A stretch of 64,000 bases of DNA, taken from the IMG/VR virus record IMGVR_UViG_3300046787_000327, positions 48,952-112,951 of that record. One strand, written 5' to 3'. Source of the stretch: a virus. Below, in pieces: positions 1-64,000 of the stretch. The notes beneath the pieces are model-generated. The model made no database searches and was not told where the DNA came from. It saw nothing but the letters and a program-made list of their open reading frames with translations. The position numbers and the translations under genes were made by a program. Positions within the stretch are counted from its first letter, which is position 1. Every line of letters starts with the position of its first letter.

Positions 1-1
1 T

Positions 2-3000
2 AACCCTTCAAAGAAGGCTAGCGAATTTCTTGCTGGTCTTGGAATTAATATTAAGGGGCTCGTTGAAGCAAACAAGGGAGACCTTAAAGGAACAGTTGTT
101 GGATTTGCTAGAGCATTAGACACACTTGATCCACTTAACCGTGCTCGTGCAATCGAACAGTTGTTTGGTAAGTTCCAGTTTGCTCGTCTTTCAACTTTGT
201 TTAAGAACGTAACATCAGATTCATCTCAGGCAGCCCGTGCACTTGGTCTTGCAGGAGCGTCAGTTGAAGAGTTGGCAATCCTGTCTGAGCGAGAATTGGG
301 CAAGGTTGAAAATGCTGTAGGAGTAAAGTTCCAGAAGCAACTAGAAAACATTAAGTTACAACTTGTTCCAATTGGTAAAGCATTCTTAGAAGCAGTTACA
401 CCAGTTGTTCAGTTCGCTGGCAAGATTCTTGAAAAGTTTAACAATCTATCAGATGGTACAAAAAAGTTTGTTGTAGGCTTTATTGCAATACTCGGCGGTA
501 TAGCACCAGTAGCACTCATGACTGTTGGTCTTGTTGCTAATGGTGTTGCTAACCTAATTAAGTTCTTTGGTATGCTTCGTGGAGGAATGGCAAAACTTAA
601 TGGCCAAAACAATGTACTTGGTGGTGGGTTTGATTATCTGACACAAGCAGAGATTGACAATCTAGCACAAACAGAAGCACTCCATGTTTCTCACTCAGAA
701 CTTATTTCTACATTTAATGTTGAAAAGACATCAGTTGATCTTCTTGCACAAGCATATGCAAATGCTGCATCACAAGCCAGAGCACTTGCTTCTGGATCAC
801 CAGGACTATTTAATGCAACCCCAGGTGCAGTAGGAGCAGTTTCAGGACTTCCTAAATTTGCTAATGGAAAGGTTCCAGGTAACGAATCTGAAGGAGATAG
901 CGTTCTTGCACTAGTTGCACCAGGTGAAACTATTGTTCCAACAGATAAGTCAAAGAAGTATGGTCCACTGCTCAAGGCTATTATGGGCGATAAACTTCCA
1001 GGATACATTAAGGGCAAGAGAGCAATAACATCTGATCAAGAATCTTTTATTTCTCAAACAGCAAGCATCGCTCCATCACAAGCAGGTGTTGCAGATGAGA
1101 TGGCAAAGCAATTAGAGTTTATTAATAAGGCATCTGCTGAAAAACTTATTGCGTATGCCAGAGCAACTGGTAGAAATGTAACAGATGCAAGCGAAGAGAC
1201 TCTAGAAGAATTGAGAAAATCTCTTGTTACAGATGTAGAAAAAATCTTTACCAGTGTTGCAGAGACAGCAAGAGAAAAAGGAAAAGAAGTAACAGTAAGT
1301 GCACTCAAGTCAGCAACAAAGAAAAAGGGCACTGCAGGAGATTCCAGCATTCATGAATTTTATAACCCAAGAGCAAACCAGCAGCAGTCAACACAGTTTG
1401 GGCATGCAGAAACATCAAAAACTTACAAGGTAGATCAGTTATCACAGGTTGCAAAAATTACAGACGCCAAGGCAAATGCCGAAGCAGATGCAATTATAAA
1501 TGCAATTAACAACTACAATAAGAAGAATGGCACAAGCGTTGAAATGCCAAAAGCAACACCAGTAAGTGGTTTTGGATTTGACATGAGAGGTGAAATTAAC
1601 AAGGCCATGAATGATGGTGCTATGCAACTTAAAGATGGCACAGATACAATCGATGCTTTTATGAAAGATTTCAAAGAGCGTGGGATTGAAAAATGGAGAA
1701 AGTCTGTTGAAATTGGTGGGGGTAACTTTGAACAGTTATCTTCATCTTTAAAGATTTATGATGATAAGATATTAGAGTCAGTCCAAGCATGGAAGACTGC
1801 AAACCCAGGTAAGGCATTTACTGATACAGAGTTTATGAAGATTGAGCAGAGTGTTCGCTCACAAGTAACTAATGTTGGTGAAGGCCTAGGGGCAGTGTTT
1901 GAAGAAGCAAGAAATACTGTTACAGCAATCAGACTTAAGTTAACTAAGGTTCAAAGAGACATCCTAAATGATGATGCTGTTGCAAGAGGAGATGTTGCAC
2001 CAGGAGAAAAGAAGTATGCTGATGATAGAACAACCTATCAAATGGGCGGAACTGAAAGAAGAAACTCTACTGGCTATGGAAAGTTTATTGATGATGAACT
2101 AACAGATGCAGAAAATGCTGCAGAAACAAAATCTCCTTCAGAGAGAACAAGAAGACTTGGTGTCAATATTGGTGAAGGTTTAAGAATAGGCCTTGAGCAA
2201 AAAACTAATGAAGTAAGATCTCAAGCAGACCAACTTGCCGATGCAGCAATTCCAAAAGTAGATACTGCAAACCAAGCAAAGTATAACAATCTCAAGAGTG
2301 ATCCATATGAAAGACAAGTTCAAAAGTCTATTGATAGACAAAATAGAAAACTTTATGGACCAGCAACTCCTGTAGTTGCACAGCCGTCTTCATCTACTGA
2401 GACATCAATGACCGTAGATATTGATCCTCAAGCACTCATGGCTGATATGGCTGCAGCAAAGGCTGCTCGAAAGAGAGCAAAAGAATTAGATAGACAAGCA
2501 TCAGAAGCAGAAGCAGCAGCAGCCAAGATGAGGGCTGAAGCAGCAAAGTGGGAAGAGATTGCTGCTAGAGAAAATAACCAAAACATTTATACCAATGAAA
2601 ATGTTCGTGTTTTACAAAAGCAAGCAGATGCAGTAGAACTTAAAGCAGCACAGTTAAGAATTCAGGCTGCAGAAGAAAGATCAAAGGCTGTAACAAAGTC
2701 TAAGAAATCTGGAACAGTTGCAGATGGAGCCAAGAATGTTAAGGCTGCAGCAAAAGAAGCGGGTAAAACTAGAGGTGCTCAAGAGCAGGTAACCGATGCT
2801 ACAGAAAACGTTGCACAAGAGCAGGTTAAGTATGGTAATGAGGTAAAGAAGTCTAAGAAGAGAGCAAAGCAAAATGCAGATGCTTCTGGAGATGTCTTAA
2901 TAGCAGAAGAAGATATTGCAAGAAATGCTAACCTTACCGCAACTGCGACTAATACACAAGCACAGAATACTCTTACAACAGCAGAGTTAACTCAGGCAAC

Positions 3001-6000
3001 AGAGAATGTTTTACAGGATTCTCTAGATAATAATGAGCAGATTGCTAGAGCAGAAGACGATAGAGCGAAGTCTGCAGAAGAAATTGCTAAACTTGAAAAT
3101 GATATTGAAGCACAAAAGAGAAAAGAAAAAGAGGCTGGGCAAGCAGCACTTGCTGCACGTATGGCAGGACCAGTCATCCCTGAAGGGTCTCAAACAGATC
3201 AAAAAAATGTTAACCCATTAACAGCAATGGGGTATGAAGATGCATATGATGAGGCTTCAACTTACACAAGAGACAAGGATGGTCAAATCTTATTTGATCC
3301 AGAACTTGGTCCAAATGGTGAGAAGAATCCAACAACAATGACTCAAAAGCAAATCACAAAGAAGAAGCGTGGCATGCGTAGAGAAAAGGTTGGCAAGTAT
3401 TCTGGTAAGGCTTCTGGTGCTTTAGGTATGGCAACTATGGCAGCAGGCATGATGGGTGCACCACCACAGGTAACAGCAGCACTTGGTGCGGCTTCAACCG
3501 TTGCACAGTTTGCTCCTATGCTCGCAGGTATGGGGCCAGTTGGTTGGGCAGCAGCAGGAATCATGGCAGTAGGTGCAGGAGCCTATATGCTAAATAAGCA
3601 CTTCAATAAGATGGCTGCCGAGGCAGCAAAGTTTGCAACATCAACTTCAGCAACTCGTGAGAGTATGAAGAAGATGGGTGAGATGACTGGCAGGGTCGGG
3701 GCATCTGAAATTATGGATCGTCGTAGAACTACAACTAGATACAATAAGTACAGCGACTCCGTTAAGATGAATACAACCTTTGGAAATAAGTTCCTAGGGT
3801 CAGACCTTGGAAAAGACACAAAGAAGGTTTTCCAAGAAAATGTTAAGAAGATGGGACTTGAGCAGGCAACTAGTGACTTGTCTCTTAAACTTGCTGCCCA
3901 GATTGCAGATGGCGTACTCGATAAAGACCAGGCAGAATCAATCGCTGCATCTCTTGCACTCTCATTAAAAGATAAAAGCATTGAAATGCAGGTTACTGGA
4001 AAACTAAGAACTCTTATTGGTCCAGATGGAGAAAACTTAAAAGATAAGCCATTAAAGACAAGACTTTTGCTTGTTGCTACAGCAAGACAGAGAAGCGAAA
4101 AACAACTTAAGACTATTGATGAAAAGAAGGCTAAGGGTGAATCTGTAAGAAAAGATATTGCTATGCTTGCTGCATACAATATGAACAACCTAGAACTTGC
4201 CACGATGGTTGCTGATCAAGTTGAAAATGAGTTTGAGATTCAAAAGAAGAAACTAGAAACTGAAATTGCTTCAACAACAAATCTACAGAAAAAATTAGAA
4301 CTAGAAAAGCAACTGAAGACACTTACTGCAAACAATGTTGCAGATCAACAAAGAACAAGCCAAGAAATATTGATGAATATTGCTCAGGCAGAAATTGACT
4401 TCCAGAAAGTATTTAGTGATACTGGAATCGGTGGCCAGGCAATGCGAGAGGATGCATACTTTGATGCGTCTAGATCAACTGTCGAATCAGCCTATAAGGG
4501 CACATCAGAAGAGGCTGCTGCTAAGAAATTCTTAGATAGAACAAAGGGCCTACAGGATGGAGCAGAGACTGGAAAGTACAATGCAAACACTGGAACATAT
4601 CAAAAGAACGGTCTAGGAACAGAGAAAGCAGCGCAAACATTCCAAGCAAAAATGGAAATGATGGTAGGAAGCAAAGCAATCAGCCCTACAGAGGCAAATG
4701 CCTGGATGAGTCTTTTTAGTGGAAGACTGAATGAATTAGATCTAGCAATCAACACAAGCATTAAGCAAAATGGACTTGGTAAGACCAAAGAACTTTTTGG
4801 AATGTTTGAAGGTTTTACAAAGAAAAAAGTAGCAACGCAAATGATCCAGGAGATCTTGTTAACTAAAAAAGATCCTGCAGAGTTCGATGCAATTATGGAG
4901 ACTCTTGCCAACCTTAAATCTCTAGATGGAACTGCAATTGACATGGAGGTGCTTGTTAGTGCAATCGGTCTTCCTGGTATTCAAAAGTTACAGGAAGAGT
5001 TTGATGCTATTGAAAAAAGAAAAGATGAATTAAAAAAGAAGGACAAGAAGTTTACTTTAGAAGATGAAGTAAAGAGTGCTGGCACATCTGCTCCTGCAGT
5101 TCAAGCACTTATTGGTGATGAAGAAAAAAGAAAAAAGTTTGATGCTTTATCAAGAGAAGCACAGGCAGACTTTTTACAGAAACTAGCAGGAGCCTATGCA
5201 TCTCAGTCGCAAGTTGATGATGCAACGCTTGCCCTTGAAGCAGAGAAGCAAGCAAAAACTCTCTTATGGATGGAGGGAGTAAAAGATAGTGACAAGGACT
5301 ATCAAACAAAACTAAAGGCATATGTTGATACGTATCTTTCAAAAACTGATTCTGAAAGAGCAGTAGACTCTCTAGATATGTACCTAGATCCAACAATTGA
5401 TACAAAGTCTGCTCCTGGTGGTGGCATTGAGGATGGAAAGAAAGAAAGAGATACCACCTATGATGAACTGAATAAGAGGCTCAGAAATGTACGCCTTGCA
5501 TCAATCAATGCTGCTGGTGGTATAGGTGAACTTACAAAAGCACTTGCAAAGACTGGTATAAAAGCAATCAATGATCAGTTCAGAGGACTTGAGCAACAAC
5601 TAATTAAAACAGGTAAGGCTGGTCAGTTTGTAGACTATCTTGCTGGACTAGATCAGGATCAACTTAATAAGTTTGGTAAGGCAGCAACCAAAAAGGGTAT
5701 TGACCCAAACACGGGCAAGAAGAAGTCTGGAGTTAAGGTTGGAGACTTTATTCTTAATGCCACAGGGCAAAAGATGGAGAAAGGCTTTAATAAGGCCATC
5801 ATCGGTGACTATAATAATGCTCAGGTTCGTTCTGTTGAATTAAATAAGCAAGAGATTGCAGCACGAACTAAACTTCTTGCACTAGGGTTCCAAGAGTCAG
5901 ATATCCGAACTATGCTCGCTGATGAAAATTATAGAACACTGATCGCAACAGGTAAGGTAACACAAAAAGAATTAGAAACAAATGCTGCACTTACAAAGCA

Positions 6001-7960
6001 AGCAAGAATTAGAGCATCTATTAGTGGTGCAGTTGCAGGGTTTAAAGATAAGCAACAGACCGCAGACAGCCAAAAGCGTATTCCAGAAGTTGTTCAGATG
6101 CTACAGATGGCCAACATTAGTGCTGAAGGAATTAGTTCTGTTATATCAGACCCAGCAATGCTTGATACCCTAATTGATGGTATGGACAACTTTGCAGGTC
6201 TTGGACAAGATGCACAAGATGAATTTAGAACACTGCTAGATCAGATTAATGAGATACCAGCACAAAAGATTATCGAGTTAGTATTTACTCAAACTACAGA
6301 GCAGAAGGCAATCGCAGGAGCCGAAGCAGCAGTACAAATGTTTGATGCATACAAGCAAATAGATGAAAACACTATCAAGAACAGTAAGGGTAACACATTT
6401 GCTGGACTTCAAGCAATGATGGAAGATTTAAACAATCAGGCAAAGATTGTTCAGAATGGTATCAATCTAACTCAATCTAGAATTGATGACCTGCAAAAAG
6501 AGGTAGATGCGGATCAAAGAAATATTGAAACTAAATTTACTCGACCAATAGAAGCCAAGCAAAAAGCGATTGATAAGTTAAATAGATCAGCAGAGATTAA
6601 CTTTGTTAGACCAATCCAGGCACTTCAAGAAAGATCTAACGTACTTTCACATGACCTAGATGTTATGAACCATGCTGCAGAAGAAATTAATAAGAAGTAT
6701 GATAAGCAGCAAGAAGCATTACAAGAAGTTGCTAAGGTTAATCAGCAAATCATTGCTCAACAACAACAACAACTTGGTCTTGCAGATGCATTGTCTAAGG
6801 GTGACATCTCAGCAGCAGCAAAGGCTGTTCAAGATATGCGAGCAACCAATGCTAGCAACTATGCTCAGAACTCTCAAGAAGCATTGCAAAAGGCAAGAGA
6901 GAATGAAGTCAAGGGTCTTAAGGGTGGCGTCAGTGGATTAACCCAAGATCAAATTCAAGAAGAGCAGTATCAAATTGGCCAACAGACATATGCCTTAGAA
7001 CAGCAGAAGGCGTTAGTTGATAAGCAAATTCTTGCTATCCAAGATGAAATCTATACACTTGAGCAATCAAGACTTGTAGCACTTGATGCAATTCAGGTTA
7101 AGACAGACAAGATTGCTAGTATTGTTAATGGTGAACTGCTAGACCAGCAGACTAAGTTAAAGAAGATTACTGATCAAAACCTTGAGTACCAATCACAAAG
7201 CGATCTTCTTGCAGCAATCATTACTGCAAACGACAAGGCTCGTGTCATATCTGATAAAACAAGAGCAGCATGGGATGCAACCCTTATTGCTGCTAAGGCA
7301 TCAGAAACATTACTCAAGGGCGAATTGGCTACTGCACTTGGTATTGCAGCAGCAGAATCTGGAAAGATTCAAACTTCCTGGGAAGCAATTAAAAAATCCT
7401 ACGATGCAATTCAGGGTAAGTCACTTGAGGTTAAGAATACAGTTGTAGATGAGTACATGCCAGACACTAAGGATAAGAATACTACAACTCCACCTGTTAC
7501 AACACCTACTGTGAGTGCAGCAGACAAGGCAGCATCTGTAGCATACACAAATCCAAATCTTACAGCAGCAGAGCAAGCAGCAGCGATCAATTACAAAACT
7601 GCTACCCCATCTGCTTCTGATATTATTGCAGCAAGAAAAGCGAAGTACGGATACCTGTCTTCTGGTGGTCTGGTTCCTAAGTACTTTGCAGCAGGAGGGT
7701 ATGCAAGGGGTACCGATACAATTCCAGCAATGCTCACACCAGGAGAATTCGTGATGAGTAGATATGCTGTTAATAGCCATGGGGTAGACACTCTTAAGGC
7801 TATGAACTCAGGCTCACAAACATCAACTGGAGATTCAGTGTATAATTATAACCTTAGCGTTAATGTGAAATCTGATGCAAACCCAGACGATATTGCAAGA
7901 ACAGTTATGACTCAGATTAGACAGATTGATTCACAAAGAATTAGGGGGAATAGGTTCTAA
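2..7960 (+). CDS. Tail tape measure protein, 5'-truncated by the window edge
   Basis: Frame is open from position 2 (NPSKKASEFLAGLGI...), upstream of the 161 start in the track. >2600 aa, Ala/Lys/Gln-rich coiled coil with hydrophobic stretches. TP901-like core at the left; C-terminal GGxxxGTDTIPAMLTPGEFV motif typical of actinophage TMPs. Confidence 0.93.
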   Translation, partial: NPSKKASEFLAGLGINIKGLVEANKGDLKGTVVGFARALDTLDPLNRARAIEQLFGKFQFARLSTLFKNVTSDSSQAARALGLAGASVEELAILSERELGKVENAVGVKFQKQLENIKLQLVPIGKAFLEAVTPVVQFAGKILEKFNNLSDGTKKFVVGFIAILGGIAPVALMTVGLVANGVANLIKFFGMLRGGMAKLNGQNNVLGGGFDYLTQAEIDNLAQTEALHVSHSELISTFNVEKTSVDLLAQAYANAASQARALASGSPGLFNATPGAVGAVSGLPKFANGKVPGNESEGDSVLALVAPGETIVPTDKSKKYGPLLKAIMGDKLPGYIKGKRAITSDQESFISQTASIAPSQAGVADEMAKQLEFINKASAEKLIAYARATGRNVTDASEETLEELRKSLVTDVEKIFTSVAETAREKGKEVTVSALKSATKKKGTAGDSSIHEFYNPRANQQQSTQFGHAETSKTYKVDQLSQVAKITDAKANAEADAIINAINNYNKKNGTSVEMPKATPVSGFGFDMRGEINKAMNDGAMQLKDGTDTIDAFMKDFKERGIEKWRKSVEIGGGNFEQLSSSLKIYDDKILESVQAWKTANPGKAFTDTEFMKIEQSVRSQVTNVGEGLGAVFEEARNTVTAIRLKLTKVQRDILNDDAVARGDVAPGEKKYADDRTTYQMGGTERRNSTGYGKFIDDELTDAENAAETKSPSERTRRLGVNIGEGLRIGLEQKTNEVRSQADQLADAAIPKVDTANQAKYNNLKSDPYERQVQKSIDRQNRKLYGPATPVVAQPSSSTETSMTVDIDPQALMADMAAAKAARKRAKELDRQASEAEAAAAKMRAEAAKWEEIAARENNQNIYTNENVRVLQKQADAVELKAAQLRIQAAEERSKAVTKSKKSGTVADGAKNVKAAAKEAGKTRGAQEQVTDATENVAQEQVKYGNEVKKSKKRAKQNADASGDVLIAEEDIARNANLTATATNTQAQNTLTTAELTQATENVLQDSLDNNEQIARAEDDRAKSAEEIAKLENDIEAQKRKEKEAGQAALAARMAGPVIPEGSQTDQKNVNPLTAMGYEDAYDEASTYTRDKDGQILFDPELGPNGEKNPTTMTQKQITKKKRGMRREKVGKYSGKASGALGMATMAAGMMGAPPQVTAALGAASTVAQFAPMLAGMGPVGWAAAGIMAVGAGAYMLNKHFNKMAAEAAKFATSTSATRESMKKMGEMTGRVGASEIMDRRRTTTRYNKYSDSVKMNTTFGNKFLGSDLGKDTKKVFQENVKKMGLEQATSDLSLKLAAQIADGVLDKDQAESIAASLALSLKDKSIEMQVTGKLRTLIGPDGENLKDKPLKTRLLLVATARQRSEKQLKTIDEKKAKGESVRKDIAMLAAYNMNNLELATMVADQVENEFEIQKKKLETEIASTTNLQKKLELEKQLKTLTANNVADQQRTSQEILMNIAQAEIDFQKVFSDTGIGGQAMREDAYFDASRSTVESAYKGTSEEAAAKKFLDRTKGLQDGAETGKYNANTGTYQKNGLGTEKAAQTFQAKMEMMVGSKAISPTEANAWMSLFSGRLNELDLAINTSIKQNGLGKTKELFGMFEGFTKKKVATQMIQEILLTKKDPAEFDAIMETLANLKSLDGTAIDMEVLVSAIGLPGIQKLQEEFDAIEKRKDELKKKDKKFTLEDEVKSAGTSAPAVQALIGDEEKRKKFDALSREAQADFLQKLAGAYASQSQVDDATLALEAEKQAKTLLWMEGVKDSDKDYQTKLKAYVDTYLSKTDSERAVDSLDMYLDPTIDTKSAPGGGIEDGKKERDTTYDELNKRLRNVRLASINAAGGIGELTKALAKTGIKAINDQFRGLEQQLIKTGKAGQFVDYLAGLDQDQLNKFGKAATKKGIDPNTGKKKSGVKVGDFILNATGQKMEKGFNKAIIGDYNNAQVRSVELNKQEIAARTKLLALGFQESDIRTMLADENYRTLIATGKVTQKELETNAALTKQARIRASISGAVAGFKDKQQTADSQKRIPEVVQMLQMANISAEGISSVISDPAMLDTLIDGMDNFAGLGQDAQDEFRTLLDQINEIPAQKIIELVFTQTTEQKAIAGAEAAVQMFDAYKQIDENTIKNSKGNTFAGLQAMMEDLNNQAKIVQNGINLTQSRIDDLQKEVDADQRNIETKFTRPIEAKQKAIDKLNRSAEINFVRPIQALQERSNVLSHDLDVMNHAAEEINKKYDKQQEALQEVAKVNQQIIAQQQQQLGLADALSKGDISAAAKAVQDMRATNASNYAQNSQEALQKARENEVKGLKGGVSGLTQDQIQEEQYQIGQQTYALEQQKALVDKQILAIQDEIYTLEQSRLVALDAIQVKTDKIASIVNGELLDQQTKLKKITDQNLEYQSQSDLLAAIITANDKARVISDKTRAAWDATLIAAKASETLLKGELATALGIAAAESGKIQTSWEAIKKSYDAIQGKSLEVKNTVVDEYMPDTKDKNTTTPPVTTPTVSAADKAASVAYTNPNLTAAEQAAAINYKTATPSASDIIAARKAKYGYLSSGGLVPKYFAAGGYARGTDTIPAMLTPGEFVMSRYAVNSHGVDTLKAMNSGSQTSTGDSVYNYNLSVNVKSDANPDDIARTVMTQIRQIDSQRIRGNRF

Positions 7961-8619
7961 TGGCTACATCATCATACATGACAGGCAGAAGATCATATGC
8001 AAGACCACAGGCAGCCCTATGGTCTAATAATCCTGGCACTCTTGTAGGTGGCCTATATATCCCAACAGGCTTAGAAGTTGGACAAGATCCAGGGCTAGAA
8101 ACAAACTCGTCTGTCCTGGATCAGTTCCTTATCCTATCTGACCATAATCGAGGAGAAATAAAAGTAACTCCTAACCGCATTGAAAAGCGTGAAAGAATGA
8201 TTAATGGCCATATGAGATCCTACCATATTGCTGATAAGTTAAACTTTGATATTTCTTGGAATATGCTTCCATCAAGGTCTTTCAGAACAAGGCCAGACTT
8301 TAACCCTACTACAGGCAAGAGCACCTCTACAGGGGTCTCTGGAAGGCCTACAGGGGCAGATGAGCAGTACACTGTAGATGGCGGAGCAGGAGCAGGAGAA
8401 CTACTTGAGTGGTACGAAAATCACAAAGGATCATTCTGGATGTTCTTGGCTTACGATAAGTATAATAATTTTGGCAATGATGATGCAGCATATGGACACT
8501 TAGCCCAGTATAACCAAATCGTAGAGGTTTATATTTCTAAGTTTGATTACAGCGTTGTCTCCAGAGGTGCATCAAATCATGATTTATGGAATGTCTCAGT
8601 ATCCCTGGAAGAAGTCTAA
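7960..8619 (+). CDS. Minor tail protein (distal-tail position)
   Basis: Directly follows TMP with stop/start overlap; 219 aa; synteny only. Confidence 0.65.
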   Translation: MATSSYMTGRRSYARPQAALWSNNPGTLVGGLYIPTGLEVGQDPGLETNSSVLDQFLILSDHNRGEIKVTPNRIEKRERMINGHMRSYHIADKLNFDISWNMLPSRSFRTRPDFNPTTGKSTSTGVSGRPTGADEQYTVDGGAGAGELLEWYENHKGSFWMFLAYDKYNNFGNDDAAYGHLAQYNQIVEVYISKFDYSVVSRGASNHDLWNVSVSLEEV

Positions 8620-11600
8620 TGTTTGAGAATAAAGAGTTACAGTCACACCTAGAAGAGTCACAGACGGTAAAAAGTCAGTCTGCTATTATTGCAGAGTGGA
8701 ATATGAATATTGCATCAAATATTCAGATGATCGGAAACTACAGATATAGGTCTACAGACCCTACCTCTAGTTTTTATTTATTACCAAACTCGTTTGATGT
8801 AAATGATTCAGCGGGGTATTATACTGGTGCTACGGATGCAGATATTACAATCGATGGCGGGATGGATGATTTAGATGTTCCAACGCTATTGGTATCTAAA
8901 AAAGATAAACTAAAAACATTATACTCTCTAGAAGATTGCTTTAAGCAGTTTAGACCTAGATCTGGAATTAACAAAGCAAGGTATATATCTGGTTCATACT
9001 TACACCATGCTAATACATCAATGGCAAATAGACCAAGGTACTATATGCCAGACAAGGATGACCTATTTAAGTATTGGACATCCTATAGAACTGAAGGCTC
9101 TTCAGAATATGGAATTGCTAATAAAAATGTAAATAACCAAAAGGTGATTGACGATGCTGTTCCATTTGTTGTCTATAAGGAAAATGTACCAGCCAATAGA
9201 CTTGTTGTAAAAATGCAAACACATATAGGCACTGTTGATCTAGGCTCTATGTCAAATGGCTCAACCAGCATTCCAGATCCACTTTATGGTAATTCAAATA
9301 AGGCTACTCCACTTAAGTGGAAGATCCAACATTTAAAAGGAAACAACTGGGTAGACACGTACCTCTTTGACTACAACACAACAAGAGATAATGGATCCCC
9401 AGTCATTGGACCTGATGGATACGTTGAGTTAGAGTATGGACTCAAGGTACCAGCAAGATATAAGGACAGATTTATTTTTGCAGCAAGTGTTGCATCTGAA
9501 ACAGTGCTACCAGATAACAACACTGAGGGGTATGCCTATCTGGTTAAAGAAAATGATTTAGATATTGGAACATTCTATATTTGGCAGGGTGAGGCCTATG
9601 AAACCTTTGCTCCAGAGTATGGTTGGCAATTAGCAAGTCCAGACACAGATAGACTTACTAACTTTGTTACAGACTTGACAGATCCAGATAGATATACTTC
9701 TAACGTAGATGGAACTTCTAAGTACCGTGAGTTTGAGTACATTCGTGGTGTAAGAATTGTTGTAAACTCTATGACAAAAACAAACAGTACATTCGACTTG
9801 ATTGAAATTTCTCCAAGACTATCTGTAAATATTACAGACAAGGTAACAGATTTTTCAATTAATAAGAGCGCATCAGATCTTGGACTCAGCGGTATGCCAG
9901 TAGGACAGTTGTTAGCATCTACAGGAAAGTTGGGCTTATTTGATTATGATGATGCTTTTAATGATGAGAATGATAGTAGTATTATTAAGGATTATATTGC
10001 ACGGAATATTCAGTTTAAGTTTTACGAGGTTATTGTAGATGTTGATGGCTTTGATTACTTTGTGCCACTTAAGACTCTATACTCAGACTCATTTCCAAGT
10101 ATTTCAAATGCAGACAAGAAGGTATCAATTAGCCTAAGAGATATGTTCTTTTATTTAGAATCAACCACGGCTCCACAAATTTTATCTACAGAGACATCCC
10201 TAAGTTCTGCTGTATGCTTATTGCTAGATTATTTAGGTTTTTCAAACTATACATTTAAGCGTTTGCCAAACGAAAAAGAAGTTATAATTCCATACTTTTT
10301 TATTGCACCAGATACATCTATTGCACAGGTGTTGCAGGATCTAGCAGTGTCAACGCAAACAGCAATGTTCTTTGATGAGTACAATAACTTTGTTGCTATG
10401 AGCAAAAACTATATGTTGCCTGCACCTGGTGACAGAGCAACGAGCACGACCCTGTTTGGAACAAACGATCAGCAAGATTCAGGTGTAATTGAAAATGAGC
10501 ACACAAATATCAAACTTGCAAATATTATCGAATACACAGATCAAGACTCTAAGATTTATAATGATGGAAGCATAACTTATAATGCAAGACATATTCAAAA
10601 ATCAATTGGCTCATTGAAGCAGGCAAGCCTTATCGACAATGAAAAAACCTGGATCTATAAGCCAGTACTATTGTGGGAAGTTGCTGGAACTCAAAATACA
10701 AAGTCAGTAAATGGTGAGGTGGGAAACCAGTCATCATATGTTCTTTCTGCTATTCCTCTCAATTCAGACTTGACTGCAGATGTCCCTGTTGTTGTTAATA
10801 ATAAACTAATTAATAATACTATGAACTTTGGCGAAGCAGTTTATTGGATCACACGATACAACGGATACTTCTATGCCAATGGCGAGGTTATCAAGTTTGA
10901 TGCCGTAGAATACAATGTTGCTGGAATTGGAAATGTTTGGATTACAGATGTCCAAGAGTATCAGGACTACGCATCCAAGGTTCCATTTAATGGAAAGATT
11001 TATCCTACAGGTTCAGTGCGAATCTACAGCGAGCCAAACTATCAAGAAATCGCTGGCGTATTAAAATTAAAAAATGGCCCAGTTGCAAAGCATGGCCGTG
11101 GGCAATTTGGTACAAGCGTTGTTTCACACAAGGCAGGTCTAGATAACTACTGGTCAAATAATGACAATGTTCGTGGAGTAACTATGAAGATTGACTCTTT
11201 GTTTAATTCAGTTGCAACCGAATTGCCAACCACCTCTACTGGACTTACAGTTGGAGCAGCAGGAAAATCTTCGTTCATTAATCTTGGAACCAATCCAGTT
11301 GGAACACCACCAACAAGTAATGAGATTGCACAGAAGACTGCAAGAAATGGAATCATTAAAAACTTTTTATCTTCTACTAATCTAGATCAGTCTGTTACAA
11401 ACTCATTATCAAGTACACAAACTGGCACTGTCCAGTCATCAGCCCTTGTACTGAGTGGACCTGCTATGACAACTTACCCAAAGCCAACAGAGTTCATCTC
11501 TTATGTATACAAGCCACTTACAGATAAATTTAAACATTTTGGCACAAGAATGAGAATTGTTGGAAAGATTGAGAACAATTTAGATCGTGGACAGAGTGCG

Positions 11601-12950
11601 GTAGGAAGTTCCACATACTATGTTGTTCCAGGAACCACACCAGACAAGAACATAAATATTTCTGGAGGATCTGGCGGTATGGCAGTAATGCTAAACCCAG
11701 AGACAAACAACGGTTACTACTTTGAGATTGTAGCAATTGGATCAGTAGGCGTAACTAATACTGCAACAAGTAATGTTAATAACGTATTTTTCTATAAGTT
11801 GCTGAAGGATGAGTTAGGAAATGCAGTGCCAGTTAAACTGTGGGAAGGACTATCAAACATCATCGTTGATGATGGAAATTTTGTTGGTCAGTACAGAGTT
11901 GCAGCAGAAGAAAACCCTACGGTCTACGACCTTTCTGTTGAATATGAAGATGTCGGATCTTTGAGAAGATTCTATCTATACATCAACAACACATTGGTAA
12001 AGATTGTAGACGACACAGCACCTCTTCCAGCATACAAAAATATGGCACTCTTTACAAGAGGTGCTTCTAGAGTTATGTTTGAAAACATCTTTGCAATCGC
12101 AAATAACTATTCTCAGAATACTTCTTTTGCACTAGACACACCAGTGCAGTCCATCTTTGATGGAGATGAGTTAAACGTAAATGAATCGTTTAGAAAATAT
12201 GCTATGAGTGGAATTGTACAGGGAACACACCTATCTGGGATATCTGCAAATGAGCCACCTAAGTACAACATATACTTTGAGGAGTTTGGAACCATTATGC
12301 GTGAAGCCTCTGTATTTAATATTAAGTATGATAAGGCCTACCCAGCATTATACGCAAAGTTGTCACCAACATTTAATAGATTAAAGGGATATACAGTATC
12401 TGGATTTAGAGCGGGATCGTATGGAGCAGACTTTATTATTTTCAATGCAACAGATACAGCCTTAAGCCTAGATGAGACAACTGGAAACTACCTTAGAATT
12501 CAGGGTATAACATTTACTCAGCAGTCTCAGAATGTGCTAAAGGTCGATGACTATTTCTCTAAAACCTCAAGTATGTCAGACCCTCTGATAAGTAATGGGG
12601 TAGTAATTGAGTCACCAATCAAGGCTAAAAAAGACTATGAAGATATTAAGATTAGCAGACTTACTTATGGCAAGAAGGACTTTAGTTTAAATGTTCCATA
12701 CATTCAGACACAAGATGATGCTACTGATTTGATGAAGTGGACAATCTCAAAGATCATGAAGCCTCGTAAGTCTATTGGTTTAAAGATTTTTGCAATGCCT
12801 ACGCTGCAACTGGGAGATTTAGTTAAGATCAACTATGTGAACAATGGTATTGATAAGGCTGGAACGAAAGACTATGTTATTTATAATATTGAGTACTCTA
12901 AGAACTCTAGTGGACCATCAATGAGCGTGTTTGTTAGTGAGGTATCATAA
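8619..12950 (+). CDS. Large tail tip / baseplate hub protein
   Basis: ~1440 aa, beta-rich; ATG at 8619 overlaps the upstream TAA. C-terminal PTLQLGDLVKI...YVIYNIEY pattern resembles hub/central fibre proteins. Confidence 0.7.
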   Translation: MFENKELQSHLEESQTVKSQSAIIAEWNMNIASNIQMIGNYRYRSTDPTSSFYLLPNSFDVNDSAGYYTGATDADITIDGGMDDLDVPTLLVSKKDKLKTLYSLEDCFKQFRPRSGINKARYISGSYLHHANTSMANRPRYYMPDKDDLFKYWTSYRTEGSSEYGIANKNVNNQKVIDDAVPFVVYKENVPANRLVVKMQTHIGTVDLGSMSNGSTSIPDPLYGNSNKATPLKWKIQHLKGNNWVDTYLFDYNTTRDNGSPVIGPDGYVELEYGLKVPARYKDRFIFAASVASETVLPDNNTEGYAYLVKENDLDIGTFYIWQGEAYETFAPEYGWQLASPDTDRLTNFVTDLTDPDRYTSNVDGTSKYREFEYIRGVRIVVNSMTKTNSTFDLIEISPRLSVNITDKVTDFSINKSASDLGLSGMPVGQLLASTGKLGLFDYDDAFNDENDSSIIKDYIARNIQFKFYEVIVDVDGFDYFVPLKTLYSDSFPSISNADKKVSISLRDMFFYLESTTAPQILSTETSLSSAVCLLLDYLGFSNYTFKRLPNEKEVIIPYFFIAPDTSIAQVLQDLAVSTQTAMFFDEYNNFVAMSKNYMLPAPGDRATSTTLFGTNDQQDSGVIENEHTNIKLANIIEYTDQDSKIYNDGSITYNARHIQKSIGSLKQASLIDNEKTWIYKPVLLWEVAGTQNTKSVNGEVGNQSSYVLSAIPLNSDLTADVPVVVNNKLINNTMNFGEAVYWITRYNGYFYANGEVIKFDAVEYNVAGIGNVWITDVQEYQDYASKVPFNGKIYPTGSVRIYSEPNYQEIAGVLKLKNGPVAKHGRGQFGTSVVSHKAGLDNYWSNNDNVRGVTMKIDSLFNSVATELPTTSTGLTVGAAGKSSFINLGTNPVGTPPTSNEIAQKTARNGIIKNFLSSTNLDQSVTNSLSSTQTGTVQSSALVLSGPAMTTYPKPTEFISYVYKPLTDKFKHFGTRMRIVGKIENNLDRGQSAVGSSTYYVVPGTTPDKNINISGGSGGMAVMLNPETNNGYYFEIVAIGSVGVTNTATSNVNNVFFYKLLKDELGNAVPVKLWEGLSNIIVDDGNFVGQYRVAAEENPTVYDLSVEYEDVGSLRRFYLYINNTLVKIVDDTAPLPAYKNMALFTRGASRVMFENIFAIANNYSQNTSFALDTPVQSIFDGDELNVNESFRKYAMSGIVQGTHLSGISANEPPKYNIYFEEFGTIMREASVFNIKYDKAYPALYAKLSPTFNRLKGYTVSGFRAGSYGADFIIFNATDTALSLDETTGNYLRIQGITFTQQSQNVLKVDDYFSKTSSMSDPLISNGVVIESPIKAKKDYEDIKISRLTYGKKDFSLNVPYIQTQDDATDLMKWTISKIMKPRKSIGLKIFAMPTLQLGDLVKINYVNNGIDKAGTKDYVIYNIEYSKNSSGPSMSVFVSEVS

Positions 12951-13447
12951 TGGCAATTGATGCAACAGCAAACCAACCAACGACTACTACTAGTTCTGCT
13001 GCTAACCCACCAGTAAAGGTGGCAACCCCAGACCTTTTTGTGTTCAAGGATGAAGTTGTTCCAATTGAGGTAATGACTGACCTTATCTTTGAAAATATCG
13101 GGGGACAAGAACTAATCAATATATCTAGACATGACATCATCTCTGGACAGAGTATTATGTACAGCCCTATTAAGAACATGAGCAGGTTGTATTTGCAGTA
13201 TAATCCTCAAAACATTCTTAATATTCAGGATACATCTGCTACATATTTTAGAAATTATCCAATCAAACTAGAGGCGTCAATCCCTTCGCCAGGATCAGGA
13301 CCAGATGGAGAGACTGTCTTTATTGATCCAGACACTGGAGACCTTGTGATTGAGGTTGTAAACCTTGAACCAGATGAGCAAATTGACGTACAGGTCTTGA
13401 TTTCTGGAACGCTACTTGATGGTACAATATATACTGGGGGAATTTAA
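12950..13447 (+). CDS. Minor tail protein (putative)
   Basis: Translationally coupled in the tail operon. Confidence 0.5.
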   Translation: MAIDATANQPTTTTSSAANPPVKVATPDLFVFKDEVVPIEVMTDLIFENIGGQELINISRHDIISGQSIMYSPIKNMSRLYLQYNPQNILNIQDTSATYFRNYPIKLEASIPSPGSGPDGETVFIDPDTGDLVIEVVNLEPDEQIDVQVLISGTLLDGTIYTGGI

Positions 13448-14607
13448 TGATTACAAATACTGGAAAAAGCATTATCACAAAATACTTGATTGGTCAAGCA
13501 CCAGCATATGCTTCTTATATTGCTGTTGGATGTGGCACAAATGCAATAGATCCCTCTGATTCATTTGGAGATTACTCTGACAAGACTACGCTAGATTTTG
13601 AAATGTTTCGTGTTCCAATCACATCTCGTGGATTTGTTACTGAAGATGGCCAGGACAAAATTGTTCTAACTGCTGAATTACCAACAGAAGAAAGATATGA
13701 GATCACAGAGGTGGGAGTTTATTCTGCTGGCTCTAACCCTTCAGTAGGTGCTTACGATAGCAGAACCCTTTATGCTTTTACAGAAAATGAAAACTGGGAG
13801 TACCACTCTGCAAATTCTGCTGCTGCAATTCCAGTAATCTATGAACCTCTTGATAGTGAAGAAGATGGGGTAATGTCATTTACCCAAAAGGTTATCCAAA
13901 CAAATGCAGACAATAGAACTTTTACTAGCAGTGAAAGATTAGACAGAAATGAAAGATGTCGCTTTTTAAATAATACCATCATGATGGCTGGAGATACCTC
14001 AAAGATATCTGTTAGCAACACTGGAAAACTTAGCGTAGTTCCAACATGGACCGTTGGTGGGCAATCCTTTACATCTACTCACGTACACCTTAATGGAATT
14101 GCTCCAGACTTTAACAGACAGTCTCCGCTAGATGAGATTAGAATGGCATTTTCTGTTGCTAATAAGGATGGATCATCTACACAGCGTCCATCAAAGATTT
14201 TGATCCTTGCAGAGTTCTCTTCTGATGATGCTCATGATACGGGTCAGTATGCAAGATTTGAGGTAAACATTGAGCACAATGCATCAAGTGAGACTAACAA
14301 TCTTTTAACCAATAGATACTTTGTTGTAAACAAGCAGTTACAGGAACTAACAAAGAGTCAGGACTTCTCTTGGAGTTCAGTTGACATCTTTAAGATTTAT
14401 GTTTGTGTATTAGATACAGATGGAAATCCATCAGACGATTATTATGTTTGTTTGGATGCTTTGCGACTTGAAAGTTTAAGTGCTCAGAACCCACTGTACG
14501 GATTATCTGGGTACACAGTTGTTAAGAATACATACTCTAGACCAATTGTCAAGTCTGCCAATACAACTAACTTCATTGAGTTTAGATTTAATGTTGGTGT
14601 AGCCTGA
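13447..14607 (+). CDS. Tail fibre/collar-like structural protein
   Basis: N-terminal MITNTGK...YIAVGCG...ITEVGVY resembles tail-fibre N-terminal (DUF3751-like) domains. Confidence 0.6.
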   Translation: MITNTGKSIITKYLIGQAPAYASYIAVGCGTNAIDPSDSFGDYSDKTTLDFEMFRVPITSRGFVTEDGQDKIVLTAELPTEERYEITEVGVYSAGSNPSVGAYDSRTLYAFTENENWEYHSANSAAAIPVIYEPLDSEEDGVMSFTQKVIQTNADNRTFTSSERLDRNERCRFLNNTIMMAGDTSKISVSNTGKLSVVPTWTVGGQSFTSTHVHLNGIAPDFNRQSPLDEIRMAFSVANKDGSSTQRPSKILILAEFSSDDAHDTGQYARFEVNIEHNASSETNNLLTNRYFVVNKQLQELTKSQDFSWSSVDIFKIYVCVLDTDGNPSDDYYVCLDALRLESLSAQNPLYGLSGYTVVKNTYSRPIVKSANTTNFIEFRFNVGVA

Positions 14608-15041
14608 TGGCAACAAGTAAGGTTAAGCGGGTAGTAATTAAAAAAGAAGATCTTCCTGCCTATAGTGGAGACAACCAGTCATATATATTAAGGTACAGAG
14701 TAATATCTGAAGACCGAAATAGATCTTCTCAGTGGTCTCCTCAATATAGACTTCCCATCCCATCACAAACACAGATTGAATATGCAATTACAGCCAACCC
14801 AACAACTAAAATGATCAATCTAGTGTGGGGAACATCTGAAGCATCTAAGTTCGATGTATACATTAAATGGGATAGTAGTCCTTATATCTATGCAGGATCT
14901 GTGAATACATCAATGTATGCTTGTTTAATTAAGAATGGTGCATCATCTGTAAAGATTGCTGTACAGGTTCCAACATTTCCAAAGCAGAGATTCACCAGTG
15001 CAACACTTTTTGAAACCACTGAAACCAGTGTAGTGGTATAA
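14607..15041 (+). CDS. Minor tail protein (putative, FN3-like beta content)
   Basis: Coupled in the tail operon; beta-strand pattern. Confidence 0.45.
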   Translation: MATSKVKRVVIKKEDLPAYSGDNQSYILRYRVISEDRNRSSQWSPQYRLPIPSQTQIEYAITANPTTKMINLVWGTSEASKFDVYIKWDSSPYIYAGSVNTSMYACLIKNGASSVKIAVQVPTFPKQRFTSATLFETTETSVVV

Positions 15042-15048
15042 TAGTAGT

Positions 15049-15492
15049 ATGGCAAAAATTCCTCTCCCAGAGCGTGGTCAACCACTAGATGTTGCATACA
15101 TCTATCAGTTGGCTAATGCTATTAATGAACTGTCTAGCCAGGTATCTCCAGCATTATACAAGTATGTTACTATTGATACCCCAGGTGTAGGTCAGCAAAG
15201 CGTAAAGGCTTCTGAGGCAAGGATTCTTGGCGGGTACAAAGAGATCGTAAATAGTGCAAGCAAGACAAAGGGTGACACAGTTCCGTTCTCTTATGAGTTT
15301 AGCACTGACTTCAAGTACGCACCTGTAGCAGTTGCTACGCCTCTTAATGTTGGAAACACTCCTGCAGGAAAGAATGTCTCTGTTGTTTTAAAATCTGTAA
15401 CTACATCAAAAATTGAGGGTGTTGTAATCTTCAATGAAACAGGAGACCTTTCTGTAGCAGTAAACCTAGTAGTTATCGGAATCCCTAACTAA
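15049..15492 (+). CDS. Putative tail fibre tip protein
   Basis: F-x-x-x-F-x-x-x-P-V motif (FSTDFKYAPVAV) seen in gp53-like/H-lectin tail domains; TGGTATAAT just upstream suggests a leaderless start. Confidence 0.45.
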   Translation: MAKIPLPERGQPLDVAYIYQLANAINELSSQVSPALYKYVTIDTPGVGQQSVKASEARILGGYKEIVNSASKTKGDTVPFSYEFSTDFKYAPVAVATPLNVGNTPAGKNVSVVLKSVTTSKIEGVVIFNETGDLSVAVNLVVIGIPN

Positions 15493-15683
15493 TGCTTAAA
15501 TGTGAAAAATGCAAAAGTAGAATGTTTGTTGATAGACAATATAGTAGTTCTACACACCTAGAAACTTACTGCATCATGTGCGGTCATAGAAGATTTTTTA
15601 ATCCACCACAGAATTCATCGGAGGGCAGATGGCTTTTAGAAAAGGAAGCATCGAGAGCGAAGGCTACAATAACGCACCTGTAA
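15492..15683 (+). CDS. Small zinc-ribbon protein
   Basis: CEKC...CIMC. Confidence 0.6.
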   Translation: MLKCEKCKSRMFVDRQYSSSTHLETYCIMCGHRRFFNPPQNSSEGRWLLEKEASRAKATITHL

Positions 15684-16171
15684 TTCCAGGGAATAAAAAA
15701 GTTTGGTTTCTCAATGGTGATCTTGTTAGAATTCATCATCTCAATAGATCTAATGGCATCATGTCTGTTTATAATATTACACAGGACAGGCTTGAAAGTT
15801 GTTTGATTGGTGACTTTAAAAAGAAGAGAGAGCGAGCCTACACTGTAGGGGAAACTGCTATTCTTGTTAATAGGCATAAGAAATATATGCCATCATTAAT
15901 GAAACGAGGAATCATTCCTCACCCAATGGGGTCTCAGAAAGGTGGCAAGACTGGCTTTCAGGTAAGATCCTATTACTCAGAATCGCAAGTTAGAGCCATC
16001 CGTGATATACTTGCTACATACCATATTGGTAGGCCACGCAAAGATAATTTAATAACAAATGATATGACTCCCAGTGTGCAAGAGTTGACACGGCGTATGG
16101 GAGACGGTATACTTACATATGTAAGAACTGAAGATGGAAGGTTTGTTCCAGTTTGGAATGAGTCTATTTAA
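15629..16171 (+). CDS. Putative DNA-binding protein (MerR-like HTH)
   Basis: AYTVGETAILVNRH...RGIIP...RSYYSESQV pattern. Confidence 0.55.
   Translation: MAFRKGSIESEGYNNAPVIPGNKKVWFLNGDLVRIHHLNRSNGIMSVYNITQDRLESCLIGDFKKKRERAYTVGETAILVNRHKKYMPSLMKRGIIPHPMGSQKGGKTGFQVRSYYSESQVRAIRDILATYHIGRPRKDNLITNDMTPSVQELTRRMGDGILTYVRTEDGRFVPVWNESI
16085..16113 (+). promoter_or_regulatory. Sigma70/SigA-type promoter for the replication block
   Basis: TTGACA-17 nt-TATACT. Confidence 0.7.
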
Positions 16172-16184
16172 CGAAGGGTATGAA

Positions 16185-16394
16185 ATGGAAAACGAATCAA
16201 CAAAGGTATCTGTTACACTAGGATACACACTTAATCTAGGAAACTTTCAGTCACTCAGAATTGATCTGGGTATTGTAGAGTCTCGTAAGAATGGTGAAAC
16301 AATTGACCAAGCCTTTGAGCGTGTCTACAAGTTCGTTGAGGACAAGTTGACAGACAAGATCAAGGAAGCCCAATCGGAGGCATCTGAAGACTAA
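16185..16394 (+). CDS. Hypothetical protein
   Basis: ATG 16185 after GAAGGG; TLNLGNFQSLRID motif. Confidence 0.6.
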   Translation: MENESTKVSVTLGYTLNLGNFQSLRIDLGIVESRKNGETIDQAFERVYKFVEDKLTDKIKEAQSEASED

Positions 16395-16702
16395 TGGCAG
16401 AACGCAAAGACCGCATGGCTTTGCTTTCACGCTACAGCAAGTTCCATACTGCAAAGTATGAGCAAAAGCCATCACTAAACCTAAATGTAGAACAATGGGC
16501 AGCAGATGCTCTCATTGAGTCCTACGGCATTGGAGGATGCTATGATATTCTTGAGTATTACTTTAGTATTGCTCAGTCTCCTAGTTGGAACTACTTTTCG
16601 TACAATACGGAAAAAATATTTCAAGCAAAGTTAGATAAAGAGAAAGACCAAAAAGAGAGAGAAGAGCGTAGACGAATGGCAAAGGAGTGGCTAAGTGAAT
16701 AA
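16394..16702 (+). CDS. Hypothetical protein, possible helicase-loader partner
   Basis: Coupled directly upstream of DnaB; function from position only. Confidence 0.5.
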   Translation: MAERKDRMALLSRYSKFHTAKYEQKPSLNLNVEQWAADALIESYGIGGCYDILEYYFSIAQSPSWNYFSYNTEKIFQAKLDKEKDQKEREERRRMAKEWLSE

Positions 16703-17915
16703 TACAGAGGCAAAGGTAATCTCCGCAGTCCTACAGGATAAGCAGGTCCATGTTCTTTTACAAGCAAACATCGACAATCTTCTCAGAACTCATAATGATG
16801 TCTGGGACTTTATCCGCAATTACTTTGAGAACAATAGTGCATGTCCTCCAGTATCTTTGGTTGTTGAAAAGTTTAGAGACTTTCACCCTATTGATGGTGT
16901 TGGTGCAACCAAGCATCACCTGGAAGAACTGCAAACAGAATACCTCAATGATAGTCTAAAAGACATTTTGAGATCTGCAGCAGGAGATGTTCAAGCAGGC
17001 AATGGCAATGCAGCACTAGACCATTTGATTACACAGACCTCAGAACTTAAGAAAAACACTTCTGCAATTCGTGATATCGATGTAACAGATCTAGAGTCTG
17101 CACTTGCATACTTCGAGCACCTAAAGGAGCAGAAGTTGCTTGGTCATGTTGGTATCAAAACTAACTTGCCAGGGTTTGACAACTACCTTCCTTCTGGAAT
17201 TATGCCTGGACAACTTGGCGTGTTTCTTGCTTATCCTGGTATTGGTAAATCATGGATGGCCCTATACTTTGCGGTACAGGCTTGGAAGCAGGGCAAGTCT
17301 CCACTAGTAATCTCACTTGAAATGTCTGAGACTGAAGTTCGTAACCGTGTATTTACTATCATGGGTGAAGGTCTTTGGTCACATCGCAAGTTATCAAATG
17401 GTGAAGTAGAACTAGACACCCTTAAGGAATGGCACAAGCGTCATCTAGAGGGTAAGCCAGAGTTCCACATCATCTCTAATGATAACGGTGGCGAGATCAA
17501 TCCTTCCGTACTTCGTGGAAAGATTGACCAGTACAAGCCAGACTTTGTGATTGTGGACTACCTACAGTTGATGAGCCCAAACCAAAAGGCTGATAACGAA
17601 ACGGTAAAGATGAAGAACCTTTCACGAGAACTTAAACTTATGGCTATTGGAGAAGAGATTCCACTAATTGCTATTTCATCTGCTACTCCAGACGATGTTA
17701 ATGATCTTAGTGGTGTTCCTACACTTGGACAGACCGCTTGGTCTAGACAGATCGCCTATGATGCTGACTGGGTTATTGCCCTTGGTCGTGCCACCAACAG
17801 CGATGTCATTGAGTGTGCATTCCGTAAGAACCGTAACGGCTTTATGGGAGACTTCCTAGTACAGGTTGACTTTGATAGAGGGTACTATCGATATAAAGAT
17901 TTTGAAGATAAGTAG
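16695..17915 (+). CDS. dnaB: Replicative DNA helicase (DnaB family)
   Basis: Walker A AYPGIGKS, SLEM, IVDYLQLM, KNRNG motifs. Confidence 0.95.
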   Translation: MNNTEAKVISAVLQDKQVHVLLQANIDNLLRTHNDVWDFIRNYFENNSACPPVSLVVEKFRDFHPIDGVGATKHHLEELQTEYLNDSLKDILRSAAGDVQAGNGNAALDHLITQTSELKKNTSAIRDIDVTDLESALAYFEHLKEQKLLGHVGIKTNLPGFDNYLPSGIMPGQLGVFLAYPGIGKSWMALYFAVQAWKQGKSPLVISLEMSETEVRNRVFTIMGEGLWSHRKLSNGEVELDTLKEWHKRHLEGKPEFHIISNDNGGEINPSVLRGKIDQYKPDFVIVDYLQLMSPNQKADNETVKMKNLSRELKLMAIGEEIPLIAISSATPDDVNDLSGVPTLGQTAWSRQIAYDADWVIALGRATNSDVIECAFRKNRNGFMGDFLVQVDFDRGYYRYKDFEDK

Positions 17916-17927
17916 TTATAATATGAT

Positions 17928-18281
17928 ATGCAAGAAATCAAGGGGTACGCCCCACCTACCTTCTACCATCATAGGCCTATCAAGAAGTTCTATCTTGATG
18001 GGGTCATACATGATGAGTCAGCACTTGGTAGGTTAAAGGATGAATACATTAGGCTCTTGGACTCAGAAATGCGACTTTCTGGATATGTCCCAAGGCTTGA
18101 CATAATCCCAGATTTTACGATAGACTATAACCACACAAAAAAATATTTTGAATTTCAACTAACAGTACACGGGACTTATACAGGGAGAAAACAGAGCGAA
18201 TGGATAGCAGGAATAGACGTAAGCACACCAATCTATATACAAAAGAACAAATTAAAAGAGTCCTTACGGGAACAGGTGTAA
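17928..18281 (+). CDS. Hypothetical protein
   Basis: 117 aa ORF preceded by TATAAT (leaderless). Confidence 0.6.
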   Translation: MQEIKGYAPPTFYHHRPIKKFYLDGVIHDESALGRLKDEYIRLLDSEMRLSGYVPRLDIIPDFTIDYNHTKKYFEFQLTVHGTYTGRKQSEWIAGIDVSTPIYIQKNKLKESLREQV

Positions 18282-19144
18282 CCATTGAGTCAGAGATTGA
18301 CTCTGACTATATCGTCTTTTGTCCTTACCATAACAACAACAGAACCCCTGCAGGAGAAGTAGATAAGTTTAATGGAACCTTCTTTTGCTTTTCATGTCAC
18401 CATGTGGCTAATCTAGTTGAGTTTGTTATGCACATGTCAAGTCGCACTTACTTCGAGGCTGTTAGATATATTAAAGGCAAAGAGACTGAGCAAGATCTTG
18501 AAAGAGATATTAATCAGAAACTTCTTGCAAAGCCTGACTTCGTTCCATATGATGAACTAATTCTCAAGAGACTAAATAATAACTTATTTGGATCTGACAG
18601 AGCAAAGAACTATTTTGAATATAGAAAGATTACTCCAGCATCTTGGTCAAAGTTTACACTAGGTTTCTCTGAGAAACAGGATATGGTTACTGTACCAGTG
18701 CACAGTCCAGATGGAATGCCTGTAGGGTTTGTTGGTAGATCAATTGAAGGTAAGGAGTTTAAGAATACTCCAGGTCTGCCTAAAGCAAAAACATTGTTTA
18801 ATCTTCATAGAGTAAAGACTGCAGATAAAGTCTATGTGGTAGAATCATCTTTCGATGCAATTCGTTTAGACCAGGTTGGATTTCCTGCAGTAGCAACCCT
18901 TGGTGCGAATGTATCAAACATACAAATAGAATTGCTTCAGAAGTATTTCAATAACATTATTGTTATTGCAGATAATGATGAGGCGGGAGGAAATATGAAA
19001 ACTAAGATAATTGAAAAACTTGGTTCTCGTGTATCCGTTATACAACTAAATAAACAATATAAAGATATAGGCGACATGGATGACAAGTCTATTAAAGAAC
19101 TAGATTATGAGTTTGACAAGTCAATACTATCCATGCTAAACTAA
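18200..19144 (+). CDS. dnaG: DNA primase (zinc finger + TOPRIM)
   Basis: CPYH...CFSC zinc finger; VVESSFDA and DNDEAG TOPRIM motifs. Confidence 0.92.
   Translation: MDSRNRRKHTNLYTKEQIKRVLTGTGVTIESEIDSDYIVFCPYHNNNRTPAGEVDKFNGTFFCFSCHHVANLVEFVMHMSSRTYFEAVRYIKGKETEQDLERDINQKLLAKPDFVPYDELILKRLNNNLFGSDRAKNYFEYRKITPASWSKFTLGFSEKQDMVTVPVHSPDGMPVGFVGRSIEGKEFKNTPGLPKAKTLFNLHRVKTADKVYVVESSFDAIRLDQVGFPAVATLGANVSNIQIELLQKYFNNIIVIADNDEAGGNMKTKIIEKLGSRVSVIQLNKQYKDIGDMDDKSIKELDYEFDKSILSMLN
19113..19142 (+). promoter_or_regulatory. SigA-type promoter for ssb/dnaE
   Basis: TTGACA-18 nt-TAAACT, with TG extension. Confidence 0.6.
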
Positions 19145-19171
19145 TACATAACAACACAAAAGGAGCAACAC

Positions 19172-19825
19172 ATGAGCGTAATTAAAGGTCTTAAGGACAT
19201 TAGCGCACTACTCGACAAGCCAAAGTACGAAAGTACAGGACAAAAGGTTCGTTGGGTAAAGTTAGCAGATGGTCAATCTGCAAAGATCCGTTTCGTAGAG
19301 GAACTCGATCAAGACTCAGCACACTACAACGAGGGCCGTGGTCTTTCAGTAGTAGTATCAGAACACACAAACCCAAAGGATTACAAGCGTAAGGCTGCTT
19401 GCACTATTGATTCAGAGGGTCGCTGCTTCGGTTGCGAAATGGCAAAGAAGGAACCTAAGTCTGGCTGGAGAGCACGACTTCGTTTCTACTGCAATGTCCT
19501 AATCAATGACGGTACAGAAGATGCATACATCGCTGTATGGTCACAGGGTATCTCAAAGCAGTCAGCATTCAATAACATTCGTGAGTATGCACTTGATACA
19601 GGTAGCATCTCAAACCTTGAGTGGAAGTTAAAGCGTAATGGACAGGGAACTGAAACCAACTACACACTTCTACCTTCAAAGCCAGATACAGAACCATTTG
19701 CATGGGAAGGCTTTGAATACTTCAACCTAGAAAAGGTTGTCCGTGAAGTTCCTTACCCAGAGCAGGAAGCATTCTACTTTGGGTTTGACACTCCATCCGT
19801 TACCAGCACGAATATCGACTGGTAA
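19172..19825 (+). CDS. Single-stranded DNA-binding protein (gp32-like)
   Basis: KLADGQSAKIRF, Cys cluster, KRNGQGTETNY, acidic/aromatic C-terminus (NIDW); lies between primase and polymerase. Confidence 0.75.
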   Translation: MSVIKGLKDISALLDKPKYESTGQKVRWVKLADGQSAKIRFVEELDQDSAHYNEGRGLSVVVSEHTNPKDYKRKAACTIDSEGRCFGCEMAKKEPKSGWRARLRFYCNVLINDGTEDAYIAVWSQGISKQSAFNNIREYALDTGSISNLEWKLKRNGQGTETNYTLLPSKPDTEPFAWEGFEYFNLEKVVREVPYPEQEAFYFGFDTPSVTSTNIDW

Positions 19826-19828
19826 TAA

Positions 19829-22800
19829 ATGAGTTACGTAGGCTTACACGTACACACCCACTATTCCCTCTTTGACGGAATCGCTACTCCAGAAGAATAC
19901 ATTGACCGTGCAGTTGAGTTGGGGATGCCAGCAATTGCTATCACCGACCACGGTACTTTATCTGGGCATAGGGAACTGCACCGTATTGCAAAAGCGAAGG
20001 GTATTAAGCCTATACTTGGTGTAGAAGGCTATATGTGTCAAGATAGATTCGATACAAGAGATAAGTCTGAAAGAGACGGAGACCTTGATCTAGTCTACAA
20101 CCATATAGTCCTTCTCGCCAAGAACCAAATTGGTTTAGAGAACCTTAACAAGATTAATGAGATTGCGTGGACAGAAGGCTACTTCAAGAAGCCACGATTC
20201 GACTTTGAAATCTTGGAAAAGTATTCAGAAGGTATTATTGTTACCTCTGCTTGTCCAAGTAGCGTACTTGTAAAGGCACTTGAAAATAATGAGTTTGCCA
20301 TTGCTAAGAAGCATATTGAATGGTTTAAACGAGTATTTAATGATGACTACTACATTGAAGTTATGCCACACAATGAGGCAGAGATTAATAAGCAGTTAAT
20401 TCAATTGGCTGATGAGTTTGGAGTGCAGGTTGTCGTTACACCTGACTGCCACCATAGTTCAGTCGATCAGAAGGAGATTCAAGAATTTAAACTTCTGTTA
20501 AATACGCATGTCAAAATAGACAAAGAGCATACCTTTGAAAAGTCTAAGAAGTATACAGACATGATGGAACGCTTGGATTACCTATACGGACATGATCGTC
20601 AGATCACATTTAACGAGTTTGACATTCACCTACTCTCTTATGAGGAGATGAAGTCTGCTATGGAAGCCCAGGGTATTGACCGTCCAGATATTTACTCTAA
20701 CACACTTGCTATCGCTGAAAAAGTTGGGGACTATGGAATTCAGGAAGGTCTAGACCTACTACCAGTACAATACAAGCACCCAGATAAAGAACTTAAAGAG
20801 TTAGCCCTTGCTGGACTCACAGAGCGAGGTGTAGACTCACAAGAATATCTAGATAGATTAGATGAAGAACTGCAAGTAATTAAGGACAAGAAGTTTGCAC
20901 CGTACTTCCTAGTTGTTCGAAGCATGATTAACTGGGCTAAGAAGGAAGACATCATGGTAGGTCCTGGTCGTGGATCTGCTGCAGGCTCATTGCTTTGTTA
21001 TGCACTTGGTATTACAGATATTGATCCAATCAAGCATGGACTACTGTTCTTCCGATTTATTAACCCAGACCGTAATGACTTCCCTGATATCGATACTGAT
21101 ATTCAAGATACTCGTCGTGAAGAGGTTAAAGATTATCTAGTTAGACAGTATCGACATGTTGCATCTATTGCTACATTCCTTTCTTTTAAGGATAAGGGTG
21201 TTGTACGAGATGTTGCACGAGTGCTCAACATTCCACTTACAGATGTTAACAAGGTTCTAAAACTTGTAGATACATGGGATGACTTCTGCACATCTAAAGC
21301 AACTAGAGAATTTAGAGAGAAATATCCAGAGGTAGAAATTTATGGAGAACAACTTCGTGGTCGTATTAGAGGCACTGGCATTCACGCTGCTGGTGTTGTC
21401 ACTAGTAAAGACCCCATCTTCCGATTCGCACCAATGGAGACACGATCTTCTACTGGTAGCGATGAGCGTATCCCTGTTGTTGCTGTGGATATGGAAGAGG
21501 CAGAACGGATTGGCCTAATCAAGATTGATGCTTTGGGTCTTAAAACTCTATCAGTCCTTAAAGATACACTAGATATCATTGAGGAACGAGATGGAAAGAA
21601 AATTGACCTTCTCAAGATTGATATGGATGATGCCAATGTTTATCAAATGCTTTCTGACGGGTACACAAAGGGTGTATTCCAGTGTGAAGCAGCACCATAT
21701 ACAAACCTGCTAGTTAAGATGGGTGTAAAGAATCTTGCAGAATTAGCAGCATCAAATGCTTTGGTTCGTCCAGGTGCTATGAATACAATTGGTAAAGACT
21801 ACATTGCTATTAAGCATGGTCGTCAGAATCCAAACTATAAGCACCAAATTATTAAATCCTTTACTGCAGAGACATACGGATGTATTCTCTATCAGGAGCA
21901 GGTTATGCAGGCTTGTGTGGCATTGGGTGGCATGTCTATGACTGATGCTGACAAGGTTCGTAAGATTATTGGTAAGAAGAAGGATGCAAAAGAGTTTGAT
22001 GTGTTTAAGGATCAGTTCATTAAGGGTGCTTCTCAATACATTAGCCCTAATGTTGCACTAGACCTATGGCATGACTTTGAGGCTCACGCAGGGTACTCAT
22101 TTAACAAGTCACACGCAGTAGCATACTCAACACTCTCATACTGGACAGCATGGTTGAAGTACCACTATCCACTAGAGTTTATGTACTCACTACTAAAGAA
22201 TGAAAAGGATAAAGATGCAAGAACTGAATACCTCATTGAAGCGAAGCGTATGGGCATTTCGATTAAACTGCCACATATTAACGATTCGGATATTGATTTT
22301 AAAATTGAAGGCAAGGGTATTCGGTTTGGGTTATCAGGAATTAAGTTCATCTCTGATAAAATTGCAGAAAGATATCTTGCTGCTCGCCCGTTCGTATCCT
22401 ACAAAGAACTTGAAGAGTTTACCTTTACAAAGGGTAACGGGGTTAATTCTAGGGCTCTTCAAGCACTAAGAGTTGTGGGTGCAGCAACCTTCCAGGATAA
22501 TCCTAGAAATGATGCAGAGATTAAAGAGAATCTATACGAGTACCTAAACCTACCTGAGTTCAATATCTCAGTTCCTTCACACTACCACGCTTTCATAACA
22601 GAGGCTGAGGATTATGAGGAGAAGGGGTCCTTTATTCTCATGGGAATGGTGAAGGGAATTAAGCGAGCAAAAGGCTGGGCTAGAGTAGAACTCCTTGATA
22701 AGACTGGTAGTGTTGGAATCTTTGATGATGAGAACACAACTATTGAGGCTGGAAGTTCGTACATTATCCTTGCCAATGATAACAGAATTGTTTCTGCAGT

Positions 22801-23101
22801 ACCTGTAGATCAAATCAAGGTATCGGATGCAGCAATGATTAAGTTCTTAAACTATAAGATGTTGCCATATAAAGATGATGACATGTTTGTAGTTTCATTT
22901 AAGTCAAGAGTTACAAAGGCTGGCAAGAAGATGGCCTCACTAACTCTTGCAGATGCTTCAAGAGGTCTTCACTCAGTGACTGTGTTCCCTACAGCATTTG
23001 CAAAGGCATTCATGAAGATCGAAGAAGGCAATACCTATAAGTTTAGTTTCGGAAAGACTAAAGATGGAACAGTTATATTGGAGGATGTAAATAATGCTTG
23101 A
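19829..23101 (+). CDS. dnaE: DNA polymerase III alpha subunit
   Basis: PHP domain LHVHTHYS/AITDHG; GPGRGSAAGS; PDIDTD catalytic motif; YSFNKSH. Confidence 0.97.
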   Translation: MSYVGLHVHTHYSLFDGIATPEEYIDRAVELGMPAIAITDHGTLSGHRELHRIAKAKGIKPILGVEGYMCQDRFDTRDKSERDGDLDLVYNHIVLLAKNQIGLENLNKINEIAWTEGYFKKPRFDFEILEKYSEGIIVTSACPSSVLVKALENNEFAIAKKHIEWFKRVFNDDYYIEVMPHNEAEINKQLIQLADEFGVQVVVTPDCHHSSVDQKEIQEFKLLLNTHVKIDKEHTFEKSKKYTDMMERLDYLYGHDRQITFNEFDIHLLSYEEMKSAMEAQGIDRPDIYSNTLAIAEKVGDYGIQEGLDLLPVQYKHPDKELKELALAGLTERGVDSQEYLDRLDEELQVIKDKKFAPYFLVVRSMINWAKKEDIMVGPGRGSAAGSLLCYALGITDIDPIKHGLLFFRFINPDRNDFPDIDTDIQDTRREEVKDYLVRQYRHVASIATFLSFKDKGVVRDVARVLNIPLTDVNKVLKLVDTWDDFCTSKATREFREKYPEVEIYGEQLRGRIRGTGIHAAGVVTSKDPIFRFAPMETRSSTGSDERIPVVAVDMEEAERIGLIKIDALGLKTLSVLKDTLDIIEERDGKKIDLLKIDMDDANVYQMLSDGYTKGVFQCEAAPYTNLLVKMGVKNLAELAASNALVRPGAMNTIGKDYIAIKHGRQNPNYKHQIIKSFTAETYGCILYQEQVMQACVALGGMSMTDADKVRKIIGKKKDAKEFDVFKDQFIKGASQYISPNVALDLWHDFEAHAGYSFNKSHAVAYSTLSYWTAWLKYHYPLEFMYSLLKNEKDKDARTEYLIEAKRMGISIKLPHINDSDIDFKIEGKGIRFGLSGIKFISDKIAERYLAARPFVSYKELEEFTFTKGNGVNSRALQALRVVGAATFQDNPRNDAEIKENLYEYLNLPEFNISVPSHYHAFITEAEDYEEKGSFILMGMVKGIKRAKGWARVELLDKTGSVGIFDDENTTIEAGSSYIILANDNRIVSAVPVDQIKVSDAAMIKFLNYKMLPYKDDDMFVVSFKSRVTKAGKKMASLTLADASRGLHSVTVFPTAFAKAFMKIEEGNTYKFSFGKTKDGTVILEDVNNA

Positions 23102-23417
23102 TAACATGGCAGTTGAGTTACACAAGAACGCAGTAGTAAAGGGCTTTTGGCCAGAAGCAGAAGATGTTGATGACATCTTTGTTGCAAAGCAATTGATGAT
23201 GATCGTGTCAGAAGTTGTTGAGGCAATGGAAGCAATTCGTAAAGATAAGGGTGAGGAAGAGATCACTGCAGAGTTTGCAGACATTCTCATCAGAACTCTA
23301 GACCTTTATGCAGGAATTGTTGAAGCAGGGTATACTAGATTATCTCTAGATCATGTATTGAAGCAGAAGTCAGAGTTCAATAAGACTAGACCAGAGAAGC
23401 ATGGGGTTCGATTCTAA
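23094..23417 (+). CDS. MazG-like NTP pyrophosphohydrolase
   Basis: SEVVEAMEA...EFADILIR, all-alpha NTP-PPase motif. Confidence 0.85.
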   Translation: MLDNMAVELHKNAVVKGFWPEAEDVDDIFVAKQLMMIVSEVVEAMEAIRKDKGEEEITAEFADILIRTLDLYAGIVEAGYTRLSLDHVLKQKSEFNKTRPEKHGVRF

Positions 23418-24430
23418 TGACTGTAACAATTGAAGATGTATTGGCTCAACTTAATCCTAAGTTGCGTAAGACTATTATGTCTGGTGATTCTATTCCACCA
23501 ACAGAATATGCAATTACCCCTAGCGTGGGCTTAAACCGTGCTCTCAATGGTGGACTTCCATACGGTAGACAAGTCCTTATTTGGGGGTCAAAGTCCTCTG
23601 CAAAGTCCTCTCTATGCCTTCAGATGATTGGTCTAGCACAGAAGGAAGGAAAACTCTGTGCATGGATTGATGCTGAAATGTCATACGATAAGTCTTGGGC
23701 TGAAAAACTTGGGGTAGATACTTCAAAGTTAATCGTATCTCAGTGCAGAACTATCAATGAAATGGTAGACATTGGCACTAGCCTAATGCAGGCAGGCGTA
23801 GACATGATCGTGGTTGACTCAATCACTTCCTTGCTTCCAGCCATTTACTTTGAAAAGGATTCAGATGAACTCAAGCAACTTGAAAATACAAAGCAGATTG
23901 GTGCAGAGTCACGAGACTTTTCCAATGCTTGGAAGATGATTAACTATGCTAATAACAAGGTTAAGCCAACTCTTTTTGTACTCATTAGTCAGAGTCGTAA
24001 TAATATTAGTGCTATGTATACTAGCCAGCAGCCTACTGGTGGTCAGGCTACTAAGTTCTATTCATCAACAGTTATTAAACTGTTCTCGTCAGAATCAGAT
24101 AACCAAGCAATTAAGGGGAAGATACATGTTGGGGATAAACTCATTGAAGAAAAGATTGGTAGAAAGGTACGCTGGGAACTTCAGTTCTCTAAAACATCTC
24201 CTGGCTTCCAATCTGGAGAGTATGACTTTTATTTTCGTGGCGATGATGTCGGCATTGATAGTATTGGCGATCTGGTGGACACGGCTGAGTTAGCAGGTCT
24301 TGTAAATCGTACAGGTGCTTGGTATCAACTAGAGGATGGCACAAAGGTCCAGGGTAGAGAAGGATTTGTCAACCGTGTTAAGGAAGACCTTGATCTGCAG
24401 GAGAGCCTACGAAAGCAACTCAATGGCTAG
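23417..24430 (+). CDS. recA: RecA/UvsX-like recombinase
   Basis: GGLPYGR, WIDAE, IVVDSI, GGQATKFYSS, GAWY; Walker A variant GSKSSAKS. Confidence 0.92.
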   Translation: MTVTIEDVLAQLNPKLRKTIMSGDSIPPTEYAITPSVGLNRALNGGLPYGRQVLIWGSKSSAKSSLCLQMIGLAQKEGKLCAWIDAEMSYDKSWAEKLGVDTSKLIVSQCRTINEMVDIGTSLMQAGVDMIVVDSITSLLPAIYFEKDSDELKQLENTKQIGAESRDFSNAWKMINYANNKVKPTLFVLISQSRNNISAMYTSQQPTGGQATKFYSSTVIKLFSSESDNQAIKGKIHVGDKLIEEKIGRKVRWELQFSKTSPGFQSGEYDFYFRGDDVGIDSIGDLVDTAELAGLVNRTGAWYQLEDGTKVQGREGFVNRVKEDLDLQESLRKQLNG

Positions 24431-24599
24431 TTATACAGTCTATAATGGTCAATTTCTATGTCATGTCTGCAAGGTAGAAGTCAAAACACTAAGACTTTAT
24501 CCAGACACTAAGGTTGCAACTTGGATGTGTAAGGATAAGCACCTTAGCACCGTAAGTTTTAATAAGCGAAAGAGGAGTGATTTTGAGCGAGAGGAGTGA
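24423..24599 (+). CDS. Small Cys/His protein
   Basis: ATG 24423 overlaps the recA end; CHVC...CKDKH. Confidence 0.55.
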   Translation: MASYTVYNGQFLCHVCKVEVKTLRLYPDTKVATWMCKDKHLSTVSFNKRKRSDFEREE

Positions 24600-24870
24600 G
24601 TCAAAGCGCTTCGGCGCAAAGCAACACAAGAACTCAGGACGAAACACTCACAAGGGGGATGCTACTTGGAGAAACTTTACAGTTGACTTCAAGGAGTACC
24701 CCAAAGGTATTACCATTAGCAAAGAGATTTGGGCTAAGGCTGTTACTGATGCTATCAGGAATGGTAATGATCCAGCAATATTTTTGGTACTGGGCGAGGG
24801 TAATGCCAAGGTAAGACTTGCAGTAATAGAGGTAGACATGCTAGAGCAACTAACTGAGGAGGAATCATGA
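24577..24870 (+). CDS. PD-(D/E)xK nuclease / Holliday junction resolvase-like
   Basis: NSGR...KGD...VDFK pattern. Confidence 0.65.
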   Translation: MILSERSESKRFGAKQHKNSGRNTHKGDATWRNFTVDFKEYPKGITISKEIWAKAVTDAIRNGNDPAIFLVLGEGNAKVRLAVIEVDMLEQLTEEES

Positions 24871-25172
24871 CAGAACAACAAACAACTTTAGAGATGGTAA
24901 ACGGTCTTGCAGAGATTGCAGACTTTATGGAAGACGAGGAGTTGACTCAGGCTTTATCATTCATTGCTAAGATTATTATTAAGCCAGATATTCCTACACA
25001 GGTGGCTACGATTGAGATCGTACGCCTGCAGGCTATTGCAGCAAAGATGTCACTCAAGGCAACCTGGATGGCTAATGTAGATAAGTCTGACAGAGCAAAG
25101 AAGAATCTTTACTTTACTTCGGCAGAAGCAATCAATAATCTTGTGTCTGCCCTCAAGTACATCACACGATAA
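24867..25172 (+). CDS. Hypothetical protein
   Basis: GAGGAGG SD; 101 aa, helical. Confidence 0.65.
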   Translation: MTEQQTTLEMVNGLAEIADFMEDEELTQALSFIAKIIIKPDIPTQVATIEIVRLQAIAAKMSLKATWMANVDKSDRAKKNLYFTSAEAINNLVSALKYITR

Positions 25173-25208
25173 TCTGCTATACTTATACTAATAGAAACGA
25201 GAAATTAA

Positions 25209-26006
25209 ATGACAAAAAGTTTATTACAGCAGGTTATGTTAAAGAGAGCAGAGCAGCGGGAAAGTTTTGTAGACACCAAGGCTCTAATCGATAAAATTAA
25301 TTCTGGGTACACTATCAATAGAATTGATAAGCACACACAGAAGAAAACTTTTGCTCCTTCAACAATTGCATACTCTCATGGAGAGTGTCCTAGATATTGG
25401 TACTTGGCCTTTGATGGTCAGACCTTCGAAGACAATGCAGATGCATACGGCGCAGCGAACATGACTGCAGGAACGAAGTCTCATGAAAGAATTCAGGAAG
25501 CCATGGCCAATGTGCCAGATGGATTCTTGGTTGACTCAGAATTTAAGATTACTTATCCTGATCCACCAATCTTTGGGTACGGAGATGTAATGCTTAACTG
25601 GGAAGGCGAAGAACTTCTTGGTGAAATCAAGACAATGCTTAATGAAGGATTTGAGTATCGCAAGGCAGCAATGAAGCCAAAGACTGGCCACCTCATTCAG
25701 TTGCTTATCTATATGAAGATTCTAAAGAAGGCAAGAGCAGTTCTTATTTATGAGAACAAGAACAATCATGAACTACTGGTTTTGCCAGTAGAAGTAAACG
25801 ATCATTACCGTCGGTGGGTAGACCAGGCATTTGATTGGATGCGAGAAGTTCGTAAGGCATGGGTAGATAGAACCATTCCTAAGAAGAACTATAGATCAAA
25901 TTCAAAGATCTGTAAAACTTGTCCAATTCAAAAGGCTTGTGCATCAGCAGATGCAGGAGACATTAAGATAAATTCTCTGGAGCCACTGAAAGATGAAACA
26001 CTGTAA
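25209..26006 (+). CDS. Cas4-like / RecB-family exonuclease
   Basis: ECPR...H...GD...GEIKT...QLLIY...CKTCPIQKAC (four-Cys Fe-S staple). Confidence 0.85.
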   Translation: MTKSLLQQVMLKRAEQRESFVDTKALIDKINSGYTINRIDKHTQKKTFAPSTIAYSHGECPRYWYLAFDGQTFEDNADAYGAANMTAGTKSHERIQEAMANVPDGFLVDSEFKITYPDPPIFGYGDVMLNWEGEELLGEIKTMLNEGFEYRKAAMKPKTGHLIQLLIYMKILKKARAVLIYENKNNHELLVLPVEVNDHYRRWVDQAFDWMREVRKAWVDRTIPKKNYRSNSKICKTCPIQKACASADAGDIKINSLEPLKDETL

Positions 26007-26277
26007 CTGGTGCGATAAGCAATTTGAGACTGTAATTAGTTATCAGATATACTGCTGTGCAGAGTGTCGTGACTCAGCAACAAAAGAAAAGATCGCTATG
26101 CGATACATACATATGCGTCGTCAAAAGAGGAAGGGTAAGGAACGCAAGTGCAAATCTTGTGGGAACAACCTTTCAATCTATAATGATGAACCTCTATGTA
26201 TGGAATGTGTTATCAATCCAGTAGATGTAAATAAAACGCTTAAGCAGATAAAGGGGCTTGTTAATGGTAAAGAATAA
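25993..26277 (+). CDS. Zinc-finger protein
   Basis: Multiple CxxC pairs. Confidence 0.65.
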   Translation: MKHCNWCDKQFETVISYQIYCCAECRDSATKEKIAMRYIHMRRQKRKGKERKCKSCGNNLSIYNDEPLCMECVINPVDVNKTLKQIKGLVNGKE

Positions 26278-26854
26278 GTGGGGTGTTGAAATACAACCTG
26301 AAAGAATATGTGCCATTGATGCTAGTACCAATAGTCTCGCCTATGCAACATTTCATGATGGGCACCTTAAAGAGGTTGGAAAGATCAACTTTGAGGGCAA
26401 AGATATCTATGAAAAAGTAATTGACGCAGGCAGAAAGTCTAAGGGGCTGTTTGAGCATATTGTTAATGTAGATGCAATTGTCATTGAGCATACAGTATTT
26501 ATGAACAGCCCTAAGACTGCTGCTGATCTTGCACTAGTGCAGGGAGCACTTCTTGGTGCAGCGGGTCAGTCTGGGATCAGAACTATTGGTAAGGTAGCAC
26601 CTATTACTTGGCAAAACTTTATTGGTAACAAAAAGATCTCAAAGGATGAGAAACTTTTTATTAAGTCTCAACACCCTGGAAAATCTGATTCCTGGCTGAA
26701 GGGCTATGAAAGAGAACTGCGAAAGCAGAGAACTATTAACTTTATCAACATTCAGTATGATAAGGCTATTACTGATAATGATGTGGCAGATGCTTGTGGC
26801 ATTGGTCACTGGGCTGTAAAAAACTGGGGCAAAGCAATCGGAGTTGACAAATAA
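26264..26854 (+). CDS. RuvC-like Holliday junction resolvase
   Basis: CAIDASTNS, IVIE, DNDVADA (RNase H-fold acidic residues). Confidence 0.8.
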   Translation: MVKNKWGVEIQPERICAIDASTNSLAYATFHDGHLKEVGKINFEGKDIYEKVIDAGRKSKGLFEHIVNVDAIVIEHTVFMNSPKTAADLALVQGALLGAAGQSGIRTIGKVAPITWQNFIGNKKISKDEKLFIKSQHPGKSDSWLKGYERELRKQRTINFINIQYDKAITDNDVADACGIGHWAVKNWGKAIGVDK

Positions 26855-26858
26855 TACT

Positions 26859-27014
26859 ATGGCTGCTAAACTATATACAAGTGAAGCCTTTATGCGTAAG
26901 AGATATCTTATGGATAAGAAGACACCAGAGGAGATTGCAAAGGAGTGCGGATGTACAGTAGAAACTGTTTATGTATACCTTGCAAAGTTCGGTTTGAGAA
27001 AGAGTAAAAGATGA
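26859..27014 (+). CDS. Small HTH protein (not in ORF track)
   Basis: Hand-translated 51 aa: MAAKLYTSE...KTPEEIAKECGCTVETVYVYLAKFGLRKSKR. Confidence 0.7.
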   Translation: MAAKLYTSEAFMRKRYLMDKKTPEEIAKECGCTVETVYVYLAKFGLRKSKR

Positions 27015-27133
27015 ATAGACTTAAGAAGGCTTTGGTTGTTTCCACAATCGTTGGAGCAGTCGGAATTAGTTATGCCCTATACACACTTCGGGGCCTACCA
27101 GAAGCATTTGATTGGGTGGATGAAGATGAGTGA
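27011..27133 (+). CDS. Small membrane peptide (not in ORF track)
   Basis: 40 aa, one hydrophobic helix, overlaps both neighbours. Confidence 0.5.
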   Translation: MNRLKKALVVSTIVGAVGISYALYTLRGLPEAFDWVDEDE

Positions 27134-27368
27134 AAATTTAAACATTACGGTTGATCAAGTTAATCACCCGTCACATTACACTACTGACCCATCTGGTGTT
27201 GAGTGTATTCAGATTACTCGCCATCGTAATTTTAATATTGGCAATGCCTTTAAGTATCTTTGGAGAGCAGGCCTTAAGGATGAGTCTAAAACTATCCAAG
27301 ATCTTGAGAAGGCAATCTTCTACATCAAGGATGAGATTAATAGACTAGAGGGTAAGTATGACAACTGA
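27126..27368 (+). CDS. DUF3310 family protein
   Basis: VNHPSHY...ECI...GNAFKYLWRAGLK...DLEKAIFY. Confidence 0.85.
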   Translation: MSENLNITVDQVNHPSHYTTDPSGVECIQITRHRNFNIGNAFKYLWRAGLKDESKTIQDLEKAIFYIKDEINRLEGKYDN

Positions 27369-27891
27369 AGAAGAGTTAGTTAAGCATCTTGACCAAGTAA
27401 ATTTGGTTGTTGAAGAATATTTAAAGGGCAATGACCCAACACAGATTTCAAAGCAACTGACTATTCCAAGACAAAGAGTTGTTGCGTATATTGATGAGTG
27501 GAAGGTCAATGCATCTAACAATGCTGCTATTCGTGCTCGTGCAAAAGAAGCACTCGCAGGTGCAGACCAGCACTACGGCATTCTGATTACAAAATCTTAT
27601 GAAGTTATTGATGAAGCATCTATGACTAATAATCTTAGTGCAAAGACTGCTGCAATTAAACTTGTTATGGACATTGAGTCTAAGCGTATCGATATGCTTC
27701 AAAAGGCTGGACTACTTGAGAACAAAGAGTTGGCTGATGAAATGGTACAGATCGAAAAGCGTCAAGAAGTTCTTGTTGGTATCCTTAAAGATATCGCATC
27801 TACTCACCCAGAGGTAAGAGACTTAATCATGAGAAGATTATCTTCTATCTCTAAAGAAGATGAAGTGATTACGGTAATCGCTGATGTTTGA
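27358..27891 (+). CDS. Terminase small subunit (putative)
   Basis: N-terminal HTH followed by helices; coupled to terL. Confidence 0.6.
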   Translation: MTTEEELVKHLDQVNLVVEEYLKGNDPTQISKQLTIPRQRVVAYIDEWKVNASNNAAIRARAKEALAGADQHYGILITKSYEVIDEASMTNNLSAKTAAIKLVMDIESKRIDMLQKAGLLENKELADEMVQIEKRQEVLVGILKDIASTHPEVRDLIMRRLSSISKEDEVITVIADV

Positions 27892-29653
27892 TGATTTTCT
27901 AGAGGCACTTAAAGATAATAACTTTAAGGAGATGCCTGTCAATGCTAAGACATTCGTTGAGGGTGAAGACTATCTAGGTCAGCCACCACTATCAGATGTC
28001 CAGTACGACATTGTAGAGGCCATGAGCCAGATCTACAAACTAGAAGATGTGATCGAAATTCTGGGGGAAACAGAGGGAACTCGCTACTACAAGAAGTATA
28101 CAAAGAACGAAATCATCCTACAACTTGGTAAGGGATCTGGTAAGGACTTCACATCTACAGTAGCATGTGCATACATTGTATACAAACTACTATGTCTAAA
28201 GGATCCAGCAAGATACTTTGGAAAGCCATCTGGCGATGCTATTGATATTATCAATGTGGCTATTAACGCACAGCAGGCTAAGAATGTTTTCTTTAAGGGA
28301 TTCAAGACTAAGATTGAAAGATCACCGTGGTTTGCAGGAAAGTACAATGCCAAGGCTGAGTCGATTGAGTTTGATGATTCTATTACGGTTTACTCTGGTC
28401 ACTCAGAGCGTGAGTCCCATGAGGGCTTGAACCTTATCCTTGCAGTACTCGATGAGATTTCTGGTTTTGCACAGGAAGTTGGAACAGGTAATGAGCAGGG
28501 AAAGACTGCTGACAATATCTATAAGGCATTCCGTGCTTCTGTAGACTCTCGTTTCCCAGACCTTGGAAAGGTTGCATTGCTATCCTTCCCTCGTTATCCT
28601 GGAGACTTTATCTCTCAAAAGTATGATGATGTTATTGCTGAGAAAGAAGTAATTAACTACACTCACAAGTTTATTATGAATCCAGATCTTCCAGAAGATG
28701 CTACTGGCAACTCTCTTGAAATCAACTGGGATGAAGACACAATTGTATCTTACAAGTACCCAGGGGTGTTTGCACTAAAGCGTCCTACATGGATTGTTAA
28801 CCCTACAAGAAAAATTGATGACTTTAAGTTAGCATTCTACACAGACCTTGGCGATGCTATGCAACGCTTTGCTTGTGTTCCTACATACTCATCCGATGCT
28901 TTTTTTAAGCAGATTGAGAAGGTTCGCACATGCATGACACTGAGGAACCCACTTGATCAGTTTAGAAGATTTGATGAAACCTTTAAGCCAGATCCAGATA
29001 AGACATACTATATCCACGCCGACCTTGCTCAGAAGCATGACAAGTGTGCAGTAGCAATTGCACATGTGGATAAGTGGGTAAATATTCAGGTAATTAAAGA
29101 TTACGCACAGGTAGCACCAGTAGTTGTAGTAGATGCAGTTGCATACTGGGAGCCAAAGGTAGAAGGTCCTGTAAACCTTTCAGAGGTCAAGCAATGGATT
29201 CAAAACCTTCGTAGACTTGGATTCAACATTGGTATGGTTTCATTTGACCGTTGGCAGTCATTTGATATCCAGAATGAATTGAAGCAGGTTGGAATGAGAA
29301 CTGAGACTGTTTCTGTTGCTAAAAAGCACTACGAAGACATGGCCATGCTTGTGTATGAGGAAAGACTTGCAATGCCAGCAATTGATCTTTTGTTTGAAGA
29401 GTTGACAGAACTTAAGATCATGAAGAATAATAGAGTTGACCACCCACGAAAATCCTCTAAGGACTTAGCGGATGCTGTGTGTGGGGCAATCTTTGGGGCA
29501 ATATCACATACCCCTAAAGACAATAATCTTGAGGTAGAGATTCATACTTTTAGGGATAGACCTAAAGTTGACAGCCCTATGTCAGGTGTGATAGAATATA
29601 AACCTATGCCAGATGATGTAAAAGATTATTTGGATAGATTCAATCTAATATAG
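27884..29653 (+). CDS. terL: Terminase large subunit
   Basis: Walker A GKGSGKD, Walker B AVLDE, nuclease IHADLA...SFDRWQ...DHP...KDLADA. Confidence 0.92.
   Translation: MFDDFLEALKDNNFKEMPVNAKTFVEGEDYLGQPPLSDVQYDIVEAMSQIYKLEDVIEILGETEGTRYYKKYTKNEIILQLGKGSGKDFTSTVACAYIVYKLLCLKDPARYFGKPSGDAIDIINVAINAQQAKNVFFKGFKTKIERSPWFAGKYNAKAESIEFDDSITVYSGHSERESHEGLNLILAVLDEISGFAQEVGTGNEQGKTADNIYKAFRASVDSRFPDLGKVALLSFPRYPGDFISQKYDDVIAEKEVINYTHKFIMNPDLPEDATGNSLEINWDEDTIVSYKYPGVFALKRPTWIVNPTRKIDDFKLAFYTDLGDAMQRFACVPTYSSDAFFKQIEKVRTCMTLRNPLDQFRRFDETFKPDPDKTYYIHADLAQKHDKCAVAIAHVDKWVNIQVIKDYAQVAPVVVVDAVAYWEPKVEGPVNLSEVKQWIQNLRRLGFNIGMVSFDRWQSFDIQNELKQVGMRTETVSVAKKHYEDMAMLVYEERLAMPAIDLLFEELTELKIMKNNRVDHPRKSSKDLADAVCGAIFGAISHTPKDNNLEVEIHTFRDRPKVDSPMSGVIEYKPMPDDVKDYLDRFNLI
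29568..29597 (+). promoter_or_regulatory. SigA-type promoter inside terL for the surface-protein gene
   Basis: TTGACA-18 nt-TAGAAT; AAGGAG SD before 29668. Confidence 0.6.
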
Positions 29654-29667
29654 AAATAAGGAGCAAA

Positions 29668-31362
29668 ATGAATTCATTTAAGAAAATCGCCCTAGGTCTT
29701 GCTGCAGCAATGTCTTTTGGCGTAATGTCAGCACTTCCGACAAGTGCTGCTGTGAATGCACCCACTCTAACAATTGACTCAGCAACAGATGCTGTATCAA
29801 CTGGAGAGTCTGCAACTGCAGTAGTAACCTTGTCATTTGTGTCACAAACATCAGCAGATACGGCAACAATCATCTCTGCAATGTTTACACAGCCAACAGG
29901 TTCAGCAAAGTCTGCAACCTTCTCACTACTTGAGACATCTACAGCAACTGCAGCAATCGCAGGTAATCGTGTTTCAGCAGATGTTAACTCAACAGTTAAC
30001 ACACCAACATATGTAACAGCAAAGTTCTTAGTAACTTTGGATACACCAGCGGTAGCAGGTACATACGAGGCTCGTATTCTTACTACAAGCCCAATCAACG
30101 GTCCATCAGTTACATGGACTGTAACAGTTAAGGCAGCGGATCTAACACCTGCAGCCACAACTACAACATCAATTCTTAATAAGGGTGAGACAGTCTCTGC
30201 AACAGCAGATGAAGCAGTATATGCTCCAAAGGCAACTGCAACTGATGCATCAGCAGTTATTGCTGTTACACCTAAGAATGCAGCAGGTGGATCTGCAACT
30301 GAGTCAATTCTTGCAACTGTAACAGGTTCAGGACTTATCGGTTACGGAACAAACCCTGCAACAATCTCAGCACAGGGTCGTGCACTTGTAATCCCAGCAG
30401 GGAACCACATTGGTGTATTTGCTGACGGTACAGCAGGAGTATCAACAGTTACTCTTACAACTCTTGCAGGTGCAGTAATTGCAACAGAGAAGGTCACATT
30501 CTATGGCGACATTGCTTCAATCGTTGCAACCCCAGTTAAGTCTGTTATTGCAACAGGCTCAAATGTTTCAGTGGTTAAGGCAGTTGCATACGATGCATCT
30601 GGCGTAACAGTTGGGGCAGGAACACTTAATGCTTACTCAAGCGATGTCTCTGTAGTATCTGATTCAGGTACAGCAGCAACTATCGTTAATGGTGAGGCAG
30701 TATTTACACTTACTGGTGTAAAGGCTGGTGGAGTTGCTCTTACAGTTAAGTCAGGAACAGTTTCTGCAATTGCAGTTCCAGTTCGTGTAGAAGGAACACT
30801 TTCAGCAGTTAAGATTGCATTTGATAAGTCTGAGTATCTTCCAGGAGAAGCAGCAACAATTACTGTAACTCCAGTTGATGCAGCAGGACTTCCATTGTCT
30901 GCAAAGACATATGCTAATCTGTTTGCAACAGGGGGAATCACTTCATCTTACGCATTTGGATCAGGCTCAGATGTTCTAACTGGAGTTTCTGTAACAACAG
31001 ACACATCAACAGTTAAGACATTCAAGGTATTCATGCCATTGACTGAGACTGAAGTTAAGGTAACTGCAACTGGTGGAACTTCACTTCCACTTGCTGGACA
31101 GGTCGTAGTATCTGCAACAGCAAAGGTTACTAACAAGGCATCAGATGCAGCAAAGGAAGCAGCAGAGGCTGCAAAGGCTGCAACACTAGCAGCAGAAGCA
31201 GCAACAAAGGCTGCCGATGCAGCAACAGTAAAGGCTCAGGAAGCAGTAACAGCAGTTGCTACTCTTTCAGCACAGGTTGCTACATTAATCTCTTCACTTA
31301 AGAAGCAGATTACATCACTTACCGCACTGGTCATTAAGATCCAGAAGAAGGTTCGTGCATAA
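29668..31362 (+). CDS. Secreted Ala/Thr/Val-rich S-layer-like surface protein with Ig-like domains
   Basis: Sec signal peptide MNSFKKIALGLAAAMSFGV; ATV-rich beta domains; C-terminal coiled coil ending QITSLTALVIKIQKKVRA. Confidence 0.75.
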   Translation: MNSFKKIALGLAAAMSFGVMSALPTSAAVNAPTLTIDSATDAVSTGESATAVVTLSFVSQTSADTATIISAMFTQPTGSAKSATFSLLETSTATAAIAGNRVSADVNSTVNTPTYVTAKFLVTLDTPAVAGTYEARILTTSPINGPSVTWTVTVKAADLTPAATTTTSILNKGETVSATADEAVYAPKATATDASAVIAVTPKNAAGGSATESILATVTGSGLIGYGTNPATISAQGRALVIPAGNHIGVFADGTAGVSTVTLTTLAGAVIATEKVTFYGDIASIVATPVKSVIATGSNVSVVKAVAYDASGVTVGAGTLNAYSSDVSVVSDSGTAATIVNGEAVFTLTGVKAGGVALTVKSGTVSAIAVPVRVEGTLSAVKIAFDKSEYLPGEAATITVTPVDAAGLPLSAKTYANLFATGGITSSYAFGSGSDVLTGVSVTTDTSTVKTFKVFMPLTETEVKVTATGGTSLPLAGQVVVSATAKVTNKASDAAKEAAEAAKAATLAAEAATKAADAATVKAQEAVTAVATLSAQVATLISSLKKQITSLTALVIKIQKKVRA

Positions 31363-31377
31363 CTAAACCAACAACTA

Positions 31378-31410
31378 AGGGGGTTAGCCTAAGTGCTAGC
31401 CCTCTTTTTT
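31378..31410 (+). terminator. Rho-independent terminator
   Basis: AGGGGGTTAGC-6 nt loop-GCTAGCCCTCT followed by a T run. Confidence 0.85.
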
Positions 31411-31467
31411 GTGCAATAAAATGGTATAATCATCCTATCAGACATCCTGTCTGCAAGGGGGAAGGTT

Positions 31468-33645
31468 ATCAAAAGATTAGCACTAAGATCAGCATTTATA
31501 ACAGCATTTCTAGCCCTGTGGTTACTATTATTTCCACAGGATGCGGCTCACGCTGATGAGATCAGTACTGTCCAAATAACCCCGTCAGAATCAAGCACAG
31601 TAACAGTAATAGTATTAACACCAACAGCCACTATTGAGGCAGCACAGACTGCAATAACTCAGGCTGAAACTGCCACGGCAGTCATACAAACCCAAGTAGA
31701 AGCCATTACAGGACCTTTAGAGACCGTTACAGCCACTATCACACAGGCTCAGAACTCTATTACACAGGCACAAGCAGTAGTCGATAGTGCTATTGTGGCT
31801 CTCTCTCAGGTAGACGGTGCAACAGTTCTTGTTGCTGATGCCCAGGAAAATCTTATTATTGCAGAAATAGCGGTAGAGGCACAGACAGAAGTGGTAGTAG
31901 ATAAAATACAGGTGGTTGAATCAGCAACTGCCATAGTAAATGAGAACACATCCGCTGGCCTAACTATGACAGTTATCCATAATCCTGGATACAACAATGC
32001 CCCTCCACTTAATGTTGGCACAGTTGTTAGAGTAGTTACTGATACCAATGGGATCAATGAGAATTTTGATGCTAATGCAAATTTAGTAATGGCAAATGAT
32101 GACTTCAAAGTAAAATGGGAAGGTGTTTGGACACCAACTCATACTGGAACAACATATCTATACGCACCCGCTGATGATGGAGTGCAGATATATTTAGATG
32201 GACAACTTATAATTAATGACTGGTTTGACAAGGGTGGTGGAGGATCCATCGCTGGAGTCCAGACTGTTGCAGGAACAGGAAAAGATTTTACACTCTGGTA
32301 CTATGAAAATGGTGGCGGTGCAAATGTTGTTTTAATGAAAAATACTGGAAACGGATGGTATGTAATTCCAGGATCTGAATTCAGCACATCTAGTGCTTCA
32401 CCAGAACAAATAGAAACACTTCAAACAGCACAAACAAATCTTCAAATTGCACAAGCAACACTTGACATTCTTGAGGCAGACCTTACAGCAGCAGAAGAAG
32501 ATTTAATTGAGGCAGAAGAAAACTTACAAGATGCTCAGGAAGATGTAAATGTTGCAATGGAAGCAGTAGGCAATGCAATCTCTACTATGAATGCAAGTGT
32601 GACAGAAGCACAAAGTTTAGTTATGCAAACATTACAAGCAGAAGAAGCAGAAAGAGCAAGAATTGCTGAAGAAGCCAGACAAGCAGAGTTAGCAAGACAA
32701 GCAGCAATCGCTGCAGAAAATGCAAGAATAGCAGCACAACAAGCATACGAAGCAGAGCAGTCTAGAATAGCAGCAGAAGCAGCAAGAGTTAAGGCAGAAG
32801 CAGAAGCGAAGGCAGCAGCAGAGGCTGCAGCAAAAGCAGAGGCAGATAGAATTGCTGCTGAGGAAGCAGCCAAGAAAGCAGAGGCTGATCGTATAGCAGC
32901 AGAGGAAGCAGCAGCAAAAGCCAAAGCAGAAGCAGAAAAAGCAGAAGCAGACAAGAAGGAAGCAGAATTAAAAGCAGCAAAAGCAGCAGAAGAAAAGGCT
33001 AAGGCAGAGGCAGATGCTAAGTTAAAAGCAGAAGAGGATGCAAAGAAGTTAGCAGAACAAAAGGCTGCAGAAGAGGCTAAGGCAAAGGCTGAAGAGGACA
33101 AAGCAAAGGCAGAGGCAGAGGCTAAGAAGGCAGAACAAGACAAACTAGATAAGTTAGCAGAAGAAGCCAAAAAAGGAAAAGAATTATCTACTGAAGAAAA
33201 AGCGGTAGTTGTAGAAGCATTGGTAGCAGATTTAAAGCCAGGAGAATCTATCTCAGCAGCACAGGTAGTTGCATCTGGAGTTTCTTATGCAGACCTACCA
33301 CCAGAGACACCCATTGAAGTAAGAACATCTGAGTCTGGTGAAGTTCTAGTTATTACAGCAGAAGTAGCAGCAAATGTTGAACTGGTTCAAGATCCAGGAG
33401 CATTGCTAGAAGCAGCATTTACAGACCCTGGAGCAGCCTTAGCAGCACTAGGAAGTATTGGGGCAGACATGACCCCAGGAGAAAGAGAAGAGGCAACCAA
33501 CATGGTTGTAGCAACAGTAGTTGCCACAGGAGCAGCCCTTAATGCTGTAGGTTTGGCTACTGGAGGATCAGCACCCGCTGCTCCATCTGGTGGATCAACA
33601 AGTGGGGCAAATTCAGGTGGTTCAAGGAGGAATGAAAGATGGTAA
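31468..33645 (+). CDS. Secreted PA14-domain protein with a TolA-like Ala/Glu/Lys coiled coil; probable ATC start
   Basis: PA14 motifs (F-x-V-x-W-x-G, ADDGVQIYLDG, YYENGGG); AEAEAK repeats. Frame is open from 31420 with a signal peptide starting at ATC 31468; C-terminal hydrophobic segment. Confidence 0.8.
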   Translation: MKRLALRSAFITAFLALWLLLFPQDAAHADEISTVQITPSESSTVTVIVLTPTATIEAAQTAITQAETATAVIQTQVEAITGPLETVTATITQAQNSITQAQAVVDSAIVALSQVDGATVLVADAQENLIIAEIAVEAQTEVVVDKIQVVESATAIVNENTSAGLTMTVIHNPGYNNAPPLNVGTVVRVVTDTNGINENFDANANLVMANDDFKVKWEGVWTPTHTGTTYLYAPADDGVQIYLDGQLIINDWFDKGGGGSIAGVQTVAGTGKDFTLWYYENGGGANVVLMKNTGNGWYVIPGSEFSTSSASPEQIETLQTAQTNLQIAQATLDILEADLTAAEEDLIEAEENLQDAQEDVNVAMEAVGNAISTMNASVTEAQSLVMQTLQAEEAERARIAEEARQAELARQAAIAAENARIAAQQAYEAEQSRIAAEAARVKAEAEAKAAAEAAAKAEADRIAAEEAAKKAEADRIAAEEAAAKAKAEAEKAEADKKEAELKAAKAAEEKAKAEADAKLKAEEDAKKLAEQKAAEEAKAKAEEDKAKAEAEAKKAEQDKLDKLAEEAKKGKELSTEEKAVVVEALVADLKPGESISAAQVVASGVSYADLPPETPIEVRTSESGEVLVITAEVAANVELVQDPGALLEAAFTDPGAALAALGSIGADMTPGEREEATNMVVATVVATGAALNAVGLATGGSAPAAPSGGSTSGANSGGSRRNERW

Positions 33646-33809
33646 AACTAATTAAGGATATTCTTGATCAGCAATGGACTCTCCTAGGCATGTTTATCGC
33701 TTGGGTTGTTTTGGACGGTAGTGCAAAAACAGTTGTTGGTTATGGAATTATTATAACAATGATCACATGGATACTTAGTTATCCAATTAGAAATAGAGAG
33801 GAGGACTAA
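33639..33809 (+). CDS. Small two-TM membrane protein (not in ORF track)
   Basis: 56 aa MVKLIKDILDQQWTLLGMFIAWVVLDGSAK...; AGGAGG SD. Confidence 0.7.
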   Translation: MVKLIKDILDQQWTLLGMFIAWVVLDGSAKTVVGYGIIITMITWILSYPIRNREED

Positions 33810-33811
33810 AT

Positions 33812-34111
33812 ATGAATAGTATCACAAACATTTGGAACATCCTTATGCGTATCGTTGCAGTATTTGCAGCAAACGCACTTGCAGTAATTGGAGCAGGAGC
33901 AATCGCAGGTATCTCAGTAGCAAAGGCTATGACGGTTGCTGGACTTAGTGCAGTAGCAGTTGTAGTTGAGAAGTTGGCTCGTGCATTTATGGATGACGGA
34001 AAACTTACAAGAGACGAGATTAACGCAGCATTTTCTACCACAGATAAAAATGCAATAACGATACAAGATGTTGCAGTTGAAAAGCGCAGAGCACGATCAA
34101 AGGCAGCATAA
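33812..34111 (+). CDS. Membrane protein (holin-like), EF-hand-like DDGKLTRDE
   Basis: Two hydrophobic helices; GAGGAGG SD. Confidence 0.6.
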   Translation: MNSITNIWNILMRIVAVFAANALAVIGAGAIAGISVAKAMTVAGLSAVAVVVEKLARAFMDDGKLTRDEINAAFSTTDKNAITIQDVAVEKRRARSKAA

Positions 34112-34133
34112 TTAAGCATTAAAACACGCTTAC

Positions 34134-34185
34134 TTGACAGCCCCTTCTAGAACTGGTATACTTGATATATCGCACCTAGAAGGGG
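34134..34185 (+). promoter_or_regulatory. SigA promoter overlapped by a 10-bp inverted repeat covering the SD
   Basis: TTGACA(34134)-17-TATACT(34157); CCCCTTCTAG(34141)/CTAGAAGGGG(34176). Confidence 0.7.
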
Positions 34186-34192
34186 TTCTTGC

Positions 34193-34723
34193 ATGACTTG
34201 TATTGCTGTAGTTCGTGATGAATTAAATAATAAGATCTATATGGCTGGTGATCGTGGTGCTTCAGATAGTAGTACTATTCTATCATTAACTGCCCCAAAA
34301 GTTTGGAAACTTGGACCATACTTACTAGGATATGCTGGGTCAATGGACGGAGAGCGTCTTCGCTATAACTTTAATCCGTATGTGCCAGACATCAAGGACA
34401 CAGATAAGTTTATGCAAACTAAATTTATTAAACAACTACGCCAATTTTATAATGACTGGTGGGTCGATACAAGTAAGGACTCAGATTTTGGACTAATTGT
34501 TGCAATTCGTGGTGAGATATACGAGCACAGTTCTGCAGATATGTCTTTATCTAAATATACTTTGCCATTCTTAGCAATGGGTTCTGGATCAGATTTTGCT
34601 ATGGGACACCTTGATGCAACTCAAAAAGTTAAAGATCATCGCAAGCGTGTTGTTGGAGCAGTAAATTCAGCAATTAAATTTTCTCCAAGTTGTCAAGGTC
34701 CAGTTGACGTAGTAAGCATTTAA
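34193..34723 (+). CDS. HslV/proteasome-beta-like Ntn threonine protease
   Basis: N-terminal M-T-C-I, AGD, conserved Lys, GYAGS and AMGSG motifs. Confidence 0.8.
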   Translation: MTCIAVVRDELNNKIYMAGDRGASDSSTILSLTAPKVWKLGPYLLGYAGSMDGERLRYNFNPYVPDIKDTDKFMQTKFIKQLRQFYNDWWVDTSKDSDFGLIVAIRGEIYEHSSADMSLSKYTLPFLAMGSGSDFAMGHLDATQKVKDHRKRVVGAVNSAIKFSPSCQGPVDVVSI

Positions 34724-34738
34724 GGGTATACTTATAAT

Positions 34739-34933
34739 ATGAACGAAGAGTTATCAATAGAAGAACAAGAGTTTGGTATTTGGATTACCAACGGTATTGA
34801 GCGGGGATGGATCACAGAACCGTATTGTGATACTCATGATGGTGGATACCAGTACATGAGTGAAGAAGAGATTGAAGAGTGGGACCAAGGTGGCGACCCA
34901 TGTTGTCATGTCGTAAGACTGATGATTTCGTAA
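34739..34933 (+). CDS. Hypothetical acidic Cys/His protein
   Basis: CDTHDG...DPCCH; TATACT immediately upstream (leaderless). Confidence 0.6.
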   Translation: MNEELSIEEQEFGIWITNGIERGWITEPYCDTHDGGYQYMSEEEIEEWDQGGDPCCHVVRLMIS

Positions 34934-34948
34934 TAGAAAAGGAATAAA

Positions 34949-35905
34949 ATGAAGAAGACTATCCTAGCAGTACTATCAGCAGCAATGTTGTTTTCAGTGG
35001 CAAGTCCAGCACAAGCAGAAGATCAGAAAGTTTTAGCGATCATTGATACTGCTATTAATTCTGACAACTTCCCATCAGTAATCTATGAGGCATGCTTTAC
35101 TGCTTCTAAGCCAAGCGGTTGTTCAAATGGCAATCTTTTTATGGAGGGCAAGGGAGCAGGAAAGTCGCCAGTTCCAGCATCACTTAACAGTACTACCTAT
35201 CACGGAGACAGTATGGTCAAGGCAGCACTTGCATCAAACCCTAACCTAAAAATTGTTTTTGTAAGAGTTTCAGATGTTTCTGCTAATGGCAATGGAGCAA
35301 TTTTTGCTAAGTCTCTTATTTCTGCAATTGAGTGGGTATCAAATAATGCTGATAAGCATAGCATTGATGCGGTCTCTATTAGTCTGTCTGGTGTAAGTAA
35401 CTCTGTGGATGTAGCAAATGCATCAGTTAAGGCAACTGCATTTTCACCTAATTGCACCAATACCAATGTTATTAATGCTGTTTCATCACTATCATCAAAG
35501 AATGTACCAACCTTCGCTGCAACAGGCAACAACGGGTCTAAGACTGTTATTGGTTTCCCAGCATGTATTCCAGGTGTAATTGGAGTCGGTGCACTATCAA
35601 ATCAAACAGATGGAGCAGACAAGTTAGGTGAGACAGCAACCAATAGAGGCCCAGGTCTAGATGTTGTTTCTAACGGCGCAATTAATATCACAAAGTATAA
35701 TGGTTCACCTATGACCCTTAGTGGTTCATCAGGAGCAAATGTTGTTACGGCATCTACATACCTTAACAAGAATACATATGCTACTTTTGCTGAGTATGTA
35801 GAAAAACTCTCAAAGGTGTCAGTTAAGTTCCTTGACTACAAGGATCCAAAGACGAATGCATTTGTTTGGGAGCCAGTACGCCTTCTACCAATTAGTTCTA
35901 ACTAA
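34949..35905 (+). CDS. Secreted subtilisin-like (S8) peptidase
   Basis: Signal peptide; AIIDTA, HG, AATGN, FPAC, SGSS motifs in S8 order. Confidence 0.8.
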   Translation: MKKTILAVLSAAMLFSVASPAQAEDQKVLAIIDTAINSDNFPSVIYEACFTASKPSGCSNGNLFMEGKGAGKSPVPASLNSTTYHGDSMVKAALASNPNLKIVFVRVSDVSANGNGAIFAKSLISAIEWVSNNADKHSIDAVSISLSGVSNSVDVANASVKATAFSPNCTNTNVINAVSSLSSKNVPTFAATGNNGSKTVIGFPACIPGVIGVGALSNQTDGADKLGETATNRGPGLDVVSNGAINITKYNGSPMTLSGSSGANVVTASTYLNKNTYATFAEYVEKLSKVSVKFLDYKDPKTNAFVWEPVRLLPISSN

Positions 35906-35910
35906 TAAAA

Positions 35911-35937
35911 AGTCCTGGGCATGACTATAAACTGCCT
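35911..35937 (+). ncRNA. H-type pseudoknot motif, copy 1
   Basis: AGTC-CTGGGCAT-GACT-ATAAAC-TGCCT. Confidence 0.65.
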
Positions 35938-36493
35938 ACTTTAATCTTAAGAATGTTGTCATTGAATACCTTGTTCCATCGTATACTTCCTTGACTCCAT
36001 GGCGATACGCTTCATGTGCAGGGTGCAAAACTAAACTGTAGGCTTCTGGCTTAAACTCTAAGCCGATGTTAGGATAGAATATTTCTCCACCTTGGTAGTC
36101 ACCATTCAAGTAAAGAACAACTCCGTATTTGAACTTGGGGCCAAGACCAGAATCACTATGTGTTTTCATTAGTTGTCCTTTAGATGCCCTGTAAATGCCA
36201 CTGAACCCAGTGTATTCATAGATATCTTTGTTAAGTATTTTATTAATTTCTTTTTGAATTTTAACAAATAGATCATTAACAAGTTTTTGTTTTTCTGTAT
36301 CAAATCCTTCACACTGATCCAAAAGAAGGATTCTATCTTCCCACTCATTGTGTTCATCTCTATCTGTATTATTATACTTTGCCCACTCTTCTCTAGTAGC
36401 ACTTTTTGCTAGACCTGCCAAAGATAAGGCATCGTTAGGTGTTATAAAATTTTTTATTACAAAAATGTTAGGATCAGGATTTGTTATTATCAT
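35936..36493 (-). CDS. 2OG-Fe(II) oxygenase (prolyl-hydroxylase-like)
   Basis: HSD...VLYLNGDYQGGE...HGVKEV..GTRY; likely leaderless start at 36493. Confidence 0.88.
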   Translation of the reverse strand: MIITNPDPNIFVIKNFITPNDALSLAGLAKSATREEWAKYNNTDRDEHNEWEDRILLLDQCEGFDTEKQKLVNDLFVKIQKEINKILNKDIYEYTGFSGIYRASKGQLMKTHSDSGLGPKFKYGVVLYLNGDYQGGEIFYPNIGLEFKPEAYSLVLHPAHEAYRHGVKEVYDGTRYSMTTFLRLK

Positions 36494-36522
36494 ACATATA
36501 GTATACACTGCCAAGTCACTAG

Positions 36523-36551
36523 TTGACAGGTATTATGCCATATGCTATAAT
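36523..36551 (+). promoter_or_regulatory. Consensus SigA promoter for the endolysin operon
   Basis: TTGACA-17-TATAAT with TG extension; AAGGAGG SD downstream. Confidence 0.8.
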
Positions 36552-36579
36552 TAACTAGAACTCAAAGGAGGCCATAACC

Positions 36580-37359
36580 ATGGCGGTAAAAGGATCAGTA
36601 GAAGCAATCATTGAGGTTGCCAAGAAAGAAGTTGGAACCATTGAAGGTCCAAAAGATAATGAAACTAAGTACGGAGCATGGATGAAGGTTAACTTCCAGC
36701 CATGGTGCCAGTCCTTTGTTTCTTGGTGTGCATCACAGGCTGGTGTAGCAAAGTTTCCAAAGTCTGCTTCAACAGTAGCAGCATCAGATCAGTTTAAGAA
36801 GGAGGGTCGTTGGGCAGATGCTCGTAATGACGATCCAACTCCAGGAGACTGGATTTATTTTGATTTCCCAGATGATGGTGTAAATCGTATTTCACACGTA
36901 GGTCTTTGCATCAAGAACAATGGTGATGGCACTATTCAAGTTATTGAAGGAAACACTTCAGGAACTGCTAAGGGAGACCAGCGAAATGGCGGAATGTGTG
37001 TAGAGAAGACTCGTGCATATGTAAAGAACAAGAAGGGCATTCTTAATGCTGTTGTAGGTTGGGGTCGTCCAGTCTATGCAGGAGAAGAAAATGCTCCGTT
37101 GCTTTCTAAGGCTACAACTGTTGCAGAAGCAAAGCCTGCATCAAAGACAGTAGCAAAGAAGTCTGCTGCATTTAAGCCACTTAAGAATGGCTCTAAGGGC
37201 ACTGGTGTAAAGACTATTCAGACACTTCTTGGCATTAAGGCTGATGGATCATTTGGTCCAGGCACTGCAAAGGCTGTTCAAGACTTCCAAAAGAAGGCGG
37301 GACTGCCAACAACAGGTATTGTTGATCAGGCTACGCTAAAGGCATTGAAGGCAAAGTAA
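36580..37359 (+). CDS. Endolysin: CHAP domain + peptidoglycan-binding domain
   Basis: PWCQSFVSW, SHVGL, IEGNT; C-terminal GSKG..VKTIQ..DGSFGPGT..AVQDFQ. Confidence 0.9.
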   Translation: MAVKGSVEAIIEVAKKEVGTIEGPKDNETKYGAWMKVNFQPWCQSFVSWCASQAGVAKFPKSASTVAASDQFKKEGRWADARNDDPTPGDWIYFDFPDDGVNRISHVGLCIKNNGDGTIQVIEGNTSGTAKGDQRNGGMCVEKTRAYVKNKKGILNAVVGWGRPVYAGEENAPLLSKATTVAEAKPASKTVAKKSAAFKPLKNGSKGTGVKTIQTLLGIKADGSFGPGTAKAVQDFQKKAGLPTTGIVDQATLKALKAK

Positions 37360-37559
37360 TGGAATCAACTAAGAGAACATTATTAAAGACAGCAAGTTGG
37401 GAAACTTTTCACCTTGTTGGTGTTGCTGGAGTAATTTATTTGTTTACTGGTGAATGGGAGTATGCAAGTCTTGGTGCTCTTTTGTATATTGGCTGGGAAG
37501 CAATCGGATACTTTCTTCATGAAAGAGTCTGGGCAAAGTTTGGGCATAAGGTGAAGTAA
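37359..37559 (+). CDS. DUF2061-like small membrane protein
   Basis: RTLLKTASW...YFLHERVW. Confidence 0.75.
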   Translation: MESTKRTLLKTASWETFHLVGVAGVIYLFTGEWEYASLGALLYIGWEAIGYFLHERVWAKFGHKVK

Positions 37560-38398
37560 TGATTGATATCAGCCCAGTAGATTTTATATCTATACCAGAG
37601 ATCAAAGATAACCCTGACAAATACAAGGAAATCTACTTTAGAGATAAGATTATTGTATTTCGCAATGCTAATCTAAATGAAGAGCAGCAGTCAGAATTGA
37701 TGATCTTTTTTGGTGATCTATTGGGCTGGTACCCAAACTCAGAAAAGCCTACGATACTTAATTATAAGGAAGACCACCATAGACAAATGGTCAATGGAAT
37801 TGATATTCCTAAAGATCAACTTATGTTGTCTTGGCATGTAGAGCATGTTGAAAACGAAGAAGATCCTCACTGTGGGGCAACCTGGAGAATGGAAAAGTTT
37901 GAATGCGATGAAGACTCTGGTCATACATATTTTGTTGATATGACAAATATGTATAATCTTTTACAAAAAGATGAGCAAGACTTTCTATCAAAGTGTGAGG
38001 TAAGAGTTGAGACTACTGTTCGTAGAGATGAAAATGAAGAAGTAAAAGAGTTTGAGATCATAAGAAACTTTAACTGTATTAGTCTTCATCCAGTAACTGG
38101 AGAAAAAACTGTGCGATTGTCATTATTTTCAGAGCACGGACTACTAAATAGTTTAAACAAGTTTGATGGTCGTGATCCTAGCAAAGAAGAAAATGATAAG
38201 TTTGTTAGAATTTATAAATGGATCATTGACCAGGTTTGGTACAACGAAGATATTCGCATGGTGTTACGATGGAAGCAAGGAGATCTTGCTGTACCAGACT
38301 TATACAAACTTGCACACTCAGTAAGTGGTGGTTTTACAAAAAATCAGAGGACGCTGCGTGGGCAATTTGGAAAATTAAAGCCTTGGAGAGGAGAATAA
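37559..38398 (+). CDS. TauD/TfdA-family dioxygenase
   Basis: IIVFRN, WHVE, HPVTGEK, WKQGDL...H...R. Confidence 0.8.
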   Translation: MIDISPVDFISIPEIKDNPDKYKEIYFRDKIIVFRNANLNEEQQSELMIFFGDLLGWYPNSEKPTILNYKEDHHRQMVNGIDIPKDQLMLSWHVEHVENEEDPHCGATWRMEKFECDEDSGHTYFVDMTNMYNLLQKDEQDFLSKCEVRVETTVRRDENEEVKEFEIIRNFNCISLHPVTGEKTVRLSLFSEHGLLNSLNKFDGRDPSKEENDKFVRIYKWIIDQVWYNEDIRMVLRWKQGDLAVPDLYKLAHSVSGGFTKNQRTLRGQFGKLKPWRGE

Positions 38399-38399
38399 G

Positions 38400-38510
38400 A
38401 TGCGTATTAAAATTATTAAATTAGTTATAAATTTTTTAGGTTATGAAATGGGGAGACAATTTCCTAACTCACCAGTATGGATGATTAAAGAAAAGAAAAA
38501 GGTTAAGTAA
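38400..38510 (+). CDS. Small hypothetical protein (not in ORF track)
   Basis: 36 aa after a GAGGAG SD; fills the gap exactly. Confidence 0.45.
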   Translation: MRIKIIKLVINFLGYEMGRQFPNSPVWMIKEKKKVK

Positions 38511-38511
38511 T

Positions 38512-38700
38512 ATGGCATTATATGAATACAAGTGTACTGGTTCTTGCGAGGGTATTATCCCAATCAAAAGGCCTATGGCAGATGATGATCCAGGGTATAA
38601 CTGTGAGACTTGCAATCTACCTCTAACTCGTGTATACTCAGATGTAGGAGCAGTTTTCACTGGGAGTGGCTTTTATAGCACCGATAATAGAAAGAAGTAG
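38512..38700 (+). CDS. FmdB-family zinc ribbon protein
   Basis: YEYKC...CETC...FTGSGFYSTD. Confidence 0.85.
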   Translation: MALYEYKCTGSCEGIIPIKRPMADDDPGYNCETCNLPLTRVYSDVGAVFTGSGFYSTDNRKK

Positions 38701-38708
38701 AGTATACT

Positions 38709-38975
38709 ATGAGTACAATGACCAATACAGTAAAAGTTGTAGATGCAGCAGAGTACCGACTAGGAGCACAAGACCGCTGTGACGCAGCGTGTTCAGCAGA
38801 GGCTTTGGTTCAAGTTACTGGTCTTGATGGAGACCTAATGTTCTGTGGACACCACTACAACAAGATCATGTCTATTCCAGATGCTAAGAATAATATGATG
38901 AAGTTTGCCATTACAATTCGTGATGAGCGTGATAAGTTAATTGAAAACAAGTTAAAGGATGAAAACTATGTATGA
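38709..38975 (+). CDS. Actinobacterial-type small Cys/His protein
   Basis: DRCDA.C...LMFCGHH...DER. Confidence 0.65.
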   Translation: MSTMTNTVKVVDAAEYRLGAQDRCDAACSAEALVQVTGLDGDLMFCGHHYNKIMSIPDAKNNMMKFAITIRDERDKLIENKLKDENYV

Positions 38976-39375
38976 GTATTATGTTAGAAAAGTAGAGAAT
39001 GTTGTTGATGGAGATACCATCGATGTTCTTATTGATTTAGGGTTTGATATCCTCTTTGCATCTCGTGTAAGATTGGCTGGTATTGATACCCCTGAGTCTC
39101 GCACAAAGGATCTTGCTGAGAAGGCTCTTGGTCTAGAAGCAAAAGATTACCTAAAGAAGGCTCTTAAGGATGCAAAGTCTGTTGTCATTAAGACTGAGAA
39201 GATGGACTCATCTGAGAAGTATGGTCGCATTTTGGGCTGGGTATATATTAATGGAGATACAGTATCTCTCAATGACATGATGATCAATGATGGTTATGCA
39301 TGGGGATATCTAGGCGATACCAAGGTTAAGGACTTCGATGCACTTGCAAAGGCTAGAAAGAAGTCTGGCAAATGA
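38968..39375 (+). CDS. Thermonuclease (SNase-like)
   Basis: VVDGDTI, VRLAGIDTPE, KYGRIL. Confidence 0.9.
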   Translation: MYEYYVRKVENVVDGDTIDVLIDLGFDILFASRVRLAGIDTPESRTKDLAEKALGLEAKDYLKKALKDAKSVVIKTEKMDSSEKYGRILGWVYINGDTVSLNDMMINDGYAWGYLGDTKVKDFDALAKARKKSGK

Positions 39376-39623
39376 GTCATGTCCTATACTTTACTGCTGA
39401 GTGGTGTAACCCATGTCAGCGAACAAGGCCTGTTGCAGAAGAGTTGAAGAGAGATGGAGTCATCGACTTCATGTTTATTGATGCTGACACAGAAGTAGAA
39501 CTTCTTACAAAGTTTGGGGTTAAGTCAATCCCAACATACATTCTTCTTGAAGATGGAAGAGAAGTTAAACGCATGAATGGTGCAAAAACAAAACAAGATT
39601 TCTTAGACTTTATTGGAGAATAA
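39372..39623 (+). CDS. Thioredoxin
   Basis: FTAEWCNPC, SIPT. Confidence 0.9.
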   Translation: MSHVLYFTAEWCNPCQRTRPVAEELKRDGVIDFMFIDADTEVELLTKFGVKSIPTYILLEDGREVKRMNGAKTKQDFLDFIGE

Positions 39624-39844
39624 TGAATCCAAAATCAGATGCCATGATTGAGCATCTAATTAATCAGGGTGCAGTGGAAATATTTGATATTGATCACGAC
39701 GGCCATATGCTATACAAGATAACAGATAGACTTAAAGAAGTAAGTCCAGAAATGTATGAAAACTTACGAGATCAATATGAAGATCATCTGTTTAGGCTTG
39801 TAGAGCAGGGACCTACGACTATGACTTGGAGACTTAATGGATGA
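39623..39844 (+). CDS. Hypothetical protein, paralogue of the next gene
   Basis: IEHLINQGAVE...GHMLYKITDRLKEVSPE. Confidence 0.6.
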   Translation: MNPKSDAMIEHLINQGAVEIFDIDHDGHMLYKITDRLKEVSPEMYENLRDQYEDHLFRLVEQGPTTMTWRLNG

Positions 39845-40169
39845 CGATCAGATAATCGAAGATCTTATTCTTAGTGGTGCATTAGAGTTTGCTGGATTAG
39901 ATATTGATTCTGGTGAGATGCTGTATAACTTTACCGAAAAGTTAAAGGATATTAATCCAGAATTGCACAATGAATTCTCCACATATTTCTATTCAGAGGT
40001 TTCAGAACTATGGGCCTCTGGATTTTTGGATATGTACTTTACAGAAGATAATCCAAAGGTTACTCTTACTGCAAAAGCACTCGATCCAGATGAGGTTGCA
40101 AAGTTAGATAAAGAAAAGCAGTACACACTGAAAGAAATAGTACGAATAATTATGAAAGATGGAAAGTAG
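39837..40169 (+). CDS. Hypothetical protein
   Basis: IEDLILSGALE...GEMLYNFTEKLKDINPE. Confidence 0.65.
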   Translation: MDDDQIIEDLILSGALEFAGLDIDSGEMLYNFTEKLKDINPELHNEFSTYFYSEVSELWASGFLDMYFTEDNPKVTLTAKALDPDEVAKLDKEKQYTLKEIVRIIMKDGK

Positions 40170-40177
40170 GAGGCGTA

Positions 40178-40603
40178 ATGGAATTCTTATTGGGGTCAGT
40201 TGTAACCACAATAATCCTTTATGCTGCCATGAAGTATTTTGAAAAACTATACCTTGTTGTAACAAAAGATAATAAGTATAAGTTTAATCAAAGTTCCTTG
40301 CATGAACTGGTTAAACCATTACTTCCAGAAGATCTTTTTATTCCAGAAAGAAAAATAACACAGTCATTTTTGCATGAACAAAAAACAAACATGCGTGTTA
40401 TTATTTTGGATGGATTTGCTTATTGGATTAAAGACAATACATTTTATAGGTCTGAGATGGATGGCTTTGATATTAGAAAAGACTCAGCAGAAGTAGTTGA
40501 CATAATGGGTTTGAATAAGGTACAATTAGATAAGATGATTTTTATTATAGATAAACTAAGGGAAGGATTACCCAATGATAGTTGGAGTACAGGGAACGAG
40601 TAA
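40178..40603 (+). CDS. Membrane-anchored hypothetical protein
   Basis: N-terminal TM helix; AGGAGG SD. Confidence 0.6.
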   Translation: MEFLLGSVVTTIILYAAMKYFEKLYLVVTKDNKYKFNQSSLHELVKPLLPEDLFIPERKITQSFLHEQKTNMRVIILDGFAYWIKDNTFYRSEMDGFDIRKDSAEVVDIMGLNKVQLDKMIFIIDKLREGLPNDSWSTGNE

Positions 40604-40925
40604 TTTTTCCGACTACAAAGTTTTTCTTCGTAGCATGGCAGTTGCAATGTCAATGCTTACTGAAGAAGATTTAGAGTTTGAGATCTATTCTGCAGGTCCA
40701 GGAAATATCAATGATATGGTTTCTGAGTTTACAAACCTATCAGAGCGAGGACTAAAGGCTCGTGGAAAGAAGATTAAGTTTCACAAAGTTGCTCCAACAT
40801 GGATCAGCGATAACATCAAGTCATTTAGATATATCGTTTACTTGGCAACACCAAGTGAGCAATCGTCTAAATTAGTTCTAGAAGCACAAGACAACAATGT
40901 CGAAGTGGGAATTTTCAAATACTAA
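40575..40925 (+). CDS. SLOG/YspA-like protein (tentative)
   Basis: MIVGVQGTSNFSDY start and Rossmannoid pattern. Confidence 0.45.
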   Translation: MIVGVQGTSNFSDYKVFLRSMAVAMSMLTEEDLEFEIYSAGPGNINDMVSEFTNLSERGLKARGKKIKFHKVAPTWISDNIKSFRYIVYLATPSEQSSKLVLEAQDNNVEVGIFKY

Positions 40926-40935
40926 GGAGTATGAA

Positions 40936-41145
40936 ATGGTAGTAACAACACTTGAAAAGATGGAAGAGATTGTTTCAAACAACAAGGCTCTCAGTTGGAA
41001 TGGCTGGACTGTAGTCCACTCATTTGTTTCAGACAAGGCACGAACATCAAAGTTTGGCGCACTCGTTGACGGTAAGTGGCAGATGCAAAAGGAATTCGTT
41101 CCAACAAACACTGGGTGGGAGATCCCAGACAAGTTTGTGAGGTAG
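40936..41145 (+). CDS. Hypothetical protein
   Basis: AAGGAG SD, ATG 40936. Confidence 0.6.
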   Translation: MVVTTLEKMEEIVSNNKALSWNGWTVVHSFVSDKARTSKFGALVDGKWQMQKEFVPTNTGWEIPDKFVR

Positions 41146-41148
41146 CCA

Positions 41149-41430
41149 ATGAAGCACGATTGGAAAGACCAGGCTTTGTGTTTAGATTATGACACAAATC
41201 TGTTCTTTGATAAGTATGAAGAAGATGAGTTACTAAGACCAGCAATTGATAAGTTCTGCTCTGGATGTCCAGTAGCAAAGACTTGTTTTGCAGTTGGTGT
41301 ATCTCAAAAAGAGTGGGGAATTTGGGGAGGAGTCTACCTAGAAGGTGGCGGTATCTCTAAAGAATTTAGTAAGCATAAGTCAAAGGCTGACTGGGCAACA
41401 ACCTGGCAGTATCTGACTATGGAGGTTTAG
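41149..41430 (+). CDS. whiB: WhiB-family Fe-S transcription regulator
   Basis: W..QALC...LFF...CSGCPVAKTC...WGIWGG. Confidence 0.92.
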   Translation: MKHDWKDQALCLDYDTNLFFDKYEEDELLRPAIDKFCSGCPVAKTCFAVGVSQKEWGIWGGVYLEGGGISKEFSKHKSKADWATTWQYLTMEV

Positions 41431-41431
41431 T

Positions 41432-41641
41432 ATGTGGTCATGGATATTAGCAGCAGTTGGGGTAACTGGAATCTTCCTAGTTGGTCGTAAGACTATCTGG
41501 GGATGGCTAATCCTATTGCTCAATGAATGTATCTGGATTGCATATGCTCTTGCGACTAAGCAATATGGCTTTATTGCAATGGCTACCGCATATTCTGCGG
41601 TATATATTAAATCTTTTATTCATTGGAAGAGAGACGAATAG
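41432..41641 (+). CDS. PnuC-like small membrane protein
   Basis: Three TM helices; GRKTIWGW...QYGF. Confidence 0.6.
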   Translation: MWSWILAAVGVTGIFLVGRKTIWGWLILLLNECIWIAYALATKQYGFIAMATAYSAVYIKSFIHWKRDE

Positions 41642-41880
41642 TGTATACAGAACAGAATAGAAGAGCATTTAGGGCTGTTGCACACTTTGCTCCACCTGGT
41701 TTTACTGTACAGATAGTTGATAACGATCACTTTTTGACAGTAAAGGCAAGTGAAAGAAGTTTTATGTCTCTGACTGGTGAGGATAAAATCCGAGCAGTTG
41801 AATATATGGTTAGAGTAAAGCAAGCGTTAGAAGATACTGGTGCAATTGTGTTACTAGTTCGTGAAGGTGGAGAAGAATAA
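41641..41880 (+). CDS. Hypothetical protein
   Basis: GTG start; coherent ORF in the operon. Confidence 0.6.
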   Translation: MYTEQNRRAFRAVAHFAPPGFTVQIVDNDHFLTVKASERSFMSLTGEDKIRAVEYMVRVKQALEDTGAIVLLVREGGEE

Positions 41881-41966
41881 TATGGAAAATAGTACTGAGA
41901 CTACATTCGACGATGAGTTTCCTCGTGATGGTGCCACTATCAAGGATATAAGATTGGAGATGACAG

Positions 41967-42365
41967 ATGATACTAACTATAACCTTAAGCGTACTGCTTA
42001 GTTTTTTTGTACTGCTATCTGCAGTAATGGGGTTTAGGCTTGTTACTCTACGTAATGATCTTGTAGAGTTTGAACTTCGTGCTGCACTTCTTGAGCAGGG
42101 TGTGAAGAAGGCCTTAGAGAATGCCCCTGCTATTGAAAATAGCGAAGGGTTTTTAAGGTTTGTTTCCGAGTCTCGTGACTGGGCATTTCAATATATTGAA
42201 GAGGTCCAGGCTGTATTGCAGGAGTTTGCAGAAGATATTGAGCCAGAGATAGCATATTTCAAGGAGTATGGAGATATTTCTTCTATGTCGCCCAACTACT
42301 ACTCTATGAAAAAGATTGCAGCATCCTACGATAAACTAAAAGAAGTGTTGCCAAAGGAGAAGTAG
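41967..42365 (+). CDS. Membrane-anchored hypothetical protein
   Basis: N-terminal TM; SRDWAFQYIE motif. Confidence 0.6.
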   Translation: MILTITLSVLLSFFVLLSAVMGFRLVTLRNDLVEFELRAALLEQGVKKALENAPAIENSEGFLRFVSESRDWAFQYIEEVQAVLQEFAEDIEPEIAYFKEYGDISSMSPNYYSMKKIAASYDKLKEVLPKEK

Positions 42366-42366
42366 C

Positions 42367-43197
42367 ATGGACTTTTATTATTTTGGTGGATTTATTGGTG
42401 ATCAACAGGTTCAGCATATTGAAGATCATCATTTTGCAGGAATATTGTTTACCTATGATATCCGCCAAGGTGATTTTTTTACCAGAGTGGCAAGAGATAT
42501 AGATCTTAGCAAAAAGATCAAATATATGGTGGCTATCAGACCATATGTCATATCTCCACAGTACCTGTCAATGATATCTCAGTCAATGCATGACATAATG
42601 CCAAATAGATTACAGATAAATCTTATATCTGGACACATAAAGCCTCATGAAAAAGAGGTTGGCGGTGTTTTAGGAAACCTAAACGATTCATCTTCTCATA
42701 TTGATAAGTCTAATTATCTAATTGAATATATTGAATGCCTAGACAAACTAAAAAACTCTATTCAAAAAACTGCAGTACCAGATTATTATGTTTCAACTAC
42801 TAATCAATACGTATTTGATGCAGCATCTAAATTGAATAATAAAATGATTATTCAGTATGCAGAATATAACCAGGGGTGTTGGACTAACTATGAGAACTAC
42901 CAAACTAACAATCAGATAGTGACTATGGGTGAAAAAATTGATGTTAAAGGTAAAGACATAATGATATCTATTGCTCCTATTTTAAGAAAAACACAAGAAG
43001 AGATTGATTCATTAGAAAAATCAAAGCATACAACAGACACTGCTTATTTTACCTATGATGAGTTTGAGGCAAGAATCGAAGAAATAAAGAAAGATGGCAT
43101 AAATCAATTAATGTTTATCTCTTGGCCAACGGAAGAGAGAGAATATGTAATGGATTTTGTGAAACAATATAAAGAAAAGGAATTGGCTATTCTATAG
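42367..43197 (+). CDS. Luciferase-like (LLM) flavin-dependent oxidoreductase
   Basis: KYMVAIRPYVISP...NRLQINLISG, SsuD-like. Confidence 0.7.
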   Translation: MDFYYFGGFIGDQQVQHIEDHHFAGILFTYDIRQGDFFTRVARDIDLSKKIKYMVAIRPYVISPQYLSMISQSMHDIMPNRLQINLISGHIKPHEKEVGGVLGNLNDSSSHIDKSNYLIEYIECLDKLKNSIQKTAVPDYYVSTTNQYVFDAASKLNNKMIIQYAEYNQGCWTNYENYQTNNQIVTMGEKIDVKGKDIMISIAPILRKTQEEIDSLEKSKHTTDTAYFTYDEFEARIEEIKKDGINQLMFISWPTEEREYVMDFVKQYKEKELAIL

Positions 43198-43242
43198 TCA
43201 TTATGCTATATTAATGTAGCATTATTTACACTAGGAGAAAAA

Positions 43243-43539
43243 ATGAACAGCACACAACTAAAGGCACTGCTTGCATCATACGGACGATCAGTTCTTGCAG
43301 CAGCGACAACACTGTACATGGCAGGGGTAACAGATCCAAAGGATCTTGCATACTCATTGGCTGGAGCACTTATTCCAGTAGTACTTCGCTATGCAAACCC
43401 TAATGATAAGGCGTTTGGTCGTCTTCCAGAGGTTGCAGAAGTGGAACTAGCACTCAAGACAGTAAAGCCAGTAAAGGCACCTGTTAAGAAGGCTGCTGTC
43501 AAGAAGACAGTTGCAAAGAAGTCAGCACCAAAGAAGTAG
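43243..43539 (+). CDS. Holin-like membrane protein with a basic AKK-rich tail
   Basis: ASYGRSVLAA...NPNDKAFGR; KKAAVKK tail. Confidence 0.55.
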   Translation: MNSTQLKALLASYGRSVLAAATTLYMAGVTDPKDLAYSLAGALIPVVLRYANPNDKAFGRLPEVAEVELALKTVKPVKAPVKKAAVKKTVAKKSAPKK

Positions 43540-43550
43540 TATAATTAAAT

Positions 43551-43637
43551 CCTATACACCCAGACACCTGGGCAGTGTAGGTAACACAAGGGTCGCTACC
43601 CCTTGGATGGTGTCCTGAGCATGACCATAAACTGCTC
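43551..43637 (+). ncRNA. Candidate small RNA: two hairpins + pseudoknot motif copy 2 (43612-43637)
   Basis: TATAAT at 43540; CCTATAC/GTGTAGG + CCCAG/CTGGG; CAAGGG/CCCTTG; GTC-CTGAGCAT-GAC-CATAAAC-TGCTC. Confidence 0.6.
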
Positions 43638-43663
43638 GCTATTAGTTCTGGTATAATTAAAAT

Positions 43664-43837
43664 ATGACACGACAAAGCCACGAATACAAAGAAGAAGATG
43701 CTGCAGTTGATCTTCTCATCCACACGAAATCCCCAACTAAGTGGCTGCTTATTGATAGAGAAACTGGTCAAGTTTACCAGGGTAATGTCAATGGGTACTG
43801 GGATAGGCTAGACCCAGTTTCTAAAGACATGATATAA
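43664..43837 (+). CDS. Hypothetical protein, leaderless (not in ORF track)
   Basis: 57 aa MTRQSHEY...TKSPTKWLLIDRETGQVY; TGGTATAAT just upstream. Confidence 0.65.
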   Translation: MTRQSHEYKEEDAAVDLLIHTKSPTKWLLIDRETGQVYQGNVNGYWDRLDPVSKDMI

Positions 43838-43844
43838 TGTTTGC

Positions 43845-44117
43845 ATGACAATCCACTTAAACCCATACCTCAGTTCATCAGAGGCAACAAGAATTTCTCC
43901 AAACGGAGTGCACTCAGGTGTAGATATTACAGTTCAAAATCTAAGCGACACAGCGTATGTCTACATTGGTGCAGATGATGTTAATCCAGAAAGTTTTGGA
44001 TACCGCCTTTCTCCAGGAGCAGCATGGTCTGTTGAACTACCTGGTACAGACTCTCTTTATGCAATTGCAGAGGAACCTACATATATCGCAGTATTGCAGA
44101 CTGGACTTGAGAACTAA
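43845..44117 (+). CDS. Small beta-sandwich protein, probably virion-associated
   Basis: ITVQN...VYIG...GYRL.PG...LYAIA; coupled to the fibre gene. Confidence 0.55.
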   Translation: MTIHLNPYLSSSEATRISPNGVHSGVDITVQNLSDTAYVYIGADDVNPESFGYRLSPGAAWSVELPGTDSLYAIAEEPTYIAVLQTGLEN

Positions 44118-46573
44118 TGGCACGGTTTACTGGAGCAGAGGGCAGTAACAATGGTGGAGCAGCACTCAACTATGTCCAAGTAGTTGGCACACAGCAGACA
44201 ATCTCATCTGCACCTAATTCAATTGTCGATCTTAATATTACAACAACAGGTAAGCCTGTACAAATTTCCGTAACTGGTGAAGGTGCTAATGCAAATGCTG
44301 GTTCTTGGTTAAGACTTAATTTATTCCGTGACGATGTTGAAATCGGAAATGCTATTCAGATGGAGTCATCTGCAGCATCTGAAAATGTTCCATTTGCAAT
44401 TAACTTTATTGACGATGTTCAGGCAGGTACATACAACTACTCTGCTCGTGTTACAACACTTGCTGGAGGCAACTGGACATTTGGCGAGGCTGCTGGTCCT
44501 GTTATGAATGCCGTTGAACTTACAGGATTTAAGGGTGATCGTGGTCTTAGAGGACTTACTGGTGATCAAGGTCCACAAGGTGAGCCTGGTCCTGCAGGAT
44601 CTGGTGGTGGAGATTTAGTTATTCCAACAGCAATCAAGGATGAAAACGATTCTGACTTTATTACTTTTACAAGAACAAATACTGGAACTGCCCGTATTGA
44701 TGCACCACAGGATGACCTCTCACTTCGTTCTGCTGCAGACATCACTCTTTATGCTGGAACAGATGGACCAGGAAACGTTTATATTGGTTGGGGAGATGCA
44801 GAGTATACTCCTGACTCACCAAACCGTGTAGCAACTATTGGAGATATTCAGGCAGAATCAAATCATGGAGATTTCTATTTTGATGCAACAACACTAAAGG
44901 TAGATTCTTCAAATGATATGGTTTTAGAAGCAAACGAAGGTGATGGAACTATTGCTGCACAGATAAAAGTTGGTGCTGGATATGTTCCAATTGATATCGC
45001 TGCCTATGAAGTACAGGAAAATTCATTTAATACTGGAGATTGGTCTGCAGCCGAATGGCAGCAAGATGGTTATGGTGCAGGACTGATTGCTTTAACTGGT
45101 ATGACAAACTTGGAACAATATCTTAATAACTTTAATGGGGATTTTCAAAAGATTCTTATAAATAACTCTACACTAGTTGTTTATAACGGCGCAAGTTATG
45201 GTGGCGGAAATGCAACTATCTATGTTTCTGAAGCACCAATAGAAACAACAGCAGTTAACGATTTAACTTTTATTCAGTCCCTTCGTTCTGGCTTAAGAAT
45301 TGATCTAGATGATTCACAAATGGATCTCAATGCCCCTAACATGGACCTAGGTCTTTATGCAGGAGATGATCTAGACATTAGTGCTGGAGATGACATTAGA
45401 TTCTATTCTAACAACAATAATAACAGTTATCAGTGGAGAATGACTTCAGACGGAATGTTTGAACTTCCAGGTGATGGATATATTTCAAATCCTTCACAGT
45501 CTTCTGGCGATGGATATAATAATGACACAATTCATATTGTTCCAGATAGCGATTTAAATTCAGATCAGTACTTAATTATTGATCCAACCGCTCCAAACCA
45601 TATTCATATTCGTGCAGGTGGAACACAAGATTCTTCCAATGCTGATTTAATTATTGGCGGGGAACTGACCAATGTAAGAGTATCTGATGGAGACAGAAAT
45701 GTAACTATTAGTTCAAAGCCACTTCCACAGTCAATGGCTCATCTAAATGTTAATGCTGTACCAGGAGATAATTTTATAACAAACGATGTTGTAACTGCTA
45801 CTCCAGGATGGACAGTAGAAGTAGATGGTATTTCATACCAAATCTCTGATGTTTATTATGACAATCCTTCACCAGGACAGACTACCATGGTTGCTCCAGG
45901 TGCAATTTTTATTTATGAAGGAGTTTACAATGTGTTTGCTCCACAATCTACACTTCAGTGGGAATTTGATTACAATGGAACTCTATATGGTCCAGCAGGA
46001 GGTTATGTAACTGTTGCAGGAATTACAGGAGAGCCAGGGGATAACATATTTAATGTTGTTGCAGATCAAAATCTTGTATTGCAAAATGGTGAAGGCTATG
46101 GAGCATATCTAAATGACTCTAACAGTGGTTTAAACCAGATTGCAACAATTGGAGATTTAAACAACATTTATTCAGGCGAGGTGTCATTTACTGTTAATGG
46201 TGGCTCTCTCGGAACAATGCCAACATTTAATGGTGCCCCACTATTTAGCGGTACATATGTAAAGACAGGACCAATGGTACACTTCCAGATCCAAGTAGAT
46301 ATGGATAACATTACTAACTTTGGTACTGGACAATACTATGTTGATCTACCGTTCGATGCTAAGTATGCTTACCAAGTAAGAGAAGGCTGCCTGCATGATA
46401 TTTCAACAAGCAATCAGTTTGCTATTGGTGGCCATGTTGCAGCAGGAACTAATAGATTATTACTAACATACACTGGTTCTAATGGACAAGATGAGGTTTT
46501 TGATCATGACAGTCCAGTAAACCTAAATGTTGCAGATAACTTCCATGTTTCTGGTACCTACATTTCTCAGTAG
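44117..46573 (+). CDS. Collagen-repeat fibre / appendage protein
   Basis: GFKGDRGLRGLTGDQGPQGEPGPAG; acidic, beta-rich; C-terminal GTYVKTGPMVHF tail-fibre-like domain. Confidence 0.7.
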   Translation: MARFTGAEGSNNGGAALNYVQVVGTQQTISSAPNSIVDLNITTTGKPVQISVTGEGANANAGSWLRLNLFRDDVEIGNAIQMESSAASENVPFAINFIDDVQAGTYNYSARVTTLAGGNWTFGEAAGPVMNAVELTGFKGDRGLRGLTGDQGPQGEPGPAGSGGGDLVIPTAIKDENDSDFITFTRTNTGTARIDAPQDDLSLRSAADITLYAGTDGPGNVYIGWGDAEYTPDSPNRVATIGDIQAESNHGDFYFDATTLKVDSSNDMVLEANEGDGTIAAQIKVGAGYVPIDIAAYEVQENSFNTGDWSAAEWQQDGYGAGLIALTGMTNLEQYLNNFNGDFQKILINNSTLVVYNGASYGGGNATIYVSEAPIETTAVNDLTFIQSLRSGLRIDLDDSQMDLNAPNMDLGLYAGDDLDISAGDDIRFYSNNNNNSYQWRMTSDGMFELPGDGYISNPSQSSGDGYNNDTIHIVPDSDLNSDQYLIIDPTAPNHIHIRAGGTQDSSNADLIIGGELTNVRVSDGDRNVTISSKPLPQSMAHLNVNAVPGDNFITNDVVTATPGWTVEVDGISYQISDVYYDNPSPGQTTMVAPGAIFIYEGVYNVFAPQSTLQWEFDYNGTLYGPAGGYVTVAGITGEPGDNIFNVVADQNLVLQNGEGYGAYLNDSNSGLNQIATIGDLNNIYSGEVSFTVNGGSLGTMPTFNGAPLFSGTYVKTGPMVHFQIQVDMDNITNFGTGQYYVDLPFDAKYAYQVREGCLHDISTSNQFAIGGHVAAGTNRLLLTYTGSNGQDEVFDHDSPVNLNVADNFHVSGTYISQ

Positions 46574-46591
46574 TCTGGTATAATAAATAGT

Positions 46592-46924
46592 ATGACTACT
46601 GCACCTATTCCTGAAAATCCAATCATGCCTACTCAAACCTATGAGGGGTGTGAGTGTGAAACATGTGCAGAAAATAATACCTCTTGTGCTACCTGCCCTG
46701 ATTGTGGTGGTATGGATGCAGAAACAGAAATGGCTATGTATGATGCTTCTATTGGCAAGGCTGACCCCTGCTGGGAAGGCTATGTTCAAAGAGGGATGAA
46801 GCCAGGGGATAATGGACAGCCAGTCCCTAACTGTGTTCCAGTTGCTAAGTTAGATGAAATGTTTTCTAATTTTGGCAAGGATTATACAAGATCAACTACT
46901 AGTAACTATAGAATGGAAGATTAA
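46592..46924 (+). CDS. Cys-rich hypothetical protein
   Basis: CECETC..CATCPDC and PCWEGY...VPNCVP. Confidence 0.6.
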   Translation: MTTAPIPENPIMPTQTYEGCECETCAENNTSCATCPDCGGMDAETEMAMYDASIGKADPCWEGYVQRGMKPGDNGQPVPNCVPVAKLDEMFSNFGKDYTRSTTSNYRMED

Positions 46925-47052
46925 TGCCAAAGAAGAAGGCTGGATCATTTAACGACACTCAGATCAAAGATGGATGGATTGTAAAGATCCGCAAGGATGG
47001 CACTATAAAGGCCATTGTAGGCCCGTACGAGCCCAAACACCCTAACAAGTAG
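46924..47052 (+). CDS. Small basic protein (not in ORF track)
   Basis: 42 aa MPKKKAGSFNDTQIKDGWIVKIRKDGT...; coupled start. Confidence 0.55.
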   Translation: MPKKKAGSFNDTQIKDGWIVKIRKDGTIKAIVGPYEPKHPNK

Positions 47053-47058
47053 GGTAAG

Positions 47059-47133
47059 TGGTAGCCCCAACGGGAATCGAACCCGTCTTGCCAGATTGAA
47101 AATCTGGAGTCCTAACCGATAGACGATAGGGCC
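47059..47133 (-). tRNA. tRNA-Glu(TTC), CCA encoded
   Basis: Cloverleaf; anticodon arm CCAGA-TTTTCAA-TCTGG; GTTCGA T-loop. Confidence 0.93.
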
Positions 47134-47137
47134 TTAG

Positions 47138-47217
47138 TCCGTCATCTTGGAATCGAACCAAGCATGCTATCAGCGGGGGATTTACAGTCCCCTGTCCCAC
47201 CTTGGAACATATGACGG
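47138..47217 (-). tRNA. tRNA-Tyr(GTA)
   Basis: GGGGA-CTGTAAA-TCCCC; 13-nt variable region; acceptor CCGTCAT/ATGACGG. Confidence 0.88.
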
Positions 47218-47222
47218 AAAAG

Positions 47223-47305
47223 CGGAAATAATAGGATTCGAACCTATGGATCTTTCGATCTACGATTTAGCAAACCGTTGCATTCGGCCTCTCTGCCATA
47301 TTTCC
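47223..47305 (-). tRNA. tRNA-Ser(GCT)
   Basis: ACGGT-TTGCTAA-ATCGT; long variable arm; G73. Confidence 0.92.
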
Positions 47306-47310
47306 ATTTG

Positions 47311-47383
47311 CTGGGGATGCAGGCCTCGATCCTGCGACTTGCGAATTAACAGTTCGCCACTCTACCAACTGAGTTAATCCCCA
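47311..47383 (-). tRNA. tRNA-Asn(GTT)
   Basis: GCGAA-CTGTTAA-TTCGC; T-loop variant ATCGAGG. Confidence 0.9.
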
Positions 47384-47417
47384 TTGTATTAAAAGTATAT
47401 CATATTAAGTTGTTTTG

Positions 47418-47489
47418 CGTCCCCGATAGGATTCGAACCTATGACCTACACCTTAGAAGGGTGTCACTCTTCCGCTGAGTTACGGAGAC
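47418..47489 (-). tRNA. tRNA-Arg(TCT)
   Basis: ACACC-CTTCTAA-GGTGT. Confidence 0.93.
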
Positions 47490-47493
47490 TTAG

Positions 47494-47567
47494 TACAACA
47501 GGTAGGACTCGAACCTACGATAACCGAATTATGAGTTCGGGGCCTTAACCGACTTGGCTACTGTTGC
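47494..47567 (-). tRNA. tRNA with CAT anticodon (Ile2 or elongator Met)
   Basis: CCGAA-CTCATAA-TTCGG; lacks initiator features. Confidence 0.88.
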
Positions 47568-47580
47568 TTATTTAGTTTTG

Positions 47581-47651
47581 CTTCTCCCCTAGGACTCGAA
47601 CCTAGATTGCTGGTGCCAAAAACCAGAGTCCTGCCATTGGACGAAGGAGAA
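47581..47651 (-). tRNA. tRNA-Gln(TTG)
   Basis: CTGGT-TTTTGGC-ACCAG; U1:A72, G73. Confidence 0.9.
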
Positions 47652-47655
47652 TTAG

Positions 47656-47729
47656 TGCTTCTCACAGGACTTGAACCTGTAACACCCAGATCCTAAATCT
47701 GGTGCCTCTACCAATTGGGCTAGAGAAGC
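47656..47729 (-). tRNA. tRNA-Leu(TAG), short variable loop
   Basis: CCAGA-TTTAGGA-TCTGG; 5-nt variable region. Confidence 0.88.
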
Positions 47730-47743
47730 AATGTGAGCAGAAT

Positions 47744-47900
47744 GTGACTAGCATCCTCTCACTGACTCTACACTAGATATCCTACGAGTAGTAGCAACCA
47801 CGGACACACTCGTTCCTGCGGTAAGGTTAGTACCGTTGCTAGATTTCGGTCCAGTCCCTACATATCTTATTCACGATTGATATAACCGAGTGTTAGTCAC
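47744..47900. ncRNA. Candidate ~160-nt structured RNA inside the tRNA array
   Basis: Terminal stem GTGACTAGCA/TGTTAGTCAC; inner stems AGATAT/ATATCT, TAGCAAC/GTTGCTA, ACGAGT/ACTCGT. Confidence 0.55.
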
Positions 47901-47907
47901 TACACTG

Positions 47908-47978
47908 CAGAGTCTCTAGGAGTCGAACCTAGGCTTACCGCTTTGGAGACGGTAGTGCTTCCGTAACACTTAGACCCT
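47908..47978 (-). tRNA. tRNA-Trp(CCA)
   Basis: ACCGT-CTCCAAA-GCGGT. Confidence 0.9.
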
Positions 47979-47979
47979 A

Positions 47980-48053
47980 TGGAGCGAGTGACCAGACTCG
48001 AACTGGCACCTCCAACTTGGAAGGATGGCGTACTGCCCTTATACTACACTCGC
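47980..48053 (-). tRNA. tRNA-Gly(TCC), CCA encoded
   Basis: CCATC-CTTCCAA-GTTGG; GCG start, U73. Confidence 0.92.
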
Positions 48054-48076
48054 AATTACTCTATTTAATTATACTG

Positions 48077-48149
48077 TACCCGAAGTGAGATTCGAACTCA
48101 CGCTTGGTAAATTTTAAGTCTACTGCCTCTACCGCTGGGCTATTCGGGC
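48077..48149 (-). tRNA. tRNA-Leu(TAA), short variable loop
   Basis: GTAGA-CTTAAAA-TTTAC; 5-nt variable region. Confidence 0.88.
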
Positions 48150-48154
48150 AAACC

Positions 48155-48310
48155 TTAGTTTGCTAATAAGCCAATTAGTAAACCAATAGTAAACATTGAT
48201 AAACCAATCACCCAGTGATACCTACGCATCAGATAATCTCTAACAATCTTATCTTGCATAGACTCTGGAACTTCTACATACTTGTCACGACCATATTCAA
48301 TTTCATACAT
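48155..48310 (-). CDS. Small membrane protein (not in ORF track)
   Basis: 51 aa MYEIEYGRDK...; AGGAGG SD; C-terminal TM. Confidence 0.6.
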   Translation of the reverse strand: MYEIEYGRDKYVEVPESMQDKIVRDYLMRRYHWVIGLSMFTIGLLIGLLAN

Positions 48311-48605
48311 CAGTTTTGTCCTCCTGATCAACACCGTAAGTCATAGTAAAGTAACACACAAAGAACCCTGCAGCAAATGCGGGGATAATAAATAATGCAT
48401 CAATCATATATTAAGTATACCTTATAGAACTAGTCTTGTAAAGTTGGAACTGAAGCATCTGGCATTGTTTCTCCACATGGACAGATAATTGAATCAGGAA
48501 GGTCATGGACCTCTGTCTCAATAGTAATAGATGTCTTGCACTCTGGGCACTTATAAGTAATGTTTGTCATGTACTAATCATAGCAGACTATGGTATGATT
48601 GTCAA

Positions 48606-48770
48606 ATGGAATGCACACACGATAATAAGAAGCCCTATGTTTACGGGTACATGAGCAGTGACTTTATTAAGAATAACTGGGATCCTAGTGAGTACTACGG
48701 TGGTTATCGTAAGACTGCTGAGATGCCAGAGTCTTTTTGTCCAGACTGTCTAGAAGATTTATACGAATAG
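48606..48770 (+). CDS. Small Cys protein, counter-oriented, leaderless
   Basis: TGGTATGAT before ATG; YVYGY...YYGG...FCPDC. Confidence 0.55.
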   Translation: MECTHDNKKPYVYGYMSSDFIKNNWDPSEYYGGYRKTAEMPESFCPDCLEDLYE

Positions 48771-49040
48771 GCTCTAGGCCATCATTAATAATCTTATTCC
48801 TAATCTTTTGCTGCTTACGCTCAAATTTAGATAAGACTGGTTTAGATTGTTTACGTTTAAGGTTTTTATTGTGACGCTTTTGGCTCACGAAACACCATAA
48901 TTTTTTAGATGTTTAGGGCACACGCCAGCAATGATAAACTTATTATCCATCGCAGCGAGGTCGTTAAACTCAGCCTTATTGTTGCAATAATGGCATAGTT
49001 CTATAGTTGTTGTAGTCATCATTTTATTATATCATATCCG

Positions 49041-49295
49041 CTACATGTCTACTTTATAGACAGTTCCCCACCTAAAATATGGACGGTATAGGATGTTTGA
49101 TGTGATCGCATAAAACTTAAATACAATACCATGGTCATCATGGTCATCGTAATACATAGCCATCTCTAGACTATATGCAGCAGGAACCTCACAGAGGTTA
49201 GCAAACCATCTAAGAGGAAGGATTCTCGTCCTGTGTTGCTTGGTAAACTTCCATTGGTACCCATCGTAATCTTCCATCTTTATACTCTCTCTCAT
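49041..49295 (-). CDS. Hypothetical protein
   Basis: 84 aa ORF in the minus-strand run. Confidence 0.55.
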   Translation of the reverse strand: MRESIKMEDYDGYQWKFTKQHRTRILPLRWFANLCEVPAAYSLEMAMYYDDHDDHGIVFKFYAITSNILYRPYFRWGTVYKVDM

Positions 49296-49512
49296 ATCCT
49301 AATGACTTCCAGTCCATACGCATAATCTTAGGCTCTTTCATCGATTACTTCCAATTGCAATCCAGATTATCCACACTACAGTGGATGCCCCTGCCAAAAA
49401 TCCTAATGTAAAGTTAATCATTTCTTTGTGCACCATATCCTATAATCACTCATGGTTTGATGAGTGTCCCAGTATTCAATATCTTCTTTATCCATACCGC
49501 ATGTACTACAAA

Positions 49513-49779
49513 TCATTTACGCACCTTTGGTTTTGGCATTCGCTCCTTGATCAATTCTATCACAGAGTCAACACCTTCTGCAAATGATAGGGCATCATCT
49601 TTAGCCCAGGAAATATTGCCATCCTCACTAAGTGAGCCACCACGATAAACTATATAATCACGCTTAGTCTGCTCAAAAAGTTCAATGAGTTGTTTTCTTT
49701 CAAATGCAATGGCCTTGCTACAGCCACTACACGGACATGCCCATTCTCCTCTGGCAGGCGTTTGATTTGGATCAGCCAT
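49513..49779 (-). CDS. Hypothetical protein (CPCSGC)
   Basis: Coupled ORF. Confidence 0.6.
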   Translation of the reverse strand: MADPNQTPARGEWACPCSGCSKAIAFERKQLIELFEQTKRDYIVYRGGSLSEDGNISWAKDDALSFAEGVDSVIELIKERMPKPKVRK

Positions 49780-49982
49780 TAGTTATCTCTCGCAATTCTT
49801 TCTGCGTAATCCTTGACATAAATAAACATCTTATTGGCGTCTTCAAGTTGATCAAAATTCGACGGTAAAGCCATTAAAGCAATCTCATCTCCAATAGACT
49901 TACGAATCTTAGCAACTATCTTATGTGTACCATTACACATACCTTCTGCATCTGTAGTGAACATGCATGAACATTTACCCAT
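49779..49982 (-). CDS. CDGSH-like Fe-S/Zn-finger protein
   Basis: CSCMFTTDAEGMCNGTH resembles CxCx2(S/T)x3PxCDG(S/T)H. Confidence 0.6.
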   Translation of the reverse strand: MGKCSCMFTTDAEGMCNGTHKIVAKIRKSIGDEIALMALPSNFDQLEDANKMFIYVKDYAERIARDN

Positions 49983-50356
49983 TAAATTACCTCCTGTATA
50001 ATATTAAGAATAGCATCAGTCTTCTCTTTAGTCAAACCCTTTAGTTCATAACTAGGAAATCCAACTTTATCATTTTCATCCCAGTACTGTGTGCTATTTA
50101 AATATTCAACAGCATCTTCAAGTTCCCTCTTTATCTTATCACGCAAAAGAGTAAGTGCCATTTCTTCTGTAGCACATTTAGGGCTAGTCCAATGGCTAAT
50201 AATGTACCCATGGTGATATGCAACATAGTATGGCTCTTCTCCGTAAGACCAGATTTTATGAATATACCAGTGGCAATCACGGTCTTTGTGATGATCCTTG
50301 TTTACATATTCATACCACACATCAGTTAGTTTAGTTACTTCTTCTTCAAGGGTCAT
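49982..50356 (-). CDS. Hypothetical protein (DHHKDRDCHWYI motif)
   Basis: Coupled ORF. Confidence 0.65.
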   Translation of the reverse strand: MTLEEEVTKLTDVWYEYVNKDHHKDRDCHWYIHKIWSYGEEPYYVAYHHGYIISHWTSPKCATEEMALTLLRDKIKRELEDAVEYLNSTQYWDENDKVGFPSYELKGLTKEKTDAILNIIQEVI

Positions 50357-50357
50357 T

Positions 50358-50726
50358 TTAACCCTTTCTCAATTCCGCTTTTAGTTCTCGCTTAATAGTT
50401 TTCCATTCATGGTCATGATGATACCAACGATTAGCATCTTCTTTAATAGCATAGGCTTCTACTTCTTCTGCAGTCCCCCAGAAAATATCTTTAACAATTG
50501 ATTCCTTTAGTATATCAACTTCTTCTTGGTTATCGCAACTTTGCAGGGCATCGCAATAAGAACATGATCCGTATCCAACTACAGTAAACCCAAACTTATT
50601 ACCATTTTTTAGCAGGTATACATAATCACCCTGCCAATCACCAATGTTCCAATCTTTAACAATAGTTCCAGCAGACGCAACTAGAGAGTCATACGAATCT
50701 TCTGGTAAAAACCATTCATCTTCCAT
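50358..50726 (-). CDS. Hypothetical protein (GYGSCSYCD motif)
   Basis: Coupled ORF. Confidence 0.65.
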   Translation of the reverse strand: MEDEWFLPEDSYDSLVASAGTIVKDWNIGDWQGDYVYLLKNGNKFGFTVVGYGSCSYCDALQSCDNQEEVDILKESIVKDIFWGTAEEVEAYAIKEDANRWYHHDHEWKTIKRELKAELRKG

Positions 50727-50881
50727 TATTTACCCCTCGCAATACGAACACAATTTTCAACTATTGGATTATCTTTATACTTCTGTGCCCATTCAAGGAT
50801 ATCCTGAGCAATCTTCTCACGAAGTTCCTGCTCATCATCCTTATATTTATAGCCAATAATATCTCTTCTATCTTTACTCAT
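50726..50881 (-). CDS. Small hypothetical protein (REKIAQDI family)
   Basis: Start at 50881 after GGGGAG. Confidence 0.55.
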   Translation of the reverse strand: MSKDRRDIIGYKYKDDEQELREKIAQDILEWAQKYKDNPIVENCVRIARGK

Positions 50882-51122
50882 TTTCTCCCCTAGTGATAGA
50901 GATTGCTCTATGCTTTGCAATAAAATCAAGAGGTGCAGTAATCTCTCGTCCACATATGCACCCAGTAGGTGTCATAATGTATCTTGAATCTGCCTCAATC
51001 TCCTGAGCAATTGTTTGGCGGGTATATGCAATAATCTTATCTACTTGATCATGCCAATCTTCTGCTCTTAAAGGCCAATCCTTTGGCGGTAAATATAGTA
51101 CTGATAATTCATACTCTTGCAT
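50874..51122 (-). CDS. Small hypothetical protein (RQTIAQEI family)
   Basis: GGAGG SD. Confidence 0.55.
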   Translation of the reverse strand: MQEYELSVLYLPPKDWPLRAEDWHDQVDKIIAYTRQTIAQEIEADSRYIMTPTGCICGREITAPLDFIAKHRAISITRGENE

Positions 51123-51291
51123 TACTTCCCCTCCAATACCCAGTTAATTGATTTAATGGTTTTATATATATAATACTTATCATCATCTAGTTGATATGAT
51201 TTACCTAGAGATTCTAATTCTTTCCATGACATTCCCGCTTTTTTAAGCAGGTTGTCACGGCTTGTGATTAGTTCTTCTTGAGTTTTAATGA

Positions 51292-51477
51292 TCATCCTAA
51301 GTCTACCTCAATGATTTGTCCAGTACCCTGCTTTGATACCTTCTTATGCCTACGCTTCATTGCTCTGGTTGCACCACTCTTAGTATGTGCATACCCAGAG
51401 TACCTCATGCTGTTATATTTAAATTCCCACCACCAGCCTCTGGCAATTTCTGGGTACTGTTTAATAGTTCCAATCAT
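51292..51477 (-). CDS. Hypothetical protein
   Basis: Coupled ORF. Confidence 0.5.
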   Translation of the reverse strand: MIGTIKQYPEIARGWWWEFKYNSMRYSGYAHTKSGATRAMKRRHKKVSKQGTGQIIEVDLG

Positions 51478-51677
51478 GACAACTCTTTCTCAATAGCCTC
51501 AATAATTAACTGGAATGCAGTTTGTAGTCCTTGATTAAATTCTTCATTGACATAGTTTCCGTCTTTGTATGTCGCAGCCAACTCCACTACTGCACGAAGG
51601 GCTAACTGCCAACCAGTATCGTATTTATCTGATGGACTTATTTCATTTATCTTTTCCAGCAATTCATCGTGGGTCAT
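51474..51677 (-). CDS. Hypothetical protein (THDELL...AVVEL...AIEKEL family)
   Basis: Paralogous to its neighbour. Confidence 0.65.
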   Translation of the reverse strand: MTHDELLEKINEISPSDKYDTGWQLALRAVVELAATYKDGNYVNEEFNQGLQTAFQLIIEAIEKELS

Positions 51678-51970
51678 CTCAACTCCTTCTCAATAGCCCT
51701 AATGGTGGGACAGGGGTATTCGTGATAAATAGCATCTTGACATTCCCAACAAGCACCATCTACATTTCTGTGCAATTCCACTACTGCAAGAAGAGCAAAT
51801 GAATGTTTTAATAGGTCATACCCTTTAGCAGTAACCTTTACACCGTCTTGTCCTTTATTAACTTCGCAGTCTAATTGACCTATTCTTTCTAGCAATTCAT
51901 CGTGAGACAAACGCTGCAATAACTCAGAATCTTCTTCTCTAATAACTTCTATTGCTTCATCCCGTGTCAT
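51674..51970 (-). CDS. Hypothetical protein (HDELL...AVVELH...C..C...YPCPT..AIEKEL)
   Basis: AGGAGG SD before 51970. Confidence 0.65.
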   Translation of the reverse strand: MTRDEAIEVIREEDSELLQRLSHDELLERIGQLDCEVNKGQDGVKVTAKGYDLLKHSFALLAVVELHRNVDGACWECQDAIYHEYPCPTIRAIEKELR

Positions 51971-52176
51971 TAGTATCCTCCTAAGCACTCATTGCGAGTG
52001 TGTGATAATCTTGTTCGTGTGTAGTCCTTTTTGTTCGGGGCATAGAATTCTTCACCGCAAGCAAAACATGCACCAGTCCACTCACCAGCAAAGAAGTCAT
52101 AACGCATACCCTTGAAGTTGGCATACTTACGCTCTACAAAGGCTTCAAATGGGTCAGGAATCTCAAAGGTAATCAT
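51970..52176 (-). CDS. Small zinc-binding protein
   Basis: CFAC...H...C. Confidence 0.55.
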   Translation of the reverse strand: MITFEIPDPFEAFVERKYANFKGMRYDFFAGEWTGACFACGEEFYAPNKKDYTRTRLSHTRNECLGGY

Positions 52177-52583
52177 TTCTGAGGTGGCACACAGTCTAGA
52201 CAGAATGCTGCACCTGCACTTGCAACCTTAGCAGTAACAGGATCAACATAGAAAGTTGAAGCATCGTCAATGTGGCGACGGCATACAAAGCACTTGCGTG
52301 TCATTAGTTCCCATTCCACTTATAAGCAATATAGTTAAACATGTTAAGAGTTCCAACAAGAAACCAGAATGCAACCTTGTACATATTGAAGTCAGTTTCT
52401 GTAAGGGCATAGACAAGCAAGCCCAACGCAAAGAAGGCGAAAAATAGGTTCATACGGCCAATAAATTTATCTAAAGTAGTCATATACTAAGTATACCCTT
52501 CGGCGCAAAATAAGTCAAGTCTTTAAAGTTCGGCGACATAGAGGATCTGTAAACCATCCTATGCACCACAGGTGCACTAGCGG

Positions 52584-52769
52584 TTAGTATGGCCCCTCCA
52601 TAAACCAAACTAAATAAGCAATTACTTCCTCTGATCGTCCTGCCTTAATCATCTCATCTGGAGACATCCCAAAAGAATGGTTGTGTCCGTATAGCCATTG
52701 TCTGATATTTATAGGGTCTGTAAAGATAGCCCCTAGTAGTTCATTAATAATCTGGGTATTAGTCATCAT
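52584..52769 (-). CDS. Stand-alone Xre/MbcA/ParS antitoxin C-terminal domain (DUF2384-like)
   Basis: RQWLYGHNHSFGMSPDEMIKAGRSEEVIAYL matches the WL..PN..L...P..L...G..EV..L pattern. Confidence 0.6.
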   Translation of the reverse strand: MMTNTQIINELLGAIFTDPINIRQWLYGHNHSFGMSPDEMIKAGRSEEVIAYLVWFMEGPY

Positions 52770-52844
52770 CGCTGCTCTCCCATATCTGTCCACATTTAGT
52801 ACAGGTAATACCTGCTTCTCGCATATAGTAAGTATGGCTGCATG

Positions 52845-53135
52845 TCATCTAGGAAATTCCTGTCTAATCTTCTGCTTCTTCTCAGCATGAGATAGTTGCA
52901 TGGCTTCTTTGAGGTTTTTAGGTTTCTTCCTGTTGCCATCATCATCACTTCTAATCTTAAGAGAATAGATCTGGGACTTAAACTCTGGGAATTTCTTTGC
53001 CAGTTTCTTAAGTAGTTTGTTATACTCTTCTGTCTCAAGCCTATTCTTGTGGTCTTCTAACTTTTGCAGGATTTCGATAGCCTCCTGGTTTAAGATAGAG
53101 TTAGCGTCAGTTGCAGATACTTTCCAAACAGTCAT
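52845..53135 (-). CDS. Hypothetical protein
   Basis: Probable leaderless start at 53135. Confidence 0.5.
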   Translation of the reverse strand: MTVWKVSATDANSILNQEAIEILQKLEDHKNRLETEEYNKLLKKLAKKFPEFKSQIYSLKIRSDDDGNRKKPKNLKEAMQLSHAEKKQKIRQEFPR

Positions 53136-53189
53136 GATATAAGTATCCCATAAAGGGCACGGTATGTCAACTACTGCTATAATATTCAA

Positions 53190-53891
53190 ATGAACTTAGT
53201 ATACATTTGTCGTGAGGGCGAAAATGAAGAACTTAGATACTCACTCAGATCAGTATGCAAAAATATCGAAAATCCCAGGGTATGGGTAGTAGGCGGTAAG
53301 CCAGACTGGTATACAGGTAATCACCTAAAGGTAAAGCAATCCCAGACTAAGTACCAGAATGTAGTAAATAACCTAGATGCTATTGTCCGTAGCCCAGAAA
53401 TCCCTAATGACTTCGTAATAATGAATGATGATTTCTTTATCATAAAGCCTATAGATAAGGTTGAGGCTTATCATGGAGGACTGTTGCAGGATAAGATAGA
53501 AGTCTTTACTCACAACCTTGGCTCATCATTTTACATTAAACTATTAAAGAACACACATAACAGGCTAGTACATATGGGCTTTGAGAACCCACTGGATTAC
53601 TCTATCCATGTGCCTATGGAGTTTAATAAAGAAAAGTTATCCACAGTGATCAAGCCCAGGATGTCCTATCGTACCCTATATGGCAATATTTATGGGGTAG
53701 AGGGGACTCAAATCACTGATGTTAAAAAGCATAGAGGACAGACCATGGCCTGGGCTAACACAGATATCCAAGACCTACCATACTTATCCACAAGCGATGC
53801 TTCATTCGTGGATGTACATAAGTCTATCCTTAAAGACATGTTCCCAGAGCCATGTAAGTTTGAGAAAAAATCCAGGGTAAATCGTGGATGA
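53190..53891 (+). CDS. Stealth-family-like phosphotransferase / glycosyltransferase
   Basis: ENEELRYSLRSV...P.W...FVIMNDDFF...HVP resembles Stealth CR2/CR3; TGCTATAAT leaderless promoter. Confidence 0.65.
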   Translation: MNLVYICREGENEELRYSLRSVCKNIENPRVWVVGGKPDWYTGNHLKVKQSQTKYQNVVNNLDAIVRSPEIPNDFVIMNDDFFIIKPIDKVEAYHGGLLQDKIEVFTHNLGSSFYIKLLKNTHNRLVHMGFENPLDYSIHVPMEFNKEKLSTVIKPRMSYRTLYGNIYGVEGTQITDVKKHRGQTMAWANTDIQDLPYLSTSDASFVDVHKSILKDMFPEPCKFEKKSRVNRG

Positions 53892-54204
53892 AGCCATACT
53901 CTATATACTCTATAGCCCTATACATAAGGCAGTCAAGATAGGCATATCAGATATATCAGGTAAGAGGTTTAAAGCCCATAGGACCAAAGGATGGGTATTG
54001 GTTTCATATTGGCATTTTTTCGAACGGGATAAGGCAAGAGCCGTAGAATCTATAGTACTAAATACACTAAGAGAAAGATACGGACATTATCTAGATAAGG
54101 CTGATATGCCACAAGGTGGGTTTACAGAGACATTTGATGCAAATAAGGTTACTAGACGGATGTTGATCAGAATGGTCAATAAGGCGATTAAAGTTAGCCA
54201 ATAA
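53884..54204 (+). CDS. GIY-YIG-like (T5orf172-type) protein
   Basis: LYILY...VKIGIS...R...E...GFTETF. Confidence 0.6.
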   Translation: MDEAILYILYSPIHKAVKIGISDISGKRFKAHRTKGWVLVSYWHFFERDKARAVESIVLNTLRERYGHYLDKADMPQGGFTETFDANKVTRRMLIRMVNKAIKVSQ

Positions 54205-54433
54205 CTATATCTGATTTACCCTTGCATTTTGGACATTGAGCAGTTGGGTTAGGAGTTCCATAGGCTATTTCAAACATATATCCACAATCAAAACAGAGTA
54301 CTTTAGGCATGACTTAAGTATAGCATAAGGTGTTGTAATACCTTAATTTGGATCATCTTAAGGTGTTATAGACACTTAAAGTAAATGGCGTTTTACTTTA
54401 AAATAGAGAAATGTTTTAAAGTTTCTTACATAG

Positions 54434-54487
54434 TTATCCACAGGTTTGATACCCCTAAAATGTTAGTTATCCACAGGTTTATCCACA
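54434..54487 (+). promoter_or_regulatory. Three perfect DnaA boxes (TTATCCACA) in a large intergenic region; candidate origin
   Basis: Boxes at 54434, 54467, 54479; very AT-rich tract at ~54745-54830. Confidence 0.7.
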
Positions 54488-54904
54488 GATAAATATTACT
54501 GATTAGATTGTTTGTCATTCTAGAAGTGGAGTGAAGTGGAGGATAGTGGTTTATAGAACATTTTCATTGAAGGGATCGTAATCCTAACGGGCCAAACCCC
54601 CTATCCCCAAACCTTTTATCCCCCTTATACCACATATCCCCAAACATGTCAAACCCTATATCTCATATGCATGATAGCACCAAACCATCTGTTTGTCAAG
54701 TATTGTTTGTACCAAACACCTATGACAAATTTGATCAAATATCGACAATTTGTTTTATAATTAATTATTAATTAAATAAATTAAAAAGAAATAAATAAAA
54801 AACAAATTGTTTTTAATTGTTTTATATATAGGGTTTGTATATAGTACTATAGGGATTTGGTATCAGATGTTGTTTGATATCCCCTGGCAGAAACGGCCTG
54901 GTAC

Positions 54905-55293
54905 GGGGAAGAGAAAAGGCCCTTCGTAATGTCGTGCAGTATACCATCTACCACTGACAAGCCAGGTACGGGGAAAAGAATTAGTCCTTCGTAATCTTAT
55001 TTTCGATTTGATCCTGCCACGTTTTTGGGCGGGGAGGGAAGAAAGCCTTGAATGTTACTATACTATAGAGCATACCACATATAGCACCTACAGCCTTATC
55101 AAACTCTATAGAGTCATGAGGAGTATCGTGTCTATGGGATGTATTCTTATACATCTGTGCGAAATGGTCTCTACTCATACCCTGATTATAGCATCCAAAC
55201 ATTATATTTGACAAACCTTGTTTGGTATGGTATGGGGAAAAGAATTTGATCTTCGTAATCTAAATCTGGGGAAAATATACTTGACTTCGTAAT
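54905..55293. repeat. Four bipartite repeats GGGGAA-N11-CTTCGTAAT
   Basis: Copies at 54905, 54970, 55234, 55268; variant (N10) at 58708. Confidence 0.8.
54981..55178 (-). CDS. Small hypothetical protein, leaderless
   Basis: TGCTATAAT 6 nt before ATG. Confidence 0.5.
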   Translation of the reverse strand: MSRDHFAQMYKNTSHRHDTPHDSIEFDKAVGAICGMLYSIVTFKAFFPPRPKTWQDQIENKITKD

Positions 55294-55400
55294 GTTTGTT
55301 TGGTAAAATGCAAATTGGGTGGTTTGTCCGATATGTCCGATTTGACGTCCAGGACGTCCCCACCCCCAGGCTTTTGTCAAGCCCAGGGGATCAGGGAGAA

Positions 55401-55709
55401 CTAGTCTTCTTCTGCTTCTTTCTTAGCCTGCTTCTTATTGTAAGCAAACACCAAGATACTTCCTAGATTAATCTCATCAAGGACTTCGAAATCTGATTCC
55501 TCAACCTCTAGTAACTCTAGTAACATCTTGTATGTTTCGTTAATCATTTCTTCGCCTAGTGGGGTTACTTCTTTAACAATCCCCTCGGCAATCATGTAGG
55601 CAAGTGGGCAACCCAAATCATTGTATTCCATAAACGCTGAGAAATCCTCATCATTACGGAACTCAATCCATAGTTGTCCTACTACGCCTGCCTTATCTGC
55701 AAACTCCAT
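55401..55709 (-). CDS. Hypothetical protein
   Basis: GGGAG SD; FMEYNDLGCPLAY motif. Confidence 0.65.
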   Translation of the reverse strand: MEFADKAGVVGQLWIEFRNDEDFSAFMEYNDLGCPLAYMIAEGIVKEVTPLGEEMINETYKMLLELLEVEESDFEVLDEINLGSILVFAYNKKQAKKEAEED

Positions 55710-55711
55710 AT

Positions 55712-55933
55712 TTATCTCCCTTTGGTTTCTTCCATAAGTTTATCATACTCTTCTTGTGCAGTCAAGGCTAAAACATCAAACCTCTTAAACACGATTACTG
55801 GTAGATTTCTTACCAAGTAATATCCTACTCGCTCTAAGTCAATCGAAAAATCTTCCGTAAGGAGTTTCGCTAACTGTTCTGCTTTTCTTGATTCTTTAGT
55901 ATGTACTGGAGTTGCTCTTATACTTCTAGCCAT
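55712..55933 (-). CDS. Hypothetical protein
   Basis: AAGGAG SD. Confidence 0.65.
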   Translation of the reverse strand: MARSIRATPVHTKESRKAEQLAKLLTEDFSIDLERVGYYLVRNLPVIVFKRFDVLALTAQEEYDKLMEETKGR

Positions 55934-56038
55934 GATACTCCCTTCCTGTTAATTGTACCGCAAAAGTTAGGGGGAGGCAAACCCCATGCTTACCTCCCCA
56001 CTGCCACCGTAGACCCCTCTGTGGTGGCTTATGGCCTG

Positions 56039-56383
56039 CTATGCAGGAACTCTATCATATGCATTAATGAATGCCTCAAAATCTACGGGCACATTATCAG
56101 TAATAGTCTTGTTAACAAAGTCAATGACTACCGTCTGCTCGCCTAGGTCAAAGTTAGTACCTGATACCGCATAGATACCAAAGCCTGTCTCATCTAGGAT
56201 GCTATCTGAAATAAGATAACTAATCATCATTCTGGTCCCATACGTAGAATCAAACCAGCGAGGCTTGGCATGCACAAGTGCTGCAGCAATGTCAGTCTCC
56301 CATGAGTCTTGGCCCCAGTGTGAGTATAGAACTACGGATGAATCAGTACCATCCTTGAATACAAAATTAATACGGGCTCCCAT
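56039..56383 (-). CDS. Hypothetical protein (LYSHWG motif)
   Basis: Coupled ORF. Confidence 0.7.
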   Translation of the reverse strand: MGARINFVFKDGTDSSVVLYSHWGQDSWETDIAAALVHAKPRWFDSTYGTRMMISYLISDSILDETGFGIYAVSGTNFDLGEQTVVIDFVNKTITDNVPVDFEAFINAYDRVPA

Positions 56384-56535
56384 TACTCTTCATCCAATCT
56401 CTCTAGTGCTACGATGCTAATGTCATACAGAATTTCCTTGTATACCTCGTCCATCTCTTCGGTATCAGTGTTAGCCTCAAAACTCATATACTGTCCTGTT
56501 GGCTCGTGTATTACTTCAATTGACCATTTTGGCAT
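56383..56535 (-). CDS. Small acidic protein (not in ORF track)
   Basis: 50 aa; stop/start overlaps on both sides. Confidence 0.6.
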   Translation of the reverse strand: MPKWSIEVIHEPTGQYMSFEANTDTEEMDEVYKEILYDISIVALERLDEE

Positions 56536-57050
56536 TATCGTCCACCTAGGTCAAACCATGTATCTTCTGTTTCTACATCTTTGTTTTCTGTCATTTGGGT
56601 CTCCTCTGTTGGGTTCTCTAATTTTAGCATTTCTTCTTCGGTAATGCAAATCGGGCATCGCTCATAGTCATAGTATCTATCATTAATTAATTGGCCATCA
56701 TCTTCCATCTCTTCCCCGCAACCTTCGCAGTAGTACCAGTATGAAGAGACTTTGATTTGGATAACGCACTCTTCCTCATTTGGTGCGGGGACCTCGGTAA
56801 TGAAGTATCCTAATCTATTTATATAGTGAAAGCCATTCCAGATATAAGAACCACCATCATCACCATCACCATAGGTCCAGATACAGAGTGGATTCTGCTG
56901 CTTAACAAACTCATACTCATCACCATATGTCTCAAACATAATGCCTGAACCTGATTCATCTTGGAATGAGGCATTCTTGTCTATATGATTAGTGATAGGC
57001 TTGTAAGTGGCTGTCCACTCTTCCATTGTCATTTCTTTAAAGTCGCTCAT
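56535..57050 (-). CDS. Hypothetical protein (FETYG...GFHYINRLGY + Zn finger)
   Basis: SD + CCCC spacer before ATG. Confidence 0.7.
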   Translation of the reverse strand: MSDFKEMTMEEWTATYKPITNHIDKNASFQDESGSGIMFETYGDEYEFVKQQNPLCIWTYGDGDDGGSYIWNGFHYINRLGYFITEVPAPNEEECVIQIKVSSYWYYCEGCGEEMEDDGQLINDRYYDYERCPICITEEEMLKLENPTEETQMTENKDVETEDTWFDLGGR

Positions 57051-57096
57051 GGGGTGTCTTTCTACTAGGGTATATTATAAGTATAGCGGTTTGATA

Positions 57097-57351
57097 TTAA
57101 TCTGTCAACTTCATACGGACAATATCATAGGCATCAATCGCCCCTGCTGTGTAATCAGACATGGCATCTTCGTTCTCCTGGATATACTCATCACGCAGTA
57201 GGGTTAGTTCTTCAATACGCCCCTTTACAAATGACAACAGATCCTGGGTAACATTATCCTCTGCACAATCTCCGCAGTAGGTTTCATCTCCATGTGAATA
57301 AGGAAGAGAAGTTCCACATCCATTGCACCAAGACTCATCATACATTCCCAT
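57097..57351 (-). CDS. Small Zn-finger protein
   Basis: CNGC...CGDC. Confidence 0.6.
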   Translation of the reverse strand: MGMYDESWCNGCGTSLPYSHGDETYCGDCAEDNVTQDLLSFVKGRIEELTLLRDEYIQENEDAMSDYTAGAIDAYDIVRMKLTD

Positions 57352-57557
57352 TACTCAACCTCAATCACTGGTAGGTAGTCTGCATTAAAGATTAGTGAGT
57401 AGGCAGATGACAAACCTTCTGCATATCCTTCTGCATGGGTGCGTTCCATAGAGAGCATTGCATCAGAGTAGTCGTCCTCTTCTTCCTCTTTAGCAATCTC
57501 ATTGAACTCAGCCCAAGCCTTATCAATCATTTGCTTTAGCATTTCTTGTGGGGTCAT
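57351..57557 (-). CDS. Acidic hypothetical protein
   Basis: AAGGAG SD before 57557. Confidence 0.6.
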   Translation of the reverse strand: MTPQEMLKQMIDKAWAEFNEIAKEEEEDDYSDAMLSMERTHAEGYAEGLSSAYSLIFNADYLPVIEVE

Positions 57558-57567
57558 TTGTTTCTCC

Positions 57568-58095
57568 TTAGCAGTGAAAATCAATTGGTACTAAAAATTG
57601 TAGCAGACCTGATTTGGATTTGTCAAGTCGCTCTGGCAGGTATCCCATGTGTGCTGTGTATTCAACCATATCGTAAAAGTAGGAGTCAGATGTATAACTA
57701 TCTGATAACAGTTCCCCTGCCTTTTTGATATAGTATGAGTTCATATCAAATCGGTTCTCATCAGCAGGTAGTCCACTGTTTGAGATGTAGTCAACGATAT
57801 CACTCATAAACTTATCAGTCTTGATACGCTTTAGCATATGGTTCATCTCATCAATACGAGCCTGCTTGCATGATTGGATAATCTCATTAAACTTGTCAGG
57901 GTCTTCTGTATAAGACACAACCATATCAGATGAGTTCTCATACTGTGAGTCAGACCAACGCCCTCCTCCAACTACATGCCAGTCAGACCATTCAACAAAG
58001 TTGCCTCCGTCATCATTAATTAATCTAGCAACAACTTGGTTAAAAGCGTCTTCTTTATCTTCAGCCTCAACAGCCCACCAATGTAATGTATGCAT
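57568..58095 (-). CDS. Hypothetical protein (DWHVVGGGRWS...PIDFH)
   Basis: Coupled ORF. Confidence 0.7.
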   Translation of the reverse strand: MHTLHWWAVEAEDKEDAFNQVVARLINDDGGNFVEWSDWHVVGGGRWSDSQYENSSDMVVSYTEDPDKFNEIIQSCKQARIDEMNHMLKRIKTDKFMSDIVDYISNSGLPADENRFDMNSYYIKKAGELLSDSYTSDSYFYDMVEYTAHMGYLPERLDKSKSGLLQFLVPIDFHC

Positions 58096-58289
58096 TAGTC
58101 TTCTGTCTCCCCGTCTTCGTCCTCATCTTCGTAGACTTCTTCAGCCATTTCTTCTACATTAATTGAATAGACTTCTGAGAACATTGTGTAATCTTCCCAC
58201 TTCCAGCCTTGCTCTTCTGCTTCCTCAACTGAGTTAGCCTCTACTTCGTATTCAAGGTCTACTCGTACTTTTACATAATACTGTGGCAT
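58095..58289 (-). CDS. Small acidic protein
   Basis: AAGGAG SD; VEANSVEEA motif. Confidence 0.65.
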   Translation of the reverse strand: MPQYYVKVRVDLEYEVEANSVEEAEEQGWKWEDYTMFSEVYSINVEEMAEEVYEDEDEDGETED

Positions 58290-58313
58290 TTGGGTCTCCT
58301 TTTGTTGTATATA

Positions 58314-58520
58314 TTAATTATAGGGGTTGGTGTTGATTTTTACAACTTGTGGGGATGTGATGTTAGTCACAGGCTCCTTGACTGTAGCATCTTCCCAGCC
58401 TAAGAGGATCAGTTCATTAGGATAATCACACACACAGGTGGGGGACTGCTTAAAATCCTGGGTAGTGACTTCAAACATAGTATCACAGTATGTACAGATA
58501 AGGTTATACTTAAGCCACAT
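58314..58520 (-). CDS. Small Zn-ribbon protein whose 3' end overlaps the next promoter
   Basis: CTYC...CVC. Confidence 0.55.
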   Translation of the reverse strand: MWLKYNLICTYCDTMFEVTTQDFKQSPTCVCDYPNELILLGWEDATVKEPVTNITSPQVVKINTNPYN

Positions 58521-58521
58521 A

Positions 58522-58686
58522 TTACTCCCCCCAATACTGCATAATAAGATTCATAGTAGTGTGTAGAGAACAATCACAGTCTCCACCGTTCATGTTTTCC
58601 ATGAATTCAAAGTGCGATAGGTTATCCTCGTAGATTTCTTGTACGAGTTCGTGGATAGCATAGGGCTTATAAGTTGTTTGGGTCAT
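58522..58686 (-). CDS. Small hypothetical protein, leaderless (not in ORF track)
   Basis: 54 aa MTQTTYKPY...GGDCDCSLH; TTGTAT-17-TACAAT just upstream. Confidence 0.6.
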   Translation of the reverse strand: MTQTTYKPYAIHELVQEIYEDNLSHFEFMENMNGGDCDCSLHTTMNLIMQYWGE

Positions 58687-58817
58687 GTATTAATTGTAGC
58701 AAAACCTGGGGAAAAATACAACTCTTCGTAAACCGTTTTGACCTAAAATGTATGTGATATGCATCACAGGGGACGTCCCCGCATTTTTATGCAGAGCCCT
58801 GCATATTTATTTACTTG

Positions 58818-58891
58818 CGATCCGTACGGGACTCGAACCCGTGACCTCCACCGTGACAGGGTGGCGAACTAACCAACTATTCTAACGGACC
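58818..58891 (-). tRNA. tRNA-Asp(GTC)
   Basis: CCACC-CTGTCAC-GGTGG; G73. Confidence 0.93.
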
Positions 58892-58895
58892 TTGA

Positions 58896-58924
58896 TGAGC
58901 CTTTTGAAATCATGCTCAGGATTT
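58896..58924 (-). ncRNA. Pseudoknot motif copy 3 (leader of tRNA-Asp)
   Basis: AAATC-CTGAGCAT-GATTT-CAAAAG-GCTCA. Confidence 0.65.
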
Positions 58925-58938
58925 AATTATAGCAGATG

Positions 58939-59961
58939 CTATGCTAATTGCATAACGCCCTGCACAATTTTTAGCAAGCGATTCTTCTCTGCGTTAATTG
59001 CAGGGTCAAATCCTGATGCTGATGCAAGAATAGATTCGTTAGAACCATTACGAGCAGAGCGGTACCAGTCTAGTCGCTCAGTGAGTGCATTGTAAGCACC
59101 CCAAGCGTTACCAGCAATCATGCCATTGAATTCACCAGTGTAGATATCGTTAATAACATCTACCTTGTTTTCCCACTTCTTGAACGCACCCTTAGAATCC
59201 TTCTCAGGCTTAGGGTATGCAGCAAGAATGATATCGTTGAAAGCCTTAGCATTGACTTCCTTCTCGAACATAGCCTTAGCCATGATGTCGAATTCGTCCA
59301 TGTATGCATTAGCAAGACCAAGAGTCTCACGAGCAATCTGCACCTTGCCTGATGCGGTTTGCGTGTGGCGAATCTTGAATGACTGTTTGATTCCCTTATT
59401 CTTCTTACGACCTACGCCACCAAGAGCAAGGTTAAGAGTGTTAGCACACACAACACGAACGGGAGTGATAGATGCCTGAATAGCAATAGAACCGTCGTGT
59501 GATGTGTTGATGAGAAGATAAGTTTTAACCTTATCTGCAACACCGCTAGGGTCAAGAACTGTCTCACGCTCTAGGGCAAGAGCACCGAATACAACACGCC
59601 CACCCTTGATAGAGCCAGCGGTTTCCCATCGTCCGCCACCGTCTAGGATATTATCACCGAATGAGAATAAATCTTCATTCTGCATAACATGGTAACGCTC
59701 ACCAACCACACCAAGAATATCAGTCTGATTCTTGTCGGTAGGGTTAGTACGCAAAACATATTGGTAATTCTTATCGCTTGTAAGATGGGTAGGGGTTTCC
59801 AAATCCTCAAGACGAACATTCCAACCATTGAGGTTTGCAGCCTCAAGCATTTCTGCGGTTGTCTTTTCTTCTGTGAATACGGTACCCAATCCATGCCAAG
59901 CAGGTTCACGGAAAGATGCGAAAGATGTCTTGCCGTTTTGAATTTCTAGGTCATGTGCCAT
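58939..59961 (-). CDS. DUF932 family protein
   Basis: PAWHGLG, ETAGSIKGGR, SHDGS, TPVRVVCANTL, IRHT. Confidence 0.9.
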   Translation of the reverse strand: MAHDLEIQNGKTSFASFREPAWHGLGTVFTEEKTTAEMLEAANLNGWNVRLEDLETPTHLTSDKNYQYVLRTNPTDKNQTDILGVVGERYHVMQNEDLFSFGDNILDGGGRWETAGSIKGGRVVFGALALERETVLDPSGVADKVKTYLLINTSHDGSIAIQASITPVRVVCANTLNLALGGVGRKKNKGIKQSFKIRHTQTASGKVQIARETLGLANAYMDEFDIMAKAMFEKEVNAKAFNDIILAAYPKPEKDSKGAFKKWENKVDVINDIYTGEFNGMIAGNAWGAYNALTERLDWYRSARNGSNESILASASGFDPAINAEKNRLLKIVQGVMQLA

Positions 59962-60137
59962 GAGTTATCTCTTTTCTGTTTGTTGATAATATAAGTATAC
60001 ACAACACCACCGACAAATACAAATCGGGATAGTTAAACATAGGGCAAATCGGACATTTTTGATGTGATCTTAAACACACGGCGTGTCGACTTGACAAACC
60101 TTGATCGGCGGGACGTCGCAAAATTTGAGAGTTTTGG

Positions 60138-60167
60138 TGAGCAGTTTACATGGCCATGCTCAGGGCC
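60138..60167 (-). ncRNA. Pseudoknot motif copy 4
   Basis: GGCC-CTGAGCAT-GGCC-ATGTAAAC-TGCTCA. Confidence 0.65.
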
Positions 60168-60212
60168 CTTACCCAGTTTTTAGACATCTGGTAGGTCCAT
60201 GCTCATAGCCCC

Positions 60213-60641
60213 CTATGAAATATTGTCGGATGATTGCAATGACGAAACATCAAGTGAGAAATCATCAATTGAATAATCAAATGAGTCAACACTGAATTCA
60301 AGACCATTCGCAACATCATCTGCGTCAACATCGAATGGAACCTCTAGTTCGATTTCGAAATCAACTGTTGCAGTTACGGTAACTGTCTTTGTAAGTTCGA
60401 AGTCGCAAATCTCTGCAAGAGACTGTGCAACATTCTCACTGATATCATTATCACGCAATGACTCTACTACGTATTCTTTAACTGTATTAATAAGGTTTTG
60501 GCGTTCGGCCTTTACGGTGAAGGCATATGAAGAATTCTTAGAGACCTCATCTTGCAGGCGAGTGATGTACTCATCCTTTTTCTCAATAAGTTCAAGTAGT
60601 GCTGCTGCTTGACGCTCTAGGTAATCGGTTGTTGCTGACAT
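60213..60641 (-). CDS. Acidic hypothetical protein
   Basis: GAGG + CCCCCT spacer before ATG 60641. Confidence 0.65.
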   Translation of the reverse strand: MSATTDYLERQAAALLELIEKKDEYITRLQDEVSKNSSYAFTVKAERQNLINTVKEYVVESLRDNDISENVAQSLAEICDFELTKTVTVTATVDFEIELEVPFDVDADDVANGLEFSVDSFDYSIDDFSLDVSSLQSSDNIS

Positions 60642-60736
60642 AGGGGGTACCTCTTTCGTTGTTGTTATTAATACTAGTCTACACGAGACCTCTGACAAAT
60701 ACAAATCCTGTGATCCATTTGGGCTACCCTGGTGGG

Positions 60737-60764
60737 TGAGCAGTTTTACAACTTGCTCAGGTTA
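60737..60764 (-). ncRNA. Pseudoknot motif copy 5
   Basis: TAAC-CTGAGCAA-GTTG-TAAAAC-TGCTCA. Confidence 0.65.
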
Positions 60765-60817
60765 GTTTGGGGGAGAGGCTTGAACTAGGTATTGCTACCT
60801 CTCTCCCCCAATTCTAT

Positions 60818-61219
60818 TTAGAGGTACTGTGCTACCTGCTTGAAGGTTGAGGCATTTACAAACTCCTCATCAGTCATTTTGAGAATACGAATTGCGTTCT
60901 CAATCTCTACGATTTCGTACTGACCAAGTTCACGCTCCAAGTCCATTGAAGGCTTCTCAGGAAGTTTAACTGTATTAGCAGGAAGTGTGATAGTTACATT
61001 GAGTTCGTTGCGCCAGTTCTCATGTGCAGAAACTTCTGCCTTTGAGATATGCTTGAACACAATATCCGCAACTTCCTTAGCATACGACTTCTCTGTTTTT
61101 TCGTAGTCCTTACGCTTCTTCTCGTTAGAAACTTCTGCCTTCTTTGCAGACGCTAACTTATCTTCAAGTGCCTTGATTACCTTAGTTGTTGCTACCTTAA
61201 CTGAAATTGCTCTTGCCAT
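60818..61219 (-). CDS. Hypothetical protein
   Basis: 133 aa; SD + CCCC spacer. Confidence 0.7.
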   Translation of the reverse strand: MARAISVKVATTKVIKALEDKLASAKKAEVSNEKKRKDYEKTEKSYAKEVADIVFKHISKAEVSAHENWRNELNVTITLPANTVKLPEKPSMDLERELGQYEIVEIENAIRILKMTDEEFVNASTFKQVAQYL

Positions 61220-61256
61220 GTGGGGTCTTTCCTTTTCTATTAGTTGGGGGTTTTGG

Positions 61257-61285
61257 TGAGCCTTTTAACAACTTGCTCAGGTTGT
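61257..61285 (-). ncRNA. Pseudoknot motif copy 6
   Basis: ACAAC-CTGAGCAA-GTTGT-TAAAAG-GCTCA. Confidence 0.65.
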
Positions 61286-61349
61286 CCCACTCTATTTATT
61301 TAGACACGCATTTCTGTGGGGCGTGGTTGTTTTGGCGTTAGTGCCAAAC

Positions 61350-61514
61350 TTACTTTGATGTCCAAGTTGTGTAACGAACTGAACCATCAACATTTAACTT
61401 CACACGAACATTTCCATTAGCCTGTGGGATAATCTCCTGAATTGTTCCTGTTACCTTTGACTTCTGTGTTGTGTAGAGGTCGCCTACCTTGTATGTGTTT
61501 GTTGCTACTGCCAT
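61350..61514 (-). CDS. Small SH3/KOW-like protein (not in ORF track)
   Basis: 54 aa MAVATNTYKVGDLYTTQKSKVTGTIQEI...; AAGGA SD. Confidence 0.65.
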   Translation of the reverse strand: MAVATNTYKVGDLYTTQKSKVTGTIQEIIPQANGNVRVKLNVDGSVRYTTWTSK

Positions 61515-61879
61515 TTTTGTATTTCCTTTTCTGTTAGGGTTACTTGCTTATGTATTAAGTATAACATTTCCGACTGACATTTTGCAAATACATTTCCTAA
61601 TAATCTCATAATATAAGACATTATTCATGTGACTTGCATCACCTGTTTTCCGTGTTTCCTTATATTATAAGTATAGCGAAAAATGTCATAAATAACAAAT
61701 CTCAAATGGTATAAATCGGACATTGGCTATGTGATAAAGCCCACAAAAATAAAGCGTGTCGTAACTTGACAAACAGGTGCTGGCCGACGTCCCAAAATTC
61801 CAGGGGATCGGTTAGGACCCACTGGAACCAAGGAATGCTGACAGTGTTATCAAGAATATGAATAGATAGAATAGGCCAC

Positions 61880-62602
61880 TCATTTCTTACTCGCACTAAA
61901 TACGATGTCTGCTTTATTATAAACACACAGTGAGCAAGATACGCAGGCGGACCCTGCACTGCTAATAAGTGGAATGGCCTTTTTGTTTTCAGGACATTTT
62001 GCTCCTGGCTTACCTGTTAACTCTTTCATATCCTCTTGACCAATTGCAAAATTCTTAGCAAGATATGCTAACTTAATTCCGCTTTCAGTCTTAAGTTTAA
62101 TTCCAGTTTGCTTGTTGTCGCTATCTGTAGAATAGTACAAAGATAGATTAGGCTGGTCCTTAAGCATTAATGCTGCAGATTCTACACGAGTGTATACCCA
62201 GAATTGTACGAAACGGTAATCCATGATAACTTGCTTCCATGCATATGCATACGTATCATTAAAGAAATCTCCGTCCCAGTGAATGCGGAAGAGTAATGGT
62301 GCGTCTTTCTTTGCACAGTCTTTGATAAAGTCAACAATCATTTCCTTAAGCAATGTAACCATGGTCTCATAGTCTGCGTCTTTAAGTAAATTCCAGTTAT
62401 GTAGTAGGTTTACCTTTACAGAAGGAAATACCTTTTCTAACTTTCCTGCATAGCAGACAGACTCGCATACGGATGTTGCTCCAGGGCATGAGTATGCTTT
62501 GCCTGCGGGTAGGCCGAAGGTGTTAGCAATTGTGGCAGTCTTACCGTTAGGGGATACGGCATTAGTTACTTTTCTATCTTTAGAACGGAGCAGTTTAGTC
62601 AT
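61880..62602 (-). CDS. gp88-like Fe-S (radical-SAM-related) protein
   Basis: FGLPAG...CPGATSVCESVCYA, FRIHWDGDF, FWVYTR, C-terminal CxxCxxC. Confidence 0.75.
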   Translation of the reverse strand: MTKLLRSKDRKVTNAVSPNGKTATIANTFGLPAGKAYSCPGATSVCESVCYAGKLEKVFPSVKVNLLHNWNLLKDADYETMVTLLKEMIVDFIKDCAKKDAPLLFRIHWDGDFFNDTYAYAWKQVIMDYRFVQFWVYTRVESAALMLKDQPNLSLYYSTDSDNKQTGIKLKTESGIKLAYLAKNFAIGQEDMKELTGKPGAKCPENKKAIPLISSAGSACVSCSLCVYNKADIVFSASKK

Positions 62603-62610
62603 GGGGGTCC

Positions 62611-62757
62611 TTACTTTAGGTTATACTTTAATTGTAGCATTTCGCTCTGACATTTTCTACCCTTGCGAGAGTAGGCTTTCTTCGAAGGTACGGCAGAAGC
62701 AGCATTAGAACGGCGTAGTTCCATTAGTCTGCGTAATTCCTCTGGTGTTTTCTTCAT
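62611..62757 (-). CDS. Small basic protein, leaderless (not in ORF track)
   Basis: 48 aa MKKTPEELRRLMELRRSNAA...; TTGACA-18-TAGTAT upstream. Confidence 0.6.
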   Translation of the reverse strand: MKKTPEELRRLMELRRSNAASAVPSKKAYSRKGRKCQSEMLQLKYNLK

Positions 62758-62849
62758 GTATTAATACTAACACACATGGTCTTAAAATGTCAACTTGGAT
62801 CTATGTGATTAATCTCACACGGGGACGTCCCATTTTTCAGGGGAGAGGT

Positions 62850-63098
62850 TTAATCCTCTACTTCTTCTTCACGGAATACATACAACTTAATTGTATCAGT
62901 GTAGTTATACTCTGTTACATCTCTATCACCATAGTCATTAACATGACCTACATAGTATGTATCACCTGTTGCATCTGAGTCGATACCTAATACAGTTACG
63001 ATATCGCCTTCAACTTCGATAATGTCTTCCTCCATTAGTTGGTCTGGAGTAAGTAAGTCTGCGTAGATTAGTTCCATGCTGTTTATTGTAGCAGTCAT
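62850..63098 (-). CDS. Acidic hypothetical protein
   Basis: GAGGAGG SD before 63098. Confidence 0.6.
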   Translation of the reverse strand: MTATINSMELIYADLLTPDQLMEEDIIEVEGDIVTVLGIDSDATGDTYYVGHVNDYGDRDVTEYNYTDTIKLYVFREEEVED

Positions 63099-63099
63099 T

Positions 63100-63375
63100 T
63101 TAGTATTCCTCCTCTGGAAGCCATGGTGATAGGTGGTGAGCATCTACGATAGCCGATGCAGGACATGAAGAATTACCCCGCCAGAATACGCCTTCAGGCA
63201 ATTCAATATCACGCTGATAGTCTTCCTCATAGTACGCATCGATAGCATCGATACATGGCTGCACCATTGTTAGCGGTACAGGTGGATAGTGATTACCCTG
63301 CAAGTGGAAACCGATAGCCTGTTCAAGGGTGATATCGATATTCTCTGCCAAATCAGTTGCTGTGTTAAGTCCCAT
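63100..63375 (-). CDS. Hypothetical protein (HLQGNHYPPVP motif)
   Basis: Coherent ORF. Confidence 0.7.
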   Translation of the reverse strand: MGLNTATDLAENIDITLEQAIGFHLQGNHYPPVPLTMVQPCIDAIDAYYEEDYQRDIELPEGVFWRGNSSCPASAIVDAHHLSPWLPEEEY

Positions 63376-63376
63376 A

Positions 63377-63592
63377 TTACTTACCCCCTACATTTCCGTC
63401 ACGATAGAATATCTTAGTATGCATTTTGCCATTAGGCTCTGATAGGTTAATTGTGCGGTATTCATTAGCGAATCCATAATCAACACACGCATTAAAGACA
63501 TTAACTGCCTCTAGTGCATTATCATAGCGACCAATCCAATTAGGTTGTGACGCTCCGTCATAAGTTGAAGTTACTGAGTATTCATAGTCCAT
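63377..63592 (-). CDS. Hypothetical protein
   Basis: GGAGG SD. Confidence 0.65.
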   Translation of the reverse strand: MDYEYSVTSTYDGASQPNWIGRYDNALEAVNVFNACVDYGFANEYRTINLSEPNGKMHTKIFYRDGNVGGK

Positions 63593-63741
63593 TATTTAGC
63601 CTCCGCTGTTAAGAATAGTTGGTTGATATAGTCATAGCCTATCATGGCTTCTACCTCACGGTCAAGATAGCAACGGAAGCAATAGAGTTCTGTTACATCT
63701 ACTGCGTTCTCATTACACTGCATACATGTATAGTCGGTCAT
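63592..63741 (-). CDS. Small Zn-finger protein (not in ORF track)
   Basis: 49 aa CMQC...CFRC; AAGGAACCCCC-ATG. Confidence 0.6.
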   Translation of the reverse strand: MTDYTCMQCNENAVDVTELYCFRCYLDREVEAMIGYDYINQLFLTAEAK

Positions 63742-64000
63742 GGGGGTTCCTTCTTTCTCTTTAATAATTTAATCCTACACTAGAACGGGGACAAATAGTG
63801 GGATATTCTTAAACTTTTTTCGGCTAGAATATGTGAAATAAATCACACTTACTTAATCCTATTTTGATCACTAGGGGGTGGGGTAGGGGGTAGCATGACC
63901 AGTCATAGGCTGGGGTACCTATGACCAGTCAAACCTACTACTCTGACTTTACTGCGATAGTACGATAGGTAGTGCGGATAGAGCGAGGGTCTTTAACCTC

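Follow-up and report, generated by a model that had tools for sequence, protein, structure and literature searches.

The conserved core of the region between positions 29,668 and 37,359 of the window (the whole stretch of 64,000 nucleotides of viral DNA that was analysed) is a three-gene operon (31422-34111). In this operon the genes for a 725-aa stalk protein and a 56-aa membrane partner, a pair without earlier description, are placed before what we read as the holin gene of the phage. We put at about one half the probability that the operon serves lysis as the membrane arm of its machinery, with the stalk pair as a new glycan-binding accessory to it; the pair probably helps to break open the host envelope, or times its opening. 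The DNA is presumed to come from a tailed phage of ~113 kb whose host belongs to the freshwater acI Actinobacteria (Ca. Nanopelagicaceae).

Among freshwater bacterioplankton, the acI Nanopelagicales are the most abundant, and little work has been done on their phages. Only two isolated acI phages, of 39 kb, have been reported (PMC10202952). A wall-spanning glycan-binding protein that always comes with a tiny membrane protein, and is usually wired to a holin, would be a new lysis accessory of the Gram-positive type, and would join LysB, LysZ and the spanins as a sign that envelope layers beyond peptidoglycan need handling at lysis. Furthermore, its lectin head would indicate which surface glycopolymer matters in acI cells. 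Because Planktophila strains can be cultured, the ideas put forward here on the stalk pair and on the neighbouring surface protein are testable now.

Units of the accessory and lysis region

The stretch is an accessory and lysis region built of separate units, not one coordinated system. An earlier note on this DNA had described it as a single envelope-remodelling island, and all the genes that it listed are present at the positions it gave. However, we find at least five units, each with its own promoter-like site, plus one terminator, and the combinations of these units differ among relatives, where the host-like surface protein is in the minority and the position of the endolysin gene changes. 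Conservation of the gene neighbourhood in relatives, which the note had proposed as a check, was thus found for the stalk cassette but not for the island as a whole. The units and their features are as follows (positions in the window, strand, description).

29568-29597, +: promoter-like site TTGACA-18-TAGAAT with upstream TG (11 of 12 matches; a consensus match only)
29668-31362, +: unit 1, the surface-protein gene; secreted Ala/Thr-rich Ig-like surface protein of 564 aa with acI homologues
31377-31406, +: intrinsic terminator-like hairpin, 12 pairs followed by a T run, closing the surface-protein unit
31422-34111, +: unit 2, the three-gene stalk operon
31422-31430, +: extended -10 (TGGTATAAT), probably the promoter of the stalk operon; relatives also have it conserved upstream of the gene
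31468-33645, +: stalk protein, 725 aa, ATC start
31468-31554, +: signal peptide of the stalk protein, ending AHA/DE
to ~31944, +: N-terminal helix arm of the stalk protein
31945-32394, +: PA14 lectin of the stalk protein
32401-33147, +: coiled-coil stalk, with repeats of 21 and 42 nt
~33190-33462, +: conserved small alpha/beta domain of the stalk protein
33475-33561, +: TM helix of the stalk protein (C-terminal hydrophobic segment, residues 679-698)
33562-33642, +: Gly/Ser tail of the stalk protein, ending SRRNERW
33639-33809, +: 56-aa protein with two hydrophobic segments; its gene overlaps the stop of the stalk gene by 7 nt
33812-34111, +: 99-aa holin-like protein of the r1t type (class II, two-TM); a strong Shine-Dalgarno sequence of its own precedes the gene
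34134-34190, +: promoter-like site TTGACA-17-TATACT overlapping a 10-bp inverted repeat, at the boundary of the stalk and peptidase operons
34193-35905, +: unit 3, HslV-like peptidase, small Cys/His protein and secreted subtilase
34193-34723, +: HslV-like Ntn peptidase (phrog_1040, E 2e-21)
34739-34933, +: 64-aa acidic Cys/His protein (C30, H33 and C55 invariant)
34949-35905, +: secreted divergent subtilase (S8-like; D33/H85/N194/S261)
35936-36514, - (opposite strand): unit 4, 2OG-Fe(II) oxygenase
36523-36551, +: perfect consensus promoter TTGACA-17-TATAAT with TG, before the endolysin gene
36580-37559, +: unit 5, CHAP endolysin gene in translational coupling with that of a DUF2061 membrane protein
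36580-37359, +: endolysin with CHAP catalytic and PG_binding_1 wall-binding domains, without signal peptide
37359-37559, +: DUF2061 membrane protein, 66 aa, its start overlapping the endolysin stop

The stalk operon

Together with the two small membrane proteins, the stalk protein belongs to a real, tightly conserved cassette, in agreement with the linkage that the earlier note had seen. Among 70 non-identical viral loci, the gene for the 56-aa protein lies directly 3' of the stalk ORF in all 70, and the r1t-like gene for the 99-aa protein comes next in 45; the contexts of distant members of the stalk family were taken from scans of viral contigs. The ATG of the 56-aa gene overlaps the TGG-TAA of the stalk gene, and its Shine-Dalgarno sequence, AGGAGG, sits within the Arg-Arg codons of the stalk protein. 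A CHAP or M23 endolysin gene directly follows the cassette in nine loci from several lineages, with all cassette and endolysin genes overlapping in L127-L130, and the holin-like gene itself adjoins the endolysin gene in L021, L051, L053-55, L127-130 and L163. In the window, the endolysin gene is 2.4 kb from the operon, with the peptidase operon and the minus-strand oxygenase gene in between. In loci that lack the r1t-like gene, its position ahead of the endolysin gene is taken by other small two-TM proteins, and in some relatives a Cys-rich lipoprotein gene comes after the 56-aa gene. PHROG searches with these alternative fillers (the lipoprotein, the two-TM proteins and DUF2061) returned families of unknown function or nothing, and the fillers are holin-like by topology and position alone. 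In some lineages terminase genes, and no adjoining holin, come after the stalk pair, so that the pair is not strictly bound to lysis genes.

The sole usable start of the stalk gene is a non-canonical ATC at 31468, preceded by AAGGGGGAAGG, and no ATG, GTG or TTG start is found in the gene before 31795. Weak starts are a habit of the family, in which ATG is used in just 4 of 63 distinct 5' ends and ATH or TTG/GTG in 57, whereas the genes of the 56-aa and 99-aa proteins have strong ATG starts. The PA14 domain of the stalk protein (PF07691) is matched in Pfam at E 1.3e-8, with 35.2 bits against a cutoff of 24, and most members of the family also match it. An AF2 model (pLDDT 83) consists of a helix, a PA14 sandwich and a helix, an architecture that may be interpreted as a hairpin stalk tipped by the lectin. 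Foldseek searches with the head gave E values of 2e-10 to 1e-8 against 6qe7, 6x7j, 4af9 and 2xjr, and together with the model identify the head as a PA14 beta-sandwich. Its ADDG motif is invariant and an NDWxDKGGGGS loop is seen; the conserved DD motif is one that we take to be part of the sugar and calcium site, and the head is a candidate glycan binder. The predicted cleaved signal peptide, long heptad stalk and C-terminal TM helix, together with the hairpin, would suit a reach from the membrane through the wall.

The C-terminal module is the constant part of this family. It occurs in 382 clusters, always at the C-terminus, and the heads carried on it vary among PA14, SUEL lectin and LRR. 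More than 640 metagenomic homologues of the stalk C-terminus were found, and the homologues of the stalk protein are all annotated as 'hypothetical'. A wide structural search with the C-terminal domain gave helix matches only (Z <= 5.5), and the ESM Atlas gave one viral cluster at 0.75. No match to the stalk protein was found by tblastn in cultured phages, and searches of cellular genomes returned coiled-coil noise only.

The 99-aa protein, encoded by a gene that is single copy in the genome, is read as an r1t-type holin on remote similarity. It has hydrophobic windows at 7-37 and 30-52 and a core of ~72 aa, the form of a two-TM protein with a short turn. The 'holin' family phrog_443 is matched by 9 of 19 members of its family (best E 5e-7), and hhalign against the r1t ORF48 holin, which was named from experiment, gives a probability of 77% (E 2e-5, 56 columns), although a Pfam search with the protein gave no r1t-holin match at E up to 10. 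Its best PHROG, phrog_26427, is labelled 'nuclease', which we infer to be wrong for a two-TM protein. Among cultured phages, only Actinomycetia phage DSL-LC01 has a match, and there without a stalk gene. The 56-aa and 99-aa proteins are not paralogues, their hhalign probability being 0.2%. The likeness to r1t holins and the endolysin genes that directly follow the cassette in several lineages favour the suggestion of the earlier note that these genes help to breach the envelope at lysis.

Neighbouring modules

Three modules are separate from the stalk operon: the host-like surface protein, the HslV/subtilase operon and the oxygenase. Its sequence identifies the 29668-31362 gene as a copy of an Ig-like surface protein that is conserved and hypervariable in Ca. 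Nanopelagicaceae (acI). The 564-aa product has the signal peptide, the variable Ig-like body and the C-terminal motif ...L(T/K)xLVIKIQKKV(K/R)A of that acI family, and ends in the shared coiled-coil/basic tail ...LVIKIQKKVRA. Full-length homologues with 31-46% identity are encoded on acI chromosomes, its last 32 aa are 70-84% identical to many host proteins, one host relative contains Big_1 Ig-like domains (E 1e-20), and metagenomic homologues number more than 1,000. The protein had been called S-layer-like from composition only, with no homology shown; it has no Pfam match and no SLH or other S-layer domain was found in it, so that identity as an S-layer protein was set aside. In addition, a literature search for an acI S-layer found no paper reporting one.

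The gene occupies a variable slot adjoining the terminase gene. In only about one third of relatives does this slot hold the host-like surface protein, and elsewhere it holds unrelated secreted proteins with other tails. In cellular genomes, the only matches to an alternative slot protein are three short MAG contigs, probably of phage origin. The phage-borne copy makes it likely that the arms race of phage and host centres on the hypervariable host surface protein, which could serve as a phage receptor and is a candidate cause of acI microdiversity.

In the peptidase operon, the HslV-like protein has Thr2, Lys36 and Gly130-Ser131-Gly132 invariant in 33 homologues, as expected of an Ntn peptidase, while its scores against NCBIfam equivalogs are far below the cutoffs; it has no signal peptide and is of cytoplasmic type. 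The 64-aa Cys/His gene always accompanies it. In the subtilase, the catalytic triad and the oxyanion Asn (D33, H85, N194 and S261) are invariant in 24 homologues, in keeping with S8 peptidases. Its product matches PDB subtilases at E 2e-4 and PatA/PatG at E 3e-5; no Pfam match at threshold was obtained, and searches of cellular genomes gave nothing. For the 2OG-Fe(II) oxygenase, no envelope function was found in this analysis. The gene list of the earlier note omitted the 64-aa Cys/His gene and this minus-strand oxygenase gene. The adjacency of the lysin and DUF2061 genes recurs in many relatives, and the DUF2061 protein is a second, competing holin candidate.

Possible roles of the stalk pair and known systems

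Under the lysis reading of the operon, the 99-aa protein would act as the holin and make the membrane permeable to the cytoplasmic CHAP endolysin. The stalk protein would be exported, have its signal peptide cut and be held by its C-terminal TM helix, and its coiled coil, if fully helical, would place the PA14 lectin across the wall at a distance of ~35-40 nm. The 56-aa protein, made by coupled translation, would form a complex with it as its membrane partner. The pair would grip a glycopolymer of the wall or surface from the membrane side, and would then help to dismantle the layer left after peptidoglycan cutting, or couple that layer to holin action.

Alternatively, the lectin may be displayed over the wall of the infected cell, where it would cover a glycan receptor or catch incoming phages, with the 56-aa protein just aiding anchoring and the holin neighbourhood being incidental. 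PrgA/Sec10 excludes conjugation partners, and Llp of T5 blocks FhuA. We consider such surface exclusion or receptor masking unlikely here. Variable binding heads on a constant anchor are expected in an arms race over surface ligands, some lineages have the stalk pair without an adjoining holin, and the adjoining slot with a host-like surface protein also suggests surface manipulation; but exclusion genes seldom sit between the promoter of a lysis cassette and its holin, and the holin-like gene follows the pair in most of the loci (45 of 70), with the endolysin downstream in several lineages. Residues 47-142 of the stalk protein weakly match the SEC10/PgrA domain (NCBIfam, E 1.5e-3). However, at 17.9 bits the match is far under its cutoff of 70, and it falls inside the coiled coil, so that composition may explain it, and an LPXTG wall anchor is absent before the C-terminal hydrophobic segment. 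The near avoidance of ATG starts suggests low expression and thus fits a surface coat poorly. The same weak starts (57 of 63 distinct 5' ends), followed by two membrane genes with strong ATG, would suit a low-copy regulator, as in a quite improbable antiholin-like scheme in which the lectin head senses an extracellular cue (the state of the wall or surface glycan, or attached phages) and the signal reaches the holin via the stalk, the TM helix and the 56-aa partner, and either delays or triggers the formation of holes. The structures closest to the head are PA14 domains from transmembrane anti-sigma sensors of the RsgI type (6qe7 and 6qdi, E 2e-10), which speaks for sensing, but lectin PA14 folds match it equally well. 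The TM helix of the stalk protein is rich in small residues, like the GAGA helix of the holin, so that packing of the helices would be possible. Against a sensor, the cytoplasmic tail has just ~27 residues, of Gly/Ser with a basic end, and its conservation is partly explained by the ribosome-binding site that overlaps its codons; moreover, some lineages have the stalk pair without an r1t-like holin. It is a long shot that the pair is a new lysis regulator, whose wall-spanning lectin 'antenna' senses surface glycans or bound phages and informs the holin via the TM helix; if true, an extracellular cue would set the timing of lysis in the most abundant freshwater bacteria.

A very unlikely explanation joins all the modules, with the subtilase stripping the host layer, the phage surface protein replacing it and the stalk complex breaching the envelope with the endolysin. 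It has in its favour that the phage surface protein is truly homologous to that of the host, with the same style of signal peptide and the same C-terminal tail, that the subtilase is secreted with an intact triad, and that the genes neighbour each other in many relatives, the surface-protein gene of L022 even lying directly after the HslV-like/subtilase/64-aa group. But the subtilase is absent from L023, L035, L037, L038 and L042, where the surface protein is kept, and about two thirds of relatives do without the host-like protein. The five units with their separate promoter-like sites and the terminator, the lack of an export signal on the HslV-like peptidase and of S-layer domains in the surface protein, and the literature search also speak against it. 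For the strip-and-replace idea of the earlier note, nothing was found that links the subtilase to the surface protein.

For the preferred lysis reading, the closest functional analogues of the stalk pair may be LysZ and the spanins. LysZ, described together with LysY from corynephages and mycobacteriophages by McKitterick, Lyerly and Bernhardt, is a membrane protein with a long helical body found in actinophage lysis cassettes with r1t-family holins, and is needed to overcome the lipoglycan barrier (bioRxiv 10.1101/2025.06.24.661397). Compared by context and shape alone, the two would share a cassette with a two-TM holin of the r1t family and a long extracytoplasmic alpha-helical body, often with a small multi-TM protein alongside, and the action of LysZ on a membrane-anchored glycopolymer barrier once peptidoglycan is cut is what we propose for the stalk pair. 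Unlike the stalk protein, which has a cleaved signal peptide, PA14 at the tip and a C-terminal TM anchor, LysZ has an N-terminal disordered cytoplasmic part followed by a TM helix, without signal peptide or lectin, so that the topology is reversed. LysY has four TM helices, in contrast to the two hydrophobic segments of the 56-aa partner, and the host here is a non-mycolate acI actinobacterium, unlike the hosts of LysZ.

Spanins (lambda Rz/Rz1) are also encoded by overlapping, coupled genes of a lysis cassette, act after holin and endolysin, and include a membrane-anchored coiled coil that reaches the outermost layer. In contrast to the stalk protein, the i-spanin carries its TM helix at the N-terminus and the o-spanin sits as a lipoprotein in the outer membrane, which is absent from the presumed host, and the stalk tip is a lectin instead of a lipoprotein-binding end. 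A two-component spanin was set aside, considering the cleavable signal peptide, the C-terminal TM helix and the acI lineage of the host; no lipobox gene was found within the window, and no homology of the stalk or membrane proteins to spanins. Likewise, the resemblance to TolA/Q/R that had been suggested reflects composition: the TolA match (TIGR02794, E 0.011) reaches 15 bits where the cutoff is 59 and falls within the Ala/Glu/Lys-rich stalk, and the MotA_ExbB and ExbD (TolQ-TolR) profiles did not match the 56-aa and 99-aa proteins.

PrgA/Sec10 of the enterococcal plasmid pCF10, likewise encoded by a mobile element, displays its head at the surface on a long stalk of antiparallel coiled coil, but that head is a CAP domain, the protein is anchored to the wall by LPXTG, and it has no connection with lysis genes. 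On the sequence side, the likeness of the stalk protein to it consists of the weak TIGR04320 match alone, and membership of that family was rejected on the score, the coiled-coil position and the lack of LPXTG given above. RsgI-type anti-sigma factors (6qe7, 6qdi) and PA14 adhesins (MpIBP, Epa1, Flo5) share the PA14 beta-sandwich (Foldseek E 2e-10 to 1e-8), are membrane- or wall-anchored and read extracellular carbohydrate; they differ in domain order and anchor, and the stalk protein has no anti-sigma domain or adhesin repeats. Finally, the 99-aa protein resembles the ORF48 holin of Lactococcus phage r1t (Phage_r1t_holin) in its two TM segments, short turn and small-residue helix of the GAGA type, but its charged C-terminal tail is longer and contains an invariant DDGKL motif.

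Organization of the stretch between terminase and endolysin

A single contig of 112,951 bp, which we read as a tailed-phage genome, contains the window as its right-hand 64 kb. G+C content is ~40%, and the large terminase (27884-29653) shares ~54% identity with terminases of 130-kb Streptomyces phages. The tRNA genes are located as follows.

47059-48149, minus strand: cluster of 11 tRNA genes
58817-58891: separate tRNA-Asp gene

The structural genes are found upstream of the window and within its first 15 kb, so the stretch analyzed here (29668-37359) belongs to a replication/accessory region and not to the virion genes. The only cellular homologues for any gene of this stretch come from chromosomes and MAGs of Ca. 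Nanopelagicaceae (acI), and these sequence matches make acI the most likely host.

All the genes that the earlier note assigned to one coordinated envelope-remodelling island exist in the window, and its interpretation was borne out in part. Rather than forming a single island, the stretch consists of neighbouring modules: it is split by a terminator and promoter-like sites into five units, which reshuffle among 58 related viral loci.

Putative transcription units of the stretch
Unit 1, promoter-like site at 29568, strong terminator at 31377-31406: surface-protein gene (29668-31362; 564 aa, Ig-like)
Unit 2, extended -10 element TGGTATAAT at 31422: stalk operon, with genes for a 725-aa PA14 stalk protein (31468-33645), a 56-aa membrane protein (33639-33809) and a 99-aa holin-like protein (33812-34111)
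Unit 3, promoter-like site at 34134, overlapping a hairpin: genes for an HslV-like peptidase (34193-34723), a 64-aa Cys/His protein (34739-34933) and a subtilase (34949-35905)
Unit 4, other strand: 2OG-Fe(II) oxygenase gene (35936-36514)
Unit 5, perfect consensus promoter at 36523: genes for the endolysin (CHAP and PG_binding_1; 36580-37359) and a DUF2061 protein (37359-37559)

Among these 58 loci, the endolysin gene is found upstream of, downstream of, or directly after the stalk cassette, only about one third encode the host-like surface protein, and several lack the subtilase.

The stalk protein and its conserved cassette

Profiles of the stalk C-terminus, the 56-aa protein and the 99-aa protein were used to search 100 viral loci, including distant relatives retrieved with two divergent family members. 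The 56-aa gene starts between -15 and +26 nt from the end of the stalk ORF in all 70 non-identical loci with downstream sequence, and the 99-aa gene comes next in 45 of them. In nine loci of different lineages the next same-strand gene encodes a CHAP or M23 endolysin, and L127-L130 show the arrangement of a classical lysis cassette, with overlaps between all four genes. In loci without the 99-aa gene, a Cys-rich lipoprotein (65-74 aa) and a two-TM protein with a charged tail (118-152 aa), the gene of which overlaps the endolysin start, precede the endolysin.

Loci with the lipoprotein and two-TM protein in place of the r1t-like holin
L008, 10449-11007
L022, 5516-6146
L028, 5530-6127
L036, 10513-11140
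L124, 2159-2762

A lipoprotein in a lysis cassette is unexpected for a phage whose presumed host is monoderm. An additional two-TM protein of 75 aa is inserted in other loci. Some smaller phages have terminase genes after the stalk pair (the stalk and 56-aa genes) and an M23 lysin on the other strand at a distance of 2 kb; thus, the stalk pair is the minimal unit, often but not always linked to lysis genes. The stalk pair with its putative holin is a real module, abundant and undescribed, and this part of the earlier interpretation stands. It deserves experimental follow-up.

Hydropathy supports a signal peptide and a C-terminal TM segment in the stalk protein. An AlphaFold2 model of residues 30-440 (pLDDT 83) contains a helix of ~105 residues, a beta-sandwich, and a second helix of more than 128 residues, which would be consistent with a hairpin of antiparallel helices carrying the sandwich at its tip. 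Foldseek matched the sandwich to the PA14 domains of RsgI-type anti-sigma sensors, the MpIBP adhesin, Epa1 and Flo5 (E 2e-10 to 1e-8). The stalk protein also has an invariant ADDG motif and an invariant loop, NDWxDKGGGGS. The Ala/Glu/Lys-rich stretch that follows contains 21- and 42-nt repeats in heptad phase and differs in length among relatives; the repeats probably account for this variation (stalk proteins range from 718 to 907 aa).

Heptad-phased tandem repeats (21 and 42 nt)
32750-32951: coiled coil of the stalk protein
31138-31227: tail of the surface protein

Conservation is greatest in the last 180 residues, which run from a small alpha/beta domain through an Ala/Val/Gly-rich helix and a Gly/Ser linker to a basic end. 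Part of the conservation of the terminal SRRNERW (33621-33645) reflects constraint at the nucleotide level, since the Arg-Arg codons AGGAGG double as the ribosome-binding site for the 56-aa gene, whose ATG is overlapped by the Trp-stop (ATGGTAA). A full HMMER scan placed this module at the C-terminus in every one of the 382 protein clusters that contain it, and the heads attached to it were mostly PA14, with a SUEL lectin once and BspA-type LRR plus DUF4082 once. Neither cellular nor named homologues of the stalk protein were found.

The start codon of the stalk gene is also unusual. No canonical codon occurs before GTG at 31795, which was rejected as the start because its use would lose 109 residues conserved in relatives as well as a signal peptide. 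The reading frame opens at 31420, and a good ribosome-binding site is followed by ATC at 31468. Among 63 distinct stalk 5' ends, ATG is available in only 4, GTG or TTG in 40, and only ATT, ATC or ATA in 16; this scripted count scored the window's own gene as 'none', and direct reading found only ATH candidates in it. In several loci the ATH codon is preceded, within a few codons, by an in-frame stop. The 56-aa and 99-aa genes have ATG starts with strong ribosome-binding sites. Judged from these 5' ends, the non-ATG starts look like selection for weak initiation and low translation of the stalk protein.

The holin-like protein and a proposed role in lysis

Hydropathy supports membrane segments in both the 56-aa and the 99-aa proteins. 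All 19 aligned members of the 99-aa family match phrog_26427, whose label 'nuclease' we take as a mislabel because the members have two TM helices, and 9 of the 19 match phrog_443 ('holin'). Profile comparison with the holin ORF48 of Lactococcus phage r1t gave a probability of 77% (E 2e-5) across 56 columns that include both TM helices. The genome has no second gene of this kind, and in Actinomycetia phage DSL-LC01 the homologue stands alone. With moderate confidence, the 99-aa protein may be assigned to the r1t-type holins.

The best-supported reading is that the stalk operon belongs to the lysis machinery. Its closest precedent is LysZ, a membrane protein with a long helical body, recently described in lysis cassettes of corynephages and mycobacteriophages with r1t-family holins, often together with the multi-TM protein LysY, and required against the lipoglycan barrier after peptidoglycan is cut (10.1101/2025.06.24.661397). 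Unlike LysZ, the stalk protein has a different topology and carries a lectin, so the proposed likeness is limited to functional analogy. The stalk pair may break a glycan layer, position or time the holin, or mask a receptor.

The surface protein, the peptidases and the endolysin promoter

The surface protein, for which hydropathy supports a signal peptide, matches an acI protein over its full length with 31-46% identity. This acI protein (loci L060-L111) is present in one or two copies per genome, at a similar chromosomal position (~41-86 kb from the record start) in several complete genomes. Its signal peptide (MSTKTTFKR...) and 32-aa tail (...LTNLVIKIQKKVKA) are near-identical, and the ~550-aa body between them is hypervariable; one host relative contains Big_1 Ig-like repeats. 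At the one host locus examined (L062, gene at 5986-7908), it lies between genes for an ECF-type sigma factor and a Wzy_C (O-antigen-ligase-like) protein, the latter followed by sugar-nucleotide enzymes, and these neighbours suggest that the acI protein is glycosylated. It is a candidate for a major glycosylated surface antigen or phage receptor. The post-terminase slot is hypervariable in related phages (L002, L003, L015, L017, L024, L030, L044-L049), where it encodes secreted proteins of 330-564 aa with a common MNSFKKI-type signal peptide and at least three different basic C-terminal tails, of which only ...VIKIQKKV has host homologues. The earlier term 'S-layer-like' is thus only partly right: the phage gene encodes a surface protein of host origin, but neither an S-layer domain in it nor any report of an acI S-layer was found.

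Hydropathy also supports a signal peptide on the 318-aa subtilase. The catalytic residues of the subtilase and the HslV-like peptidase are kept in all homologues, and both genes travel together with that of the 64-aa Cys/His protein. In distant lineages (L144-L150, L153, L165) the HslV-like gene lies ~0.05-3.6 kb from the stalk cassette on the opposite strand. Nothing was found that ties the two peptidases to the surface protein, with which they had been proposed to act.

The endolysin promoter (36523-36551), directly 5' of the gene, is a perfect sigma-70 consensus, TTGACA-17-TATAAT with an upstream TG, an unusual feature in a gene presumed to be expressed late. The DUF2061 gene is translationally coupled to the endolysin gene by a 1-nt overlap and adjoins it in many relatives; its membrane protein product is a candidate second holin or antiholin.

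Follow-up and report, generated by a model that had tools for sequence, protein, structure and literature searches.

What is the short sequence that recurs between the genes of this phage, and what could it do there? The window, the whole 64-kb stretch of DNA that was analysed, belongs to a phage genome of 112,951 bp. An earlier note on it had described dispersed copies of an H-type RNA pseudoknot with compensatory changes. We found that the motif is a real H-type pseudoknot of about 28 nt, and both of its stems are backed in a larger set of copies.

Copies in the window and in the genome

By the bit scores of a covariance model built here, which encodes stem 1 only and was run with the filters off, the window holds exactly six copies (39-45 bits; Table 1), and the next match reaches 10 bits. 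All six lie where the earlier note had placed them, their differing stem 1 (S1) sequences pair as it had described, and copy 1 carries the reported double change GGGCA/UGCCU in stem 2 (S2). The core CCTGRGCAWG occurs 6 times in the window, with about 0.5 occurrences estimated by chance. A seventh copy, with G.U pairs in both stems, is located outside the window at genome positions 1421-1454 on the minus strand.

Table 1. Copies of the motif in the window and the features beside them
Feature	Position	Strand	S1	Loop	L3	S2 3' strand	Next bases	Bits	Context
Copy 1	35911..35938	+	AGUC/GACU	CUGGGCAU	AUAAAC	UGCCU	A	38.9	8 nt from TAA of ORF 34949-35905 to closing C; downstream gene convergent
Hairpin 5' of copy 2	43587-43605								CAAGGG-UCGCUAC-CCCUUG; also found before the motif in other phages
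Copy 2	43612..43637	+	GUC/GAC	CUGAGCAU	CAUAAAC	UGCUC		39.7	
tRNA-Asp(GUC)	58817-58891								downstream of copy 3; starts 5 nt after the knot
Copy 3	58896..58924	-	AAAUC/GAUUU	CUGAGCAU	CAAAAG	GCUC	A	40.7	
DUF932 gene	58939-59961								upstream of copy 3; its TAG is 18 nt before
Copy 4	60138..60167	-	GGCC/GGCC	CUGAGCAU	AUGUAAAC	UGCUC	ACCA	40.7	
Copy 5	60737..60764	-	UAAC/GUUG (outer pair U.G)	CUGAGCAA	UAAAAC	UGCUC	A	45.1	after long GC hairpin 3' of ORF 60818-61219; promoter-like TTGTCA-16-TAGTAT downstream
Copy 6	61257..61285	-	ACAAC/GUUGU	CUGAGCAA	UAAAAG	GCUC	ACCA	41.3	its end 38 nt upstream of ATG of ORF 60818-61219

Copy 3 had been read as the leader of tRNA-Asp directly after a promoter. 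The tRNA is there, and relatives keep the motif together with tRNA-Asp, without a TATAAT box. The promoter is doubtful, since the TATAAT box near copy 3 ends just 6 nt upstream of the loop, and transcription initiated there would probably begin within S1. Little was gained from promoter and terminator scans, whose values were near those of shuffled sequence.

Structure and covariation

S1 consists of 3-5 bp with a C-G pair closing the loop (C-G in 305/315 copies, G-C in 8 and U-A in 2). Among unique independent IMG/VR copies, counted with a search pattern that left the flanks free, S1 is Watson-Crick paired at position 2 in 138/138 and at position 3 in 137/138, with four pair types. The covariation that the earlier note expected of a larger alignment is clear, with a score of 0.34-0.40 as compared to 0.09-0.13 for shuffles and 0.03-0.11 for slid partners.

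The loop reads C-U-G-A-G-C-A-W, with U at position 2 in all copies and U (55%), A (40%), C (3%) or G (2%) as its last base. Within the fold, L1 is C(U), S2 is formed by (U)GAGCA with UGCUC(A), and there is one junction base, A or U. An alignment whose model was made without S2 had, at S2 position 1, 53 rows with A-U, 19 with G-C and 3 without a pair. Moreover, AAGC loops are followed by GCUU in 82/110 matches and by GCUC in 3/110, the partner position being free in the search, and further double changes of S2 are GGGUA/UACCC, GGACA/UGUCC and GAGUA/UACUC. The 3' linker of about 6 nt has AAAC at its end: AAA is found in 99-100% of copies, C as the next base in 86% and U after it in 87%. The linker probably occupies the S1 minor groove.

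The copies are on the transcribed strand, as had been argued in favour of an RNA over a DNA operator: the upstream ORF is on the same strand as the motif in 7/7 copies of the genome, and in co-directional intergenic regions the ratio of sense to antisense copies is 187/5. Among the copies listed, the mismatches in S2 are G.U in 16 cases and A.C in 0, which also shows the strand, whereas the same comparison at S1 position 4 (12 vs 9) was uninformative. Could the repeat act as DNA, as a REP- or MITE-like element, as the target of a nuclease or transposase, or as a linker in recombination? Such a role would suit copies that are dispersed and intergenic, the sequence identity that stops right after the knot in L088 and L094, and the HNH endonuclease genes upstream of 6 copies. 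Nevertheless, the sense bias, which is not expected of palindromic REP- or MITE-like repeats that work on either strand, the tolerance of G.U but not of A.C in S2, and a spacing to stop and start codons that follows a ribosome-sized rule make this reading scarcely credible, and no flanking direct repeats were noticed.

A widespread family missing from Rfam

The earlier view of a six-copy element was too narrow. The motif is not peculiar to one freshwater actinophage, but belongs to a very large family that is found in hundreds of viral contigs from unrelated phages and in bacteria of many phyla. The nearest cultured relative at the DNA level, the Streptomyces phage Persimmon, had no convincing copy (17 bits). 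The impression that the motif has no named family was borne out: a search of the whole window with Rfam 15 at the gathering score matched tRNAs alone and nothing at the motif, and at E<=10 over positions 58700-61400, which hold four copies, nothing overlapped any copy. A literature search by loop sequence and keywords did not find the phage motif described. What Rfam lacks here is an abundant family of RNAs with strong covariation. GAGC/GCUC also resembles 16S helix 1, the tRNA D-stem and boxA, but over 3-5 bases only, and this was put down to chance.

About 20 positions are strongly conserved across phyla, and short S1 and A-rich 3' linker give the motif the architecture of small pseudoknot riboswitches. 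Both would fit an aptamer for a conserved protein or a small ligand, a riboswitch-like fold of the preQ1-I type. However, a search for a conserved neighbour gene found none; the neighbours include DUF932, Hsp20, HNH endonucleases, DNA-metabolism genes, scaffold proteins, metal ATPases and housekeeping genes, without a function common to them. With flanking genes this diverse, the gene-specific sensor that the earlier note had considered is unlikely. Several copies occur per genome, there is no expression platform, and no Rfam riboswitch model, among them preQ1-I, SAM-II and fluoride, nor any RAGATH motif matched at E<=10. We therefore regard an aptamer as highly improbable. The preQ1-I riboswitch (RF00522) itself, with about 30 nt and an A-rich 3' tail, is likewise a pseudoknot, but it has another loop consensus, and the phage motif shows no link to queuosine genes.

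Resemblance to coremin and other pseudoknots

The known RNA that the motif most resembles is coremin, together with Watson-Crick coremin, an Xrn1-resistant pseudoknot of eukaryotic RNA viruses. Coremin (xrRNA-C) occurs in beny-, cucumo- and other eukaryotic RNA viruses (Dilweg et al. 2019, PMC6546385; 2023, PMC10520033). Its first hairpin, hp1, has at least 3 bp whose pairs may covary and a closing C-G pair, which is inactive as G-C and weaker as U-A; the loop is YGAD or YGNNAD with G fixed at position 2, natural loops having 4-8 nt; the conserved spacer of 10 nt, GUUAAACUAC, is critical in length and essential at A16-A20; and hp2, directly after the spacer, is required for Xrn1 resistance (PMC6546385, PMC10520033). 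Coremin-type knots stall Xrn1 and scanning ribosomes in vitro and promote -1 frameshifting in reticulocyte lysate, and a screen for frameshift-promoting variants has been done in E. coli (PMC6546385, PMC10520033, PMC10321173).

The phage motif shares the covarying hp1 of at least 3 bp and the sequence-specific C-G closing pair, a loop that begins with a pyrimidine and ends in A then D (not C), and part of the spacer, namely the register of closing G, 5 nt and AAACU, the bases essential for Xrn1 stalling. Like coremin, it has several copies per genome that are intergenic or near stop codons. In contrast to coremin, in which G is required as the second loop base, the phage loop has U there, its loop-tail pairing comprises 5-6 Watson-Crick pairs, the equivalent of A20 is a G that is paired in S2, and a conserved second hairpin is lacking. 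The hosts, phages and bacteria, are without Xrn1, and the phage knot is likened to coremin by sequence and fold.

The Watson-Crick form, xrRNA-WCC, was described for Hit1, Hit2 and Sanxia picorna-like virus 5 (Dilweg et al. 2023, PMC10321173). It too is an H-type pseudoknot. Like the phage motif, it has GAG/CUC as the core of S2 and an L1 base that tolerates no change, and its A-rich linker has been proposed to occupy the minor groove of S1. Its S2 has 3 bp and its L1 is a single G, whereas in the phage motif S2 has two additional pairs (CA/UG), L1 is C(U), the linker is longer by one C, and there is a junction base. xrRNA-WCC induces -1 frameshifting without hp2, yet hp2 is needed for Xrn1 stalling.

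The luteovirus-type -1 frameshift knots, which are also discussed in PMC10321173 and of which that of BWYV has 28 nt, are as small as the phage motif. They too have a short S1 and an L1 of 1-2 nt, a single junction base and an A-rich linker of 6-7 nt, and they are placed 5-8 nt after the A-site codon. The phage motif, however, has a stop codon where the slippery sequence would be, and many copies per genome beside unrelated genes. The BWYV knot did not stall Xrn1.

Position relative to genes

Of 186 copies, 92% are intergenic. Measured from the stop codon to the closing C, the spacing has a sharp lower limit of 8 nt, and this is at the same time the commonest distance (34, 21, 12, 15 and 14 copies at 8, 9, 10, 11 and 12 nt), with only 3/228 copies closer. 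A seeming 3-nt periodicity of this distance was accounted for by the fall in counts beyond that limit. On the other side, at least 13 nt separate the knot from the next start codon, with a mode of 18-20. More than 40 nt separate the motif from the stop codon in 47/154 copies. In a bacterial subfamily, the loop UGA is itself the stop codon of a family of 20-aa ORFs, which matched no Pfam or NCBIfam family, so that ribosomes must melt the knot there.

Such spacing raises the question of whether the motif is a translation device, a knot at the mRNA entrance of a ribosome with the stop codon in its A site, which would modulate termination, keep ribosomes from reading through or from sliding and re-initiating after termination, or sometimes drive recoding. 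A minimum that equals the mode puts the first S1 pair 4-6 nt past the stop codon, the spacing at which pseudoknots for -1 frameshifting and read-through are placed. The knot is often preceded by stops in each of the three frames (TAAATAAATAA), and the 20-aa ORFs ending at the loop UGA would fit as well. Coremin-type knots, too, stall scanning ribosomes and stimulate -1 frameshifting (PMC10520033, PMC10321173). On the other hand, neither slippery heptamers nor a conserved extension frame were seen by eye, the knot also occurs after tRNAs (L221, L142), many copies lie more than 40 nt from any stop codon, and the minimum distance is equally explained by staying clear of the ribosome. Weighing these points, we consider a translation device unlikely.

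The motif is also found beside structured RNAs. A tRNA 5' end (Asp, Ser, Arg, Leu) lies 4-13 nt downstream of 20 copies and a tRNA just upstream of 2, the cleavage site of a type III hammerhead is 6-8 nt 3' of the knot in L196 and L188, and a DUF2800 RNA begins 2 nt 3' of it in L025 and L243. The association with tRNA genes is one reason to think of a signal for RNase P or other processing, with stems 1 and 2 stacked as a tRNA-like minihelix, UGCUC-ACCA as built-in guide and a cut between loop U and G. A U followed by G-C at the putative cleavage site agrees with the substrate rules of RNase P, the enzyme is as universal as the spread across phyla would ask for, the base after S2 is A in 64% of copies, and ACCA is the second commonest next tetramer (18/279). 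Yet only 6-12% of copies have ACC(A), and the stacked helix would have 9-10 bp as against 12 in tRNA, which leaves processing of this kind very unlikely.

Directly after S2, U-runs (at least 6 T in 8 bases) were found in 31-37/280 copies as compared to 1-3 in control windows; as shares, these are 11-13% and at most 1%. U-runs are enriched about ten-fold, and by all counts 11-18% of copies have one. The region from +3 to +10 contains 40-45% U and 2-11% G. These U-rich bases could point to a transcription signal, and so could the gene-end location of the knot and the promoter- or operator-like sequences that follow it in the window and in relatives. The signal would be either a non-canonical terminator or attenuator hairpin made of S2 and the U-tract, or an RNA that acts on RNA polymerase by pausing or antitermination. 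But more than 80% of copies lack the U-run, and a tie to convergent gene ends did not hold, as U-runs are no commoner there (15%) than elsewhere. Moreover, the copies 4-13 nt before a tRNA need co-transcription with it, and L143, L169 and L180 have a canonical terminator after the knot. A role in transcription is thus quite unlikely.

A possible roadblock between RNA units

Our preferred reading, which we hold with about even confidence, is that the motif may act as a compact mechanical roadblock that insulates neighbouring RNA units from each other. Each copy would be transcribed within the sense mRNA and fold to the compact pseudoknot in the untranslated gap behind a stop codon, at its closest a terminating ribosome's footprint away. 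Autonomous in its sequence, the knot would halt processive enzymes on the RNA, such as exoribonucleases, scanning RNase E or stray ribosomes. Once terminated or processed a few bases past the knot, the upstream mRNA would retain a 3' end that is protected, and the downstream cistron, tRNA or ribozyme could fold and survive on its own.

The roadblock role gains support because coremin-type relatives act in this way in vitro. It also agrees with the sense-strand, intergenic position behind stop codons, and with the RNA ends or unit borders that often come right after the knot, such as tRNA 5' ends, hammerhead cleavage sites, DUF2800 RNAs and T-runs. An exoribonuclease block had been proposed in the earlier note with RNase J as the enzyme; the likeness to the coremin xrRNA favours the block in general, while a role specific to RNase J is weakened, because RNase J scored above the cut-off in only 1/5 motif-bearing bacterial genomes examined, which may be incomplete. 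The second hairpin hp2, without which coremin does not resist Xrn1, shows no enrichment downstream of the phage motif: of 279 copies, 94 have a hairpin of 4 bp or more that begins 0-3 nt behind S2, and shuffled sequence gives a mean of 93.9. A sequence conserved across phyla would not be needed by a pure exonuclease stop and would count against the roadblock, as would the bacterial subfamily in which ribosomes have to melt the knot to reach the loop UGA. The 23 copies at convergent gene ends and the 15 at divergent gene starts do not say whether the upstream or the downstream unit is the beneficiary.

We tentatively put forward a wider proposal, which is possible but somewhat less than probable. 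Bacteria and phages may own a universal counterpart of the xrRNA and coremin elements of eukaryotic viruses, a 28-nt triplex pseudoknot one ribosome footprint behind stop codons, which would partition polycistronic RNAs by halting exoribonucleases and ribosomes whatever the host lineage. The coremin fold would then be ancient and cross-domain, rather than a speciality of plant viruses.

Whatever the function, the precise positional rule of at least 8 nt past the stop codon makes clear experiments possible. If the roadblock reading is true, 28 nt would be small enough for a portable part that stabilises or insulates cistrons in synthetic operons. Among the RNA folds described in bacteria and phages, the motif would then be the first widespread one that stops exonucleases or ribosomes, and it would link the design of phage mRNAs to the xrRNAs of eukaryotic RNA viruses.

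Motif copies in the window and in the genome

The earlier note had described six copies of an H-type pseudoknot in the window (Table), and both the sites and the fold were found to be correct. Each site reads S1 - CUGRGCAW - S1' - A-rich linker - (U/G)GCYY, where S1 and S1' are the strands of stem 1. There are exactly six occurrences of the 10-mer CCTGRGCAWG in the window, compared with about 0.5 that we estimate for chance. Using the covariance model R1, which was built from 107 copies with stem 1 as the sole structure encoded, over the whole window with filters off, we recovered the six sites with scores of 39-45 bits, followed by a match of 10 bits. The window covers bases 48952-112951 of the source record (112,951 bp, 40% G+C, with a 127-bp terminal repeat). 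A seventh copy lies outside it on the minus strand of the record, upstream of the motif cluster at the window's end. It reads GGAUC CUGAGCAU GAUUU AAAACU GCUU and shows G.U pairing in stem 1 (GGAUC/GAUUU) as well as in stem 2 (GAGC/GCUU). Genes near the window copies include those of a DUF932 protein, a GP88-family protein and a CHAP/PG-binding endolysin. At the DNA level the genome weakly resembles Streptomyces phages of about 130 kb, as would fit an actinophage.

Hairpins are found close to several copies. In the window, CAUAG-GGGG-CUAUG encloses the TAG stop of an ORF, and the same (U)AGGGGGCUA hairpin stands immediately 5' of motif copies with the loop CUGAGCAC in loci L011, L032, L059 and L067. 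Another, CAAGGG-UCGCUAC-CCCUUG, lies just 5' of copy 2, and similar GGG(U)CGCUACCC hairpins, often with additional ones, precede the motif in L102, L117, L079, L056 and L076. The recurrence of the latter points to a leader that is larger and composite in some phages. Moreover, both palindromes (GTGATC-N3-GATCAC or TGTGA-N6-TCACA) and promoter-like hexamers lie 3' of several motif copies, in the window and in the relatives L010, L032, L058, L067 and L083.

Coordinates of motif copies and neighbouring features (L-numbers are loci carrying the motif, from the motif searches)
Feature	Sequence	Position	Strand
Motif copy 1	window	35911-35938	+
Motif copy 2	window	43612-43637	+
Motif copy 3	window	58896-58924	-
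Motif copy 4	window	60138-60167	-
Motif copy 5	window	60737-60764	-
Motif copy 6	window	61257-61285	-
Motif copy 7 (L001)	genome	1421-1454	-
Hairpin 5' of copy 2	window	43587-43605	+
Hairpin enclosing TAG stop	window	60204-60217	-
ORF with this TAG stop	window	60213-60704	
Palindromes	window	60041-60110	-
tRNA cluster (11 genes)	window	47059-48149	-
Solitary tRNA-Asp	window	58817-58891	-
DUF2800 RNA (RF02960)	L025	285-445	
DUF2800 RNA (RF02960)	L243	5432-5592	
Short ORF	L179	5052-5111	
Short ORF	L234	7520-7579	
Short ORF	L222	247-306	
Short ORF	L156	3979-4038	
Short ORF	L133	7240-7299	
Short ORF	L241	6845-6904	
Short ORF	L143	4884-4961	
Short ORF	L239	692-751	

Evidence for both stems

The first IMG/VR pattern, in which loop, closing pair, AAA and GCTC were fixed and the flanks left free, matched at least 119 loci. 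Despite the free flanks, at least three complementary pairs surround the loop in 144 of the 145 matches listed. All 138 unique copies among these have a Watson-Crick pair at S1 position 2, and 137 have one at position 3; four pair types occur at either position. The covariation score of alignment A1 was 0.339, compared with 0.091 when shuffled and at most 0.066 with slid partners.

Since stem 2 (S2) was fixed by this pattern, it was checked by three separate tests. R1 matches in the flanks of the fetched loci yielded compensated variants (CUAAGCAW with GCUU, CUGGGUAU with UACCC, CUGGACAU with UGUCC, CUGAGUAU with UACUC), one closing pair reversed to G-C, and 16 cases of G.U with zero A.C. When a second pattern with AAGC loops and unconstrained last two tail bases was scanned, 82 of the 110 listed hits with a valid S1 carried GCUU and 3 carried GCUC. 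Alignment A6 was derived from a model that does not include S2; at pair 10-36 it has A-U in 53 rows, G-C in 19 and no pairing in 3, and an A-U replacement is seen twice at pair 12-34. A structure-only scan, demanding no loop sequence, gave 456 candidates compared with 84 in shuffled loci; the first loop (L1) is CU in 315 of the 456, and the closing pair is C-G in 305 of those 315. In two copies S2 and S1' are separated by an extra hairpin, an insertion of the kind expected for a modular fold. The S1 covariation, the three S2 tests, the structure-only scan and the insertions make the H-type pseudoknot well supported. This support goes beyond what the earlier note could have known.

Three S1 pairs are obligatory and four to five are common, and the L1 consensus is C(U). 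The 5' strand of S2 is RRGYA (GAGCA 59%, AAGCA 22%, GAGUA 7%) and its 3' strand UGCUC. The junction base is U in 55%, A in 40%, C in 3% and G in 2%, and the linker ends in AAA (99-100%), then C (86%). An A after S2, present in 64% of copies, could extend this stem; the 6-8 bases beyond its position are U-rich and almost without G.

Comparison with coremin

Coremin RNAs are Xrn1-resistant pseudoknots of eukaryotic RNA viruses. They begin with a hairpin of 3 bp or more, closed at its loop by a sequence-specific C-G pair; the loop is YGAD or YGNNAD, with 4-8 nt tolerated. Next come a 10-nt spacer, GUUAAACUAC, whose A16-A20 are essential, and a second hairpin (PMC6546385, PMC10520033). In the Watson-Crick type, loop GAG is paired with spacer CUC, and an H-type pseudoknot has been modelled in which the A-rich linker occupies the minor groove of S1 (PMC10321173). 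Such knots stall Xrn1 and scanning ribosomes in vitro (PMC6546385, PMC10520033, PMC10321173). They were also shown to promote -1 frameshifting in reticulocyte lysate, and a screen for variants with this frameshifting activity was run in E. coli (PMC10520033, PMC10321173).

The phage motif has in common with coremin the C-G closing pair, the register of closing G, five bases, AAAC and U, the penultimate loop A and a last loop position where C is avoided, and with the Watson-Crick type the GAG/CUC core. However, its second loop base is U instead of G, S2 has two pairs more, L1 and the linker are each one base longer, and no second hairpin is conserved. We describe the motif as probably working like this family but, as it departs from coremin in two defining features that were tested, do not file it as a member.

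Position relative to genes

In the first set, 92% of 186 copies are intergenic. In co-directional intergenic regions of a larger set, 187 copies are sense and 5 antisense; a repeat acting at the DNA level is barely credible. Convergent gene ends (23) and divergent gene starts (15) both occur as contexts.

The spacing between the end of the upstream stop codon and the invariant closing C is cut off sharply at 8 nt, with 34, 21, 12, 15 and 14 copies at 8, 9, 10, 11 and 12 nt (n=228) and only 3 below 8 nt. Given an S1 of 3-5 bp, the first S1 pair lies 4-6 nt past the stop codon. A ribosome whose A site is occupied by the stop codon has its footprint edge here, at the mRNA channel, and frameshift and read-through pseudoknots use the same spacing. 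At this distance the knot might control the terminating ribosome, which we consider unlikely, if the strongest of the rival readings. On the downstream side at least 13 nt separate the knot from the nearest start codon with an SD, and 18-20 nt is the commonest spacing.

A bacterial subfamily breaks the stop-distance rule. Here, ORFs of 20-26 aa with a strong SD end at a UGA that is the loop UGA (Table, among others); they occur in Thermodesulfobacteriota, Geobacteraceae and other bacteria, next to housekeeping genes. Their consensus is M-x-R/K-F/Y-x-x-P-R-V-A-H-C-x-E/S-G-C-x-x-x-S, with M-R-W-M-F-P-H-A-T-H-C-S-x-C-G-S as a second type, and no family in Pfam or NCBIfam was matched.

Of 288 copies, 20, window copy 3 among them, are followed after 4-13 nt by the start of a same-strand tRNA (14 for Asp, 3 for Ser, 2 for Arg and 1 for Leu), and only 2 have a tRNA ending just upstream. 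Of the window tRNA genes, the solitary tRNA-Asp alone carries the knot in its leader, and the order DUF932 - knot - tRNA-Asp is kept in at least 13 related contigs. That the motif is a signal for RNase P or processing, of the tRNA-like minihelix kind, we regard as quite improbable. Directly 3' of the knot in L196 and L188 lies a complete type III hammerhead, its stem III beginning at the base after S2 and its cleavage site 6-8 nt downstream of the knot. Two DUF2800 RNAs start 2 nt after stem 2. At least six T in 8 bases, starting 1-3 nt from stem 2, were found in 31-37 of 280 copies compared with 1-5 in control windows, and convergent gene ends are not enriched in such runs. That the motif is a transcription terminator, pause or antitermination signal is unlikely.

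Distribution and possible function

The first pattern gave at least 122 matches in bacterial and archaeal species genomes (596 Gb), 91 with a proper S1 among the matches listed; those without one are at the chance level estimated for 596 Gb. The 91 include many from Saccharibacteria, and others from Lachnospiraceae and other Clostridia, Geobacteraceae, Thermodesulfobacteriota, Prevotella, Bacteroidales, Paenibacillus, Calothrix, Polynucleobacter, Sinorhizobium and further groups. Cultured carriers are, for example, Paenibacillus ottowii, Calothrix sp. CCY 0018, Clostridium sp. LS and Sinorhizobium sp. CB7. Their flanking genes belong partly to phages or mobile elements (ArdA, gp5.9, YqaJ, scaffold proteins, HTH regulators) and partly to the chromosome (three heavy-metal P-type ATPases, FUR, LemA). 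In viral loci, the upstream genes are largely early or DNA-metabolism genes, with DUF932 (phrog_1221) in 21, Hsp20 in 8 and HNH endonucleases in 6, besides polymerases, RNR and SSB. No single gene association is shared among the flanking genes of viral and bacterial loci, which argues against a classical riboswitch; an aptamer for a protein or ligand is very improbable.

Two pairs of contigs (L088 and L094, L047 and L115) are identical across the upstream gene end and the knot, and their identity stops immediately past stem 2. It may be that the conserved 28-mer indicates where phage modules are joined by recombination, or even acts as the joint itself.

In every reading the function is one that we infer. 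A role as roadblock or insulator, to which we give roughly even chances, is ranked first because the fold class is one built to resist unwinding, the knot is kept just outside ribosome footprints on both sides, it lies at borders of RNA units (ORF/ORF, ORF/tRNA, ORF/ribozyme, operon end), and a 3' end made by termination, RNase P or hammerhead would often lie a few bases behind it. The exoribonuclease block proposed in the earlier note would be one form of this role. Its RNase J-specific version is weakened, as of five bacterial genomes with the motif, whose completeness is uncertain, only one had an RNase J (TIGR00649) match above cut-off.

None of the Rfam 15 models matches the motif, and in the literature searched by sequence and keywords we found no description of it in phages. 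The six copies stand, but the motif is not confined to one phage. It forms a very large family that spans phyla, to which, among known RNAs, the coremin xrRNAs of eukaryotic RNA viruses come closest.
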